Source: a virus | Length of the DNA stretch: 15,517 bases | Strand: one strand, 5' to 3' | IMG/VR virus record: IMGVR_UViG_3300032038_001095 | Shown: piece after piece, positions 1 through 15,517 of the stretch | How positions within the stretch are numbered: the first letter of the stretch is position 1 | How the letters are laid out: each line of letters begins with the position of its first letter | Made by a program: the position numbers and the translations under genes | The notes under the pieces: generated by a model | What the model saw: the letters and a program-made list of their open reading frames with translations, nothing else | What the model was told of the DNA's origin: nothing | Databases searched by the model: none

Positions 1-35
1 AAGCTACTCTCGTTTTACCATTAAACTATAAACCC
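1..35 (-). tRNA. 5' portion of a tRNA truncated by the window edge (acceptor GGGTTTA, D-arm GTTT/AAAC)
   Basis: rc of 1-40 reads GGGTTTATAGTTTAATGGTAAAACGAGAGTAGCTT: 7-nt acceptor, TA, 4-bp D-stem with AATGGTA loop; remainder lies outside window. Confidence 0.4.
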
Positions 36-232
36 ATTAATAAGAAATAAGTTACTTTCCGCGGCATCCGTATCAAACCTCAGGGACGGCTTAACTAATT
101 ACTCGAGTTTTAGTGGGGAAGTTTTTTGTTTGCGCTAACAGGGAATCACTTAATCCCCCCTGCCGCTGGGCTTTCACTCACTTATTTCTTATATATTTAT
201 TATATTAAATTTTTTAATAAAAAACAAATAAA

Positions 233-433
233 TTAATCATCATCATCAATATCTTTTTTATAATTCTTTTTTGGCTTTACAGGTTTCATTTCAGAAACTT
301 TCATTCCCCATTTAAAATTCTTTTTCTTACGTTCCCATCTTAATCTAGCTTTTTCTTTAGGGTCTTCCGCAATATTTTCAGGATTCCATTCTTCTAAAGC
401 GTTTGTTGCTACTTTTGTCCACTTACTAGACAT
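233..433 (-). CDS. hypothetical small basic protein (66 aa)
   Basis: ORF with ATG at 433, AAAGGAGAA upstream, TAA stop; Lys-rich. Confidence 0.55.
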   Translation of the reverse strand: MSSKWTKVATNALEEWNPENIAEDPKEKARLRWERKKKNFKWGMKVSEMKPVKPKKNYKKDIDDDD

Positions 434-471
434 ATAGTATTATTCTCCTTTTTATTTAAATATAAAATAAT

Positions 472-544
472 TTGAGATATTAGGATTTGAACCTAAATCT
501 AAATCTATTTAAAGATTTTATGTTTCCTTTTACACCATATCTCA
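472..544 (-). tRNA. tRNA with non-canonical anticodon arm (anticodon undetermined)
   Basis: perfect 7-bp acceptor TGAGATA/TATCTCA, D-stem GTGT/ACAT, canonical T-arm TTAGG-TTCAAAT-CCTAA; anticodon helix AAATCT/AGATTT gives 6-nt or 8-nt loop (UUUAAAUA) instead of 7. Confidence 0.5.
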
Positions 545-556
545 AACAGGTATTAC

Positions 557-904
557 TTATCCCTGAAGAAAAGATCCCAATAGATCAAAAAAAGAATCTA
601 CATTATATTTGTCATTTTCATTTTTTGTGGCACTTTTGTTTTTTACATCATCAGTAGAATAAGACATATGGAAATATCCATATTCATTTGTAAATTCTTT
701 TAGCAACTTAATAGCTTTTGCCTGAGCTTCATTAGCTTCTTTCAAAGCCTGTTCGACTTCTTTAGCTTTTGTTGCTCTTGCATTTTTCTTAGCTTTTTCA
801 GCTTCAAGCTTTTTACGCTCTTCTTCTCTTGCTTTTGTTTCCGCTTTGATCAGTTCCTGTTCTGTATCATAAAGCGCGTTTAATGTTTCACTGTAGTATT
901 TCAT
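557..904 (-). CDS. hypothetical coiled-coil protein (115 aa)
   Basis: ORF, RBS AGGAAAGG before ATG at 904, TAA stop; Lys/Glu/Ala-rich heptad-like sequence. Confidence 0.65.
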   Translation of the reverse strand: MKYYSETLNALYDTEQELIKAETKAREEERKKLEAEKAKKNARATKAKEVEQALKEANEAQAKAIKLLKEFTNEYGYFHMSYSTDDVKNKSATKNENDKYNVDSFFDLLGSFLQG

Positions 905-1016
905 AATTGTTAGTTCCTTTCCTAACTTTAATATTTTTTTACTGGTTTTATTTTTAGTTGGGGGCTAGCGTCCTAGTCACGTTTCTGAAAAATCAGGCGT
1001 CATTCCAGTTACCCAA

Positions 1017-1089
1017 GGTGACCGATGGGATTTGAACCCACATAAGGCGGATCCACAATCCGCTGCATTACCAAATCTGCCACAGCCAC
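1017..1089 (-). tRNA. tRNA-His (anticodon GUG), no encoded G-1, discriminator C73
   Basis: acceptor GTGGCTG/CGGTCAC, anticodon arm GCGGA-TTGTGGA-TCCGC, T-arm GTGGG-TTCAAAT-CCCAT; base at -1 on the coding strand is T. Confidence 0.85.
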
Positions 1090-1091
1090 AA

Positions 1092-1166
1092 TCGGAGTAG
1101 CGGGACTCGAACCCACAGTCTCTTCATCCCAAATGAAGCGCGCTAGCCAAATTACGCTATACCCCG
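1092..1166 (-). tRNA. tRNA-Pro (anticodon UGG)
   Basis: acceptor CGGGGTA/TACTCCG, D GCGT/GCGC, anticodon arm CTTCA-TTTGGGA-TGAAG, T-arm GTGGG-TTCGAGT-CCCGC; 2 nt upstream of tRNA-His. Confidence 0.9.
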
Positions 1167-1224
1167 ATAATCAAGACACATTTAATACTATATTGCTTTA
1201 CCAATTAAGCTACCTATACCTAAA

Positions 1225-1250
1225 GGCATAAGATTGGATTTGAACCAATT
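1225..1250 (-). pseudogene. tRNA 3' half only (T-arm ATTGG-TTCAAAT-CCAAT + CTTATGC + C), no matching 5' half
   Basis: T-arm and 3' acceptor strand present; required 5' strand GCATAAG absent; flanked by 9-bp inverted repeat AAGACACAT (1174-1182) / ATGTGTCTT (1286-1294). Confidence 0.35.
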
Positions 1251-1311
1251 TAACATATAACATACTTGTATATATATTTTGCTGTATGTGTCTTATATAT
1301 TTTATAAATAT

Positions 1312-1340
1312 ATTATATAATAATCTTTTTTAAAAATCAA
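1312..1340 (-). promoter_or_regulatory. sigma70-type promoter (minus strand TTGATT-N17-TATAAT)
   Basis: rc reads TTGATTtttaaaaaagattattaTATAAT; member of repeated promoter family. Confidence 0.55.
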
Positions 1341-1480
1341 AGATAATCTCTTAATTCAATATATTCTTCAAAAGAACCTAAAAAACCTTCTTTTACTGCT
1401 TGGTCATATTCTTTTCTAATTTTCTATTCGAAAGTTAAATTTTCCTAATCATTATGAGTCATTACTGATTTATTTTCCAT
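1337..1480 (-). CDS. hypothetical 47-aa protein with two in-frame TAG codons (needs TAG readthrough)
   Basis: GAGAGG RBS 6 nt before ATG at 1480, 3 nt after stop of upstream gene; open to TGA at 1337 only if TAG is sense. Confidence 0.35.
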
Positions 1481-1483
1481 TAT

Positions 1484-1813
1484 TTATCCTCTCAGACTAT
1501 CAATGTAGTCTTTTGCTTCTTTATGAGCAAGAATTGCTTCCTGGTTATAAAGAATCATCTGATTTAGACGTTCTTCTGCTTTCATTTTATTTTCTACGGC
1601 TTCCTGAAGTTTTGTCATAGAACGCTTCATTCTTTTCTTTGTTACTTTTTCTTCGCAGCGGGCGGCCGCCAGCTTTCTTCCAAAATCTGGATCATAATTA
1701 TCTCTAGGATCCAGCTTAGCTACTCCACGAATTGTCTTTCCTGCATAAGTTGAAACTGCGATTGTTTTATTATCTGCTGTTGTAAAAAACTTATACTTTG
1801 TAATTGGAAACAT
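1484..1813 (-). CDS. hypothetical protein (109 aa)
   Basis: ORF, RBS AGAAAGG before ATG 1813, TAA stop. Confidence 0.65.
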   Translation of the reverse strand: MFPITKYKFFTTADNKTIAVSTYAGKTIRGVAKLDPRDNYDPDFGRKLAAARCEEKVTKKRMKRSMTKLQEAVENKMKAEERLNQMILYNQEAILAHKEAKDYIDSLRG

Positions 1814-1843
1814 ATTTTTTTACCTTTCTTATTTATTTTTTAG

Positions 1844-1930
1844 CGACGGCAAAGGGACTCGAACCCCTAATACGCTCATCACGTATTAACGCTTTTCAAG
1901 AGCGTCTCCTCATCCAGCCGGATTACCGCC
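1844..1930 (-). tRNA. tRNA-Ser (anticodon UGA), class II with long variable arm
   Basis: acceptor GGCGGTA/TGCCGTC, anticodon arm ACGCT-CTTGAAA-AGCGT, variable hairpin AATACG..CGTATT, T-arm AGGGG-TTCGAGT-CCCTT. Confidence 0.9.
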
Positions 1931-1943
1931 AAAACAAGAGTCA

Positions 1944-2015
1944 TATGCAAGGAGGGATTCGAACCCTCATAGAATCCTTAAAAGGGATTTGTCTTAACCG
2001 TTTGACTACTTATTT
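1944..2015 (-). tRNA. tRNA-Lys (anticodon UUU) with mismatches at acceptor positions 2 and 3
   Basis: anticodon arm AATCC-CTTTTAA-GGATT, T-arm GAGGG-TTCGAAT-CCCTC, D-arm GTCA..AGAC; 5' strand AAATAAG vs 3' CTTGCAT gives A2-A71 and A3-C70 mispairs. Confidence 0.6.
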
Positions 2016-2038
2016 AAAATTGCTGTATGACTCTTTCG

Positions 2039-2130
2039 CGGTCACAGGTGGATTCGAACCACCGGACGAGGAATTTCCCCGTCGGCGGATTAGCAATCCG
2101 CTGCATTAAGCCAAACTCTGCCATGTGACC
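2039..2130 (-). tRNA. tRNA-Ser (anticodon GCU), class II
   Basis: perfect acceptor GGTCACA/TGTGACC, anticodon arm GCGGA-TTGCTAA-TCCGC, long variable hairpin, T-arm GGTGG-TTCGAAT-CCACC. Confidence 0.9.
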
Positions 2131-2139
2131 ATATACAAG

Positions 2140-2215
2140 ATAGTTTATTTGCGTACGACTCGAACGTACTTTCATTACTTTTGCAGAGTAATTTATCATC
2201 CAGAGATATTAAATA
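2140..2215 (-). pseudogene. degenerate tRNA-like element (Cys-GCA-like anticodon arm plus T-arm, no valid acceptor)
   Basis: TTACT-CTGCAAA-AGTAA and GTACG-TTCGAGT-CGTAC present but 7 extra nt between T-stem and the only complementary acceptor strand; D-arm not formable. Confidence 0.3.
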
Positions 2216-2236
2216 TTGCTGTAACTATCTTTAATC

Positions 2237-2308
2237 TAGCTCGCTAGGGAATCGAACCCTAGATTCTAGTTTTAGAGACTAGCGTCTTAACCACTTGACC
2301 ACCGAGCC
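2237..2308 (-). tRNA. amber suppressor tRNA (anticodon CUA, reads UAG)
   Basis: acceptor GGCTCGG/GCGAGCT (6 bp, G7-G66 mispair), D-arm GTCAAGTGGTTAAGAC, anticodon arm CTAGT-CTCTAAA-ACTAG with U33 and A37, T-arm TAGGG-TTCGATT-CCCTA, A73. Confidence 0.85.
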
Positions 2309-2310
2309 AG

Positions 2311-2339
2311 ATAGCATATAAATTTAATATATGCTATAT
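2311..2339 (-). promoter_or_regulatory. perfect 9-bp hairpin immediately upstream of the suppressor tRNA 5' end
   Basis: ATAGCATAT aaatttaat ATATGCTAT; ATAGCATAT motif recurs at 2506. Confidence 0.3.
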
Positions 2340-2692
2340 TTAATCTATATAAATATAAATTTTTTCATTTACTTAACGCCTAGACATTATTAAGGGGTCT
2401 GCGTTGCCACACCTCATCCATTTTTATAAAATAACGCCTCAATTCAAAAATTTATATTTATATTTTTTCTTTCTTCATTTATTGTTTAATCTGTTAGTTA
2501 AACTCTATAGCATATTATAGTTTTCAAAAGAGGATCAATAAGTACAGAAAAATTAATTAAGTATATTTAGAGGATTATAATAATAAAATAAATAACATAT
2601 GCTTTATTTATTTTATTCTTCAACTATCGTATGAAGAACGTCTGCGGATATATCATTTCACCATACAGAAGGACTCACTTAGGGGGAGTCAA

Positions 2693-2775
<83 letters not shown>

Positions 2776-2829
2776 GTTTATTATTATTCAAATAAAGTTT
2801 TTAATACAAAAGATACTATATATAGATAA

Positions 2830-2938
2830 TTATCAGGGTGAGGATTTGCACCTCACATGACACCCGCGAGAATTTGTTTGTGTCAGATGCTACCTCGCGA
2901 TCCATGTAGTCTATGTCTACCTATTCCATCACCTGATA
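2830..2938 (-). ncRNA. tRNA-like structured RNA (E1) with about 55-nt internal insertion and non-canonical T-loop
   Basis: perfect terminal stem TATCAGG/CCTGATA (extendable to 9 bp), TG, class-II-like D-arm ATGG-AATAGGTAGA-CAT, 6-bp hairpin GTGAGG-TGCAAAT-CCTCAC; middle has crossing CGCGAG/CTCGCG and TGACAC/GTGTCA pairings. Confidence 0.5.
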
Positions 2939-3047
2939 ATATGGTCTTTTCCCATTGCCATCCATATTCTACCATGAAGGGTATCACTGCATTAGTCTCC
3001 CAGTGCGGATATCCGCTATCCAGAATGATCTGGCATCACTTTATCAA

Positions 3048-3237
3048 ATATACTGGTAAGGATTTACACCTTACATGGAAGATTCTGAACTTACGTTAGG
3101 ACTCCATTGCATACTACCCACTCGTGTCTTCCTTCAATCCATCGACTACTTTCAGTCTGATTGCAATTCGATTTCTGATTTCATCGCTGCACCAGTTACC
3201 CAATGCAGTAAGCGTCTACTTATTCCGCCACAGTATA
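3048..3237 (-). ncRNA. tRNA-like structured RNA (E2), paralog of E1, Leu-like D-arm, about 115-nt insertion
   Basis: perfect terminal stem TATACTG/CAGTATA, TG, D-arm GCGG-AATAAGTAGA-CGC (near-identical to tRNA-Leu D-arm), 6-bp hairpin GTAAGG-TGTAAAT-CCTTAC; CTTAC/GTAAG can close the insertion. Confidence 0.5.
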
Positions 3238-3357
3238 TATACAAGACAGCATAAAAAATATTTTTTAATAAAAACCTCTTGTATTTGTTAATGTTAAAAT
3301 AAATTTTTTGATTATTTTGCTGTTTTCTACTGTCTTTATATTAAGATTATTTACTTA

Positions 3358-3702
3358 TTATGCCTGATACTCATCCTTAAAATACCATACATCTCCGTAA
3401 GCTTTATGTGTCTTGGTTCTGCCGTTTAGAGCATCCCCAATACCAGACTTACCTTCCTTACCAATTGCCGCCAAAGCTTCCTTCTGTGTCGCATATTCTG
3501 CAATAATCTTTCCTGTTTCTGCATCAATACGAAGGATTCCGCTCTTATTAGGACTCTTTCTCTTCTTCTTAGCAGCTTCTTCCGCAGCCTGCATTTCCTC
3601 AAGATAGGTGCTGAGGACATCAATTACCTGCTCCTGGATACCTGGATCAAGTTCTCCAGAATGTTCAAAATAAAATAACAAACCCTGTACTTTATCTTTC
3701 AT
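3358..3702 (-). CDS. small protein with NUMOD/IENR-like HTH C-terminal domain (114 aa)
   Basis: ORF with AAAAGGAG RBS; C-terminus SGILRIDAETGKIIAEYATQKEALAAIG...YGDVWYFKDE resembles the DNA-binding NUMOD motif of homing-endonuclease-associated proteins. Confidence 0.55.
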   Translation of the reverse strand: MKDKVQGLLFYFEHSGELDPGIQEQVIDVLSTYLEEMQAAEEAAKKKRKSPNKSGILRIDAETGKIIAEYATQKEALAAIGKEGKSGIGDALNGRTKTHKAYGDVWYFKDEYQA

Positions 3703-3735
3703 AAAAATAAATCTCCTTTTTTCTCTTTTATAATT

Positions 3736-3764
3736 ATTATAACAAAAAATTTATATATTATCAA
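3736..3764 (-). promoter_or_regulatory. sigma70-type promoter TTGATA-N17-TATAAT
   Basis: rc reads TTGATAatatataaattttttgtTATAAT, 30 nt upstream of RBS of 3358-3702. Confidence 0.6.
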
Positions 3765-3774
3765 TTTTTTGAAG

Positions 3775-3845
3775 TTCTCAGGTAAGGAATCGAACCTTAC
3801 AACTAATACAAAGTATTAGAATATTTACCATTAATATTACTGAGA
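3775..3845 (-). tRNA. tRNA with ambiguous anticodon arm (UUU with C33, or UUG)
   Basis: acceptor TCTCAGT/CCTGAGA (6 bp + U7-C66), D TATT/AATA, T-arm TAAGG-TTCGATT-CCTTA; anticodon helix CTAAT(A)/(T)ATTAG leaves loop ACTTTGT or 5-nt CTTTG. Confidence 0.5.
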
Positions 3846-4344
3846 ATTTTATAAATAATACATAGAAAGGAAGATTAAAATATAATTTGTTTAAATTATA
3901 TTTAAAATGTCCTATGTAGGAACTGCCCCTACTCCTCTTATCGCCGCGTCTATCCAAGACATTTGCTCAAGGAAGCTAATTTTATAGGACACGCGGAAAC
4001 GGCTTCCGCACTCCTTTTACCTCTTTTATTAAAAAGAGTGGCTCTCCACTCGAATAGAGATTAAAGATAGATGGTTATTATCCTTTAAGGGGTCTATCAA
4101 CTCCCAGTATTAAAATTAAGTATATTTCGCTTTTTTCATAATCGTCTTCCGCCGGAAATATACAAACTGGTCAGGGACTACGTTCGTCGCTCACGAGACA
4201 AAATATTAATCTCAGGCCCAGAGTTTCCTTATCCTGTGTTCTATTGAAGTCACAATGCTTCAATCTGTGGTCACTTAATATTTCCGCAGGGCTTCATTCC
4301 TACACGTCATATCCTGTTAATTCAGGCCTTACAATCCCTTGAAG

Positions 4345-4416
4345 TAACCGGTAGGAGAATCGAACTCCTGTCCTTACCGTGAAAGGGTAATATCTTAGCC
4401 ACTTGACTAACCGGTC
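4345..4416 (-). tRNA. tRNA-Glu (anticodon UUC)
   Basis: acceptor GACCGGT/ACCGGTT, D-arm GTCAAGTGGCTAAGAT, anticodon arm TTACC-CTTTCAC-GGTAA, T-arm AGGAG-TTCGATT-CTCCT. Confidence 0.85.
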
Positions 4417-4844
4417 CTATGAGACTTACGCTTTGCCTCCGGTATGGGCACACCATTGCCGGCGGTAAGCTGTCTAAGTCTTTATGCTTGGTATTGCGAA
4501 CATGCCCCAAGCGGCGACTCCATTAATTTCTTCTCACTCCGCAGAGTGGAATTTGTCGCTGTGACGTAACAGCGAATCCCCTGATAGCCAATCTTTGGAC
4601 GACCGAGGGTCGGGTTCAACCCCTTATCTGTGCATGACCTATGTTTTCGTTTTAATGTACGAAAACGACATATCTTTATATTCTTTACTCCTAGAATTAA
4701 GACTTAACCGGCATCACTTGAGATGCTTTCAGATTTATAATTGGCAAGAAATAAATCAATTCTTTGATTATCAGGTTATCATCCCAGCCTAACGATGGCT
4801 GACGACCTGTGAATTAAGGTTTTAACAGGTTTTACTTACCTTAA

Positions 4845-4916
4845 CGGGGTTAGAAGGATTTGAACCTTCGTAGTACGGTTAACAGCCGTAAGTCCTAACC
4901 ACTGGACGATAACCCC
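4845..4916 (-). tRNA. tRNA-Asn (anticodon GUU)
   Basis: perfect acceptor GGGGTTA/TAACCCC, anticodon arm TACGG-CTGTTAA-CCGTA, T-arm GAAGG-TTCAAAT-CCTTC. Confidence 0.9.
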
Positions 4917-5049
4917 CTTTTCAAGACCTAATAGACTCTTTTTTGTAAAAATGAGGATACCAAATTCGTTCTATTTTTAAATCTACCTCGTTGCTTTCCC
5001 TAAACTTTTATTCATCAGATATTAAATTGCAGTATAGGTCTTTAAAAAA

Positions 5050-5154
5050 TTAATTAAAAAGTTTGTTTAACTCATCTTCATCTTCTTTAGTCAGTATAAA
5101 TTCAAAATCTTCATATTCTTCATAAGATTCATAGAGATCAAAATCATCAAACAT
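5050..5154 (-). CDS. hypothetical very acidic 34-aa peptide
   Basis: AAAGGAGAAA RBS 6 nt before ATG 5154, TAA at 5050; family promoter 25 nt upstream. Confidence 0.35.
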   Translation of the reverse strand: MFDDFDLYESYEEYEDFEFILTKEDEDELNKLFN

Positions 5155-5185
5155 ATTTTATTTCTCCTTTTCTTTTGATATATAT

Positions 5186-5214
5186 ATTATATCAAAAAAC
5201 TTTTTAAAAATCAA
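5186..5214 (-). promoter_or_regulatory. sigma70-type promoter TTGATT-N17(TG)-TATAAT
   Basis: rc reads TTGATTtttaaaaagttttttgaTATAAT. Confidence 0.6.
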
Positions 5215-5360
5215 TAAATAACGTATTGGTTGAGAAAATTAATAATTGATTTTGAATCTGGACTATGTTGTGCTTCATAGAGATTAATGAACATATGTTC
5301 ATCATTAAAAAACTACTTTAAAAAAGTAAACAATTTTAAATCCTCCTTTCTTTTTTAAAA

Positions 5361-5432
5361 CGGCTTTATTGGGAATCGAACCCAAATCTCTTGATAGACA
5401 GTCAAGTATGCTAACCTTTACACCATAAAGCC
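5361..5432 (-). tRNA. tRNA-Asp (anticodon GUC)
   Basis: perfect acceptor GGCTTTA/TAAAGCC, anticodon arm CTTGA-CTGTCTA-TCAAG, T-arm TTGGG-TTCGATT-CCCAA. Confidence 0.9.
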
Positions 5433-5511
5433 AAAGTTATTTTTCTCAGCCTGTTTTACGTCTCCTGCCTTCAGAAAAATAACAAAACCCTGTTTAGACG
5501 CTATAACTTAT

Positions 5512-5688
5512 TTAATAATCAAATTCCCGAGAAATCTTATCATATATCTCAGTTTTTTCAAATTTTACTGTTCCAAACCTATCTTCCAAAAATTTTACCT
5601 GAGAATAACCTTTGACAAATGTAATATGCTTTTTGTTATCATCATCTTTATAATTGACCATATAAACCACTTCTTTTTTATTTACCAT
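5512..5688 (-). CDS. hypothetical protein (58 aa; possible start at 5709 instead)
   Basis: GAGGAGG 8 nt before ATG 5688; in-frame ATG at 5709 lacks an SD; TAA stop. Confidence 0.55.
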   Translation of the reverse strand: MVNKKEVVYMVNYKDDDNKKHITFVKGYSQVKFLEDRFGTVKFEKTEIYDKISREFDY

Positions 5689-5743
5689 AGTCAAAGCCTC
5701 CTCAACCATTTTTTAAGTTTGAAGTTTTTCTTTTGATATATAT

Positions 5744-5772
5744 ATTATATCAAAAATTTTTTTAAATATCAA
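5744..5772 (-). promoter_or_regulatory. sigma70-type promoter TTGATA-N17(TG)-TATAAT
   Basis: rc reads TTGATAtttaaaaaaatttttgaTATAAT. Confidence 0.6.
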
Positions 5773-5834
5773 GACGTTTTATTTTATAGATTAACAGTCT
5801 ATTCCTTTATTATAATTGCTGTAAACGTCTTTAA

Positions 5835-5907
5835 AGCCGCCCGTGGGACTTGAACCCACAACCTAGAGTTTACAAAACTCTTGCGCTGCCAATTGCGCTA
5901 GAGCGGC
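5835..5907 (-). tRNA. tRNA-Thr (anticodon UGU)
   Basis: acceptor GCCGCTC/GGGCGGC, D GCGC-AATTGGCA-GCGC, anticodon arm AGAGT-TTTGTAA-ACTCT, T-arm GTGGG-TTCAAGT-CCCAC. Confidence 0.9.
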
Positions 5908-6628
5908 ATAAAATGGCGGTCTTTATATATTGGCGCCCACCATTCCTTGAAAAAATAATACTATTTTGGAGTTTTTATGTTCCGGCGCTGCCCTTCCCTT
6001 TTGAGTAGTTTTATACGGACTACCATCCGCTTGATCAAGAAATTTTTTCTTTCCCTCACGACATAGAAAAAATTATCAAAAAATCTGTGCCGACAATACT
6101 AGTCTCTTTTTAGTTATTAAGCCAACTTGGTGAATAGTATTGTAAATAATATCCAATGCTATAAATTTTTTATGTTAAAAAATTTATAAAAAATCACCTT
6201 TTTACGATCGCTTAATGGTGGTGTTAAAAGGAAACCGCACCAAAAATTTTATATCCTATAGAGTTTTTATTAGTTTAATTCCAAATCATCTTAACTTATT
6301 TTTAATTAGCCCAATGGACCATACCTCCATTTCGTTAGGATAAATGCTATACCAAAGTCTTGCACTTTGATTTCCAATTTAATGGCGACTTAACTTTTAG
6401 TCGAGTATAGCCGCATTGATTAAAAAGGTAACTTCATCAATGCTTAAGATTGTGAATCTCATAAGTTTTTCCTTAGTTATTTTAAAAAAGTAGATTAACC
6501 TCTGAACTACTCACAGGGGGCACGTTTTGCTGCAACTAATGGCTCTCCCTTTCTTCACTCTCAACGATTTGCAGATCGCAAGGAGGAGGTTTTATCCCGC
6601 ACTTATAGTGGAGGCGGATCTCCACTAG

Positions 6629-6701
6629 TGAGAGACACGGGATTCGAACCCGCAAAAACTAGTTTCTAAAACTAGAATGTATGCCGTTCCATCAATCTCT
6701 C
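6629..6701 (-). tRNA. class-I tRNA with anticodon UAG (reads CUA; Leu by codon table), A73
   Basis: acceptor GAGAGAT/GTCTCTC, anticodon arm CTAGT-TTTAGAA-ACTAG, 5-nt variable loop, T-arm GCGGG-TTCGAAT-CCCGT; standard 73-nt numbering fits. Confidence 0.8.
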
Positions 6702-6742
6702 TCGGAATATTTTCCAATTCCTTTTCTTAACTTTCTATAAAT

Positions 6743-6771
6743 ATTATATAATATTTTTTAGAAAATTTCAA
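6743..6771 (-). promoter_or_regulatory. sigma70-type promoter TTGAAA-N17-TATAAT directly upstream of the UAG-anticodon tRNA
   Basis: rc reads TTGAAAttttctaaaaaatattaTATAAT; -10 is about 42 nt upstream of tRNA 5' end. Confidence 0.55.
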
Positions 6772-7169
6772 ATAAAAACATTTGAAACGACTATATTAAG
6801 GTTATCGGTTTATATTAATTATTGTAAGTATCTTGAATGGGCAGAGTGGGTGCCGACCCCACTACGCTAAAGAGCAACGGTTTTACAGACCGCCGAGTTT
6901 GCCGATTCTCTGTACCTACCCATGTGGGGTAGTTGAGCTCCCGCTCTAAAGACTAGCCACCCTGCGCCTAGATCTTTTTCCCTGCACCACTCGATGGGAA
7001 AAAATCCAAAAAACTCATGAGGATCACGTTTAGCTACATAGTCACGTCTGACATTTTTCACTATACTAATGACCTTGTACTTCGATCTCCCGTTACTATA
7101 ATCCAACCAGAACGGTGAAGAGGGTGTTCTTAGGTACCGCTAAGGAGCTACCTTAGACGGAGAACACAG

Positions 7170-7242
7170 TAGCGGAACTAGGATTCGAACCTAGGATTAC
7201 TAGCTTATGAGGCTAGTGTCTTAACCACTTGACGATTCCGCT
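7170..7242 (-). tRNA. tRNA-Met elongator type (anticodon CAU; Ile-lysidine type not excluded)
   Basis: perfect acceptor AGCGGAA/TTCCGCT with A1-U72, D-arm GTCAAGTGGTTAAGAC, anticodon arm CTAGC-CTCATAA-GCTAG, T-arm CTAGG-TTCGAAT-CCTAG. Confidence 0.85.
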
Positions 7243-7543
7243 TCATTGTCGGTCTTCCACCGACAGTTTTTAGAAGTTACTTTCTTCATCGGTATAGATT
7301 TTACTTCCCTATACTGAAGTTTACCGAGTGTGCAGTTGATCCTAATCCTCCTTTAGGCTTTGAATCCTACGGTATACTCGTTTCGGATCTTAATCACACG
7401 CATCTCCTGTGAATTGCATAGACTTTATTGATTTATCACCGTATATTACGGCGCTGTGTTCTCCCCACAGATGTTCCACATACAGAGCTTTATTTTCTTA
7501 TCGGCTTTTAATACTTGCCTATCGGTATTTGTTTTATATAATT

Positions 7544-7572
7544 ATTATATAATAATTTTTTTAAAAAATCAA
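7544..7572 (-). promoter_or_regulatory. sigma70-type promoter TTGATT-N17-TATAAT facing the tRNA-Met region
   Basis: rc reads TTGATTttttaaaaaaattattaTATAAT; overlaps stop codon of 7573-8121. Confidence 0.55.
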
Positions 7573-8121
7573 TTACGGCCACTCTCCAAGTGGTTTACCA
7601 AGTGCTCCATGCTCAATATCTGTATTAAAATAAACAGGAGCATTATAAAATTCTTTATATTCTTCAAAAACATCATTTGCAATTGTTTCATAAAGAGTAC
7701 TTACAATACCATGACAATCATTTAAATTATCATTAAAAAACTGAACTACATAATTCTTAAATACAACATAAGTTGCAGGAATCCAATATGTATCATCTCC
7801 TGGAGTAACTGCATAAGCAAAAGCAGGATTTCCCTCAAATGCAACTTCAAAAAGTTCTTTTGCAGAAGTAAAAGTACGATTTGAAGGAACACCATCAATA
7901 GAAATATTAAGTACAATATTTCCAAAAACTTTTTCTGTTGGAAGTAATTCCATTAAAGCAGCTGTTTTATCTCCATTTCCACAAGCAAGTACAACAGAAG
8001 GTCCATCACTAGTATTGTAATTTACATTAAATGCAATAAGCGGATCGCCATCAAAAAGAGCCTACAATTCATTTACATATGTAATCCACGGGGGTGAAAG
8101 TTTAAGTCTTACATCACTCAT
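7573..8121 (-). CDS. hypothetical protein (182 aa) with one in-frame TAG (codon 20, 8062-8064)
   Basis: AAAGGAG RBS 9 nt before ATG 8121; frame continues through TAG into the 126-aa standard-code ORF 7573-7953; TAA stop. Confidence 0.7.
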
Positions 8122-8324
8122 TTTTTATTTCTCCTTTTTAAAAATAAACTAGGATACGTCTGCAGCCGCCTAGACTCTTTTTCGCCGAGCAAGCGAGAAA
8201 GTTTTTAGCCACAATCTCTATCGCCGCGTGCTTACCATGTCGCCGGTTAAGTTCTACGTCTTAAAACGTTTAGTTTTATTTAAATTGATAGACTAAATAA
8301 CTATCAGTGGCTTCGTCAGCCAAA

Positions 8325-8397
8325 AGCACCATGTGGGAATCGAACCCACCCCAGAAGATTGGAAATCTACTATACTAATCCAATATACGAATGGTGC
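8325..8397 (-). tRNA. tRNA-Gly (anticodon UCC)
   Basis: perfect acceptor GCACCAT/ATGGTGC, anticodon arm GTAGA-TTTCCAA-TCTTC (one U-U mispair), T-arm GTGGG-TTCGATT-CCCAC; D-loop 9 nt. Confidence 0.75.
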
Positions 8398-8596
8398 ATA
8401 ATTCGGGATAATGGCCATCTTTCCCTATACTTTCAACACTTTGAATAACTACGGCGGAGAAACCTATTAACCCATCCGCGCATATACGACATCTTTAGTT
8501 TTATGGTAAAACTACTGAGGAGTATATGAGGCAATCTGAAAACCTTTACTTTTATTAAGGAATAAAGTAAATAAGACCTTTATATTTTATAGTAAT

Positions 8597-8625
8597 ATTA
8601 TATCAAAAATTTTTTAAAAGATCAA
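8597..8625 (-). promoter_or_regulatory. sigma70-type promoter TTGATC-N17(TG)-TATAAT facing tRNA-Gly
   Basis: rc reads TTGATCttttaaaaaatttttgaTATAAT. Confidence 0.55.
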
Positions 8626-8638
8626 ACAGGTTTTGTCC

Positions 8639-8935
8639 TTATTTACTATGATAACATTTTTTCCAAAATTTATAAAGCTCTTTAAGAGTTGGATAATGTT
8701 CTCGTAAATAAGTATTTTTTAATCCATTTTCCCATTCTTTTTTTACTTCAGGCCATGACCATCTTGATATATAATCATGAATATTCCAAGAGTTATATAG
8801 TTTTTTATAATTTTTGCCATTTGCAAGATTATTTTTATATTTTCTAACTATTTTATTAGCCCTTCGTTTCCATGGTTTTCTTCCTGCTTTTCCTCCATCT
8901 GTACAATAAGGATGTTTTTTAAAAGAACGACTCAT
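8639..8935 (-). CDS. hypothetical basic protein (98 aa)
   Basis: ORF, RBS AAAGGAAGG before ATG 8935, TAA stop. Confidence 0.65.
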   Translation of the reverse strand: MSRSFKKHPYCTDGGKAGRKPWKRRANKIVRKYKNNLANGKNYKKLYNSWNIHDYISRWSWPEVKKEWENGLKNTYLREHYPTLKELYKFWKKCYHSK

Positions 8936-8963
8936 ATATTTTTCCTTCCTTTTTTTATATAAA

Positions 8964-8992
8964 TATTATATAAAAAATTTTTAAAAAAGTAA
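8964..8992 (-). promoter_or_regulatory. weaker promoter (TATAAT -10, TTACTT -35)
   Basis: rc reads ttacttttttaaaaattttttaTATAAT upstream of 8639-8935. Confidence 0.4.
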
Positions 8993-8996
8993 AATA

Positions 8997-9422
8997 TTAC
9001 TATATTCGATACGTATTAATATATGCTAATCCCCAAGAGGGTATCTAAGAATGGTTATTGACATATATATCTATACATCCTTCTTCTACTCCGCGGTCTT
9101 CGCATGTATAATACCCTAAACCCTCAACATAAAGTACTGTTCCATATGGTATATCTTCTCCACATGCACATGTATGATTAGCTTGCGGCCACGCCCCTGA
9201 TGCAGTTGGAGATCCAGCCCATTCTCCACAACAACAAGAGCCGCCGCAATAAAAGGTAACTCTATATTCTCCTAAATAAATTCTTGTCTATTGATAATTA
9301 AATTTCTACTAAATTAATTGCTATTTGAACTAAAGTGTTTTATCACTGATAGCAAATATATTTGAACATGTTAAAAATATCAGTAGAATCATACTACTGA
9401 TTAATTTTATTATTTTTTTCAT
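8997..9422 (-). CDS. secreted 3D-domain protein (MltA-C/YocH-like cell-wall binding/lytic fold), 141 aa, 7 in-frame TAG codons
   Basis: AAGGAGG 6 nt before ATG 9422; N-terminal signal peptide MKKIIKLISSMILLIFLTCSNIFA; motif VTFYCGGSCCCG...TASG...PYGTVLYVEGLGYYTCEDRG...IDIY; readable only if TAG is sense; TAA stop. Confidence 0.75.
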
Positions 9423-9440
9423 TTATTTCCTCCTTAAAAA

Positions 9441-9514
9441 TAGGGACGAGGGGACTTGAACCCCCAGCCTTTGGTTTATAAGACCACTGCGCTAACCGAT
9501 TGCGCCACGCCCCA
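9441..9514 (-). tRNA. tRNA-Ile (anticodon UAU) with U1-U72 mispair
   Basis: acceptor TGGGGCG/CGTCCCT (6 bp + U-U at 1:72), D GCGC-AATCGGTTA-GCGC, anticodon arm GTGGT-CTTATAA-ACCAA, T-arm GGGGG-TTCAAGT-CCCCT; ends 6 nt before RBS of 3D gene. Confidence 0.75.
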
Positions 9515-9518
9515 GTAT

Positions 9519-9806
9519 TTAACATATAAAATATTTTCGTTTAATAGCTTCCTTATTTATAAAAAGGGTAAATCTGTGGCAATCCGCATAAGATTGCCAC
9601 TCCCATGTAAGGACTCTTTGATTTAAAAATTTAAAATTTATTGCATGGAACTGATTTTTCAAAAGAAGAACATAATCTGTCAAAGATATATTTAACATTC
9701 TTGCGGGATGCCACCAATATGCACTACCGTGCGCTAAATCACTAACATCATTGGTGTACCATTTTCCATTCATTTCCCATTCAGTAAATTTTAAAATATG
9801 CGACAT
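9519..9806 (-). CDS. hypothetical protein (95 aa)
   Basis: ORF, RBS AAAGGAAAA before ATG 9806, TAA stop 4 nt before tRNA-Ile. Confidence 0.6.
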   Translation of the reverse strand: MSHILKFTEWEMNGKWYTNDVSDLAHGSAYWWHPARMLNISLTDYVLLLKNQFHAINFKFLNQRVLTWEWQSYADCHRFTLFINKEAIKRKYFIC

Positions 9807-9817
9807 ATTTTTTCCTT

Positions 9818-10129
9818 TTATAGTCCAAGAGAAGCTAAAAGTTTAGATACGTTATCTTTTTCTTCTTGTGTTGGTTCTAATTCTTCTGTTGCGGGAGTTG
9901 ATACAACATTTGAAATTGGATCATTACTAAAAGCACTAAGTGGTGTAGTGCCGCCTTCACCAAGATTATTTTTTGCAGCCGTTAGAGTAACTTTTATTTC
10001 TACTCTAGTCCCATTTTCATCAAGCGGAATCCGCAATATCTTGTTCTCATCTTCCCAGAAGCTACCAGGGTAAATCTCCATCATTTTTTTAAAAATTAGA
10101 TTTTTAGATTCTGTTCCTTTTGCTGCCAT
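9818..10129 (-). CDS. hypothetical protein (103 aa)
   Basis: ORF; start ATG overlaps upstream stop (TAATG). Confidence 0.6.
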   Translation of the reverse strand: MAAKGTESKNLIFKKMMEIYPGSFWEDENKILRIPLDENGTRVEIKVTLTAAKNNLGEGGTTPLSAFSNDPISNVVSTPATEELEPTQEEKDNVSKLLASLGL

Positions 10130-10344
10130 TATTCATTTACCTCGATATATTCTCTCCAATGTTCTGCAAAATAACTTTTAGTTCGGGTTCTGTCTGATGG
10201 TTCGCCTGTAAAAGGATTGATACTAAAAGTATATCCATGTTTACAAAAGCCCTTTTTTCCAGCTTTCTTCATATTCTGCTTAGCGATAGCTCTTTTCTGT
10301 TCTCTTGTTACAATATAATTTTTTGGAACATTCACTTTTGTCAT
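10129..10344 (-). CDS. hypothetical basic protein (71 aa)
   Basis: ORF; TAGGAG RBS; ATG overlaps TGA of upstream gene (ATGA). Confidence 0.6.
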   Translation of the reverse strand: MTKVNVPKNYIVTREQKRAIAKQNMKKAGKKGFCKHGYTFSINPFTGEPSDRTRTKSYFAEHWREYIEVNE

Positions 10345-11159
10345 TTATTTTTCTCCTAAAATGATATTACTATATTTTGATTTTTTAAAGCATAATGTAA
10401 ATCAATAATACGATCACAAATTTGACAAGCGCCATTAGCATTCTTCATACAACGTTTATCACAACTTACTCTTGATTCTCCAAAACGAGGTATAATATAT
10501 TTATTATCTTCTTCTCCTTCATAACCTACAATTAAATCTTTTAATTTTCCATACCATTGTCTATCTTTAGCATAGACTTGATACAAAGTATTTAATCTTA
10601 CAGGATCATCTATATTGGCATAAAATTCAAAAGTATCAATATAATTTTCATAAACTTCTAAGTCTTCAGGTCTAATAAAAAAAGTTTTTATTGAAGGAGT
10701 TTTTTCCCAAGAAGATTCACATACATTACAATAACTGCGTAAAGATTTATTATTTTTTTTAGCATTAAAACTAAGAATTTTAGCATTAAATGCTAAATCT
10801 TCTCCAATAAAGATGTCTGTTACATTTAATTTTAAAAAACCTTGAAATTTATCCCAGGTGGTAATAATTTCATTATAATAATATGGAAAATTATGTTTAT
10901 TTAAATAATTATCTAATTCATTATTAAAAAATGGCATACAGATAAATAATTTACAATTTGGATACTTTTCTTTTAAAGCATCTAAAATTTCAAAATCATT
11001 ATCTATTATGTTATTTTTAAAAATTAAATTAATTCGATGTGACCCATATTTTTCAATAAAATTATCTAGTTCTTTAATTTTTGGTTTATAGTTAATATTT
11101 AATTGAATATCCTAATTTAAATAATTAAATTTTCTAAAAAATGGAATAGCAAATCCCAT
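10341..11159 (-). CDS. hypothetical Cys-rich protein (272 aa) with two in-frame TAG codons (11112-11114 and 10356-10358)
   Basis: AAAGGAGAAA RBS before ATG 11159; frame reads through TAG at codon 16 into ORF 10356-10937 and through its TAG terminus to TGA at 10341 that overlaps the next ATG; C-terminal CX3CX7CX2C cluster. Confidence 0.65.
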
Positions 11160-11190
11160 ATATTTTTCTCCTTTGTATTTTTATAAAATA

Positions 11191-11219
11191 ATTATATCAA
11201 AATTTTTATAAAAATACAA
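11191..11219 (-). promoter_or_regulatory. sigma70-type promoter TTGTAT-N17(TG)-TATAAT
   Basis: rc reads TTGTATttttataaaaattttgaTATAAT. Confidence 0.55.
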
Positions 11220-11225
11220 TTTATT

Positions 11226-11420
11226 TTATTCAAAATTTCGTATATCATTTTCCCATTTTCGCTGTTTTTCTTTTCTTAAATCTTTACGTCTCGGCATAGC
11301 ATTCTTTTTAGCATGATAATCTTTACAAAATTGACATGTTTTTTTAAAAGTACCTTCATGCCCTTTTAAACAATTGCCTTCATTTAAATAATAAACACAA
11401 ACCCTTTCTCTATCTTTCAT
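11226..11420 (-). CDS. small Cys-rich basic protein (64 aa)
   Basis: ORF, AGGAGAAATA RBS, TAA stop. Confidence 0.6.
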   Translation of the reverse strand: MKDRERVCVYYLNEGNCLKGHEGTFKKTCQFCKDYHAKKNAMPRRKDLRKEKQRKWENDIRNFE

Positions 11421-11429
11421 TATTTCTCC

Positions 11430-12122
11430 TTATTCATAAAATCCACTATAATCAATTAAAACAGGACGATTCTTTATATAACCAATATTTTCATTTCTTA
11501 AATCATCATCCCATCCTAAAAGAGATATAAAATCAATAAAACTAAGTAATTGTTCTTCTCCATAGTATAAACGAAAATCTGTTAACCAGTCTTGATTTAT
11601 ACCATAATATTTACAACAATTAAGAGTTTTTATTTTTTCTTCTTTGTTATGTTTATGATTTGTATCACTAAAAGTAGTGCATCTTTCTTGAACATAAATA
11701 GGATAATTATTTATAAATCCTAATAATTCAGTTTTTGCAAAATATTCTGCAAAGCCTTCTGCTAAAGCTGTATTATATCGTTCTACTTCACAAGCACAAT
11801 AGTCCCAAATACGTTCTTTGTTTTCCGCTGCACAATACTCCCAATAATCTACTCTTTCTGGATAATAATTAGAATAACTATCGTAATATTCATATTCATG
11901 GTTATAAGAACCTGTATATGGAATTTTAATTACATAATCTTTTTCTTTATTTAATGGAATGAGTGCGAGCTTGGTGGCCCCATAAGCATAATAATAAAGA
12001 TTAAAAAAATCATTGCCCATATAATTGAAAAATTCATTATTTTTACCCTCATGAAATTCCATTCCATCATAAAAAGGGACTACAGATAACATTTTTAAAA
12101 GTTCTTGTCTATCATATGTCAT
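11430..12122 (-). CDS. hypothetical Tyr/Glu-rich protein (230 aa)
   Basis: ORF with RBS and family promoter upstream, TAA stop. Confidence 0.7.
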   Translation of the reverse strand: MTYDRQELLKMLSVVPFYDGMEFHEGKNNEFFNYMGNDFFNLYYYAYGATKLALIPLNKEKDYVIKIPYTGSYNHEYEYYDSYSNYYPERVDYWEYCAAENKERIWDYCACEVERYNTALAEGFAEYFAKTELLGFINNYPIYVQERCTTFSDTNHKHNKEEKIKTLNCCKYYGINQDWLTDFRLYYGEEQLLSFIDFISLLGWDDDLRNENIGYIKNRPVLIDYSGFYE

Positions 12123-12157
12123 TTAAAATACCTTCTTTGTATTTTTTATATAACATA

Positions 12158-12186
12158 ATTATATCATATATTTTTTAAAAAATCAA
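12158..12186 (-). promoter_or_regulatory. sigma70-type promoter TTGATT-N17(TG)-TATAAT
   Basis: rc reads TTGATTttttaaaaaatatatgaTATAAT. Confidence 0.6.
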
Positions 12187-12213
12187 AAAAGGAAGCTTTT
12201 ACGCTTCCTTTTT
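12185..12213 (-). terminator. rho-independent terminator (hairpin + T-run), symmetric
   Basis: AAAAAAGGAAGC ttttac GCTTCCTTTTT; on minus strand followed by TTTTTTGATTTTTT; overlaps -35 of next promoter. Confidence 0.6.
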
Positions 12214-13098
12214 AATAATACAACGGGAAAGTTTTGTCTGCTTGATTCCTTTATATTCTGAATGTTCTTTTACCGTTCCCGTAAGAAGAATTTCTTCTCC
12301 TTCTTCAATATCTTTACAAGAGGAAGTAATCCATACAAGAACATTTTCTCCATATGTAAAAGTATAAATAAATGATGTGCCATAAAAACTATCAAAACTG
12401 CGGACTGCGGTTAATGTAACCTTAAGATCGCGGAGTCTCTCTTTTATCTCCCCGACATATTCAGAATGAGATTCAGGTTCAAGTGTTGCTTTAGCAGCGT
12501 CCGCAATCTCTTTAGCATTATCTTTAAGTTCAAACCTTTCAGAAAGCGGATACCAAACATATACATCATAAAAATTAATACTTGCCATACCATAACCAAT
12601 AGGAACATCAATTGGATGGTTACTATACCAGCCAAATGCAGGATTAAATTTACATCCCATTTCTTTAAGCTGGTCTTTAATTTCATAGGTACTGCCGCCG
12701 CCAACTAACCAGATAAGAGGATTTTCTACATTATATCCCCACTTAGCAAGAAGTGCTTCCTGGTTTTCTTTACTTTTGTTAAGTTTTTCCTGTCTTTCAA
12801 GTTCAGCTTTTTCAGCTTTCCTTTCTTTTGCTCGTTCCTGAGAAGCAAGATATTTATTCATTTCTTCTTCAGTATAAGCTTTTACCCATTTATGGATTTT
12901 TCCGTCTCCGTGACATTTATAACAAATGCCACCATCAACAGGAATAGGAATAATATGACCATTTTCTACTCTTGCTGCGATAAGACCGGAACCGCCGCAA
13001 CGATCACACTGTTCTTCAATATAAGCCTTTTTTGTATCTTCATTAACAGAGAGGATCTTTGCGTTTTTATAAGAGGGAGCAACTTTCCAATTCATCAT
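12199..13098 (-). CDS. hypothetical protein (299 aa) with N-terminal zinc ribbon (CDRC...CYKCHGDG)
   Basis: ORF, RBS AGGAAG before ATGATG, TAA stop. Confidence 0.7.
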   Translation of the reverse strand: MMNWKVAPSYKNAKILSVNEDTKKAYIEEQCDRCGGSGLIAARVENGHIIPIPVDGGICYKCHGDGKIHKWVKAYTEEEMNKYLASQERAKERKAEKAELERQEKLNKSKENQEALLAKWGYNVENPLIWLVGGGSTYEIKDQLKEMGCKFNPAFGWYSNHPIDVPIGYGMASINFYDVYVWYPLSERFELKDNAKEIADAAKATLEPESHSEYVGEIKERLRDLKVTLTAVRSFDSFYGTSFIYTFTYGENVLVWITSSCKDIEEGEEILLTGTVKEHSEYKGIKQTKLSRCIIKKEA

Positions 13099-13131
13099 AG
13101 GTCATACTTCCTTTCTTCTTTTGATAAATAA

Positions 13132-13160
13132 ATTATATCAAAATTTTTTTAAAAAATAAA
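13132..13160 (-). promoter_or_regulatory. promoter with extended -10 (TGaTATAAT), weak -35 TTTATT
   Basis: rc reads tttattttttaaaaaaattttgaTATAAT. Confidence 0.5.
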
Positions 13161-13161
13161 A

Positions 13162-13395
13162 TTAAATTGCTCTTCTTACTTTCCTTGCAATATATTCACA
13201 CTCGTCTTCTGTTATATTAATAATATTATGATTCTTAAAGACTGTAGTTTGAATGGTATCGTTATTAATATCATAACCTTCTTTTGCCATTTTAATAAAA
13301 TCTTTAATAGCAGCCTCAATATGAGTTTGTCTGGTACTAGTTACAGATTCTATACCTTCGGCTTCCGCAATATAAAGAAAATAATCTAATCTCAT
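13162..13395 (-). CDS. hypothetical protein (77 aa)
   Basis: ORF, AAAAGGAG RBS, TAA stop. Confidence 0.6.
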   Translation of the reverse strand: MRLDYFLYIAEAEGIESVTSTRQTHIEAAIKDFIKMAKEGYDINNDTIQTTVFKNHNIINITEDECEYIARKVRRAI

Positions 13396-13425
13396 ATTTT
13401 AATCTCCTTTTTATTTTATAAATAT

Positions 13426-13454
13426 ATTATAATAAAAAAAATATAAAAAAGCAA
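13426..13454 (-). promoter_or_regulatory. promoter TTGCTT-N17-TATAAT overlapping terminator stem
   Basis: rc reads TTGCTTttttatattttttttatTATAAT. Confidence 0.45.
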
Positions 13455-13474
13455 GAGAGAATAATCTCTCCTGC
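13445..13474 (-). terminator. rho-independent terminator after the Thg1-like gene
   Basis: GCAGGAGAGATTATTCTCTCTTGC hairpin on minus strand followed by TTTTTTATATTTTTTTT. Confidence 0.6.
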
Positions 13475-13476
13475 TT

Positions 13477-14280
13477 TTATTCCTCATTTATAAAGATTAA
13501 TTTATCAATATAATTACGATCATCTTTTAAAATTGGCATTTCTTTATCAATAAACCAATGATTATTTTCATCTTTAATACATGCGGAACCCCGTTTTTTT
13601 ACTATAGGTAAATCATTCCAATTGATATTTTTTTCTGTAAGAAGTTTGTTTTGAAGCTGATTACAAGATAATCCTTGTATTTCTTTATGTGAAAAATTAG
13701 CTTGTGCTACCATTTGAATTGAGTTACGTGTTGCATCGAGCTGCCGCCAATAAATAAGATTAGTTACTTCCTCTTTTGGAATGTTAAAACAACGGGCATC
13801 AAACATTGCACCTTTATTAATTGCTCTACAATATGTATCAATATATTTATTATATTTAGTTTCTTTATTGTTATTACCGTCTATAAAAACATCAACTAAA
13901 ATATCATTTAAATTAGCAATAAGACGTTTATTAAAACTCATAGTAGCCATAGATGCGGCAATACTACAAAGTTTTTGTATTTTATAATCAAACCATGCAG
14001 AACTTTCTAATTTTGCATAATCAATAAGAATCAATGTAATTTCATCTGATTGTGTATATCCAAAAACACATCCTTGGATATTTTCACAAAGATATTGCAT
14101 TGTTTCTTGCATAGTTTTAATTAAAATATCATCAAAAGGTTTTTTAAATTCTCTACAAAAGGTATGAAAACTTTTTCCATCAATACGAATAGCAACAGGA
14201 GTTCTACGAGTTAAACGTACATTTGGTATATTTTCATAGTTTTCTTTCATACGTTTTCCAAGATTATCATGAATCGGCAT
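13477..14280 (-). CDS. thg1: Thg1-like protein (tRNA-His guanylyltransferase / 3'-5' nucleotidyltransferase family), 267 aa
   Basis: AAAGGAGAAAAA RBS before ATG 14280 (track ORF starts 5 codons earlier at a TTG); family motifs KRMKENYE...VAIRIDGKSFHTFCREFKKPFDD...GYTQSDE...KIQKLCSIAAS...IYWRQLDA. Confidence 0.8.
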   Translation of the reverse strand: MPIHDNLGKRMKENYENIPNVRLTRRTPVAIRIDGKSFHTFCREFKKPFDDILIKTMQETMQYLCENIQGCVFGYTQSDEITLILIDYAKLESSAWFDYKIQKLCSIAASMATMSFNKRLIANLNDILVDVFIDGNNNKETKYNKYIDTYCRAINKGAMFDARCFNIPKEEVTNLIYWRQLDATRNSIQMVAQANFSHKEIQGLSCNQLQNKLLTEKNINWNDLPIVKKRGSACIKDENNHWFIDKEMPILKDDRNYIDKLIFINEE

Positions 14281-14291
14281 TTTTTCTCCTT

Positions 14292-14477
14292 TCAACCATA
14301 AATTATTTCAAAACCGCAATCTGGACAAATTATTTTAACAGTTTCATAAGGTTTTCTATTTTTAAATTTAATTAAATTTCCACAAATACAAAAAACTCCA
14401 TTATTAAATTTTTTAGATAACTTCATATCACTTGATAAGCATATTTTCATATCTCTTCTCGGAATTTCTCGTATCAT
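14292..14477 (-). CDS. small zinc-ribbon protein (61 aa, C-x-C ... CPDC)
   Basis: ORF, RBS AAGGAAA, TGA stop adjacent to the Thg1-like RBS. Confidence 0.6.
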   Translation of the reverse strand: MIREIPRRDMKICLSSDMKLSKKFNNGVFCICGNLIKFKNRKPYETVKIICPDCGFEIIYG

Positions 14478-14512
14478 TTATAAATCATTTCCTTTCTTAT
14501 TTTTATAAGTAT

Positions 14513-14541
14513 ATTATATCAAAATTTTATAAAAAAATAAA
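14513..14541 (-). promoter_or_regulatory. promoter with extended -10 (TGaTATAAT), -35 TTTATT
   Basis: rc reads tttatttttttataaaattttgaTATAAT. Confidence 0.5.
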
Positions 14542-14563
14542 GAGGGTGTTAATAACCCTCTTT
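14531..14563 (-). terminator. rho-independent terminator after the SPFH gene
   Basis: AAGAGGGTtattaacACCCTCTT hairpin then TTTATTTTTTT on minus strand. Confidence 0.6.
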
Positions 14564-14566
14564 ATT

Positions 14567-15517
14567 TTATTCAGGAATAGATTTAAGAATACCTTCAAGA
14601 GAAGTTCCACGAAGTAACTTATTAACTACTTCAGGTACGCTCTTATCTTGTGCAATAGCAAGAGGTGACATATTAACTGTAACTGTTTCTAACAGATCAG
14701 AATTTGCTTTAGCGGTAAGTGCTGCAATAAGATCTGGACTAATAGATGTTACAATTTCTTTAATTGTTGCTGCATAAGCTTCCTGTTTTGCTTTTTCAAG
14801 ATCTGCCTGCTTTTTCTTATATTCAATAGCTATTTCATTGCTAGCTTTTTCGCGGGCGTTCTTTGCGTCTTCGATTGCGGTTAAAATACTCTGAAGATCA
14901 GATTCTGCCTGTACCTTAGCGGCTTCCGCAGCTCTCTTCTTTTCATTAATTTCATTTTGAGCAAGAATTTTATTCTTTTCAAACTGTGCATCAAGATTAA
15001 GTTGCTGCTGGCGAACCTCATATTCAAGCTGCTGTTCTTTCTGCTGATACTCAGTTAACTGTTTTGTTACTTCAGCTTTTTGTGCTGCTTCTGATAAAGA
15101 TAATGTTTTTTCAACAATATCTGACTGATGAGATTCAAGAATTTTTGCTATGTTAGCCTGGACTTTAACAGCTAAAAGTTCTACATCTTTTACAAGCATA
15201 CCATTTTCAGAAAAGAATCTACCTTTAGGTCTACCTTCTGTAGATGTTTTTTCATTAAGATCGAGCACTACTTTTCTAACGATTTCTGTAGCATTAGTAT
15301 AAAATTCTTCAATAGTATATTTCTGAACTTCCTGTTTTAACAAACTTCTTTCTTTATCACAAAGATGTTTTACATAATTTTCTACGGAAAACCACTTATT
15401 TTTATATTTTTCAAGAAAATCTACATCATAAGATACTTCAAGTTTTACAGATACGAAATCTTTTGTATGAGCTACAATAACGTCAGAAATCTTATTATTT
15501 TCTACTCTTAAAAATGC
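14567..15517 (-). CDS. SPFH/band-7 (flotillin/HflC-like) domain protein, 5' end outside window
   Basis: frame open from window end (no stop in the 58 codons above the track's TTG start) to TAA 14567; SPFH-like segment with VENY motif followed by long Glu/Gln/Lys/Ala coiled coil. Confidence 0.65.
   Translation of the reverse strand, partial: AFLRVENNKISDVIVAHTKDFVSVKLEVSYDVDFLEKYKNKWFSVENYVKHLCDKERSLLKQEVQKYTIEEFYTNATEIVRKVVLDLNEKTSTEGRPKGRFFSENGMLVKDVELLAVKVQANIAKILESHQSDIVEKTLSLSEAAQKAEVTKQLTEYQQKEQQLEYEVRQQQLNLDAQFEKNKILAQNEINEKKRAAEAAKVQAESDLQSILTAIEDAKNAREKASNEIAIEYKKKQADLEKAKQEAYAATIKEIVTSISPDLIAALTAKANSDLLETVTVNMSPLAIAQDKSVPEVVNKLLRGTSLEGILKSIPE

What the first reader, a model, noticed from the sequence alone, without database searches (positions are those of the whole stretch)
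472..544. tRNA with a non-standard anticodon arm (6-bp stem + 6-nt loop, or 5-bp stem + 8-nt loop UUUAAAUA)
Acceptor, D and T arms are canonical and standard numbering places the T-stem exactly at 49-53, but the anticodon helix AAATCT/AGATTT cannot give a 7-nt loop. With the 5-bp register the loop is 8 nt, as in frameshift-suppressor tRNAs that read quadruplets. Candidate anticodons within it include AAA, UAA and UUA (UUA would pair with ochre UAA). The tRNA at 3775-3845 is similarly off-canonical (CTAATA/TATTAG helix with loop ACTTTGT lacking U33, or a 5-nt loop). Either the phage tolerates degenerate tRNAs or these have unusual decoding roles.
Basis: seen in the sequence. Interest (0 to 1): 0.5.

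Follow-up and report, generated by a model that had tools for sequence, protein, structure and literature searches.

The report
Phage tRNA look-alike with unconstrained anticodon loop
A gene in a rumen phage's tRNA cluster folds like a tRNA but has an 8-base anticodon loop; in related phages that loop is 6 or 9 bases or the arm is missing while the rest is conserved, so it is probably a non-decoding tRNA mimic and not a four-base-codon reader.

Summary
A tRNA-shaped gene lies on the minus strand at 472-544 (Rfam tRNA 51.6 bits; ARAGORN "tRNA-???", 4-base anticodon taaa). Its acceptor, D and T arms are canonical. Its anticodon arm is AAAUC/UUUAAAUA/GAUUU, and no register gives a 7-nt loop.

The quadruplet-decoder reading is not supported. 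Ten near-identical metagenome contigs keep the gene, and they vary only at unpaired positions. In related rumen phages the same syntenic slot, just after a conserved 115-aa ORF, holds:
- homologues with a 6-nt loop (UUUCUG or UUUUUA) or a 9-nt loop;
- versions with no anticodon arm;
- one bare acceptor/T-arm minihelix.

Across these forms 9 of 12 acceptor/T-stem pairs show compensatory changes. The body is as conserved as real tRNAs in the same array (0.83 against 0.59-0.89).

The second odd "tRNA" (about 3774-3846) is a tRNA-like element with the same pattern.

Most likely explanation: a tRNA-derived mimic kept for its acceptor/T-arm half. It could be an RNase P/Z processing or stability signal in the tRNA-ORF transcript, or a trans-acting mimic. 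The function is inferred, not shown.

Context: the phage reads TAG as sense, using tRNA(CUA) at 2236-2309, and stops mostly at TAA, so an ochre-suppressor role is unlikely.

The parts
472..544 (-). tRNA-like gene #1: a full cloverleaf of 73 nt. CCA is not encoded.
   Evidence: Rfam RF00005 at 51.6 bits. ARAGORN as tRNA-??? (taaa). RNAfold gives a cloverleaf at -15.2 kcal/mol, z = -2.6. Present in 10 near-identical contigs.
538..544 (-). Acceptor stem 5' strand, UGAGAUA. It pairs with 473-479 (UAUCUCA). Position 472 is the discriminator A73.
   Evidence: Read. Pairs 3:70, 4:69, 5:68, 6:67 and 7:66 show compensatory changes among syntenic forms.
520..535 (-). D arm: GUGU / AAAAGGAA / ACAU, with G18 G19.
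   Evidence: Within-clade polymorphisms fall in the loop only. The D arm is kept in the forms that lack the anticodon arm (L051, L058, L063).
501..518 (-). Anticodon arm. The stem is AAAUC (514-518) / GAUUU (501-505). The loop is UUUAAAUA (506-513), 8 nt. The alternative is a 6-bp stem with the 6-nt loop UUAAAU.
   Evidence: Loop position 7 is U or C within the clade. In homologues the loop is UUUCUG or UUUUUA (6 nt, L027-L030) or ACGCGUAAA (9 nt, L062). The arm is absent in L051, L058, L063 and L059.
480..496 (-). T arm: UUAGG UUCAAAU CCUAA.
   Evidence: Pairs 49:65, 50:64 and 52:62 covary among forms. T arm plus acceptor 3' strand (24 nt, 2 positions degenerate) is also found in tRNA-Gln(CUG) of other phage contigs and in a tRNA(CAU) of Winogradskyella tRNA arrays.
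3774..3846 (-). tRNA-like element #2: acceptor UUCUCAG/CUGAGAA, D arm AUAU..AUAU, middle hairpin CUAAUA-CUUUG-UAUUAG, 6-bp T arm GUAAGG UUCGAUU CCUUAC.
   Evidence: Sequence. Not called by ARAGORN or Rfam. Homologues in L031, L034, L036/38, L051 and L054 keep the acceptor, D and T arms, but the middle arm is absent or replaced. 4 of 13 acceptor/T pairs have compensatory changes and 97.4% of cells are paired. A TTGATA-17-TATAAT promoter-like site lies directly downstream at 3764-3736.
557..904 (-). Conserved 115-aa ORF. Its stop codon lies 11-12 nt upstream of tRNA-like #1. It was used as the synteny anchor.
   Evidence: 53 homologues found. No Pfam or PHROG family. The AlphaFold model is a beta-hairpin plus one long helix, pTM 0.33, and is uninformative.
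233..433 (-). 66-aa ORF that starts 37 nt downstream of tRNA-like #1. The intervening sequence holds its ribosome-binding site (AAGGAG).
   Evidence: A homologous 65-70-aa ORF follows the element in other clades.
2236..2309 (-). Context: a canonical tRNA with anticodon CUA (amber suppressor). This is the tRNA that does serve the phage's non-standard decoding.
   Evidence: ARAGORN and Rfam at 58.2 bits. In-frame TAG codons occur in the late genes of the same phage clade in L017.

Best explanation
The feature at 472-544(-) is a tRNA-derived, tRNA-shaped RNA gene that is probably not used as a codon reader. What selection keeps is the acceptor/T-arm 'top half' and, in most clades, the D arm and elbow. 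The anticodon loop drifts in length and sequence, and the whole arm can be lost.

The most likely way it works is as a substrate for the host's tRNA end-processing machinery. RNase P would cut at its 5' side. RNase Z or exonucleases plus the CCA-adding enzyme would act at its 3' side. That would cut and/or stabilise the long same-strand tRNA-ORF transcript, releasing the 115-aa-ORF message upstream and giving the 66-aa-ORF message a short defined leader. This is the role tRNA-like 't-elements' play in plant mitochondria.

Shown here: the structure, conservation of the gene, covariation of the acceptor and T stems, and dispensability of the anticodon arm.
Inferred, not shown: transcription, cleavage by RNase P/Z, and any effect on the neighbouring messages.

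The 0.45 is for the cis-processing mechanism specifically. I put about 0.65 on the broader statement that the function does not depend on an anticodon.
For: 1. It is a genuine tRNA fold with a non-7-nt loop.

2. Within its own clade (11 sequences) all 5 variable sites are unpaired: D loop (2), position 26, loop position 7 and the T loop. My calculation gives a chance of about 0.011 that 5 sites all fall among the 31 unpaired of 73 positions. L027 and L028 differ only in the anticodon loop. L051 and L058 differ at 3 unpaired sites and one G.U-to-A-U change that keeps the pair.

3. Different clades carry different forms in the same slot after the 115-aa ORF:
- 6-nt loop in L027-L030;
- 9-nt loop in L062;
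- acceptor + D + T arms but no anticodon arm in L051-53, L058 and L063;
- acceptor/T minihelix only in L059-61.
Each folds as described.

4. For the acceptor + T stems of the 8 distinct forms, 94.8% of cells are paired and 9 of 12 pairs have changes on both sides. 0 of 500 shuffles reach this, and slid registers give 44-48% paired.

5. Window versus L027 identity is 0.83. Canonical tRNAs of the same two arrays range from 0.59 to 0.89. Third codon positions of the flanking ORFs are 0.60-0.62 identical.

6. Element #2 (3774-3846) shows the same pattern independently. A third family in distant phages (L007, L012, L013, L015) has loops of 8, 8, 5 and 5 nt.

7. Everything in the array is on one strand. 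The element sits 11-12 nt after one ORF's stop codon and 37 nt before the next ORF's start codon.

8. Precedent: plant mitochondrial t-elements contribute to mRNA 5' and 3' end formation (PMC1920247). A tRNA-like Y RNA module is cleaved by RNase P and receives CCA (PMC4201824).
Against: There are no expression or cleavage data.

Tight ORF-to-tRNA spacing is not a general rule in the window. Only 2 of about 10 array ORFs have a tRNA or tRNA-like element within 12 nt of their stop codon.

Other clades have a plain terminator hairpin (L036, L054) or nothing (L055) at this slot, so the element is not indispensable.

Homology of the arm-less forms (L051, L063, L059) to the window gene rests on synteny and shape. 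Sequence similarity alone does not single them out. Part of the 'covariation' could therefore reflect different parental tRNAs.

I built the top-half alignment by excising the middle of each element, so it leans towards the tested structure.

Window, L027 and L062 still keep a 5-bp anticodon stem. This is not needed for RNase P or RNase Z.

The window-clade loop keeps U33-like Us and an A-rich centre, so a decoding role in this one clade is not strictly excluded.
Confidence: 0.45

Rival explanations
1. It is a trans-acting tRNA mimic. The processed RNA (acceptor/T/D core) would act as a stable small RNA that binds a protein. It could be a Y-RNA-like partner of the phage's Ro-like protein, a substrate or guide for the phage Thg1-like enzyme or RNA ligase, or a decoy for a host factor that recognises the tRNA acceptor end or elbow.
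For: The selection pattern is the same as for the best explanation.

The phage clade encodes a 498-aa DUF2828+DUF7788 protein 2.1 kb downstream on the same strand (L017:8351-9847). Its mycobacteriophage homologues are annotated 'Ro-like RNA binding protein'.

Bacterial and phage Y RNAs (YrlA) carry a tRNA-like module and lie within 4 kb of Ro60 on the same strand (PMC4201824).

A Thg1-like protein is in the window at 13477-14295. Position 1:72 is mismatched in 4 of the 8 forms.
Against: No Y-RNA family was reported by Rfam at gathering score in the window or in 10 related loci. None appeared at E<=1 around the element.

YrlA has a permuted order (T arm, capped acceptor-like stem, D arm) and a 5' GNCGAAN0-1G motif. 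This element has normal tRNA order with free ends at the acceptor stem, and I saw no such motif in its sequence.

Clades L031, L034 and L036 have the Ro-like gene but lack the element.

No dedicated promoter or terminator is evident. The best nearby promoter-like site scores 9 of 12.
Confidence: 0.2
2. It is a decaying tRNA pseudogene. A former decoder suffered an indel in its anticodon loop and is being lost. The different forms in other clades are different stages of decay.
For: The slot is empty or holds only a terminator hairpin in several clades.

The array contains further unannotated T-arm remnants at 1233-1249 and 2153-2169.

Phage tRNA arrays clearly turn over. Gene content differs between clades.
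Against: Decay should hit the stems. Instead no stem-breaking change was seen in 11 within-clade differences.

9 of 12 top-half pairs changed on both sides while staying paired.

The body is as conserved as working tRNAs (0.83 against 0.59-0.89) and more conserved than third codon positions (0.60-0.62).

The same lesion type, anticodon arm only, recurs in three independent families.
Confidence: 0.12
3. It is a working decoder in the window clade. Either it is a +1 frameshift or quadruplet tRNA (anticodon UAAA reading UUUA), or it is an 8-nt-loop tRNA that still reads triplets (UAA reading UUA/UUG, or AAA reading UUU), as yeast mitochondrial tRNA-Thr1 does.
For: The 8-nt loop is kept in all 11 clade members. 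Only loop position 7 varies (U or C), so UUUAAA is invariant.

The fold is otherwise complete.

8-nt-loop tRNAs can function. Yeast mitochondrial tRNA-Thr(UAG) reads CUN (PMC3113583; PMC7609411), and engineered E. coli tRNAs read quadruplets (PMC9094753).

The phage set lacks tRNA-Phe and tRNA-Tyr, although UUU is 41 per 1000 codons and UAU is 53 per 1000.
Against: The 11 sequences are about 99% identical, so loop conservation within the clade carries little weight.

The nearest diverged homologues have 6-nt or 9-nt loops with no shared anticodon, or no arm.

With U33 as the second loop base, position 37 of a UAAA anticodon would be U or C, not a purine (read from the sequence).

A class-II tRNA-Leu(UAA) already exists at 2693-2775.

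40 in-frame UUU-A sites occur in 2290 codons of window ORFs. Efficient quadruplet reading would be toxic.

A UUA (ochre) reading conflicts with TAA being the stop of 15 of 16 window ORFs.

No gene needing a +1 shift was looked for or found.
Confidence: 0.1

Closest known systems
Plant mitochondrial t-elements (tRNA-like processing signals; PMC1920247)
   Same: Both derive from tRNAs. Both keep acceptor and T-arm features while the anticodon domain is degenerate or absent. Both sit next to coding regions in multi-gene transcripts. In plants they are reported to contribute to mRNA 5' and 3' end formation.
   Different: Different system: a bacteriophage, not an organelle. Processing here is untested. 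The window copy still has a full cloverleaf with a D arm and an anticodon stem.
Frameshift-suppressor and quadruplet-decoding tRNAs with 8-nt anticodon loops (sufD/sufA6/sufJ type; engineered qtRNAs, PMC9094753)
   Same: An 8-nt anticodon loop in an otherwise complete tRNA fold.
   Different: Those are single-base insertions in a known decoder, and the anticodon arm is otherwise unchanged. Here the closest canonical tRNAs share only the acceptor, T and D parts. Homologues have loops of 6 or 9 nt or no arm. No cognate quadruplet sites are known.
Yeast mitochondrial tRNA-Thr1(UAG) with an 8-nt loop (PMC3113583)
   Same: A natural, conserved tRNA with an enlarged 8-nt loop, derived from another tRNA.
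   Different: That tRNA has a conserved anticodon and a demonstrated triplet-decoding role (CUN read as Thr). Here the loop is not conserved across clades.
Bacterial and phage YrlA Y RNAs (tRNA mimics bound by Ro60; PMC4201824)
   Same: A non-decoding RNA with tRNA-like D and T arms and an acceptor-like stem. It is encoded near a Ro-type protein gene in phages with tRNA clusters. One member is cut by RNase P and receives CCA.
   Different: YrlA has a permuted order and a Ro-binding module. There is no Rfam hit here, the element has normal tRNA topology, and it is absent from several clades that have the Ro-like gene.
Small stable tRNA-like RNAs in the phage T4 tRNA cluster (species 1 and 2 RNAs). 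This is from my own knowledge and was not checked here.
   Same: Non-decoding RNAs encoded among phage tRNA genes and matured together with them.
   Different: They are longer, have no sequence relation, and their function is also unknown.

Membership tests
Canonical elongator tRNA (decoder) | Cloverleaf with a 7-bp acceptor stem, D arm with G18 G19, 5-bp T stem and a UUCRANY T loop | tested here: met
   Rfam RF00005 at 51.6 bits, covering model positions 1-71. ARAGORN call. RNAfold cloverleaf.
Canonical elongator tRNA (decoder) | 7-nt anticodon loop with U33 and a purine at position 37 | tested here: not met
   The loop is 8 nt (UUUAAAUA), or 6 nt if the U-A pair closes. The Rfam alignment needs an insertion in the loop. 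ARAGORN reports a 4-base anticodon.
Canonical elongator tRNA (decoder) | The same anticodon in orthologues of related genomes | tested here: not met
   Syntenic homologues have UUUCUG or UUUUUA (6 nt), ACGCGUAAA (9 nt), or no anticodon arm. Canonical tRNAs of the same arrays keep their anticodons.
Canonical elongator tRNA (decoder) | Expression, CCA addition and aminoacylation | not testable with these tools
   No RNA data are available. CCA is not encoded.
+1 frameshift-suppressor / quadruplet-decoding tRNA | 8-nt anticodon loop | tested here: met
   All 11 members of the window clade have it.
+1 frameshift-suppressor / quadruplet-decoding tRNA | A parent decoder identifiable by an otherwise intact anticodon arm (single-base insertion) | tested here: not met
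   The closest canonical tRNAs are tRNA-Gln(CUG) in L039-42 and tRNA(CAU) in L064-65. They share the acceptor and T arms (and the D arm in the Gln case) but not the anticodon arm.
+1 frameshift-suppressor / quadruplet-decoding tRNA | Genes that need the corresponding quadruplet or +1 shift | not tested
   Only about 25 kb of this clade is available (window, L017, L018). I counted only the in-frame UUU-A frequency, which is 40 in 2290 codons.
tRNA pseudogene | Relaxed constraint over the whole molecule, with stem mismatches accumulating | tested here: not met
   There are no stem-breaking polymorphisms. 94.8% of top-half cells are paired and 9 of 12 pairs are compensated. Identity is comparable to working tRNAs.
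tRNA-like processing element (t-element type) | Acceptor + T arm retained, anticodon domain dispensable | tested here: met
   Element #2 shows the same.
tRNA-like processing element (t-element type) | Located at mRNA boundaries within a polycistronic transcript | tested here: inconclusive
   It lies 11-12 nt after the stop codon of ORF 557-904 and 37 nt before the start codon of ORF 233-433, all on one strand. Tight spacing is not general in the array.
tRNA-like processing element (t-element type) | Cleavage by RNase P and/or RNase Z at its ends | not testable with these tools
   This needs RNA end mapping or in vitro assays.
YrlA-type Y RNA | Ro60-type protein gene within about 4 kb on the same strand | tested here: inconclusive
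   The DUF2828/DUF7788 'Ro-like' gene is 2.1 kb downstream in L017, outside the window. Its relation to Ro60 itself was not shown: there was no PDB sequence hit.
YrlA-type Y RNA | Permuted tRNA-like module plus a Ro-binding 5' motif (GNCGAAN0-1G); match to the covariance model | tested here: not met
   The element has normal tRNA order and the motif is not seen in its sequence. No Y-RNA family was reported by Rfam.

The most novel reading that the evidence does not exclude
These anticodon-less tRNA look-alikes could be a new class of phage RNA. At least three families occur in large rumen and gut phages. One tRNA-shaped cassette interrupts the anticodon of tRNA-Asn in L017 and, in L027, carries an HNH-like ORF. 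They would be tRNA-shaped modules recognised by tRNA end-processing enzymes. Some copies would act as mobile 'tRNA-shaped introns', excised by RNase P and RNase Z and resealed by the phage RNA ligase. Others, like the window gene, would be fixed as processing signals or as trans-acting mimics that work with the phage's Ro-like, Thg1-like or ligase proteins.
Probability: 0.15. Interest if true: 0.8.

Novelty: new variant of a known kind. Interest (0 to 1): 0.45.

Why it matters
Phage tRNA genes flagged "tRNA-???" with 4-base or 2-base anticodons are easily read as evidence for exotic decoding. Here comparative data point the other way. The anticodon is the one part selection ignores, and the acceptor/T-arm half is what is kept.

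If that holds generally, large phages carry conserved tRNA mimics among their tRNA genes. That bears on three things: how phage tRNA-ORF arrays are expressed and processed, how phage tRNA repertoires are counted and interpreted, and what the phage-encoded Ro-like, Thg1-like and RNA-ligase proteins act on.

It also guards against over-calling quadruplet decoding in a phage that does use a non-standard code (TAG read as sense), for which a normal tRNA(CUA) already accounts.

Tried and rejected
- **Close relatives in public phage collections.** Megablast of the whole window against INPHARED gave only a 54-bp hit. Exact and degenerate tRNA patterns in IMG/VR found nothing, or only chance matches in coding DNA. 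Relatives came instead from exact-protein look-ups in ENA and Logan.
- **Distant IMG/VR relatives of the 115-aa ORF (L001-L016).** They have no element in the slot.
- **A standard 7-nt loop under another register.** None is possible. The covariance model inserts a base in the loop.
- **Ochre suppressor (UUA).** Rejected because TAA is the main stop codon and U33 would be displaced.
- **Stop-codon recoding inside the window.** ORF lengths under alternative codes were not decisive. Recoding only became clear in L017 late genes.
- **Gln origin.** The body resembles tRNA-Gln(CUG) of other phages. But an identical acceptor + T arm also occurs in a tRNA(CAU) of Winogradskyella arrays, so I do not assign a parent.
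- **YrlA / Y RNA.** No Rfam hit and a different topology.
- **attP-type partial tRNA copy (my own consideration).** Rejected because both acceptor strands are present and form the helix.
- **Anticodon-nuclease decoy (my own consideration).** Rejected because the anticodon arm is dispensable.
- **The neighbouring 115-aa protein as a clue.** It has no family. The model is a long helix with low pTM. No fold search was run because it would not be meaningful.
- **Ro-like protein against PDB sequences.** No hit.

Full report
**1. What is there**

The window is AT-rich (32% GC). It carries an array of 16 ARAGORN tRNA calls, all on the minus strand, interspersed with small ORFs. Rfam confirms 15 of them.

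The finding's feature is on the minus strand. ARAGORN reports 471-545 as "tRNA-???" with a 4-base anticodon taaa. Rfam matches 472-544 at 51.6 bits (E=8.9e-9 for the whole window), covering the full model with one extra base inserted in the anticodon loop.

The RNA reads: UGAGAUA UG GUGU AAAAGGAA ACAU A AAAUC UUUAAAUA GAUUU AGAU UUAGG UUCAAAU CCUAA UAUCUCA A. The acceptor, D and T arms are textbook. The anticodon arm is 5 bp + 8 nt, or 6 bp + 6 nt as RNAfold prefers. No register gives 7 nt.

**2. It is real and kept**

An exact-protein look-up of the adjacent 115-aa ORF (557-904) returned ten contigs from different ENA and Logan samples. All carry the same gene.

In the alignment, the 5 variable sites inside the gene are all unpaired: two in the D loop, position 26, the seventh loop base (U or C) and one T-loop base. 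By my calculation the chance of that is about 0.011.

The sequences are about 99% identical. Conservation of the loop within this clade therefore says little.

**3. The decisive comparison**

Homologues of the 115-aa ORF (53 clusters) led to related contigs. The sample names suggest rumen metagenomes, and the contigs reach 120-130 kb. The slot just after that ORF varies by clade:

| Loci | What sits in the slot |
|---|---|
| L027-L030 (ORF 68% identical) | Clear homologue, 60/70 identical, same AAAUC/GAUUU stem, G3:C70 where the window has A3:U70. Loop is 6 nt: UUUCUG or UUUUUA |
| L062 (71%) | Full cloverleaf, stem UAAUC/GAUUA, 9-nt loop ACGCGUAAA |
| L051-53, L058, L063 | Acceptor stem, D arm and T arm joined by 2-4 nt. 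No anticodon arm |
| L059-61 | Only an acceptor/T-arm minihelix: AGGAGUG-C-UUAGG UUCAACU CCUAA-A-CACUCCU |
| L036, L054 | Only a GC hairpin with a T run |
| L055 | Nothing |

Each form folds as described.

For the 12 acceptor + T-stem pairs of the eight distinct forms:
- 94.8% of cells are paired;
- 9 pairs changed on both sides;
- 0 of 500 shuffles reach this, and slid registers give 44-48% pairing.

Within clades, 11 differences include none that breaks a pair.

The window and L027 genes are 0.83 identical. That is within the range of the canonical tRNAs of the same two arrays (0.59-0.89) and above third codon positions of the flanking ORFs (0.60-0.62).

Among 279 distinct ARAGORN calls in all loci, only this family and one other have non-7-nt loops. 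Loops are therefore normally tightly held.

Caveats:
- I made the top-half alignment by cutting out the middle of each element.
- For the arm-less forms, homology rests on synteny and shape. Sequence similarity alone does not single them out.

**4. The second element**

It has the acceptor stem UUCUCAG/CUGAGAA, a D arm and a 6-bp T arm. ARAGORN and Rfam do not call it.

Its counterparts upstream of the homologous 114/115-aa ORF in L031, L034, L036/38, L051 and L054 keep those three parts, with 4 compensated pairs and 97.4% pairing. The middle arm is absent (L031, L036, L051) or replaced (L034, L054).

A near-consensus promoter follows it: TTGATA-17-TATAAT in the window, and TTGACA-17-TATAAT in four other clades.

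A third family, in distant 110-120-kb phages (L007, L012, L013, L015), has loops of 8, 8, 5 and 5 nt on a conserved body. The pattern therefore recurs.

**5. What it is not**

*Quadruplet or frameshift reader.* No anticodon is shared across clades. With U33 as the second loop base, a UAAA anticodon would be followed by a pyrimidine. Window ORFs contain 40 in-frame UUU-A sites in 2290 codons.

*Ochre reader.* 15 of 16 window ORFs stop at TAA.

*The phage's actual code change.* In L017, which continues the window's clade beyond position 1, the opposite-strand genes (including a reverse transcriptase) carry 1-7 in-frame TAG codons each and end in TAA or TGA. The canonical tRNA(CUA) at 2236-2309 accounts for that.

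*Plain pseudogene.* The stems are protected, as shown in section 3.

*YrlA-type Y RNA.* Rfam reports none and the topology differs. However, a "Ro-like RNA binding protein" homologue (DUF2828/DUF7788) lies 2.1 kb downstream on the same strand.

*Parentage.* Unresolved.
- The D arm, T arm and acceptor stem resemble a tRNA-Gln(CUG) of other phage contigs.
- The identical acceptor + T arm and A73 also occur in a tRNA(CAU) of Winogradskyella arrays.
- The anticodon arm matches neither.

**6. How it most likely works**

What is conserved is what RNase P, RNase Z and the CCA-adding enzyme recognise (established knowledge of tRNA processing): a 12-13-layer acceptor/T helix with a T loop, usually with a D arm to form the elbow.

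The gene sits 11-12 nt after the stop codon of one ORF and 37 nt before the start codon of the next, in a same-strand array.

My best reading (0.45) is a tRNA-derived processing or stability signal. The analogy is plant mitochondrial t-elements (PMC1920247) and the RNase-P-cleaved, CCA-tailed tRNA-like module of M. smegmatis YrlA (PMC4201824).

Against this reading, tight ORF-tRNA spacing is not general in the array, and several clades do without the element.

The rivals are:
- a trans-acting mimic, possibly partnered with the Ro-like, Thg1-like or ligase proteins (0.2);
- a decaying pseudogene (0.12);
- a clade-specific decoder with an 8-nt loop, as in yeast mitochondrial tRNA-Thr1 (PMC3113583) (0.1).

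Nothing about expression is shown.

**7. Verdict**

The exotic-decoding interpretation is not supported. The feature is a conserved tRNA look-alike whose anticodon loop is unconstrained.

I rate it a new variant of a known kind (tRNA-like elements and mimics), of moderate interest. The by-products in the list of things noticed in passing add some value, notably the tRNA-shaped insert that splits tRNA-Asn.

Noticed in passing
window 2236-2309 (-); L017:10728-15824 (-): The phage reads TAG as sense. Nine opposite-strand genes in L017 (same clade, just beyond window position 1) were checked. Seven carry 1-7 in-frame TAG codons, and all end in TAA or TGA. The window holds the matching canonical tRNA(CUA). 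Window genes themselves use the standard code. The amino acid inserted at TAG was not determined.
   Followed up: partly
L017:1750-1899; L027:about 2272-3110: In L017, tRNA-Asn(GUU), otherwise identical to window 4845-4916, is split inside its anticodon (CUGU|...|UAACCG) by a 78-nt insert. The insert itself folds as a cloverleaf. In L027 the same insert ends, with compensatory changes in their acceptor and D stems, flank about 770 nt that encode a TAG-recoded 209-aa ORF. That ORF has an HNH-like motif (Pfam HNH E=0.007, below threshold). This could be a mobile tRNA-shaped intron or a gene-disrupting insertion. It is too small to be a group I intron.
   Followed up: partly
window 13477-14295 (-): A Thg1-like protein (tRNA-His guanylyltransferase family: PHROG 4717 E=3.5e-85, Pfam Thg1 E=3e-30) is encoded next to the tRNA array. 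Several tRNA-like elements have a mismatched 1:72 pair. A role in 5'-end repair is conceivable but untested.
   Followed up: no
L017:8351-9847 (+); homologues in L031, L034, L036, L051, L054, L055: A 498-510-aa DUF2828+DUF7788 protein sits at the end of the tRNA array. Its homologues occur in 703 phage records, and mycobacteriophage annotators call it 'Ro-like RNA binding protein'. It had no PDB sequence hit.
   Followed up: partly
window 1233-1249 and 2153-2169 (-): Two more T-arm-like hairpins (AUUGG UUCAAAU CCAAU and GUACG UUCGAGU CGUAC) are not part of any ARAGORN or Rfam tRNA call. The second is preceded by an anticodon-arm-like UUACU CUGCAAA AGUAA (GCA, Cys-like). They may be further tRNA remnants or mimics.
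   Followed up: no
L031:10618-10689, L039:626-697, L027:10999-11071: A short (72-73 nt, class I) tRNA body carries anticodon UAA in some phages and UCC in others, with nearly the same body. The UCC version in L027 has G3:U70 and A73, the alanine identity pair. This suggests anticodon switching between isoacceptor families within these arrays.
   Followed up: no
L007:2746-2822, L012:about 2900-2975, L013:2897-2971, L015:2795-2864: In distant 110-120-kb phages a conserved tRNA body sits between tRNA-Leu(CAA) and tRNA-Gly(UCC). Its anticodon loops are 8 nt (UGCAGGAA), 8 nt (AGAUAUAC), 5 nt and 5 nt. This is a third family with an unconstrained loop.
   Followed up: partly
L027:4360-5000; L017:15842-16057; L034:124-391: Rfam finds a ROOL RNA (274 bits) inside the tRNA array of L027. 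It finds an RT-2 RNA next to the reverse-transcriptase gene in L017. It finds a tmRNA in L034. None of these is in the window.
   Followed up: no
window 3736-3764 (-) and about 3860-3870 (-): tRNA-like element #2 is preceded by a motif CUUCCUUUCU that is conserved in six clades. It is followed by a near-consensus sigma-70 promoter with an extended -10 (TTGATA-17-TATAAT).
   Followed up: no
L031:10334-10513: In the clade that lacks the tRNA-like element, the gap after the 115-aa ORF homologue holds a GC-rich stretch of about 130 nt. It is flanked by the inverted repeat GATAAGC...GCTTATC and had no Rfam match. It may be another structured RNA.
   Followed up: no
window 14567-15343 (-): The first 61 residues of this ORF match the major vault protein 'shoulder' domain (Pfam PF11978, E=1.5e-7, above threshold). 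This is unusual for a phage protein.
   Followed up: no
L036:9832-9903, L037:1141-1212, L038:3769-3840; L027:761-836; L031:3951-4023: Several array tRNAs have A at the wobble position: His(AUG), Thr(AGU) and Ser(AGA). This is uncommon in bacteria.
   Followed up: no

Follow-up and report, generated by a model that had tools for sequence, protein, structure and literature searches.

Phages T4 and T5 carry dozens of near-consensus early promoters for E. coli sigma-70, conserved in spacer, extended -10 and start region, which capture the host polymerase just after infection. Phage SPO1 has a "host-takeover module" of 26 genes in 12.4 kb (PMC6873191). In the P100-like Listeria phage CKA15, mapped early starts lie behind sigma-A-like promoters of the form TTGACTT / ATGxTATACT, and two early promoters, among the strongest, drive unannotated RNA regions beside tRNAs (PMC12282133). 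A further parallel is offered by the promoter-early stem-loops (PeSLs) of T4-type phages, where strong sigma-70-like promoters are repeated between small ORFan genes and the junctions of indels and rearrangements between related genomes fall at the repeats (PMC2839356, PMC4122927).

The locus studied here belongs in this company. On the minus strand of the window (the whole 15,517-nucleotide stretch of phage DNA that was analysed, 15.5 kb), which is also the strand of every gene, there are 14 near-identical promoter copies of sigma-70/sigma-A type, all of them intergenic and co-oriented with the genes, and they are found ahead of nearly all small gene blocks and tRNA/RNA blocks (Table 1). These are very probably host sigma-A promoters of a TAG-recoded phage of roughly 135 kb that most likely infects Firmicutes. 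The original prediction had claimed at least 12 such promoters on one strand. All 13 sites that it listed are present on the minus strand where they had been placed, and a motif scan of the window recovers them together with a 14th copy at 227-199. The "looser copy" assigned to 8964-8992 is real, although its register was one base off (8993-8965, TTTACT-17-TATAAT).

As in SPO1 and CKA15, dense promoters and strong ribosome-binding sites precede small genes, here presumably early ones, with 14 promoters in 15.5 kb built as TTGAyT / TnTGnTATAAT and five RNA-only units within the tRNA array. The promoter regions of those phages, however, have no sequence-level relationship to the ones described here, where TAG is reassigned, the spacer is unusually uniform, and neither the window copies nor a compendium of 61 sites shows a conserved A/T UP element upstream of the -35. 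With T4 and T5 the family shares conservation beyond the hexamers into the spacer, extended -10 and start region; it differs in host lineage and flanking signatures, having a TnTG/TRTG extended element, no upstream A-tract block, and a purine-rich initial transcribed region that leads into a strong Shine-Dalgarno sequence. PeSLs resemble it in layout and in the position of junctions, but here a stem-loop accompanies only 3 of the 14 copies, is placed ahead of the -35 and not, as in PeSLs, between or over the hexamers, has stems that are not polyG/polyC, and occurs in a phage of probable Gram-positive host type. There being no sequence homology to PeSLs, the family would be an analogue and not a member.

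Table 1. Promoter copies and adjoining terminators in the window (scores of the 14 promoters are leave-one-out).
Feature	Position	Strand	Hexamers and spacer, or hairpin	Score (bits)	Predicted +1	Downstream target and remarks
Terminator after vault-like gene	14542..14566	-	RNAfold -16.1 kcal/mol (53 nt ending in -35)
P14541	14501..14541	-	TTTATT-17(TGa)-TATAAT	35.5	14506 (A)	29-nt leader, 61-aa Zn-ribbon gene, then Thg1
Terminator after Thg1	13447..13478	-	14 bp; RNAfold -21.9 kcal/mol			Terminator scan; tail overlaps P13454 -35
P13454	13414..13454	-	TTGCTT-17-TATAAT, no TGn	26.2	13419	24-nt leader, 77-aa gene
P13160	13120..13160	-	TTTATT-17(TGa)-TATAAT	44.3	13125	27-nt leader, 299-aa gene; -35 begins 1 nt past upstream stop codon
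Terminator after 299-aa gene	12186..12213	-	11 bp; RNAfold -14.7 kcal/mol			Terminator scan
P12186	12146..12186	-	TTGATT-17(TGa)-TATAAT	34.0	12151	29-nt leader, 230-aa gene
P11219	11179..11219	-	TTGTAT-17(TGa)-TATAAT	40.9	11184	2.2-kb unit of 5 genes (two with in-frame TAG) and tRNA-Ile
P8993	8953..8993	-	TTTACT-17-TATAAT	38.8	8958	23-nt leader, 98-aa gene; register confirmed by generic scan
P8625	8585..8625	-	TTGATC-17(TGa)-TATAAT	37.2	8590	193-nt structured leader, tRNA-Gly, more non-coding DNA, 182-aa gene
P7572	7532..7572	-	TTGATT-17-TATAAT	46.5	7537	295-nt GC-rich leader, tRNA-Met; -35 abuts upstream stop codon
P6771	6731..6771	-	TTGAAA-17-TATAAT	24.4	6736	35-nt leader, tRNA-Leu(TAG); sole copy directly before a tRNA
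Decayed copy	6157..6197	-	GTGATT...CATAAA	19.3		Within non-coding island; best non-member
P5772	5732..5772	-	TTGATA-17(TGa)-TATAAT	46.4	5737	65-aa gene, then tRNA-Asp
P5214	5174..5214	-	TTGATT-17(TGa)-TATAAT	41.4	5179	25-nt leader, 34-aa acidic peptide gene (translation checked), non-coding islands, tRNA-Asn, tRNA-Glu
P3764	3724..3764	-	TTGATA-17(TGt)-TATAAT	24.5	3729	27-nt leader, 114-aa gene, non-coding islands, at least 6 tRNAs including CTA suppressor
P1340	1300..1340	-	TTGATT-17-TATAAT	40.9	1305	YrlA-like/tRNA-like RNA (1297-1172), then tRNA-Pro, tRNA-His; -35 overlaps upstream TGA stop codon
P227	187..227	-	TTGTTT-17-TATAAT	34.9	192	GC-rich non-coding island (about 180-60); found by TTG-N20-TATAAT scan, absent from original prediction

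The pattern TTG-N20-TATAAT occurs 11 times on the minus strand and never on the plus strand, against 0.39 expected (500 dinucleotide shuffles, sd 0.61, maximum 3), and for TTGA-N19-TATAAT there are 8 occurrences where 0.15 would be expected. Scores from a 41-nt weight matrix are bimodal: the 14 members lie between 24.4 and 46.5 bits when each is left out in turn and the top non-member at 19.3, while the highest scores in shuffled sequence are 17.5 bits (300 global shuffles) and 20.6 bits (300 local shuffles), none exceeding 22. A generic sigma-70 scan of this AT-rich DNA gives 84 matches, with no overall enrichment over shuffles (70.7 +/- 8.7); family members account for 12 of the 18 matches that reach at least 10/12. 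The 13160 and 227 copies are absent among the 60 generic-scan matches listed, and the 11219 copy cannot qualify in that scan because its -35 matches at only 3 of 6 positions.

The architecture was drawn from the 61-site compendium, whose composition is partly circular because its sites were chosen with the matrix; the same features appear when sites are selected solely by TTG-N20-TATAAT. The -35 reads TTGAyT, with T, T, G and A in 61, 61, 50 and 51 sites respectively; the hexamers are separated by a fixed, nearly G/C-free spacer of 17 bp; a TnTG "-16" element places T at -5, T at -3 and G at -2 of the -10 in 61, 61 and 50 sites; and TATAAT is essentially invariant. An A/T-only discriminator then leads to a start triplet TA(T/G), with T and A at positions 11 and 12 and the A exactly 7 bp past the -10. 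The perfect extended -10 first ascribed to the family holds for 8 of the 14 window copies, which have TGnTATAAT, and not for the others. Each conserved block of the motif corresponds to a contact known for RNA polymerase. In the literature TRTG is characteristic of Firmicutes promoters, the start site is set by a YRY/YRR element centred 7 bp past the -10, the initial transcribed region in Firmicutes is AG-rich, and A/T tracts in the spacer by themselves affect promoter strength (PMC12641261). The copies are near-identical in the spacer and at the start site as well as in the hexamers, a feature that the original prediction left uninterpreted. The spacer, a T-run, A-run and T-run, is more uniform than polymerase contacts alone require, which leaves room for an additional factor or for homogenisation by recombination.

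The copies differ in what they head. Nine of the 14 are followed by a leader of 23-29 nt up to a Shine-Dalgarno-led ATG, and the remaining five head RNA-only units consisting of structured leaders and tRNAs. The idea that some promoters are dedicated to tRNAs thus survives in part, since four of these five units start with long structured leaders that are not tRNAs. Among the copies said to fire into tRNAs or GC-rich islands (6743, 7544, 8597 and 1312), P6771 lies directly before a tRNA; P8625, P7572 and P1340, like P227, have non-coding leaders of 138-295 nt first. The promoter-leader-tRNA-Gly unit of P8625 is kept in relatives L012, L013 and L147, and L146 retains promoter and leader; the promoter is the most conserved part of this unit, and the leader shows compensatory changes among relatives. 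The P7572 leader has a fold z of -2.9 and the P1340 RNA one of -3.0, the latter with a sub-threshold YrlA match (25.8 bits). At the other end of the units, the U-tract of the vault-gene terminator, TTTATTTTTTT, doubles as the -35 of P14541, and its hairpin, built from other stem sequences, is kept in L012, L013 and L016, where the P14541 orthologue also follows the vault-like gene. The tail of the 299-aa gene terminator similarly enters the -35 of P12186, and L148 keeps the stem through a different sequence.

The same element, co-oriented, is found in 10 loci of related phages. In close relatives, whose 299-aa protein is 81-90% identical, stretches of 10-21 kb hold 6-13 copies that score above 22 bits, every one on the gene strand. 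P3764 has orthologues in L012, L013, L146 and L147. Distant relatives, whose Thg1 is 58-61% identical, share the promoter design but show lineage-specific variants of it, and apart from Thg1 and tRNAs similarity to them at the DNA level is confined to the promoters. Core identity among P13160 orthologues in 7 relatives is 0.93, compared with 0.63 at third codon positions, and for P12186 orthologues the values are 0.84 and 0.59. Judged from these comparisons, the orthologous copies of P13160 and P12186 are under purifying selection. The gene blocks on the opposite strand in the relatives likewise open with a promoter of sigma-A type (TTGACA-17-TGtTATAAT), so that the sampled region holds no contrasting class that would mark the family as specifically early; its early timing is presumed.

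The suggestion of a Firmicutes-like host is supported by several indirect signs, and Firmicutes (Bacillota) are, from sequence features, most likely the hosts of this phage. Shine-Dalgarno sequences of GGAG-, GAGG- or AGGA-type precede 16 of 20 genes scored, and the Thg1 gene also has AAGGAG by eye; the TnTG/TRTG "-16" element points the same way (PMC12641261), and a Bacteroidota-type promoter pattern gave 0 matches. The nearest, and only, cultured relatives found are the Bacillus phages SP-10 and SBSphiC (33% identity, one protein), and one homologue comes from a 130-kb contig assigned to Clostridia by binning.

The sigma-70-type reading is supported by the bipartite layout, the optimal 17-bp spacing, strict co-orientation with genes, the fixed distance of 23-29 nt to SD/ATG, the purifying selection on two orthologous copies and the recurrence in related phages. 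In the mechanism we propose, the enzyme is the unmodified host RNA polymerase holoenzyme, whose sigma would contact the -35 (TTGAyT) with region 4, the TnTG "-16"/extended -10 with region 3 and the invariant TATAAT with region 2, the hexamers being set apart by the optimal 17 bp. The A/T-only discriminator and the T-A-(T/G) "start" triplet, centred 7 bp past the -10, would fix initiation at the A, giving transcripts that begin AUAAAA or AUCAAA and a purine-rich leader of 23-29 nt with AAGGAG up to the start codon. At least 14 short transcription units would in this way make up the 15.5-kb region, nine opening with a small protein gene and five RNA-only; three promoters are joined to the terminator of the gene before them, so that the U-tract would double as the -35 region. 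What the sequence shows directly is the motif with its statistics, where the copies lie and how they are conserved, while recognition by the host polymerase, a start at the predicted A, high strength and early timing are inferred.

Could the matches be functionless hexamers arising by chance in A/T-rich DNA of 32% G+C? The generic scan, which is not enriched over shuffles, and the frequent single matches that a degenerate pattern gives across unrelated viral contigs might suggest so, but the excess of specific matches with complete strand bias, matrix scores far beyond the null, the fixed position relative to start codons and the conservation of orthologous copies above synonymous sites refute it, and its probability is negligible. 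That a phage-encoded sigma factor or RNA polymerase reads the motif, its specificity being expressed in the conservation of some 41 nt, is very unlikely. Conservation does run through the spacer and start region, as in promoters of phage-specific polymerases; yet single-subunit phage polymerases recognise contiguous blocks of 20-23 nt, unlike the bipartite layout seen here. No sigma factor or polymerase match was found among the window proteins, relatives vary in spacer sequence while the hexamers stay fixed, and information peaks exactly at TTGA, TnTG, TATAAT and the +7 triplet, with 17-bp spacing, the signature of a housekeeping sigma (PMC12641261). The G/C-free spacer (T5-6 A5-7 T4, partly palindromic) could instead form, with the start region, an operator at which a DNA-binding protein of phage or host origin would turn the entire family off, or on, jointly during the infection cycle. 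Counted by eye, the non-TG spacer positions of 11 hexamer-chosen window sites hold about 3 G/C, the flanking spacer DNA is 15-30% G+C in 100-nt windows, and relatives have the spacer pattern in common; Gram-positive phages are known to have factors that shut early promoters off in a coordinated way, and an anti-sigma factor directed at AT-rich features of promoters has been discussed (PMC12282133). We consider an operator unlikely: no candidate regulator was identified, spacer A/T tracts alter promoter strength alone (PMC12641261), the relatives' opposite-strand promoter has a different spacer, and lineages drift in spacer details.

A more serious contender, though still a doubtful one, is that the repeats are primarily portable, PeSL-like promoter-terminator cassettes, whose main evolutionary role would be to offer short homology for recombination by which small gene and RNA cassettes are inserted, deleted or moved. 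Near-identity would then reflect concerted evolution through recombination and not per-base selection, and such a role is compatible with promoter function and would come on top of it. Besides the PeSL precedent (PMC2839356, PMC4122927), several observations speak for it. Relatives differ in a highly mosaic way in the genes that lie between promoters, and of the edges of synteny blocks against 7 relatives, 38 of 95 (11 of 38 non-redundant clusters) fall within promoter cassettes making up 7.9% of the sequence, an enrichment confounded because promoters coincide with gene boundaries, where alignments end and insertions are tolerated, so that breaks are expected there anyway. L012 is without the Thg1 cassette, and its junction lies within the promoter, between -35 and spacer, joining the spacer, leader and gene of P13454 to the vault-gene terminator. 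P5772 and P5214 are both homologous to one L013 promoter at 18138, and the cassette of P5214 with its 34-aa gene lies elsewhere in L147. Terminator stem-loops are joined to three of the copies, a decayed copy persists within a non-coding island, and lineage-specific variants are common to all copies of a genome (6 of 6 are TTGATT in L002). Against this, the stem-loop that defines PeSLs accompanies only 3 of 14 copies, indels without a promoter exist (e.g. window 11417/11419 versus L012), and 6 of 8 genomes have inherited the unusual TTTATT -35 of P13160 at the orthologous position, which argues for vertical descent over constant homogenisation. We therefore retain the host sigma-A promoter reading, in which the repeats of about 45-75 bp that flank gene cassettes may serve, as a secondary role, as homology patches for cassette gain, loss and movement.

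Repeated sigma-type promoters are an ordinary route by which large Gram-positive phages have host RNA polymerase read their accessory genes. The uncharacterised structured RNAs that lie behind these promoters are a more novel item than the promoters themselves.

The promoter family of the original prediction proved real. All 13 sites that it listed were confirmed in the window, but it had missed a 14th copy, at 227-199, and the site that it described as looser exists in a corrected register (8993-8965). The copies share the consensus TTGATtTTTtaaAAAaaTTtTgA-TATAAT-AtaTaTATAAAA, with TATAAT and a spacer of exactly 17 bp in every one. Their -35 elements begin with TTG in 11 cases (TTGA in eight) and with TTT in three; TGnTATAAT occurs in 8/14 sites against 1.05 expected, among them two of the three whose -35 is of the weak TTT form. 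On the minus strand of the window the pattern TTG-N20-TATAAT is found 11 times, against 0 on the plus strand; in 500 dinucleotide shuffles its expected count was 0.39 ± 0.61 and its maximum 3. When the 14 sites are scored by a 41-nt weight matrix derived from them (-35 through start region), their leave-one-out scores range from 24.4 to 46.5 bits, and no score above 20.6 bits was obtained from the shuffled window (600 shuffles, global or local). The best non-member, a decayed copy at 6197-6157 (-) that reads GTGATT...CATAAA and scores 19.3 bits, lies within the longest non-coding island and may be what is left of an earlier boundary between cassettes. A generic sigma-70 scan is uninformative in bulk in such A/T-rich DNA (32% G+C in the window; 84 matches against 70.7 ± 8.7 expected); family members make up 12 of its 18 top-scoring matches. 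The exact promoter string occurs in eight IMG/VR stretches, with a single match in seven of them, and a degenerate bipartite pattern gave unrelated single matches among the matches listed.

Matrix matches from the window and six related loci yielded a set of 61 sites, whose composition is partly circular since the matrix picked them; selection by the two hexamers only gives the same conserved features. The T, T, G and A of the -35 are present in 61, 61, 50 and 51 of these sites, TATAAT is essentially invariant, and the T-n-T-G directly 5' of it has its three fixed positions in 61, 61 and 50 sites, relatives frequently carrying the form TATG (that is, TRTG). The spacer, nearly free of G and C, runs in the order T-tract, A-tract, T-tract. 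Past the -10, T (56/61) and A (59/61) occupy positions 11 and 12, the A exactly 7 bp downstream, so as to form a start triplet T-A-(T/G) centred there. Neither the window consensus nor the 61-site set shows conservation 5' of the -35, and hence there is no UP-element signal. All of the conserved blocks match known promoter elements. These include the -35 and -10 hexamers and the AT- or AG-rich discriminator of Terrabacteria, the Firmicutes-typical TG/TRTG extended -10, the YRY/YRR "start" triplet that is centred 7 bp after the -10 and sets the start site, and the AG-rich initial transcribed region of Firmicutes (PMC12641261). The earlier assignment to the sigma-70 type is supported by the bipartite layout, the 17-bp spacing, the co-orientation and the conservation of the copies; the sigma-70/sigma-A traits found are a TTGACA-like -35, TATAAT at 17 bp, an optional extended -10, co-orientation and a YRY/YRR purine start. 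The best-supported reading, in which we place high confidence, is that the host sigma-A holoenzyme would initiate transcription at the predicted A 7 nt past each TATAAT. The conserved positions are explicable without an additional factor, and the uniform spacer would allow one.

Promoters of single-subunit, T7-like phage polymerases form one contiguous block of about 20-23 bp, from -17 to +6, without a bipartite -35/-10 layout. The family does not have this form: the information in its motif has a bipartite distribution that peaks at the -35, -16 element, -10 and start, and the spacer sequence also drifts across relatives. A Bacteroidota sigma-AB promoter, sought as TTTG at -33 plus TAnnTTTG at -7, was rejected, with no match on the two strands, where 0.82 would arise by chance, and with strong Shine-Dalgarno sites present. 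A separate promoter class was also envisioned for the small gene blocks that relatives carry on the opposite strand. This idea was dropped, as the divergent intergenic regions show a perfect TTGACA-17-TGtTATAAT. At the head of these blocks stands a single perfect TTGACA-17-(TGt)TATAAT-...-TAGAA promoter, back-to-back with a plus-strand family member, and it had escaped the matrix because its different spacer is not A/T-only. Given that the opposite-strand blocks too are of sigma-A type, the whole sampled region looks sigma-A driven; no other promoter class was found in it.

The promoter family can be followed beyond the window. No close relative was found among annotated GenBank phages, a megablast of the whole window giving only a 54-bp match, and an exact look-up of the window's 299-aa protein returned no record. 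Relatives were reached through homologues of this protein, which show 81-90% identity and lie on contigs of up to 137 kb. Each of the eight loci fetched and scanned on this basis contains, in 10-21 kb, 6-13 matrix matches that exceed 22 bits, and all of these lie on the same strand as the main gene block. More distant relatives, reached through the Thg1 protein (58-61% identity), have the same promoter design with lineage-specific details: TTGACT ... TATG ... TAGAAAG in one locus (L003) and TTGATT in 6/6 copies of another (L002). Thg1 and tRNAs aside, DNA-level similarity between the window and the distant relatives is limited to the promoter cassettes. At two orthologous sites, the 41-nt core is identical across genomes at 0.93 and 0.84 of positions; the corresponding values are 0.63 and 0.59 for third codon positions of the downstream genes and 0.70 and 0.57 for the leader. 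The unusual -35 of the window promoter P13160, TTTATT, is inherited in six of eight genomes. Such conservation identifies a functional element under purifying selection.

All genes and all 16 ARAGORN tRNAs of the window lie on the minus strand; the 14 promoters are intergenic and on the coding strand, as are those of 10 related loci. For nine of them an ATG follows the predicted +1 by 23-29 nt, and the leaders to RNA genes measure 35-295 nt. A Shine-Dalgarno sequence of the GGAG-, GAGG- or AGGA-type precedes 16 of the 20 genes scored. Packing is extreme: the -35 of P7572 adjoins the preceding stop codon, and that of P1340 overlaps a TGA stop. In three cases (P14541, P13454 and P12186) the promoter is joined to a strong terminator hairpin, the U-tract of which forms or enters the -35. 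Promoter placement and packing divide the 15.5 kb into at least 14 short units, five of which are RNA-only (see table). The genes flanked by the copies mostly encode fewer than 120 aa and are without known family; P5214 drives a 34-aa, extremely acidic peptide, MFDDFDLYESYEEYEDFEFILTKEDEDELNKLFN (5050-5154, minus strand).

Coordinates of promoters, RNA elements and genes in the window and in other phage loci (L numbers)
Feature	Position	Strand	Remark
Predicted start A, 14 promoters	14506, 13419, 13125, 12151, 11184, 8958, 8590, 7537, 6736, 5737, 5179, 3729, 1305, 192	(-)	
RNA-only unit of P6771			35-nt leader, then tRNA-Leu
RNA-only unit of P8625			193-nt leader, then tRNA-Gly
RNA-only unit of P7572			295-nt leader, then tRNA-Met
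RNA-only unit of P1340			138-nt YrlA-like/tRNA-like RNA, then tRNA-Pro
RNA-only unit of P227			GC-rich island
Non-coding islands	8398-8590, 8124-8324, 7243-7537, 6840-7168, 5908-6627, 4917-5049, 4417-4844, 3851-4343, 2776-3357, 60-192	(-)	
165-nt module, L012	9450-9618		
165-nt module, L013	18690-18858		
165-nt module, L147	18339-18507		
165-nt module, L146	18779-18913		
165-nt module, L149	3766-3932		
165-nt module, L021	1803-1973	(-)	
tRNA-like cloverleaf	3850-3780	(-)	UUU anticodon-like loop
tRNA-Cys-like (GCA)	2232-2133	(-)	irregular D region
Two tRNA-like folds	2830-2940, 3045-3245	(-)	canonical acceptor/D/T arms; inserts of 55 to ~110 nt at anticodon or variable arm
tRNA with anticodon CTA	2236-2309	(-)	
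ORFs intact only with TAG readthrough	11159-10341, 9422-8997, 8121-7573, 1480-1337	(-)	2, 7, 1 and 2 TAG
Full-length vault-like gene, L013	6081-8561		
Full-length vault-like gene, L016	5437-7920		
Full-length vault-like gene, L145	6890-9373		
Opposite-strand block promoter, L146	~8230-8290	(-)	
Opposite-strand block promoter, L016	~2700-2760	(-)	
Opposite-strand block promoter, L145	~5090-5150	(-)	
Opposite-strand block promoter, L013	~3560-3620	(-)	
Opposite-strand block promoter, L148	~6830-6890	(-)	

On its own, the promoter family is a clean but ordinary case of a phage capturing the host housekeeping RNA polymerase with a set of near-consensus promoters. The novel elements are the structured RNAs and the promoter-bounded mosaicism, the promoters themselves being of a well-known kind. 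Between the tRNAs lie about ten non-coding islands, which total ~3.8 kb and have 40-55% G+C against 15-30% in promoter and spacer stretches. No Rfam family other than tRNAs matches them at E ≤ 10, and their identification with known RNAs was rejected. Relatives conserve 8544-8323, 8349-8135, 4622-4424 and 3996-3898; others lack a counterpart among the relatives sampled. The fold of island 7537-7243 has z = -2.9. Four close relatives share a 165-nt module found at 4478-4645 (-), as do two IMG/VR phage contigs that are otherwise different; a tmRNA is present on one of these two contigs. The module is followed directly by a tRNA, or by a hairpin and then a tRNA, and is without Rfam match. An alignment of seven sequences has 91.8% of its cells paired and compensatory changes in 11 of 34 pairs; none of 500 shuffles reaches this level, and pairing in slid registers amounts to 35-48%. 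Its covariance model finds a single copy in the window, so that the GC-rich islands are not repeats of one RNA family. The tRNA-Gly leader behind P8625 (8590-8398) is also conserved, with compensatory changes.

The RNA behind P1340 (1172-1297, minus strand; fold z = -3.0) has a 10-bp closing stem around T-arm, hairpin and D-arm in this order, which is the layout of the bacterial Y RNA-like YrlA. It scores 25.8 bits against the Rfam YrlA model, below the gathering threshold of 69, and the window contains no Ro (rsr) gene. Four tRNA-like genes escaped both ARAGORN and the Rfam tRNA model; the intron mode of ARAGORN gave no further tRNAs. The tRNA at 471-545 (-) was assigned by ARAGORN a four-base anticodon (taaa) in an 8-nt anticodon loop, and may be a suppressor (frameshift or ochre-related) or else a degenerate tRNA.

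Several genes carry in-frame TAG codons and a tRNA with anticodon CTA is present, from which TAG appears to be a reassigned stop codon in this phage. The four TAG-containing ORFs have good Shine-Dalgarno sites, and the 141-aa Cys-rich gene, which has seven TAGs, still matches PHROG families with Q in place of TAG. Promoters of the family stand upstream of the CTA suppressor tRNA and of all the TAG-containing genes, an arrangement that bears on the timing of stop-codon recoding. Adjoining the tRNA array is a gene for a Thg1-like tRNA-His guanylyltransferase (13477-14280, minus strand); it is absent from L012, L145, L146 and L148, and L147 carries at 7673-9515 a LAGLIDADG homing-endonuclease ORF followed by a shortened Thg1 ORF. 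Similarly patchy is a vault-like gene, of which the window holds the part for the C-terminal region (14567-15517, minus strand; Pfam MVP_shoulder, E = 2e-23): the protein has 826-827 aa and a faint Vault_3 match in relatives, and the gene is absent in L146 and L148.

L012 and L145 are without the Zn-ribbon/Thg1 cassette, and there the vault-gene terminator plus -35 runs straight into what in the window are the spacer, leader and gene of promoter P13454. A single L013 promoter at 18138 aligns to both P5772 and P5214, the flanking segments being permuted, and the P5214 promoter with its 34-aa gene occupies a different position in L147. Against seven relatives, 38 of 95 synteny-block edges fall in promoter cassettes, which make up 7.9% of the sequence, a count confounded by the fact that promoters sit where genes meet; once redundant edges are collapsed, 11 of 38 clusters do so, under the same confounding. 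One could tentatively envision promoter cassettes as homology sites for cassette shuffling, though we would lean against it. The mosaicism resembles the modular shuffling by promoter-early stem-loops (PeSLs) of T4-type phages (PMC2839356, PMC4122927). PeSLs are marked by junctions of indels and replacements that lie inside the repeats, and by the excision of mini-circles through recombination of the copies. As with PeSLs, a probably strong sigma-70-like promoter is repeated between small genes, here in 14 copies. However, the defining stem-loop lies beside only three of them (-14.7 to -21.9 kcal/mol). For the remaining 11, the 53-nt stretch whose end lies in the -35 has an MFE of -1.5 to -9.2 kcal/mol and shows no terminator-like G+C-rich stem plus T-run. 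The parallel is weakened by this scarcity of stem-loops and by the gene-boundary confounding of the break-point enrichment, and we treat the cassettes as an analogue of PeSLs rather than as a member.

Near-consensus elements and a cargo of small ORFans and tRNAs suggest that the promoters would be early and strong, by analogy with the host-takeover module of SPO1 (PMC6873191) and with Listeria phage CKA15, two of whose start-mapped early promoters drive unannotated regions beside tRNAs (PMC12282133). The Firmicutes-like host of the original prediction draws indirect support: strong Shine-Dalgarno usage, the TnTG/TRTG element, the lack of Bacteroidota-type promoters (0 found), the nearest cultured relatives (Bacillus phages SP-10 and SBSphiC, at 33% identity) and one homologue on a contig binned as Clostridia all point to Firmicutes. 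The combination of Firmicutes-type promoters and Shine-Dalgarno-led genes serves as a host-lineage clue.

In practical terms, the family allows transcription units to be mapped reliably in an uncultured phage clade of ~135 kb, and offers compact and probably strong promoters for Gram-positive synthetic biology and a motif by which the phage's accessory cassettes can be located. Of greater interest are the promoter-bounded shuffling of cassettes and the structured RNAs driven by five promoters. A broader proposal, which we consider unlikely as a whole, takes the ~45-75-bp promoter cassette, made up of promoter, start region and Shine-Dalgarno leader and sometimes of a terminator, for a portable module of a lineage of TAG-recoded gut phages: through recombination between its copies, ORFans, tRNAs and uncharacterised structured RNAs would be shuffled, each RNA-only cassette expressing a structured RNA of no described family from its own early host-type promoter. 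Such RNAs, the 165-nt module and the tRNA-Gly leader among them, could have roles in host takeover or in the control of tRNAs or translation.

Follow-up and report, generated by a model that had tools for sequence, protein, structure and literature searches.

A tRNA-Glu-derived amber suppressor in a TAG-recoded phage that may read the codon as glutamate

In a 15,517-nucleotide stretch of viral DNA (IMG/VR record IMGVR_UViG_3300032038_001095), hereafter the window, the codon TAG lies inside conserved genes and ends none, and a tRNA with the anticodon CUA is encoded on the minus strand. Judged from the sequence, TAG is a sense codon here, with a CUA decoder supplied by the phage itself. The explanation that we favour, with a rough probability of 0.62, is a suppressor that derives from tRNA-Glu and reads TAG as glutamate. 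TAG recoding in a phage with its own decoder is a known phenomenon and the amino acid is the new part: phages that recode TAG and carry suppressor tRNAs were first described around 2014, and standard annotation tools now deal with them (bioRxiv 10.1101/2021.08.26.457843, PMC9523058, PMC11210395).

The window is part of a 48-kb source contig, of which about 24 kb were examined (the window and about 9 kb beyond it); the whole genome probably has at least 135 kb. The source is probably a large tailed phage whose hosts are Firmicutes of the gut or rumen. Its best relatives at the protein level are large Bacillus phages, the related locus L060 carries SPbeta-like YonG and YonD genes, and the sole hint at a host is the Clostridia label of a MAG. 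A megablast search of the whole window against the 50,697 phage records of INPHARED gave only a 54-bp match, and tblastn of the 182-aa protein described below gave none in the phage collection.

The suppressor lies within a tRNA array that also holds its standard paralogue.

471–9514, minus strand: array of 16 tRNA genes interspersed with small genes (ARAGORN and Rfam).
2237–2308, minus strand: amber suppressor tRNA, anticodon CUA (ARAGORN and Rfam).
4345–4416, minus strand: tRNA-Glu(UUC), the suppressor's standard paralogue.

The array comprises tRNAs for His, Pro, Ser (two), Lys, Leu (two), Glu, Asn, Asp, Thr, Met, Gly and Ile (UAU), the CUA suppressor and a 16th tRNA with an 8-nt anticodon loop; none of the 16 encodes CCA. 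An Rfam scan of the spacers by E-value detected neither ribozymes nor riboswitches nor any other family; a YrlA-like match, at 25.8 bits against a threshold of 69, was dismissed. The theta ribozyme is a minimal HDV-like ribozyme that abuts the 3' end of phage tRNAs (PMC10879173); HDV-like families had no Rfam match at E ≤ 1 in positions 1–9700, in a release (Rfam 15) that may not cover the theta motif.

The first-pass annotation had described the suppressor as a sound tRNA with the anticodon CUA, and both programs agree with it. ARAGORN places a tRNA with the anticodon CTA at 2236–2309 on the minus strand, and the Rfam covariance model, examined for a possible rejection, accepts 2237–2308 on the same strand as a full-length match to RF00005 (58.2 bits, E 1.3e-10, gathering score 29). 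The acceptor stem, previously counted as 6 bp, spans seven positions, of which G1.U72 is a wobble pair and G7.G66 a mismatch, and is followed by A73. The cloverleaf further consists of a 3-bp D stem with a normal 10-nt D loop containing GG, a 5-bp anticodon stem with the 7-nt loop CUCUAAA (U33, A37), a 4-nt variable loop (AAUC) and a canonical T arm, GGTTCGATTCC; the U11-A24 pair is present. Among six orthologues, from the window and the relatives L063, L008, L056, L042 and L064, double compensatory changes are observed in nine of the 20 pairs, and the anticodon loop and U11-A24 are invariant. By this pattern of substitution the suppressor is a real tRNA, kept by selection as a functional RNA. 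Its predicted role is to be aminoacylated and to insert an amino acid at UAG in vivo.

ARAGORN automatically labels this gene "tRNA-Pyl", and the trigger of that label, the anticodon CUA, is all that speaks for reading TAG as pyrrolysine. A tRNA-Pyl has a short D loop without GG, a 6-bp anticodon stem and a 3-nt variable loop, whereas the suppressor is canonical in each of these elements and in its T arm. Moreover, the residues opposite TAG are E, D and Q and are not dominated by K, and no pyl genes occur in the roughly 24 kb examined, which leaves pyrrolysine a negligible probability.

Four genes of the window contain TAG in frame.

8997–9422, minus strand: gene of a 141-aa secreted protein of the 3D-domain family, seven TAGs.
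7573–8121, minus strand: gene of a 182-aa protein, function not assigned, TAG at codon 20, 57 nt after the ATG.
10341–11159, minus strand: gene of a 272-aa cysteine-rich protein, function not assigned, TAG at codons 16 and 268.
1337–1480, minus strand: gene of 47 aa, translationally coupled to 1484–1813, TAG at codons 12 and 19.

All four had been named in the first-pass annotation; they exist as described there and are conserved on both sides of their TAGs. Each starts with an AGGAG-type ribosome-binding site and an ATG, and altogether they hold 12 in-frame TAGs. In the 141-aa gene these are codons 31, 34, 38, 39, 45, 126 and 141, the last codon being directly followed by TAA. TAG126 sits in the conserved motif NNHS#IPSWG (# marking the TAG), where the close homologs other than P0121 have E in 10 of 11 cases and D in one, and where the DNA of the relative L063 encodes E. 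The 3D domain (PF06725) previously recognised in this gene holds for the family, with matches in 19 of 23 members (best E 3.9e-20), while the copy in the window itself scores 13.9 bits, below the Pfam cutoff of 23.8. The product is probably cell-wall-active or associated with lysis. Pfam and PHROGs assign no function to the 182-, 272- and 47-aa proteins.

The 182-aa protein has more than 1400 homologs, nearly all full length, and its invariant residues R5, K7, P10, P11 and W12 all lie upstream of TAG20; in the DNA of relatives, codon 20 is TAG in 8–15 loci, E in 22–23, Q in 8–9 and K in 6. Most of the 120 homologs of the 272-aa protein are likewise full length. The database homologs show Q39, D28, E22, K10 and N5 at the TAG16 column, and each of the six "Q" entries checked in the DNA is in fact TAG; the TAG268 column holds D33, E25, N19, K16 and Q2. 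The two TAGs of this gene align mainly with D and E. A scan of 68 further IMG/VR loci for the TAG16-context motif gave almost no matches because these relatives are too distant. The 47-aa gene is conserved by tblastn in L064, L008, L007 and L017, which have in-frame stops of their own, and its second TAG aligns with E in L064. Many of the TAGs fall in linkers and at variable surface positions.

Could the codon simply be a stop, with TAG-bearing frames that are pseudogenes or that start past the TAG, and with a CUA tRNA that is a decaying or incidental copy? Standard-code frames with an ATG do persist downstream of TAG16 and TAG20, and the NCBI standard-code annotation gives one homolog in this way, with 225 aa instead of 269. 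Against this, conservation in the 182-aa protein is highest upstream of the TAG, and the sequence upstream of the TAG is conserved in the 272-aa family too, so that the suspicion that the N-terminal extensions lack conservation fails: they are among the best-conserved parts of these proteins. The 141-aa gene would moreover lose its signal peptide or be fragmented, the same codons are TAG in independent assemblies and in lineages with 57–77% protein identity, TAG never terminates a gene, and the tRNA combines compensatory evolution with an invariant anticodon loop. Absence of recoding is thus very improbable, and these conservation data already effectively refute it.

The 20 genes of the window stop with TAA (17) or TGA (3) and none with TAG, in agreement with the first-pass annotation. 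None of the 13 genes of the adjacent L139 stretch on the same contig ends in TAG either, and the roughly 24 kb examined (about 32 genes) contain 26 TAA, 7 TGA and no TAG terminators. The sole TAG-ended open reading frame, at 6867–7106, has a TTG start and no ribosome-binding site and overlaps a divergent tRNA-Tyr on the same strand; it was rejected as a gene. Prediction with TAG as sense, as proposed earlier, raises the coding coverage of the window from 48% to 54%, a modest gain owing to the long spacers in the tRNA array, and a public gene caller likewise preferred TAG-sense models on this contig. The absence of TAG terminators, together with TAGs flanked by conserved sequence, argues that TAG is a sense codon, and every test run supports its reassignment in a phage that carries its own decoder.

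TAG is absent from another part of the window.

11226–15517, minus strand: TAG-free gene block with genes of 64, 230, 299, 77 and 61 aa, a Thg1-like gene and part of an MVP-shoulder gene.
13477–14295, minus strand: Thg1-like tRNA-His guanylyltransferase gene, within the TAG-free block.

This block, which includes the C-terminal part of an 826-aa MVP-shoulder protein, runs for about 1,400 codons without an in-frame TAG and represents the standard-code portion of the genome, and the HAD and MVP genes of the same genome have none. Genes with internal TAGs occur in the divergent module that adjoins the window. In the relative L056, an NlpC/P60 lysin contains 26 TAGs, a 709-aa protein 19 and a 619-aa protein 20, and DUF2828 contains none. 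The pattern fits a concentration of TAG in late, structural and lysis genes, in a set where most TAG genes have no assigned function.

Several features of the suppressor point to a tRNA-Glu origin. With the anticodon masked, isotype profile HMMs score it at 40.2 bits for Glu and 20.4 for Gln, and tRNA-Glu accounts for six of its seven nearest tRNAs in the family. Its D arm, GUCAAGUGGUUAAGAC, matches that of the tRNA-Glu genes of the family, and the tRNA-Glu(UUC) at 4345–4416 has in common with it G1.U72, A73, a D arm of GUCAAGUGGYUAAGA and a 4-nt variable loop. The acceptor stem of the L063 orthologue (GGCUCGG/GCGAGCU-A) resembles that of the tRNA-Glu of L063 (GGCUCCG/UGGAGCU-A) and not that of its tRNA-Gln (UGGGGUG/CACCCCA-G). 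The identity elements U1-A72, G73 and U38 of tRNA-Gln are missing, and C3-G70 is present. By its sequence the suppressor is a tRNA-Glu derivative.

For the amino acid that is inserted, the main competitor of glutamate is glutamine, the TAG meaning in code 15, which the first-pass annotation had suggested as the table for re-prediction. The suppressor would then either be mischarged by GlnRS or be charged by GluRS and amidated by GatCAB, and the Glu body would be a trace of ancestry. The first pair favours this, as G1.U72 is weak and can be opened by enzymes of the GlnRS type, and so does the anticodon: C34 and A36 replace the GluRS determinants U34 and C36, and CUA with its U35 resembles CUG and may be recognised by the GlnRS of the host. 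Mischarging of CUA-anticodon tRNAs by GlnRS is known according to work cited in bioRxiv 10.1101/2021.08.26.457843, and all reported phage TAG reassignments are to Gln (bioRxiv 10.1101/2021.08.26.457843; PMC9523058; PMC10607447). GluRS recognises U35, A37, U11-A24, a 3-bp "augmented" D stem region as well as the lack of residue 47, and U34 and C36 are strong determinants in E. coli (PMC9976931). The suppressor presents the body elements (U11-A24, the 3-bp D stem and the 4-nt variable loop) and keeps only U35 and A37 among the anticodon determinants U34, U35, C36 and A37. Bacterial GatCAB requires U1-A72 (PMC2811023), which the suppressor lacks; the length of the D loop was dropped as a GatCAB antideterminant, the tRNA-Gln of the family itself having a D loop of the same length. 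The lack of U1-A72, G73 and U38, the presence of C3-G70 and a Gln profile score 20 bits below that for Glu all weigh against glutamine.

The residues opposite TAG give a second line of evidence. In this genome only four or five TAG sites of the window can be aligned informatively; five TAGs fall on conserved, mostly-E columns and none on a conserved Q column. L001 and L139, which at 99.97% identity are the same phage as that of the window, have four TAGs on columns with E in 8/11, 6/6, 3/4 and 3/4 sequences. Database homolog alignments taken alone are misleading because gene callers write TAG as Q, and this was resolved by reading the DNA. Pooling the whole family makes Q the best single fit, as glutamine would have it; this result was rejected for the window, since the signal splits by suppressor type. 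At the 72 TAG sites of loci with Glu-type suppressors, the log-likelihood ratio of E over Q is +21.6, with a mixture fraction of 0.71 E, on a scale where controls reach +59 for 72 genuine E sites and −64 for genuine Q sites. For loci with other suppressors the corresponding values are −112.9 and 0.12 E. In the enlarged set of 56 related loci, the majority residues at TAG sites are E87/Q20 for the Glu type and E62/Q74 for the others (Fisher p 9e-9), and those at conserved columns E15/Q4 and E5/Q9. L060, L004 and L033 have suppressors that profile as Gln, and their TAGs align with Q. It is thus other lineages that contribute the Q signal seen on pooling.

Two observations remain in favour of glutamine: a genuine Q codon at codon 20 of the 182-aa gene in 8–9 relatives, and the loci L078 and L079, in which Glu-type suppressors are paired with sites that lean to Q. 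Set against them are the missing conserved Q columns in this genome, the "Q" entries produced by gene callers and the fact that Glu-type loci give E far more often than Q, while the Gln-type sister lineages give Q. TAG thus aligns with Gln, as in code 15, in those sister lineages and not here, and glutamine is a rather unlikely alternative. The E columns and the Glu-type tRNA favour Glu over the table suggested earlier, and from the alignments and tRNA features together glutamate appears the likeliest reading of TAG and a fairly probable one.

A suppressor pool charged partly with Glu and partly with Gln, because amidation is incomplete or recognition is dual, is also conceivable, with TAG tolerated wherever either residue works. 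The mixture fit of 0.71 E and 0.29 Q, with a log-likelihood ratio between those of the pure controls, would suit such ambiguous decoding, as would the frequent placement of TAG in linkers or at variable surface positions and the acceptance of E, Q and K at column 20 of the 182-aa protein. The same dilution, however, is seen in the class with other suppressors (0.12 E), much of it probably reflecting noise and mutational neighbourhood and not dual charging, and the conserved columns are fairly clean (E15 against Q4), making a mixed pool improbable. At +21.6 the ratio stays far below the +59 of genuine E sites, and Q makes up 9–15% of the residues aligned with TAG; the dilution could stem from mixed charging, from recent switches between codes or from noise.

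With glutamate as the preferred reading, the following mechanism is proposed. A tRNA-Glu gene would have been duplicated and its anticodon changed to CUA, allowing it to pair with UAG while retaining the tRNA-Glu body. The host glutamyl-tRNA synthetase would charge this suppressor with glutamate, which would escape amidation to Gln by GatCAB because the suppressor lacks the U1-A72 pair that GatCAB needs; TAG would consequently be read as Glu. The TAG-free genes (Thg1-like, HAD-like, MVP-like and their neighbours) would be translatable once transcribed, and the TAG genes would yield full-length products only when the suppressor competes with release factor 1. In this phage the delayed set would comprise the 3D-domain protein, which is secreted, together with the proteins of 182, 272 and 47 aa and the divergent module adjoining the window; in close relatives it would extend to the NlpC/P60 lysin and to large proteins that are probably structural. 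TAG may in this way act as a built-in timer of late and lysis functions, a role already suggested for recoded phages elsewhere. Beyond the roughly 24 kb examined, the genome could also encode a further suppressor of a different type, a release factor or a synthetase.

At the level of the family, we lean slightly towards a history in which TAG was captured repeatedly by different tRNA lineages within one family of large Firmicutes phages, Gln-type suppressors giving Gln and Glu-type suppressors, including that of the window, giving Glu. TAG may have yet other meanings in a few loci, whose CUA tRNAs are Leu- or Tyr-like with a long arm, and some relatives carry UUA or UCA tRNAs.

Code 15 phages of the gut with Sup-CTA tRNAs include crAss-like, Lak, Garnet, Amethyst and other phages, and Gln at TAG has been validated by mass spectrometry in two crAss-like phages (bioRxiv 10.1101/2021.08.26.457843; PMC9523058; PMC11210395). 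The phage studied here resembles them in its in-frame TAGs in conserved genes, its phage-encoded CUA tRNA, the absence of TAG as terminator, a TAG-free part of the genome, an apparent abundance of TAG in lysis genes and, in close relatives, in large, probably structural genes, and a host presumed to use the standard code. It differs in having a suppressor derived from tRNA-Glu and TAGs that align with Glu, and it belongs to a different lineage, with no DNA or tested-protein match in INPHARED. A similar case is that of phAss-1 and the proposed Phassvirus group (Babkin et al. 2023), with genomes of about 136 kb recovered from gut viromes. They have about 36 tRNA genes, 2–3 of them tRNA-Sup-CTA, and TAG occurs in about 40 of their ORFs, which mostly encode virion proteins; their predicted hosts are Clostridia, and TAG was assigned to Gln from TerL alignments and tRNAscan-SE (PMC10607447). 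The type of suppressor differs from that of the window, and tblastn of the 182-aa protein found no relationship, in a collection that may lack phAss-1 records.

Outside phages, E. coli has the suppressors supE, a tRNA-Gln, and supF, a tRNA-Tyr, both with the anticodon CUA, which are mutant alleles of low efficiency in cells where TAG remains a stop codon. As in supE and supF, an elongator tRNA appears converted by a change of anticodon, and it would compete with release factor 1 and insert the residue set by its identity elements; unlike them, the suppressor of the window is a conserved, dedicated gene in a genome without TAG terminators and with TAG inside conserved genes. The nuclear code of peritrich ciliates (NCBI table 30) reads both TAA and TAG as Glu. 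It shares with our proposal the use of UAG for glutamate through a tRNA-Glu-like suppressor, but ciliates are eukaryotes with genome-wide reassignment of TAA and TAG and an altered eRF1, whereas here a virus would recode TAG in a standard-code host.

Current pipelines (prodigal-gv, geNomad and Pharokka-gv; table 15) always write a recoded TAG as Q, and standard-code NCBI annotation truncates such genes, as in the 225-aa homolog above. The Q residues in databases at TAG columns are probably wrong for the lineage of the window, and, if the Glu reading is true, Q would be wrong in many database proteins, affecting structure prediction, proteomic searches and alignments. Borges et al. saw no changes other than TAG to Gln and TGA to Trp (bioRxiv 10.1101/2021.08.26.457843). 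A reading of TAG as Glu would be the first such code in a virus or a bacterial system and would counter the generalisation that only these two changes occur, GlnRS and TrpRS being unusually easy to hijack; charging by GluRS with escape from GatCAB would add a third route. Close relatives with different meanings of TAG would then provide a natural system in which to follow the capture and re-capture of a codon.

The window (15.5 kb, G+C 32%) has all of its genes on the minus strand: 16 tRNA genes, predicted by ARAGORN within 471-9514 (-), are interspersed with small protein genes, and the rightmost 4.3 kb forms a compact protein-gene block. Fifteen of the 16 tRNAs pass the gathering threshold of the Rfam tRNA model, and the sixteenth, Ser-UGA, gives a sub-threshold match to the related tRNA-Sec model. 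The window sequence was found again at 99.97% identity on a 48-kb ENA metagenome contig, which was read about 9 kb past the right end of the window (loci L001 and L139); about 24 kb of a phage genome of probably at least 135 kb is covered. A DNA-level search against deposited phages returned none close. The host is weakly hinted at by a homolog of the 272-aa protein in an NCBI MAG that bears the label Clostridia bacterium, and further by SPbeta-like genes in relatives. The main features are as follows.

2237-2308, minus strand: suppressor tRNA, anticodon CUA (ARAGORN; RF00005, 58.2 bits)
4345-4416: the window's own tRNA-Glu(UUC), sharing the suppressor's body features
13477-14295, minus strand: Thg1-like tRNA-His guanylyltransferase (Pfam 3e-30; PHROG 3.5e-85)
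14567-15517, minus strand: C-terminal part of an MVP-shoulder protein (Pfam 2.2e-23), continuing in L139 at 7431-9911

The MVP-shoulder ("major-vault-protein") protein, 826 aa in full and free of TAG, adjoins the Thg1-like gene and also has a faint Vault_3 match; to find an MVP shoulder in a phage is unusual.

Four window genes, each with a strong Shine-Dalgarno sequence and ATG, carry 12 in-frame TAGs combined.

8997-9422, minus strand: 141-aa protein of the 3D-domain family
7573-8121, minus strand: 182-aa protein
10341-11159, minus strand: 272-aa protein
1337-1480, minus strand: 47-aa protein

All four had been named in the first-pass annotation, and its claim that no gene ends in TAG holds for the 20 window genes (TAA 17, TGA 3, TAG 0) and for 13 genes of the neighbouring contig stretch (TAA 9, TGA 4, TAG 0), four of which carry 15 further in-frame TAGs. 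The sole TAG-ending ORF, 6867-7106, is spurious, since it lacks a ribosome-binding site and overlaps a divergent tRNA-Tyr(GUA) at 6837-6922 (-). This tRNA is seen only at a relaxed ARAGORN threshold, has a non-canonical T loop, GGGGUCGGCACCC, and is most similar to the family's tRNA-Tyr genes; the spacer that holds it is conserved with the syntenic locus L063 (74% over 330 bp; G+C 0.40; folding z -2.7). Codon usage in the window is unusually skewed, with G-ending codons rare in GAG 28 vs GAA 222 and AAG 58 vs AAA 236, and oppositely skewed in CAG 43 > CAA 33, beside the 12 in-frame TAGs.

Several TAGs lie at gene ends. The 141-aa gene finishes with TAG (9000-9002) directly followed by TAA (8997-8999), as does its L063 copy at the DNA level (6799-6804), and a terminal 'Q' in the database homologs P0121, P0122 (= L063), P0123, P0124, P0126, P0127 and P0132 implies the same TAG-TAA ending. 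The 272-aa gene has a TAG five codons ahead of its TGA, and its L063 copy ends TAG-TAA. Judged by position, such TAGs look like retained former terminators that would now be read through.

The protein segments upstream of the TAGs are conserved in homologs, the reverse of the outcome that the first-pass annotation had set against its own reading. For the 182-aa protein, more than 1400 homologs were found, almost all of them full length, and the protein's most conserved residues (R5, K7, P10, P11 and W12) precede the TAG at codon 20. In the 272-aa family, the motif M-x-F-A-I-P-F precedes TAG16, and most of the 120 homologs listed cover 97-100% of the query. Five TAGs separate the signal peptide of the 141-aa protein from its domain, and its homologs have the whole architecture in common, while the 47-aa gene is conserved in four relatives, each with its own in-frame stops. 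At the DNA level, TAG recurs at the same codons in independent assemblies and relatives: TAG occupies codon 20 of the 182-aa gene in 8 to 15 loci, and codon 16 of the 272-aa gene in L001, L002, L063, L133, L135 and L137. Pseudogenes or starts downstream of the TAGs are ruled out by the conserved TAG-flanking sequence and by this recurrence. We put at roughly 0.9 the probability that TAG is a sense codon decoded by the suppressor tRNA.

The suppressor, described earlier as structurally sound, is accepted by both ARAGORN and RF00005. Its anticodon sits in the loop CUCUAAA; within the acceptor stem, G1·U72 is a wobble pair and G7·G66 a mismatch, and the discriminator is A73. Orthologues in five relatives have an identical anticodon loop and double compensatory changes in 9 of the 20 predicted pairs, which indicates that the gene is maintained as a working tRNA. 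Isotype profile HMMs, trained on the tRNAs of this family with anticodons masked, score it 40.2 bits as Glu, 34.9 as Asp and 20.4 as Gln; its nearest neighbours are tRNA-Glu genes, and it shares with the family tRNA-Glu G1·U72, A73, U11-A24, the 4-nt variable loop and the D arm GUCAAGUGGUUAAGAC. In L063, the acceptor stem of the orthologous suppressor matches the locus's tRNA-Glu rather than its tRNA-Gln, in which U1-A72 and G73 occur. The suppressor is a paralogue of tRNA-Glu carrying a CUA anticodon.

In this genome, TAGs within conserved genes lie mostly at positions occupied by Glu in relatives. TAG126 of the 141-aa protein lies within the motif NNHS#IPSWG (#, TAG), in a column occupied by E in 10 and D in one of 11 close homologs, excluding the 93%-identical copy P0121, which shows 'Q'; L063 has a genuine Glu codon there. 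Four TAGs of the adjacent divergent module on the same contig fall on columns with E in 8/11, 6/6, 3/4 and 3/4. In the 272-aa protein, the TAG268 column reads D33/E25/N19/K16/Q2 and the TAG16 column D28/E22/K10/N5, plus 39 'Q' entries. These 39 are artefacts of a public gene caller that writes TAG as Q: the three such proteins looked up all carry the record 'translates_to_query: no', and six of six copies checked in DNA have TAG at codon 16. No aligned TAG site of this genome falls on a conserved Q column.

Gln had been expected at the outset because the published phage cases are all TAG->Gln (bioRxiv 10.1101/2021.08.26.457843; PMC9523058; PMC10607447; PMC11210395). For the family comparison, all ORFs were translated with TAG as X and compared all-against-all, and TAG sites with well-aligned flanks were kept. 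An initial tally that pooled 52 related IMG/VR loci favoured Q; the signal then separated by suppressor type. Loci with Glu-type suppressors (72 TAG sites) gave E.33, Q.14, K.11 and D.10 opposite TAG; LLR(E-Q) was +21.6, and a two-component fit assigned 0.71 to E; 72 genuine E sites gave +59 ± 7 and genuine Q sites -64 ± 7.5. Loci with other suppressors (165 sites) gave Q.32, K.17, E.12, LLR -112.9 and 0.12 E. In an enlarged, de-duplicated set of 56 loci that carry a CUA tRNA, the majority residue per site was E87/Q20 for Glu-type vs E62/Q74 for the others (Fisher p = 9e-9), and E15/Q4 vs E5/Q9 in strongly conserved columns alone. The profiles assign the suppressors of loci L060, L004 and L033 to Gln, and TAGs there align with Q; L060, whose 182-aa protein is 73% identical to the window's, has Q.55 and LLR -30.9. 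tRNA type and codon alignments thus agree both ways. The Glu-type signal is weaker than that of genuine Glu codons, as if diluted, with Q still at 9-15%, and loci L078 and L079 are exceptions, with Glu-type suppressors but sites leaning to Q. A second suppressor of another type could exist elsewhere in the genome, given the portion covered. From these sequence comparisons, we consider it probable, with less confidence than for sense decoding itself, that TAG inserts Glu in this phage.

The published identity elements of GluRS are U35, A37, U11-A24 and a lack of residue 47 (PMC9976931), and the suppressor has them all. GluRS also uses U34 and C36 (PMC9976931), replaced in the suppressor by C34 and A36, which might weaken recognition; CUA tRNAs are open to mischarging by GlnRS, as cited in the main survey (bioRxiv 10.1101/2021.08.26.457843). 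For bacterial GatCAB to turn Glu-tRNA into Gln-tRNA, the first pair must be U1-A72, and G1-C72 is disfavoured (PMC2811023); in the suppressor this pair is G1·U72. Under these rules, the simplest path would be that host GluRS charges the suppressor with Glu and that the charged tRNA escapes amidation, placing Glu at UAG.

TAG is absent from the 826-aa MVP-like gene, the HAD-like gene and the 11226-15517 block, including the Thg1-like gene, and is frequent in the secreted 3D-domain protein (7) and the divergent four-gene module (15). In the close relative L056, an NlpC/P60 lysin has 26 TAGs, two large proteins 19 and 20, and DUF2828 none. This distribution agrees with a published proposal in which recoding holds back late functions, a timing role that TAG may also have here.

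Further observations concern other tRNAs of the array and of related loci. tRNA-His(GUG), at 1017-1089 (-), has discriminator C73 and T at position -1, so that the G-1 needed by HisRS is not genome-encoded; the phage Thg1-like enzyme could add it opposite C73 post-transcriptionally. A tRNA-like gene at 471-545 (-) (Rfam 51.6 bits; G+C 24%) has an 8-nt anticodon loop, UUUAAAUA, with anticodon 'uaaa' according to ARAGORN; possible identities are a decoder of quadruplets or frameshifts, a tRNA for UAA or UUA, and a decaying copy, and the gene has a counterpart in none of 138 related loci. The tRNA with Leu anticodon UAG at 6629-6701 (-) is a short type-I tRNA without the long variable arm of normal bacterial tRNA-Leu; family-wide, 37/53 UAG and 26/34 CAA tRNAs are short, and 51/55 UAA tRNAs are long. 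Other tRNAs with stop-codon-reading anticodons occur in relatives: a 90-nt tRNA(UUA) at 8833-8922 in L026, L029 and L031 and a 97-nt tRNA(UCA) at 7128-7224 in L037. In L035, near 10001, codon 20 of the 182-aa homolog is an in-frame TAA. The 89-nt CUA tRNA of L044-L047 is Leu-like in its body, and the few TAG sites of these loci align with Y, L and H. The 3' CCA is encoded by none of the 16 window tRNA genes, the maturation of which thus depends on a CCA-adding enzyme, and by many tRNAs of related IMG/VR loci. Among the non-coding segments, a ~45-bp intergenic repeat at 7528-7572 and 14493-14543, with 82-89% identity to several L063 intergenic sites, probably serves as a promoter or terminator, or as a regulatory repeat. 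The ORF-free array spacers 4484-4714 and 6262-6593 (77-79% identity with L063) are somewhat more stably folded than shuffled controls (z -2.6 and -1.95) and matched no Rfam family; they may hold RNAs of an unknown kind, degenerate tRNAs or signals for processing.

In the main survey, phages with a code unlike their host's show TAG->Gln and TGA->Trp only (bioRxiv 10.1101/2021.08.26.457843). As a TAG-recoded phage equipped with a suppressor tRNA, this phage works in the manner of the crAss-like phages, the Lak phages and phAss-1 and shares their defining features other than the one naming the amino acid. We found no report of TAG->Glu in a phage in the literature. The only natural UAG->Glu code known to us is the peritrich ciliate nuclear code. 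This phage is not filed under the code 15 table (TAG as Gln) suggested earlier, because it fails both the Q alignment and the Gln-type tRNA tests. Should Glu be wrong, the phage would simply join the known TAG-recoded phages that bring a suppressor of their own. Public records of the family are affected as well: MBR3674001.1 (P0264, a homolog of the 272-aa protein) has 225 aa at NCBI vs 269 aa by TAG-sense callers, the shorter form being a standard-code truncation at TAG16, and, whichever residue is correct, Q at TAG positions in this family's database proteins is a convention only.

Follow-up and report, generated by a model that had tools for sequence, protein, structure and literature searches.

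Within the 15,517 nucleotides of viral DNA that were analysed (the window), the minus strand between positions 8997 and 9422 carries an open reading frame that would be interrupted seven times under the standard code. This raises the question whether the frame is translated, how its TAG codons are read, and what its product might do. A preliminary description had interpreted the locus as the gene for a secreted cell-wall protein with a 3D domain, whose expression is gated by the availability of a suppressor. Our overall reading, to which we assign a probability of about 0.7, is that the locus encodes a recoded, exported wall enzyme that depends on a suppressor tRNA and acts on the wall for release or remodelling.

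The gene for this predicted exported 3D-superfamily protein (hereafter the 3D gene) has 141 codons, starting with an ATG at 9420-9422 that is followed by 140 further codons and a TAA stop at 8997-8999. An AAGGAGG Shine-Dalgarno (SD) sequence (9429..9435, minus strand) is located 6 nt 5′ of the ATG, and SD-like motifs were found upstream of 15 of the 18 window genes. Within the frame there is not a single TAA or TGA codon; the two alternative frames of the same interval contain 8 and 7 of them, and the chance of an equally long open stretch is about 5e-4 at the TAA/TGA frequency of ~5.3% per codon. Furthermore, the gene has 11 syntenic orthologs (synteny is kept by the orthologs of loci L001-L007, L178-L180, L183 and L184), and in seven ortholog pairs with dS values above 1 the 84-89 domain codons 3′ of the TAG cluster show dN/dS ratios of 0.06-0.20. 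The 3D gene is real and under purifying selection. A scan for promoters and terminators around it revealed nothing relevant to the gene beyond the shuffled background.

The seven breaks under the standard code could be taken to mean that this is a decaying pseudogene, or that the domain is produced from an internal start with the TAG codons acting as true stops. We consider this extremely improbable. The pseudogene is rejected on the dN/dS ratios, and it is also at odds with the complete lack of in-frame TAA and TGA codons, with the TAG codons that the orthologs carry within the conserved domain, and with the suppressor tRNA encoded in the window. An internal start 3′ of the TAG cluster, against which the preliminary description had itself cautioned, is rejected as well, because no ATG, GTG or TTG codon occurs in frame past codon 11 and the domain can therefore not be made without reading TAG. 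The earlier view of a translated gene for a protein that is predicted to be exported is borne out.

The total of seven in-frame TAG codons agrees with the preliminary description, but their distribution differs from the one given there. The TAG codons occupy positions 31, 34, 38, 39, 45, 126 and 141. Five of these, and not six as had been stated, fall into a 15-codon linker (9288..9332, minus strand; TAG codons at 9330-9332, 9321-9323, 9309-9311, 9306-9308 and 9288-9290), which additionally contains two CAA codons and is modelled with low confidence (pLDDT ~62). Such a clustering of at least five of seven TAG codons within 15 codons has a p-value of 0.005 under uniform placement. The sixth TAG, codon 126 (9045..9047, minus strand), was missing from the earlier list and is located in the C-terminal part of the domain in the context HS-TAG-IPSWG, and the seventh, codon 141 (9000..9002, minus strand), directly precedes the TAA stop as had been noted. 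This TAG-TAA ending is common to 8 of the 11 non-redundant ortholog sequences. The orthologs contain 3-9 in-frame TAG codons each at shifting positions, some of them inside the conserved domain; their linkers hold 2-6, and at least two TAG codons lie 5′ of the domain in every ortholog. Compared to the other 18 window genes, the 3D gene is strongly enriched in TAG (7 of 141 codons versus 3 of 2604, Fisher p-value of 8.6e-8), also relative to CAA and CAG (7:3 versus 3:72, p-value of 2.6e-6), and an enrichment over the neighbouring genes recurs in L001, L002, L003 and L006 (p-values of 1e-5 to 4e-3). The idea that an early first TAG would allow a cheap abort of translation was rejected, as the mean relative position of the first TAG was 0.33 versus an expected 0.28 (permutation p-value of 0.83).

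In-frame TAG codons are present in three window genes and in many genes of the relatives. Besides the 3D gene, these are a gene of 272 codons (10341..11159, minus strand) that falls into the same recoded class and has two in-frame TAG codons, with 2-8 in its orthologs, and a 182-codon gene (7573..8121, minus strand) with one conserved in-frame TAG at codon 20. The 16 TAG-free window genes end with TAA (14 genes) or TGA (2 genes) and never with TAG, and the same is true for the TAG-free genes of L001-L006, L053 and L057; for TAG-bearing genes such a test of TAG as a terminator is circular. Since the orthologs bear TAG codons, the downstream dN/dS ratios are low and an internal start is lacking, the TAG codons are evidently translated. 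As judged from these comparisons, TAG is a sense codon in this phage, as the preliminary description had assumed, and the gene for a matching suppressor tRNA(CUA) lies in the same window.

This amber suppressor tRNA, which has a tRNA-Glu-type body, maps to 2237..2308 on the minus strand according to ARAGORN, the Rfam register and covariance models. Its presence supports the suppressor dependence that had been proposed for the 3D gene. The tRNA folds into a canonical 72-nt cloverleaf with G1·U72, A73, a 4-nt variable loop and the D-arm GGUCAAGUGGUUAAGAC. All 117 bacterial tRNAs that carry this D-arm 17-mer are tRNA-Glu (117/117), and they are found almost exclusively in Bacillota genomes. The suppressor scored 74.0 bits on a Glu model and 47.3 bits on a Gln model, where it should be noted that the Glu model was trained on tRNAs retrieved via the suppressor's own D-arm motif. 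Orthologous suppressors occur in L002, L004, L053 and L184. The four suppressors of the clade all scored 19-27 bits higher on the Glu model, whereas for genuine phage tRNA-Gln from the same or related contigs, used as a control, the Gln model was ahead by 25-44 bits. In addition, the U1:A72/G73 signature present in 27 of 34 host tRNA-Gln is absent from all clade suppressors. Whole-tRNA identity outside the D-arm gave no isotype signal. Altogether, a suppressor tRNA is present and its sequence features mark it as Glu-type. Two alternative assignments were dismissed. An acceptor stem of eight pairs with U1:A72, as drawn by ARAGORN, is a register artefact, since the tRNA lies at 2237-2308 according to Rfam as well as to both covariance models, and the same extra T-A pair is also seen in 15 of 116 genuine host tRNA-Glu. 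Pyrrolysine, suggested by the ARAGORN label 'Pyl', was rejected because of the canonical 72-nt cloverleaf, the Glu-type D-arm and the 4-nt variable loop; no pyl genes (pylS or pylBCD) were found among the window proteins.

The preliminary description had translated TAG as glutamine. This is not supported by our analysis, in which TAG appears more likely to specify Glu than Gln because of the tRNA-Glu body of the suppressor, and in which the TAG-containing alignment columns favour Glu. Eight of these columns have E as the majority residue, three have D and a single one has Q. Likewise, a Codetta-like analysis of 155 family representatives returned log-odds of 19.9 for E, 17.9 for K and 14.5 for Q, although column tests preferred E over Q by a modest 3.8-5.5 nats over 9 columns. 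Examples of individual columns are 126 (71% E, 4% Q) and 100 (41% E, 2% Q) among the 155 representatives. Pairwise odds ratios for the interchange of TAG with Glu or Gln codons were ambiguous (13.9 versus 36.2), both being above those of ordinary synonymous pairs. We therefore lean, on balance, towards the view that TAG has been reassigned to glutamate and not to glutamine in this phage clade. The suppressor would then derive from a Bacillota-type tRNA-Glu by an anticodon change from YUC to CUA and would be charged by the host GluRS; amidation would not be expected, because U1:A72 and the D-loop marks of tRNA-Gln are lacking.

That TAG specifies glutamine, as in phage 'code 15', is a possibility to be taken seriously, even if we would not favour it. 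The CUA anticodon could direct charging by GlnRS, or the tRNA-bound Glu could be amidated. Mischarging by the E. coli GlnRS is common among CUA suppressors. Moreover, Q comes within the first three ranks of the column tests, TAG alternates with CAA between orthologs at some linker columns, and CAG is depleted in TAG-bearing genes, as expected for a synonymous change from CAG to TAG. The TAG reassignments published so far for phages are without exception to Gln; one of them was validated by mass spectrometry, and a validation of code 15 exists for crAss-like phages (PMC9523058). What speaks against glutamine in the present clade is the preference of all four suppressors for the Glu model, which is opposite to that of true phage tRNA-Gln, the missing U1:A72/G73 signature, and the preponderance of E in the TAG columns, including columns 126 and 100.

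If TAG does specify glutamate, this would be a code variant so far unreported in either phages or bacteria. Each of the seven positions given as 'Q' in the earlier translation would become 'E', including a conserved Glu126, and annotation pipelines using table 15 would put a wrong residue at each recoded site. In hosts that form Gln-tRNA via transamidation, the capture of a host synthetase by phages for a code change would then also take a different course, with GluRS in place of GlnRS. The identity of the suppressor is therefore a more consequential point than the gated wall gene itself.

With respect to the protein, codons 1-24 (9351..9422, minus strand) specify a predicted Sec signal peptide with an MKK n-region, a hydrophobic core (11-residue Kyte-Doolittle maximum of 2.9 at residues 7-17) and a potential cleavage site between NIFA and ISD. 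A hydrophobic N-terminal segment is shared by 22 of 23 family members, and the n-, h- and c-regions and the A-x-A-like site are conserved in the orthologs. A classical signal peptide, as had been described, is predicted from these features, with an uncleaved signal anchor as a further possibility.

Codons 49-140 (9003..9278, minus strand) specify a YuiC/MltA-like double-psi beta-barrel domain of the 3D superfamily, as indicated by profile, model and Foldseek comparisons. It is not the 'clean' 3D domain of the preliminary description. The curated gathering threshold for PF06725 is 23.8 bits, and both the whole protein (15.7 bits, E-value of 0.018) and the domain alone (16.9 bits, E-value of 0.0076) score below it, the whole protein having no match at an E-value of 0.01 or lower; besides, the first defining aspartate is absent. 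The preliminary description had named the lack of a 3D HMM match as grounds for refutation. Formally, this applies at the Pfam threshold, and the domain is recovered as a member only through the family profile and the fold. PF06725 is matched by 11 of the 23 family members (best E-value of 3.9e-20), and a profile of the family identifies the YuiC chains 4WLK and 4WJT in the PDB over the entire domain with an E-value of 1.9e-9. When the single protein served as the query against PDB sequences, no meaningful match emerged. The AlphaFold model has a mean pLDDT of 88.8, with values above 94 in the domain (residues 50-140). Its best Foldseek match is YuiC (rmsd 1.8 Å over 88 columns, probability 1.0), followed by MltA entries, and in a viral structure library phage proteins annotated as '3D domain' and 'lytic transglycosylase' rank first. 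Membership in the MltA/YuiC-type superfamily is thus supported by profile, model and fold comparison.

Thr56 and Tyr58 (9249-9257), Asp109 (9096-9098) and the putative catalytic Asp118 (9069-9071, all on the minus strand) are invariant, Thr56 and Tyr58 in 23 sequences, and correspond to T91, Y93, D151 and the catalytic D162 of YuiC by residue mapping via PMC4499186. In MltA, the equivalents of YuiC D129, D151 and D162 are D261, D297 and D308. Two of the three defining aspartates are thus present. In all members of the close clade, the site of YuiC D129 is either deleted or taken by Cys87/Gly88, even though a comparison of 46 Sps domains reportedly found this first 'D' of the motif to be conserved without exception (PMC1084345). 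Within the 3D superfamily, the protein falls into a phage subfamily with the motifs 'ACG...CEDRG...DIY', in which the first Asp is lacking. Model and alignment together indicate an MltA/YuiC-type double-psi beta-barrel with its catalytic residues; lytic-transglycosylase activity of the domain is predicted.

By both profile and fold, the best match is B. subtilis YuiC, one of the Sps (stationary-phase survival) proteins of Bacillota (PDB 4WLK, 4WJT, 4WLI). The two have an SpsC-like layout in common, in which a signal peptide and a short extension precede a minimal barrel of MltA type. Unlike YuiC, the phage protein is two residues shorter between the second and third Asp, contains a Cys-rich motif (YCGGSCCCG, CAC and two more Cys), and is phage-encoded and TAG-recoded with a Pfam 3D score under threshold. 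The E. coli membrane-bound lytic transglycosylase A (MltA, PF06725) likewise has the double-psi beta-barrel core and an equivalent of the catalytic Asp308, but the phage protein lacks its inserted second domain and lipoprotein anchor, and the two are only 17-18% identical over ~90 columns. Closer homologs (36-45% domain identity) are encoded by three cultured Bacillota phages, namely Faecalibacterium phage FP_Taranis (gp18), Bacillus phage vB_BauS_KLEB27-1 (gp86) and Psychrobacillus phage Perkons (ORF114). They share the hydrophobic N-terminus, a helical E/Q/K-rich linker and the domain, and those of KLEB27-1 and Perkons also share the motifs 'AC..', 'CEDRGG' and 'H(I/L)D.YV' and the lack of the first Asp. 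These genes differ from the 3D gene in that they use the standard code and reside in replication or nucleotide-metabolism modules. Another precedent is offered by Sec-exported endolysins of phages of Gram-positive bacteria, such as Lys44 of Oenococcus phage fOg44, which has an N-terminal signal peptide and is exported before lysis. The phage protein resembles Lys44 in being a predicted muralytic-type enzyme with a predicted N-terminal signal peptide; it differs in catalytic family and in having neither an adjacent holin nor a wall-binding domain, and its control would be translational via TAG.

The phage belongs to a lineage without nucleotide-level relatives among GenBank phages or in IMG/VR. 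With megablast, the only match of the window to GenBank phages was 54 nt long, IMG/VR searches with the 3D family returned only distant standard-code homologs, those with a 299-residue neighbour and with the suppressor sequence returned nothing close, and a JGI metagenome scan yielded three short contigs. Because SD motifs precede 15 of 18 genes and the D-arm 17-mer is nearly confined to Bacillota genomes, the host is predicted to be a member of the Bacillota (Firmicutes), a Gram-positive bacterium of gut type that uses the standard code.

In such a host, the pre-protein would combine an export signal with a short helical linker and, as its third part, a lytic-transglycosylase domain of the YuiC/MltA type. 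Host decoding would stop at codon 31, releasing only the signal peptide and six residues, and a full-length protein would need all seven TAG codons to be read by the phage tRNA(CUA) at 2237-2308, so that the yield would scale with roughly the sixth to seventh power of the suppression efficiency. The enzyme would appear once the suppressor outcompetes release factor 1, alongside the other recoded genes of the late class, and upon export it would cut glycan strands outside the membrane and in this way either weaken the wall so that phage can be released or remodel it. Export, enzymatic activity, expression timing, a role in lysis and the residue inserted at TAG are all to be read as parts of this proposal. 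The timing switch suggested in the preliminary description has already been published for recoded phages, where recoding preferentially affects structural genes and those for lysis (Borges et al., bioRxiv 10.1101/2021.08.26.457843; see also PMC9523058 for crAss-like phages and PMC10607447 for the phAss-1 group). By analogy, the 3D gene fits this published model of recoded late and lysis genes, and the kind of strategy is already known. As in these phages, TAG-free and TAG-bearing gene classes occur in one genome with a phage-encoded tRNA(CUA), a muralytic-type gene is among the most recoded, and a standard-code Bacillota host is predicted. Unlike these phages, for which every reported reassignment of TAG is to Gln, the present phage has a tRNA-Glu-type suppressor and Glu-favouring TAG columns, and its 3D gene lies within a tRNA array among TAG-free genes and not in a lysis cassette. 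The gene would then be a further example of a wall-degrading gene silenced by in-frame stops until the code switch, and so extreme a gate (seven TAG codons in 141, the first just past the signal peptide) would make it an easily measured reporter of suppressor onset.

The lysis role and the 'strict gating' are nonetheless weaker than had been stated, since the cultured-phage homologs lie in replication or nucleotide-metabolism modules and no holin or lysis cassette was found beside the 3D gene among the window genes of this partial genome. The protein may not be the endolysin. It could instead be a suppressor-dependent Sps/Rpf-like factor that loosens the wall or signals via peptidoglycan, for instance to sustain growth of infected or stationary cells or to act on neighbouring cells. 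We regard this as rather unlikely, even though the nearest solved relative, YuiC, is a stationary-phase survival protein with SpsC-group architecture (signal peptide, short extension, domain) and three cultured Bacillota phages place the same layout among replication and nucleotide-metabolism genes, since the 3D gene belongs to the TAG-bearing class that comprises structural and lysis genes in other recoded phages and the protein has no cell-wall-binding or regulatory domain; from sequence, remodelling and lysis are indistinguishable. Far less probable still is a virion-associated peptidoglycan hydrolase of the tail or baseplate that serves infection. Foldseek does match 3D/DPBB domains in baseplate proteins of cyanophage A-1(L) and diffocin, and SPO1 gp12.1 in the viral structure library, but these domains are embedded in structural proteins of 580-880 residues, whereas the present protein is 141 residues long and carries an export signal at its N-terminus, and none of the window genes adjoining the 3D gene is structural. 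Neither the 'virion-associated' nor the 'spore-cortex' reading of the preliminary description found support.

A different matter is whether the TAG codons act as a gate at all. The density of TAG may be a marker of late expression and not a selected safety gate, the codons having accumulated passively in genes expressed after suppressor onset, with the linker cluster resulting from a Glu/Gln-type composition. This is a considerable possibility, not far short of even odds. Indeed, among the phage's 17 TAG-bearing genes the 3D gene is at the high end but no significant outlier (p-values of 0.07 and 0.10), first TAG codons show no bias toward gene starts (p-value of 0.83), TAG positions vary among orthologs, and the standard-code phage homologs have E/Q/K-rich linkers too. 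Passive accumulation is less easily reconciled with the TAG codons upstream of the domain in all orthologs, with the 3D gene being a TAG island amid TAG-free neighbours, and with an odds ratio for TAG persistence of 14-36, compared to ~1-4 in 12 of 13 synonymous control pairs and 13.6 for CAA/CAG.

The immediate neighbours of the 3D gene are a tRNA-Ile(UAU) gene (9441..9514, minus strand), located 18 nt upstream of its ATG, and genes for a 95-residue soluble protein and a 98-residue basic protein without a transmembrane segment. The position of the tRNA-Ile(UAU) gene is kept in the loci of seven relatives (L002-L007 and L057), and in L183 its slot is occupied by a tRNA-Arg(UCU) gene. In L184, the suppressor tRNA gene itself begins 4 nt past the 3D gene.

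The gene for the putative exported wall enzyme, hereafter the 3D gene, runs from 9422 to 8997 on the minus strand of the window and translates as an ATG followed by 140 codons and a TAA stop. Its frame is free of TAA and TGA codons, of which the other two frames over 8997-9422 contain eight and seven, and it carries seven TAG codons, at positions 31, 34, 38, 39, 45, 126 and 141. The Shine-Dalgarno sequence AAGGAGG is located 6 nt before the ATG, and residues 1-24 comprise an n-region (MKK), a strongly hydrophobic core and the sequence NIFA|ISD. Re-reading of the frame confirmed the coordinates, the strand and the total of seven TAG codons in the preliminary description. The linker stretch QFKQQLIQQKFNYQQ, to which six of these codons had been assigned, actually contains five TAG and two CAA codons, and codon 126, which lies within the domain, had been missed. 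The signal-peptide coding region also contains a perfect 8-bp inverted repeat (ATCAGTAG...CTACTGAT, 9379-9401), which probably arose by chance.

Database homologs of the 3D protein were traced back to their DNA, giving 11 non-redundant orthologous sequences (loci L001-L004, L006, L007, L178-L180, L183 and L184; the proteins of L005 and L185 are identical to those of L004 and L184, respectively). Synteny is kept, with a tRNA shortly before the 3D gene and a conserved gene for a protein of roughly 95 residues after it. The orthologs each contain three to nine in-frame TAG codons at varying positions, conserved domain columns included (CCG-TAG-W, YV-TAG-GLG and HS-TAG-IPSWG). Over the 84-89 domain codons 3' of the TAG cluster, dN/dS relative to the window was 0.06-0.20 with saturated dS, which excludes a pseudogene. 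An internal start downstream of the cluster, which the preliminary description had named as evidence that would count against suppressor-gated expression, is also excluded, as no in-frame ATG, GTG or TTG is present beyond codon 11 of the 3D gene. Given these findings and the shifting TAG positions, TAG is a sense codon in the phage clade of the window. Eight of the 11 sequences end in TAG-TAA (9000-9002 and 8997-8999 in the window), where the TAG could specify a conserved C-terminal residue or be the relic of an ancestral TAG terminator backed by TAA. The tRNA/3D region of the relatives also holds homing-endonuclease-type genes (GIY-YIG, PDDEXK_5; L004 5015-5374 and 6806-7516, L001 4037-4474, L056 2147-2854), all with in-frame TAG codons and all absent from the window. 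ARAGORN called a tmRNA-like gene with the tag peptide ANYEYRMAA within the tRNA array of L002 (9520-9833) and none in the window.

All window genes and all 16 tRNA genes are encoded by the minus strand, the GC content is about 31%, and an SD-like motif precedes 15 of 18 genes. In-frame TAG codons occur in three of the 19 genes, namely the 3D gene (seven), 10341-11159 (two) and 7573-8121 (one), and the 16 TAG-free genes terminate with TAA (14) or TGA (2), never with TAG. The TAG load of the 3D gene differs from that of the rest of the window both per codon (Fisher p-value of 8.6e-8) and relative to CAA/CAG (p-value of 2.6e-6). The 3D gene is robustly a recoded-class island among TAG-free genes, and the same is true in L001, L002, L003 and L006. 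Across the 17 genes of this phage that carry TAG (from the window, L053 and L057), it ranked highest, with 5.0 TAG per 100 codons and a TAG/(TAG+GAR) ratio of 0.5, but it was not a significant outlier (p-values of 0.07 and 0.10). Since, moreover, the first TAG in recoded genes was not placed earlier than expected by chance (p-value of 0.83), the view that this gene is specially gated has to be tempered.

The only window tRNA with a CUA anticodon, the amber suppressor at 2237-2308, bears on the residue inserted at TAG, which the preliminary description had taken to be Gln. Three lines of evidence favour Glu instead. The D-arm 17-mer GGTCAAGYGGTTAAGAC of the suppressor was found at 120 bacterial loci, nearly all of them in Bacillota, and all 117 tRNAs containing it were tRNA-Glu. 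On covariance models of Bacillota tRNA-Glu and tRNA-Gln, of which the Glu training set had been found via the suppressor's own D-arm motif, the window suppressor scored 74.0 and 47.3 bits, respectively, as compared to 74.1 and 38.3 bits for the window tRNA-Glu(UUC); the suppressors of L002, L004 and L184 scored 66.5 and 39.0, 59.8 and 40.9, and 68.5 and 45.1 bits, and an independently annotated Enterococcus phage tRNA-Glu 77.6 and 54.7 bits. On the Glu model, the window suppressor thus reaches the level of the phage's own tRNA-Glu, whereas genuine phage tRNA-Gln(UUG) showed the opposite pattern (56.2 and 80.9 bits in L002, 51.5 and 95.6 bits in L184). When aligned in the canonical (Rfam) register, the suppressors resemble host tRNA-Glu in carrying G1.U72 or C1-G72 together with A73 and in having a variable loop of 4 nt, and they differ from host tRNA-Gln, which has U1:A72 and G73. 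In a small sample of protein columns, the majority residue of TAG-containing columns from three ortholog families was E in eight, D in three and Q in one, with E exceeding Q by 4.8 nats when calibrated on true codons. Background-normalised log-odds for nine TAG columns across 155 diverse family representatives were 19.9 for E, 17.9 for K and 14.5 for Q (9.9, 7.2 and 6.1 at one event per column), and the column of codon 126 contained 71% Glu and 4% Gln. An odds-ratio test of Glu versus Gln was ambiguous, and the published phage TAG reassignments are all to Gln. Altogether, we consider it somewhat more likely than not that TAG is read as Glu in this clade, with charging dependent on host enzymes. 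The Glu-type suppressor is the sole feature that exceeds what is already described. An annotated tRNA-Sup of the cultured Bacteroidota phage pT24 of Tenacibaculum (NC_049383, L181 1494-1567) also scored higher on the Glu model (61.2 bits) than on the Gln model (45.1 bits).

The preliminary description had assigned the protein to the 3D domain and had named the lack of a 3D-domain HMM match as a refutation. By that measure the assignment fails at face value, as the protein scored 15.7-16.9 bits against PF06725 (Pfam cut-off 23.8). Searches of NCBIfam and direct sequence searches of the PDB with the protein gave nothing significant, and its PHROGs matches were to three families of unknown function. 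Membership of the superfamily was, however, upheld by family profile and fold. The family comprises 8467 cluster representatives at E≤1e-3, PF06725 matched 11 of 23 members, and the family profile aligned with Bacillus subtilis YuiC over the entire domain (E 1.9e-9). An AlphaFold model from 22 sequences had pLDDT values above 94 at residues 50-140; Foldseek placed YuiC at the top (rmsd 1.8 Å, 88 columns), followed by MltA entries, and the best matches in a viral structure library were phage '3D domain' and 'lytic transglycosylase' proteins. Residues were mapped by the family-profile alignment and the YuiC structure paper (PMC4499186). The catalytic D162 of YuiC corresponds to D118, D151 to D109, and T91 and Y93 to T56 and Y58, all of which are invariant in the family. 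The first Asp (D129 of YuiC) is absent, the close clade having Cys87/Gly88 instead. This matters for membership, because the three aspartates were reported to be invariant across 46 Sps domains (PMC1084345). Bacillus phage KLEB27-1 gp86 and Psychrobacillus phage Perkons ORF114 share the same 'AC...', 'CEDRG' and 'xDxYV' variant, which therefore marks a subfamily of phage proteins and is not a defect.

The protein has the same layout as exported muralytic enzymes of the SpsC type, namely a hydrophobic N-terminus, a short helical linker and a barrel, so that export and lytic transglycosylase activity are the natural expectation. A role in lysis is less well founded. No holin or lysis gene adjoins the 3D gene among its window neighbours, and homologs in three cultured phages are sited among replication or nucleotide-metabolism genes, both of which make a wall-remodelling, Sps/Rpf-like factor a serious alternative to a lysis effector. 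The virion-associated role also proposed in the preliminary description would have a precedent in large baseplate proteins that contain 3D-type domains, but it is unlikely for a protein of only 141 residues with an export signal.

With seven in-frame TAG codons and no internal start, expression of the 3D gene would depend on the suppressor. Without suppression, the product would be a 30-residue peptide; the complete barrel would need six read-throughs and the full-length protein seven, so that its yield would be expected to climb steeply with suppressor activity. This picture fits the published general model of lysis timing by recoding, in which late and lysis genes are held silent until the code switch; such timing is plausible for the 3D gene. 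In L184, the TAG-bearing 3D gene (401-715) is followed, 4 nt beyond its stop, by the suppressor tRNA (716-790), a direct physical coupling of a gated gene and its suppressor. In our reading, the 3D gene most probably specifies an exported enzyme of the YuiC/MltA type whose synthesis depends on the suppressor, and the phage belongs to a new lineage of TAG-recoded Bacillota phages. The window overlaps the 48-kb contig ena:ERZ27256903:k141_1055672; megablast against GenBank phages gave a single 54-nt match, and IMG/VR and JGI metagenome searches no close relative except three short ortholog-bearing JGI contigs.

Several further features of this phage and its relatives were observed. Two Gln-codon classes exist in the window, L001-L006, L053 and L057: TAG-free genes favour CAG (CAG:CAA of 28:8 in an MVP-like gene and 6:0 in a 299-residue gene), and TAG-bearing genes use nearly exclusively CAA. 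This split is seen despite the low genomic GC content and GAA greatly exceeding GAG throughout, and of the synonymous pairs only CAA/CAG has a high odds ratio for persistence (13.6). The tRNA at 471-545 (minus strand; also L053 6136-6210) has an 8-nt anticodon loop, UUUAAAUA (ARAGORN anticodon 'taaa'), on a Gln-like body with U1:A72 and 24% GC, and is accepted by Rfam as a tRNA (51.6 bits); a normal tRNA-Gln(UUG) occupies its slot in L002. A Thg1-like tRNA-His guanylyltransferase gene (13477-14280, minus strand; Pfam E 2.9e-30, PHROG 4717 E 3e-85) lies in one block with a phage tRNA-His(GUG) (1017-1089, minus strand). About 8-13 kb past the left end of the window, genes for a 395-residue reverse transcriptase (RVT_1, L053 14637-15824, minus strand, seven TAG) and a RuvC-like resolvase (L053 10194-10679, plus strand, six TAG) adjoin opposite-strand TAG-bearing genes of unknown function. 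Lastly, the last ORF of the window (14567-15517, minus strand) covers the C-terminal portion of a phage protein of 826 residues (whole gene L057 7234-9714), for which Pfam gave MVP_shoulder (E 2e-23) and a faint match to Vault_3, and a 498-residue DUF2828/DUF7788 protein is encoded just beyond the tRNA array (L053 8351-9847); together they look like a vault-protein-like pair beside a large tRNA cluster.

What the first reader, a model, noticed from the sequence alone, without database searches (positions are those of the whole stretch)
13477..14280. Thg1-like 3'-5' nucleotidyltransferase encoded beside a phage tRNA island: candidate tRNA 5'-end maturation/repair system
The 267-aa protein carries the Thg1/TLP hallmark segments (RIDGxxFHxF...KPxD..., YGQSDE-like GYTQSDE, conserved K..AS and WRQ.D). 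Thg1 enzymes add G-1 to tRNA-His, and bacterial/archaeal TLPs repair 5'-truncated or mispaired tRNA 5' ends by templated 3'-5' polymerisation. In the same window the tRNA-His gene (1017-1089) has T, not G, at -1 and a C73 discriminator, so the mature tRNA would lack G-1 unless it is added post-transcriptionally opposite C73. Two other tRNAs have mismatches confined to the first three acceptor positions (Lys 1944-2015 at positions 2 and 3; Ile-UAU 9441-9514 at position 1), the exact substrates of TLP 5' editing in amoebozoan mitochondria. A phage TLP could also re-synthesise tRNA 5' ends damaged by host anticodon/acceptor nucleases. The operon also holds a zinc-ribbon protein (14292-14477) and several unknowns that may be partners.
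Basis: partly seen in the sequence, partly recalled or inferred. Interest (0 to 1): 0.85.

Follow-up and report, generated by a model that had tools for sequence, protein, structure and literature searches.

The report
Phage Thg1-like tRNA 5'-end polymerase
The gene is a genuine but already well-catalogued phage copy of a "backwards" RNA polymerase (Thg1-like protein) that rebuilds tRNA 5' ends; in this phage lineage it travels with a histidine tRNA gene that lacks its usual extra 5' G, which gives a neat testable job for the enzyme, but the wider claims (tRNA editing, operon partners) do not hold up.

Summary
Window 14280..13477 (minus strand) encodes a 267-aa Thg1-like protein (TLP): Pfam Thg1 E=2.9e-30, PHROG 4717 E=3e-85, and B. 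thuringiensis TLP (4KGK) E=1.9e-63, with all catalytic and NTP-binding residues conserved.

The tRNA-His gene (1089..1017) has U at -1, G1-C72 and C73, so no G-1 is encoded. All 51 readable tRNA-His genes of this type in IMG/VR are the same. At least 35 of the 52 contigs carrying them also carry a TLP. These fall in two groups whose TLPs are 47% identical and whose TLP flanks share no other window protein. Templated G-1 addition opposite C73 is therefore a good lineage-specific hypothesis.

It is not a general rule. About 7 of 11 TLP-linked tRNA-His types elsewhere encode G-1. About a quarter of sampled phage tRNA-His genes are U-1/C73, and cyanophage S-PM2 has that type with no TLP.

The 5'-editing idea is not supported. 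Mismatches at positions 1-3 are no more frequent near TLPs. The Ile U1·U72 fits a family-wide weak 1:72 pair with U72. Only tRNA-Lys has mismatches that remain unexplained.

The neighbouring genes are not conserved partners, and a terminator follows the TLP gene. Phage TLPs are already annotated in over 160 GenBank phages. Verdict: a new member of a known kind, of moderate interest.

The parts
13477..14280 (-). Thg1-like protein (TLP) gene, 267 aa. Templated 3'-5' nucleotidyltransferase of the bacterial TLP type, with a ~38-aa insertion (residues ~120-157) relative to BtTLP.
   Evidence: Pfam PF04446 E=2.9e-30. PHROG 4717 E=3.2e-85. PDB 4KGK E=1.9e-63. D34/D79/E80, E16, R32, R163 and R179 are invariant in the 12-sequence alignment A1; K47 is invariant in A4 and aligns with BtTLP K43. 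Predicted fold matches only Thg1/TLP structures.
13447..13478 (-). Intrinsic-terminator-like hairpin (14-bp stem, T-run) immediately after the TLP stop codon.
1017..1090 (-). tRNA-His(GUG) gene plus its -1 position: T at -1 (1090), G1-C72, C73 (1017), no encoded CCA. Candidate natural substrate for templated G-1 addition.
   Evidence: All 51 readable relatives are T-1/C73.
1092..1166 (-). tRNA-Pro(UGG), separated from tRNA-His +1 by only two T residues.
1944..2015 (-). tRNA-Lys(UUU) with A2.A71 and A3.C70 mismatches. The only tRNA here whose 5' mismatches remain unexplained.
   Evidence: The Lys tRNAs of relatives have paired stems.
9441..9514 (-). tRNA-Ile(UAU) with U1.U72. Consistent with the weak 1:72 pair with U72 typical of phage tRNA-Ile(UAU).
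   Evidence: Same mismatch in L003/L004. 26 of 38 unique phage tRNA-Ile(UAU) have a non-Watson-Crick 1:72 pair.
1845..1930 (-). tRNA-Ser(UGA) of the 8/4 type (8-bp acceptor stem, 4-bp T stem). Not mismatched.
471..9514 (-). tRNA island: 16 tRNA genes, all on the TLP strand and downstream of it, none with encoded CCA. Includes a tRNA(CUA) and a tRNA with an 8-nt anticodon loop.
14292..14477 (-). 61-aa Cys-rich (CxC...CxxC) ORF between the vault-like gene and the TLP. Not a conserved TLP partner.
   Evidence: 0 of 171 TLP loci have a homologue. Absent from the syntenic relative L015.
14567..15517 (-). C-terminal 316 aa of a major-vault-protein-like gene that runs off the window (824 aa in the relative L015).
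   Evidence: Present in 6 of 171 TLP loci.

Best explanation
The gene encodes an active bacterial-type Thg1-like protein. This enzyme activates a tRNA 5'-monophosphate with ATP or GTP and then adds nucleotides in the 3'-5' direction, using the 3' strand of the acceptor stem as template.

Proposed pathway in this phage lineage:
1. RNase P cuts the tightly packed tRNA-Pro/tRNA-His precursor at the default site after U-1, giving a tRNA-His that starts at G+1.
2. The TLP adds G-1 opposite the conserved C73, creating the G-1:C73 element that bacterial HisRS normally needs.
3. The same activity can refill any 5'-truncated tRNA, so a back-up repair role comes with it.

Shown: enzyme family membership, intact active site, absence of an encoded G-1, conservation of C73, and co-inheritance of the TLP with this tRNA-His type.

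Inferred: the RNase P cleavage site, that G-1 is actually added, and that the host HisRS needs it.
For: Family and active site. Residue equivalences were checked against the BtTLP structure paper, PMC3701042.

BtTLP and other TLPs carry out templated 5'-end repair on many tRNAs and show G-1 addition activity on tRNA-His in vitro (PMC3701042).

tRNA-His anatomy. T is the default -1 base of phage tRNAs (67%), whereas G is rare (2.9%). So U-1 means ordinary processing and no hidden G-1.

All 51 readable tRNA-His genes sharing this anticodon arm are T-1/C73. Their acceptor stems vary but stay paired.

At least 35 of those 52 contigs (32 of the 42 that are >=85 kb) carry a TLP on the same contig, by my cross-match of contig names. 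In 21 loci the tRNA-His lies ~9-10 kb downstream on the same strand; in the window it is 12.4 kb downstream.

The two TLP groups are only 47% identical, and their TLP flanks share no other window protein.
Against: BtTLP prefers 5'-truncated tRNAs to full-length tRNA-His kinetically.

In other TLP-bearing phage lineages the nearby tRNA-His encodes G-1: about 7 of 11 lineage-level types. This is no different from a pattern-based baseline, where 44 of 79 unique genes have G at -1.

U-1/C73 tRNA-His is common in phages (19 of 79 unique). It occurs in a clade of at least 120 cyanomyovirus contigs. Its reference genome S-PM2 has no TLP at hmmsearch E<=10, while the positive control scored 1e-90. A phage TLP is therefore not required for such a gene to persist.

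The co-inheritance could be shared ancestry rather than functional coupling.

The host and its HisRS type are unknown.
Confidence: 0.5

Rival explanations
1. General tRNA 5'-end repair or quality control, with no special tie to tRNA-His. The TLP refills acceptor stems of phage or host tRNAs that have lost 5' nucleotides, through host nucleases, defence systems or imprecise processing of the densely packed tRNA array. This keeps translation running during infection.
For: This is the biochemically preferred TLP reaction (PMC3701042). It is also the role predicted for phage Thg1 in comparative genomics (PMC7824862). TLPs occur in many phage lineages whose tRNA-His already encodes G-1, and in Caulobacter and Brevundimonas phages. 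47 of 171 TLP loci have tRNA genes within 10 kb. Fnu1 carries an annotated RNA ligase/phosphoesterase gene in the same 40-kb region.
Against: I know of no tRNA nuclease that removes 5'-terminal nucleotides, and my literature searches found none. No conserved repair partners (ligase, kinase-phosphatase) were seen in this window. This reading does not explain why C73 without G-1 is invariant in this lineage.
Confidence: 0.35
2. Amoebozoan-style tRNA 5' editing. Mismatched 5' nucleotides of tRNA-Lys (positions 2-3) and tRNA-Ile (position 1) are removed by an unknown nuclease. The TLP then re-synthesises them against the 3' strand.
For: tRNA-Lys really has A2.A71 and A3.C70 mismatches confined to the first three positions. 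TLPs perform this reaction in Dictyostelium mitochondria (cited in PMC3701042).
Against: There is no enrichment of position 1-3 mismatches near TLPs: 11 of 212 versus 56 of 905, p=0.75. There is also none in loci with G-1-less tRNA-His: 4.8% versus 4.9%. Relatives' Lys and Ser tRNAs are fully paired. The Ile mismatch recurs in a relative, and 26 of 38 phage tRNA-Ile(UAU) have a non-Watson-Crick 1:72 pair. The Ser 'mismatches' are an 8/4-fold artefact. Conserved position 2-3 mismatches occur in tRNA-Trp of S-PM2, which lacks a TLP. No 5' nuclease candidate was found.
Confidence: 0.07
3. The TLP acts on something other than tRNA 5' ends in vivo, such as other small RNAs or RNA 5' capping-like nucleotidylation. 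Alternatively it is a dispensable, horizontally acquired accessory gene.
For: The physiological substrates of bacterial TLPs are not established (PMC3701042). The gene sits in a variable neighbourhood with its own terminator.
Against: TLP genes repeatedly sit next to same-strand tRNA islands. The active site is strongly conserved across at least 8000 metagenomic homologues.
Confidence: 0.08

Closest known systems
Bacillus thuringiensis Thg1-like protein (BtTLP; PDB 4KGK/4KGM)
   Same: Same family and subtype: E=1.9e-63, with roughly half the residues identical in the printed alignment over both domains. The metal-binding carboxylates (D30/D75/E76 = D34/D79/E80), the ATP-activation lysine (K43 = K47) and the triphosphate-binding residues (E12, R28, R131, R147 = E16, R32, R163, R179) are the same. 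The expected chemistry is templated 3'-5' addition.
   Different: It is phage-encoded and has a ~38-aa variable insertion between the two domains. It sits upstream of a tRNA island whose tRNA-His lacks G-1. According to the literature, G-1 is normally gene-encoded in bacteria and BtTLP's in vivo role is unknown.
Phage 'tRNA-His guanylyltransferase' family (PHROG 4717; e.g. Bacillus phage Bc431v3 gp143, Fusobacterium phage Fnu1 gp147, Pseudomonas phage 201phi2-1, Lak phages)
   Same: Direct homologues at 29-57% identity in 161 GenBank phage records. They are often in tRNA-rich large phages and are already annotated and discussed as tRNA-modifying or repair enzymes.
   Different: This lineage (57% identity to the best GenBank hit, an unannotated gut contig) pairs the TLP with an invariantly G-1-less, C73 tRNA-His. 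Fnu1 and several other TLP phages encode G at -1.
Archaeal TLP/Thg1 that adds G-1 opposite C73 (e.g. Methanosarcina TLP, PDB 5AXK-5AXN)
   Same: The proposed in vivo logic is the same: a tRNA-His with C73, and G-1 supplied post-transcriptionally by Watson-Crick templated addition (PMC9508852 abstract).
   Different: Sequence relation is only distant (E=4e-8). The cellular versus viral context differs, and the activity has not been shown here.
Eukaryotic Thg1 (human THG1 3OTB, yeast 5XOX)
   Same: Same fold and catalytic core.
   Different: Eukaryotic Thg1 adds G-1 opposite A73 without a template and recognises the His anticodon. The window protein has EEVTNLIYWRQ where yeast Thg1 has the HINNLYN segment, and it clusters with TLPs.
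TLP-dependent mitochondrial tRNA 5' editing in Amoebozoa
   Same: Mismatches in the first three acceptor positions of one tRNA (Lys), together with a TLP.
   Different: There is no multi-tRNA pattern, no conservation in relatives, no statistical enrichment and no nuclease candidate.

Membership tests
Thg1/TLP superfamily (Pfam PF04446) | Thg1 catalytic domain scoring above Pfam's curated cut-off | tested here: met
   105.3 bits against a cut-off of 29.2, E=2.9e-30, covering profile positions 3-130 of 130.
Thg1/TLP superfamily (Pfam PF04446) | Three conserved active-site carboxylates (hTHG1 D29/D76/E77; BtTLP D30/D75/E76) | tested here: met
   D34, D79 and E80 align to them and are invariant in 12 and in 20 homologues.
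Thg1/TLP superfamily (Pfam PF04446) | Activation and nucleotidyl-transfer residues (BtTLP E12, R28, K43, R131, R147) | tested here: met
   E16, R32, K47, R163 and R179 are conserved.
Thg1/TLP superfamily (Pfam PF04446) | Polymerase-palm-like Thg1 fold | tested here: met
   The AlphaFold model has only moderate confidence (pLDDT 64.5, pTM 0.66). Even so, its 32 significant PDB matches are all Thg1/TLP chains, the best being BtTLP at E=5e-19. The sequence match to 4KGK is decisive on its own.
Bacterial-type TLP (as opposed to eukaryotic Thg1) | Closer to characterised TLPs than to Thg1, and lacking the eukaryotic HINNLYN anticodon-recognition segment | tested here: met
   BtTLP E=1.9e-63 versus yeast or human Thg1 at about 1e-8. 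EEVTNLIYWRQ aligns to yeast DTHINNLYNTTFWQ.
Bacterial-type TLP (as opposed to eukaryotic Thg1) | Template-dependent 3'-5' addition and 5'-end repair activity; homotetramer | not testable with these tools
   Needs purified protein. Inferred from homology only.
Post-transcriptional G-1 addition system (TLP plus G-1-less, C73 tRNA-His) | tRNA-His gene without G at -1 but with a C73 template | tested here: met
   The window has T-1/C73, as do all 51 readable relatives.
Post-transcriptional G-1 addition system (TLP plus G-1-less, C73 tRNA-His) | Consistent co-occurrence of the enzyme with the G-1-less tRNA-His | tested here: inconclusive
   Within the lineage, at least 35 of 52 contigs have both. 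Across phages there is no association. S-PM2 has the tRNA type without a TLP.
Post-transcriptional G-1 addition system (TLP plus G-1-less, C73 tRNA-His) | Mature tRNA-His carries G-1, and the host HisRS depends on it | not testable with these tools
   Needs tRNA 5'-end mapping and knowledge of the host.
TLP-dependent tRNA 5' editing (amoebozoan mitochondrial type) | Several tRNA genes with mismatches confined to acceptor positions 1-3 that must be corrected | tested here: not met
   Only tRNA-Lys qualifies. The Ile 1:72 mismatch fits a family-wide weak pair. The Ser case is an 8/4-fold artefact. There is no enrichment near TLPs.
TLP-dependent tRNA 5' editing (amoebozoan mitochondrial type) | A 5' nuclease activity that removes the mismatched nucleotides | not tested
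   No candidate was recognised among the neighbours. The enzyme is unidentified even in Amoebozoa (from my own knowledge).

The most novel reading that the evidence does not exclude
This gut-type phage lineage may have made its TLP an obligatory tRNA-maturation enzyme. That would be the first case in the bacterial or phage world of post-transcriptional, C73-templated G-1 addition to tRNA-His. It might extend to true 5' editing of the mismatched tRNA-Lys, which would be a viral counterpart of amoebozoan mitochondrial tRNA editing. The probability and interest given here are for the full reading, G-1 addition plus editing. G-1 addition alone I put at about 0.45, with interest about 0.55.
Probability: 0.07. 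Interest if true: 0.8.

Novelty: new member of a known kind. Interest (0 to 1): 0.4.

Why it matters
What bacterial-type TLPs do in living cells is still open; according to the papers read here, their repair and G-1 activities are known mainly in vitro. This phage lineage carries a TLP together with an invariantly G-1-less, C73 tRNA-His. That offers a natural substrate-enzyme pair for a clean test: map the tRNA-His 5' ends with and without the TLP.

The wider side observation may matter more. About a quarter of sampled phage tRNA-His genes lack the encoded G-1 yet keep C73, and this includes the TLP-less cyanophage S-PM2. That raises the question of how such tRNAs are charged.

The gene itself is ordinary: it belongs to an already annotated phage protein family.

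Tried and rejected
1. Reading the ORF on the plus strand gives only stop codons. The gene is on the minus strand.

2. DNA search of GenBank phages with the TLP region found no close relative. blastn with the tRNA-His gene to find TLP-positive GenBank phages was unproductive.

3. NCBIfam gave no hits for the TLP or six neighbouring ORFs. Pfam and PHROGs gave nothing informative for the neighbours, apart from a weak DnaJ-type zinc-finger hit and unknown-function PHROGs for the 299-aa ORF.

4. I tested whether the neighbours are TLP partners by tblastn against 171 TLP loci and rejected it.

5. I briefly suspected an in-frame TAG in the upstream gene, because of the tRNA(CUA). This was wrong: the ORF is open and simply runs off the window.

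6. I first counted tRNA-Ser(UGA) as a third 5'-mismatched tRNA. This was rejected after Infernal showed an 8/4 fold.

7. I tested for enrichment of position 1-3 mismatches near TLPs and in loci with G-1-less tRNA-His. Both tests were negative.

8. I tested whether TLP presence predicts a missing G-1 across lineages. It does not.

9. A contig-wide census of TLPs for all U-1/C73 contigs was not possible. The tools return only stretches of at most ~20 kb and the best 80 loci per scan.

10. Literature searches found no experimental work on a phage TLP.

Full report
**1. Observation**

The window carries 16 tRNA genes, all on the minus strand (471-9514). A run of minus-strand ORFs lies upstream of them.

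The flagged ORF reads on the minus strand from ATG 14280 to the stop at 13477 and encodes 267 aa. The plus-strand translation is full of stop codons.

**2. Identity of the protein**

- Pfam Thg1 (PF04446) scores 105 bits against a cut-off of 29.2, E=2.9e-30.
- PHROG 4717, 'tRNA-His guanylyltransferase', scores E=3.2e-85.
- The closest solved structure is the Bacillus thuringiensis Thg1-like protein (4KGK/4KGM) at E=1.9e-63.
- Archaeal TLP and yeast, human and Candida Thg1 are far weaker, at 1e-6 to 1e-8.

Using that alignment and the BtTLP paper (PMC3701042), the functional residues map as follows:

| BtTLP | Window protein | Role |
|---|---|---|
| D30, D75, E76 | D34, D79, E80 | metal-binding carboxylates |
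| K43 | K47 | ATP-activation lysine |
| E12, R28, R131, R147 | E16, R32, R163, R179 | triphosphate-binding network |

D34, D79, E80, E16, R32, R163 and R179 are invariant in a 12-member alignment spanning 40-74% identity. All eight, including K47, are invariant in a 20-member alignment.

Where yeast Thg1 has the HINNLYN segment, the window protein has EEVTNLIYWRQ. It is therefore a TLP, not a eukaryotic-type Thg1.

An AlphaFold model built from a shallow alignment reached only moderate confidence (pLDDT 64.5). Even so, its 32 significant PDB matches are all Thg1/TLP chains, with BtTLP first. Relative to BtTLP there is a ~38-aa insertion of variable length between the two domains.

**3. How common the family is**

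- tblastn finds homologues in 161 GenBank phage records: Bacillus 46, Prevotella Lak phages 15, Caulobacter 13, Mycobacterium 11 and others. Most are already annotated as tRNA-His guanylyltransferase.
- At least 8000 metagenomic proteins match.
- At least 570 IMG/VR loci match.
- Phage Thg1 was noted in 2010 (PMC2904730) and in the Bc431v3 genome paper (PMC3601020). A jumbo-phage survey proposed that it restores tRNA 5' ends (PMC7824862).
- I found no experimental study of a phage TLP.

The gene as such is not new.

**4. The tRNA-His claim**

On the minus strand the gene reads U(-1) | GUGGCUG ... CGGUCAC | C73. That gives G1-C72, no encoded CCA, and only two T residues between the tRNA-Pro discriminator and His +1.

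Among 841 non-His phage tRNAs, T is the usual -1 base (67%) and G is rare (2.9%). So this is an ordinary RNase P context with no hidden G-1.

A 21-nt pattern from the anticodon arm retrieved 52 IMG/VR contigs. All 51 readable genes are T-1/C73 and lack CCA. Their acceptor stems differ (GUGACUA, GUGGCUG, GUGACCG, GUGGAUA, GUGACUG) but stay paired. The G-1-less, C73 state is therefore stable and selected.

One of these contigs is the window's closest syntenic relative, L015/L307 (67% TLP identity). A second, abundant group carries a TLP only 47% identical to the window's.

Using that second TLP as a query and matching contig names by hand, at least 35 of the 52 contigs encode a TLP. For contigs of 85 kb or more the figure is 32 of 42. 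In 21 of these loci the tRNA-His lies ~9-10 kb downstream on the same strand. None of the window's other proteins has a homologue there.

So two well-diverged groups share the TLP-plus-G-1-less-tRNA-His arrangement. Because TLPs add nucleotides by Watson-Crick templating, G-1 opposite C73 is the natural reaction.

**5. Limits of that idea**

*TLP-linked tRNA-His in other lineages.* I examined tRNA-His genes within 10-20 kb of a TLP, or in the same complete genome.

| Source | -1 / 73 |
|---|---|
| L090 (same contig as L293) | G / C |
| L247 | G / C |
| L270 | G / C |
| L291 and L295 | G / C |
| L252 | G / A |
| L279 | G / A |
| Fusobacterium phage Fnu1 | G / A |
| L008 | A / A |
| Bacillus phage PHZU0001 | C / A |

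 About 7 of 11 lineage-level types therefore encode G at -1, when the window's lineage and the second TLP group are counted as the two U-1/C73 types.

*Baseline.* A pattern-based sample of phage tRNA-His genes gave 79 unique sequences. Of these, 44 have G at -1 and 19 are T-1/C73. This is no different from the TLP-linked set.

*A TLP-less example.* One large T-1/C73 clade, at least 120 contigs, is the S-PM2-like cyanomyoviruses. I assembled the complete S-PM2 genome from four loci, plus the region deleted in that isolate. A TLP profile found nothing at E<=10, while the same profile scored 1e-90 on PHZU0001.

A phage TLP is thus neither necessary for a G-1-less, C73 tRNA-His nor confined to phages that have one.

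**6. The 5'-editing claim**

- **tRNA-Lys.** It has A2.A71 and A3.C70, flagged as non-canonical by Infernal as well. The tRNA-Lys genes of relatives are fully paired.
- **tRNA-Ile(UAU).** U1.U72 recurs in L003/L004, whose stem is otherwise different. Of 38 unique phage tRNA-Ile(UAU), 26 have a non-Watson-Crick 1:72 pair (22 wobble, 4 mismatched), against 15% for all tRNAs. In the listing these mostly carry U72. It looks like a family feature rather than a defect.
- **tRNA-Ser(UGA).** ARAGORN suggested a third case. It is in fact an 8/4-type tRNA with a perfect 8-bp acceptor stem, GGCGGUAA/UUGCCGUC. This type has been described in phages (PMC5389517).
- **Statistics.** Position 1-3 mismatches occur in 11 of 212 TLP-proximal tRNAs and 56 of 905 baseline tRNAs, p=0.75. 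They are equally frequent in loci with G-1-less and with G-1-encoding tRNA-His, 4.8% versus 4.9%. Many position-1 mismatches belong to initiator-like tRNA-Met.
- **A counter-example.** Conserved U2.U71/U3.U70 mismatches occur in tRNA-Trp of the TLP-less S-PM2.

Editing is therefore unsupported. Only tRNA-Lys remains a candidate, and it could equally be a decaying gene.

**7. Context**

The gene order on the minus strand is:

1. the C-terminal part of a major-vault-protein-like gene, which is 824 aa in L015 with MVP shoulder (E=3e-26) and vault-repeat domains;
2. a 61-aa Cys-rich ORF;
3. the TLP gene;
4. a strong terminator hairpin at 13478-13447;
5. small unknown ORFs, including a 299-aa protein with a weak DnaJ-type zinc-finger hit and another terminator;
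6. the tRNA island.

The 61-aa ORF has no homologue in any of 171 TLP loci and is missing from L015. The other neighbours occur only in the closest relatives. They are not conserved partners.

**8. Conclusion**

The protein is certainly a bacterial-type TLP. The best functional model for this lineage is templated G-1 addition to the phage's own tRNA-His, with general 5'-end repair as an inherent second capacity. General repair alone is the main rival.

The finding is a new member of a known, already annotated phage family. Its value is that it supplies a clean, testable enzyme-substrate pair. It also exposed a broader puzzle: G-1-less, C73 tRNA-His genes are widespread in phages, including phages without a TLP.

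Noticed in passing
window 2237-2308 (-); also L003 8731-8804, L014 312-401: An amber-suppressor-type tRNA with anticodon CUA (ARAGORN labels it 'Pyl') sits in the tRNA island and recurs in relatives. This hints at TAG reassignment or suppression in this phage group. The ORFs I read in this window contain no in-frame TAG.
   Followed up: partly
window 472-544 (-): A tRNA-like gene (Rfam tRNA, 51.6 bits) with an 8-nt anticodon loop, which ARAGORN reads as the 4-base anticodon 'uaaa'. A similar 'ttat' tRNA occurs in 12 loci of the related clade. It may be a frameshift-suppressor-like or otherwise unusual decoder.
   Followed up: no
window 1845-1930 (-): tRNA-Ser(UGA) has the non-canonical 8/4 architecture: an 8-bp acceptor stem GGCGGUAA/UUGCCGUC and a 4-bp T stem. 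It misses the Rfam tRNA gathering score and matches tRNA-Sec best, at 37 bits. It resembles the (8/4) tRNA-Ser reported from phages in PMC5389517.
   Followed up: partly
window 14567-15517 (-), continuing beyond the window; L015 7441-9915: The gene upstream of the TLP is a major-vault-protein homologue: 824 aa in L015, with Pfam MVP_shoulder E=3e-26 and Vault_3. A phage-encoded vault-like protein is unusual. It occurs in 6 of 171 TLP loci, and Fnu1 has a 'prohibitin family' gene near its TLP.
   Followed up: partly
window 471-9514, all 16 tRNAs: None of the window's tRNA genes encodes the 3' CCA, whereas several related TLP-phage tRNA islands (L003-L008) do. This phage therefore depends on a CCA-adding enzyme, and none was recognised in the window.
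   Followed up: no
L092-L211 and L401-L511 (IMG/VR); S-PM2 LN828717.1 109843-109917 (L512 1345-1418): About a quarter of sampled phage tRNA-His genes (19 of 79 unique) have U at -1 and C73, so no G-1 is encoded. A clade of at least 120 cyanomyovirus contigs, including S-PM2, has this type, and the complete S-PM2 genome has no TLP. How these tRNAs acquire HisRS identity is unclear.
   Followed up: partly
L512 1495-1568 (S-PM2 tRNA-Trp); L096, L100, L110, L141, L183, L189, L192: Phage tRNA-Trp(CCA) genes of the S-PM2-like group carry U2.U71 and U3.U70 mismatches, conserved across different stem sequences. This looks like a selected structural feature of unknown meaning.
   Followed up: no
window 9441-9514; 38 unique tRNA-Ile(UAU) genes in the fetched loci: Phage tRNA-Ile(UAU) usually has a weak 1:72 pair: G.U in 22, mismatch in 4 and Watson-Crick in 12. 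Across all tRNAs only 15% are non-Watson-Crick at this position.
   Followed up: partly
window 12199-13098 (-): A 299-aa protein with two CxxCxGxG-like motifs (weak DnaJ central-domain hit, E=6.5e-4). Its C-terminal ~95 aa is shared with several PHROGs of unknown function (30451, 2319, 4095, 3628, 27218). It is followed by its own terminator at 12213-12186.
   Followed up: no
L090 18806-18878, L291 4243-4317, L270 4052-4137: Several TLP-linked tRNA-His genes that do encode G-1 show paired mismatches in the middle of the acceptor stem (positions 4-5 or 5-6) under ARAGORN's 7/5 reading. These may be further non-canonical folds.
   Followed up: no
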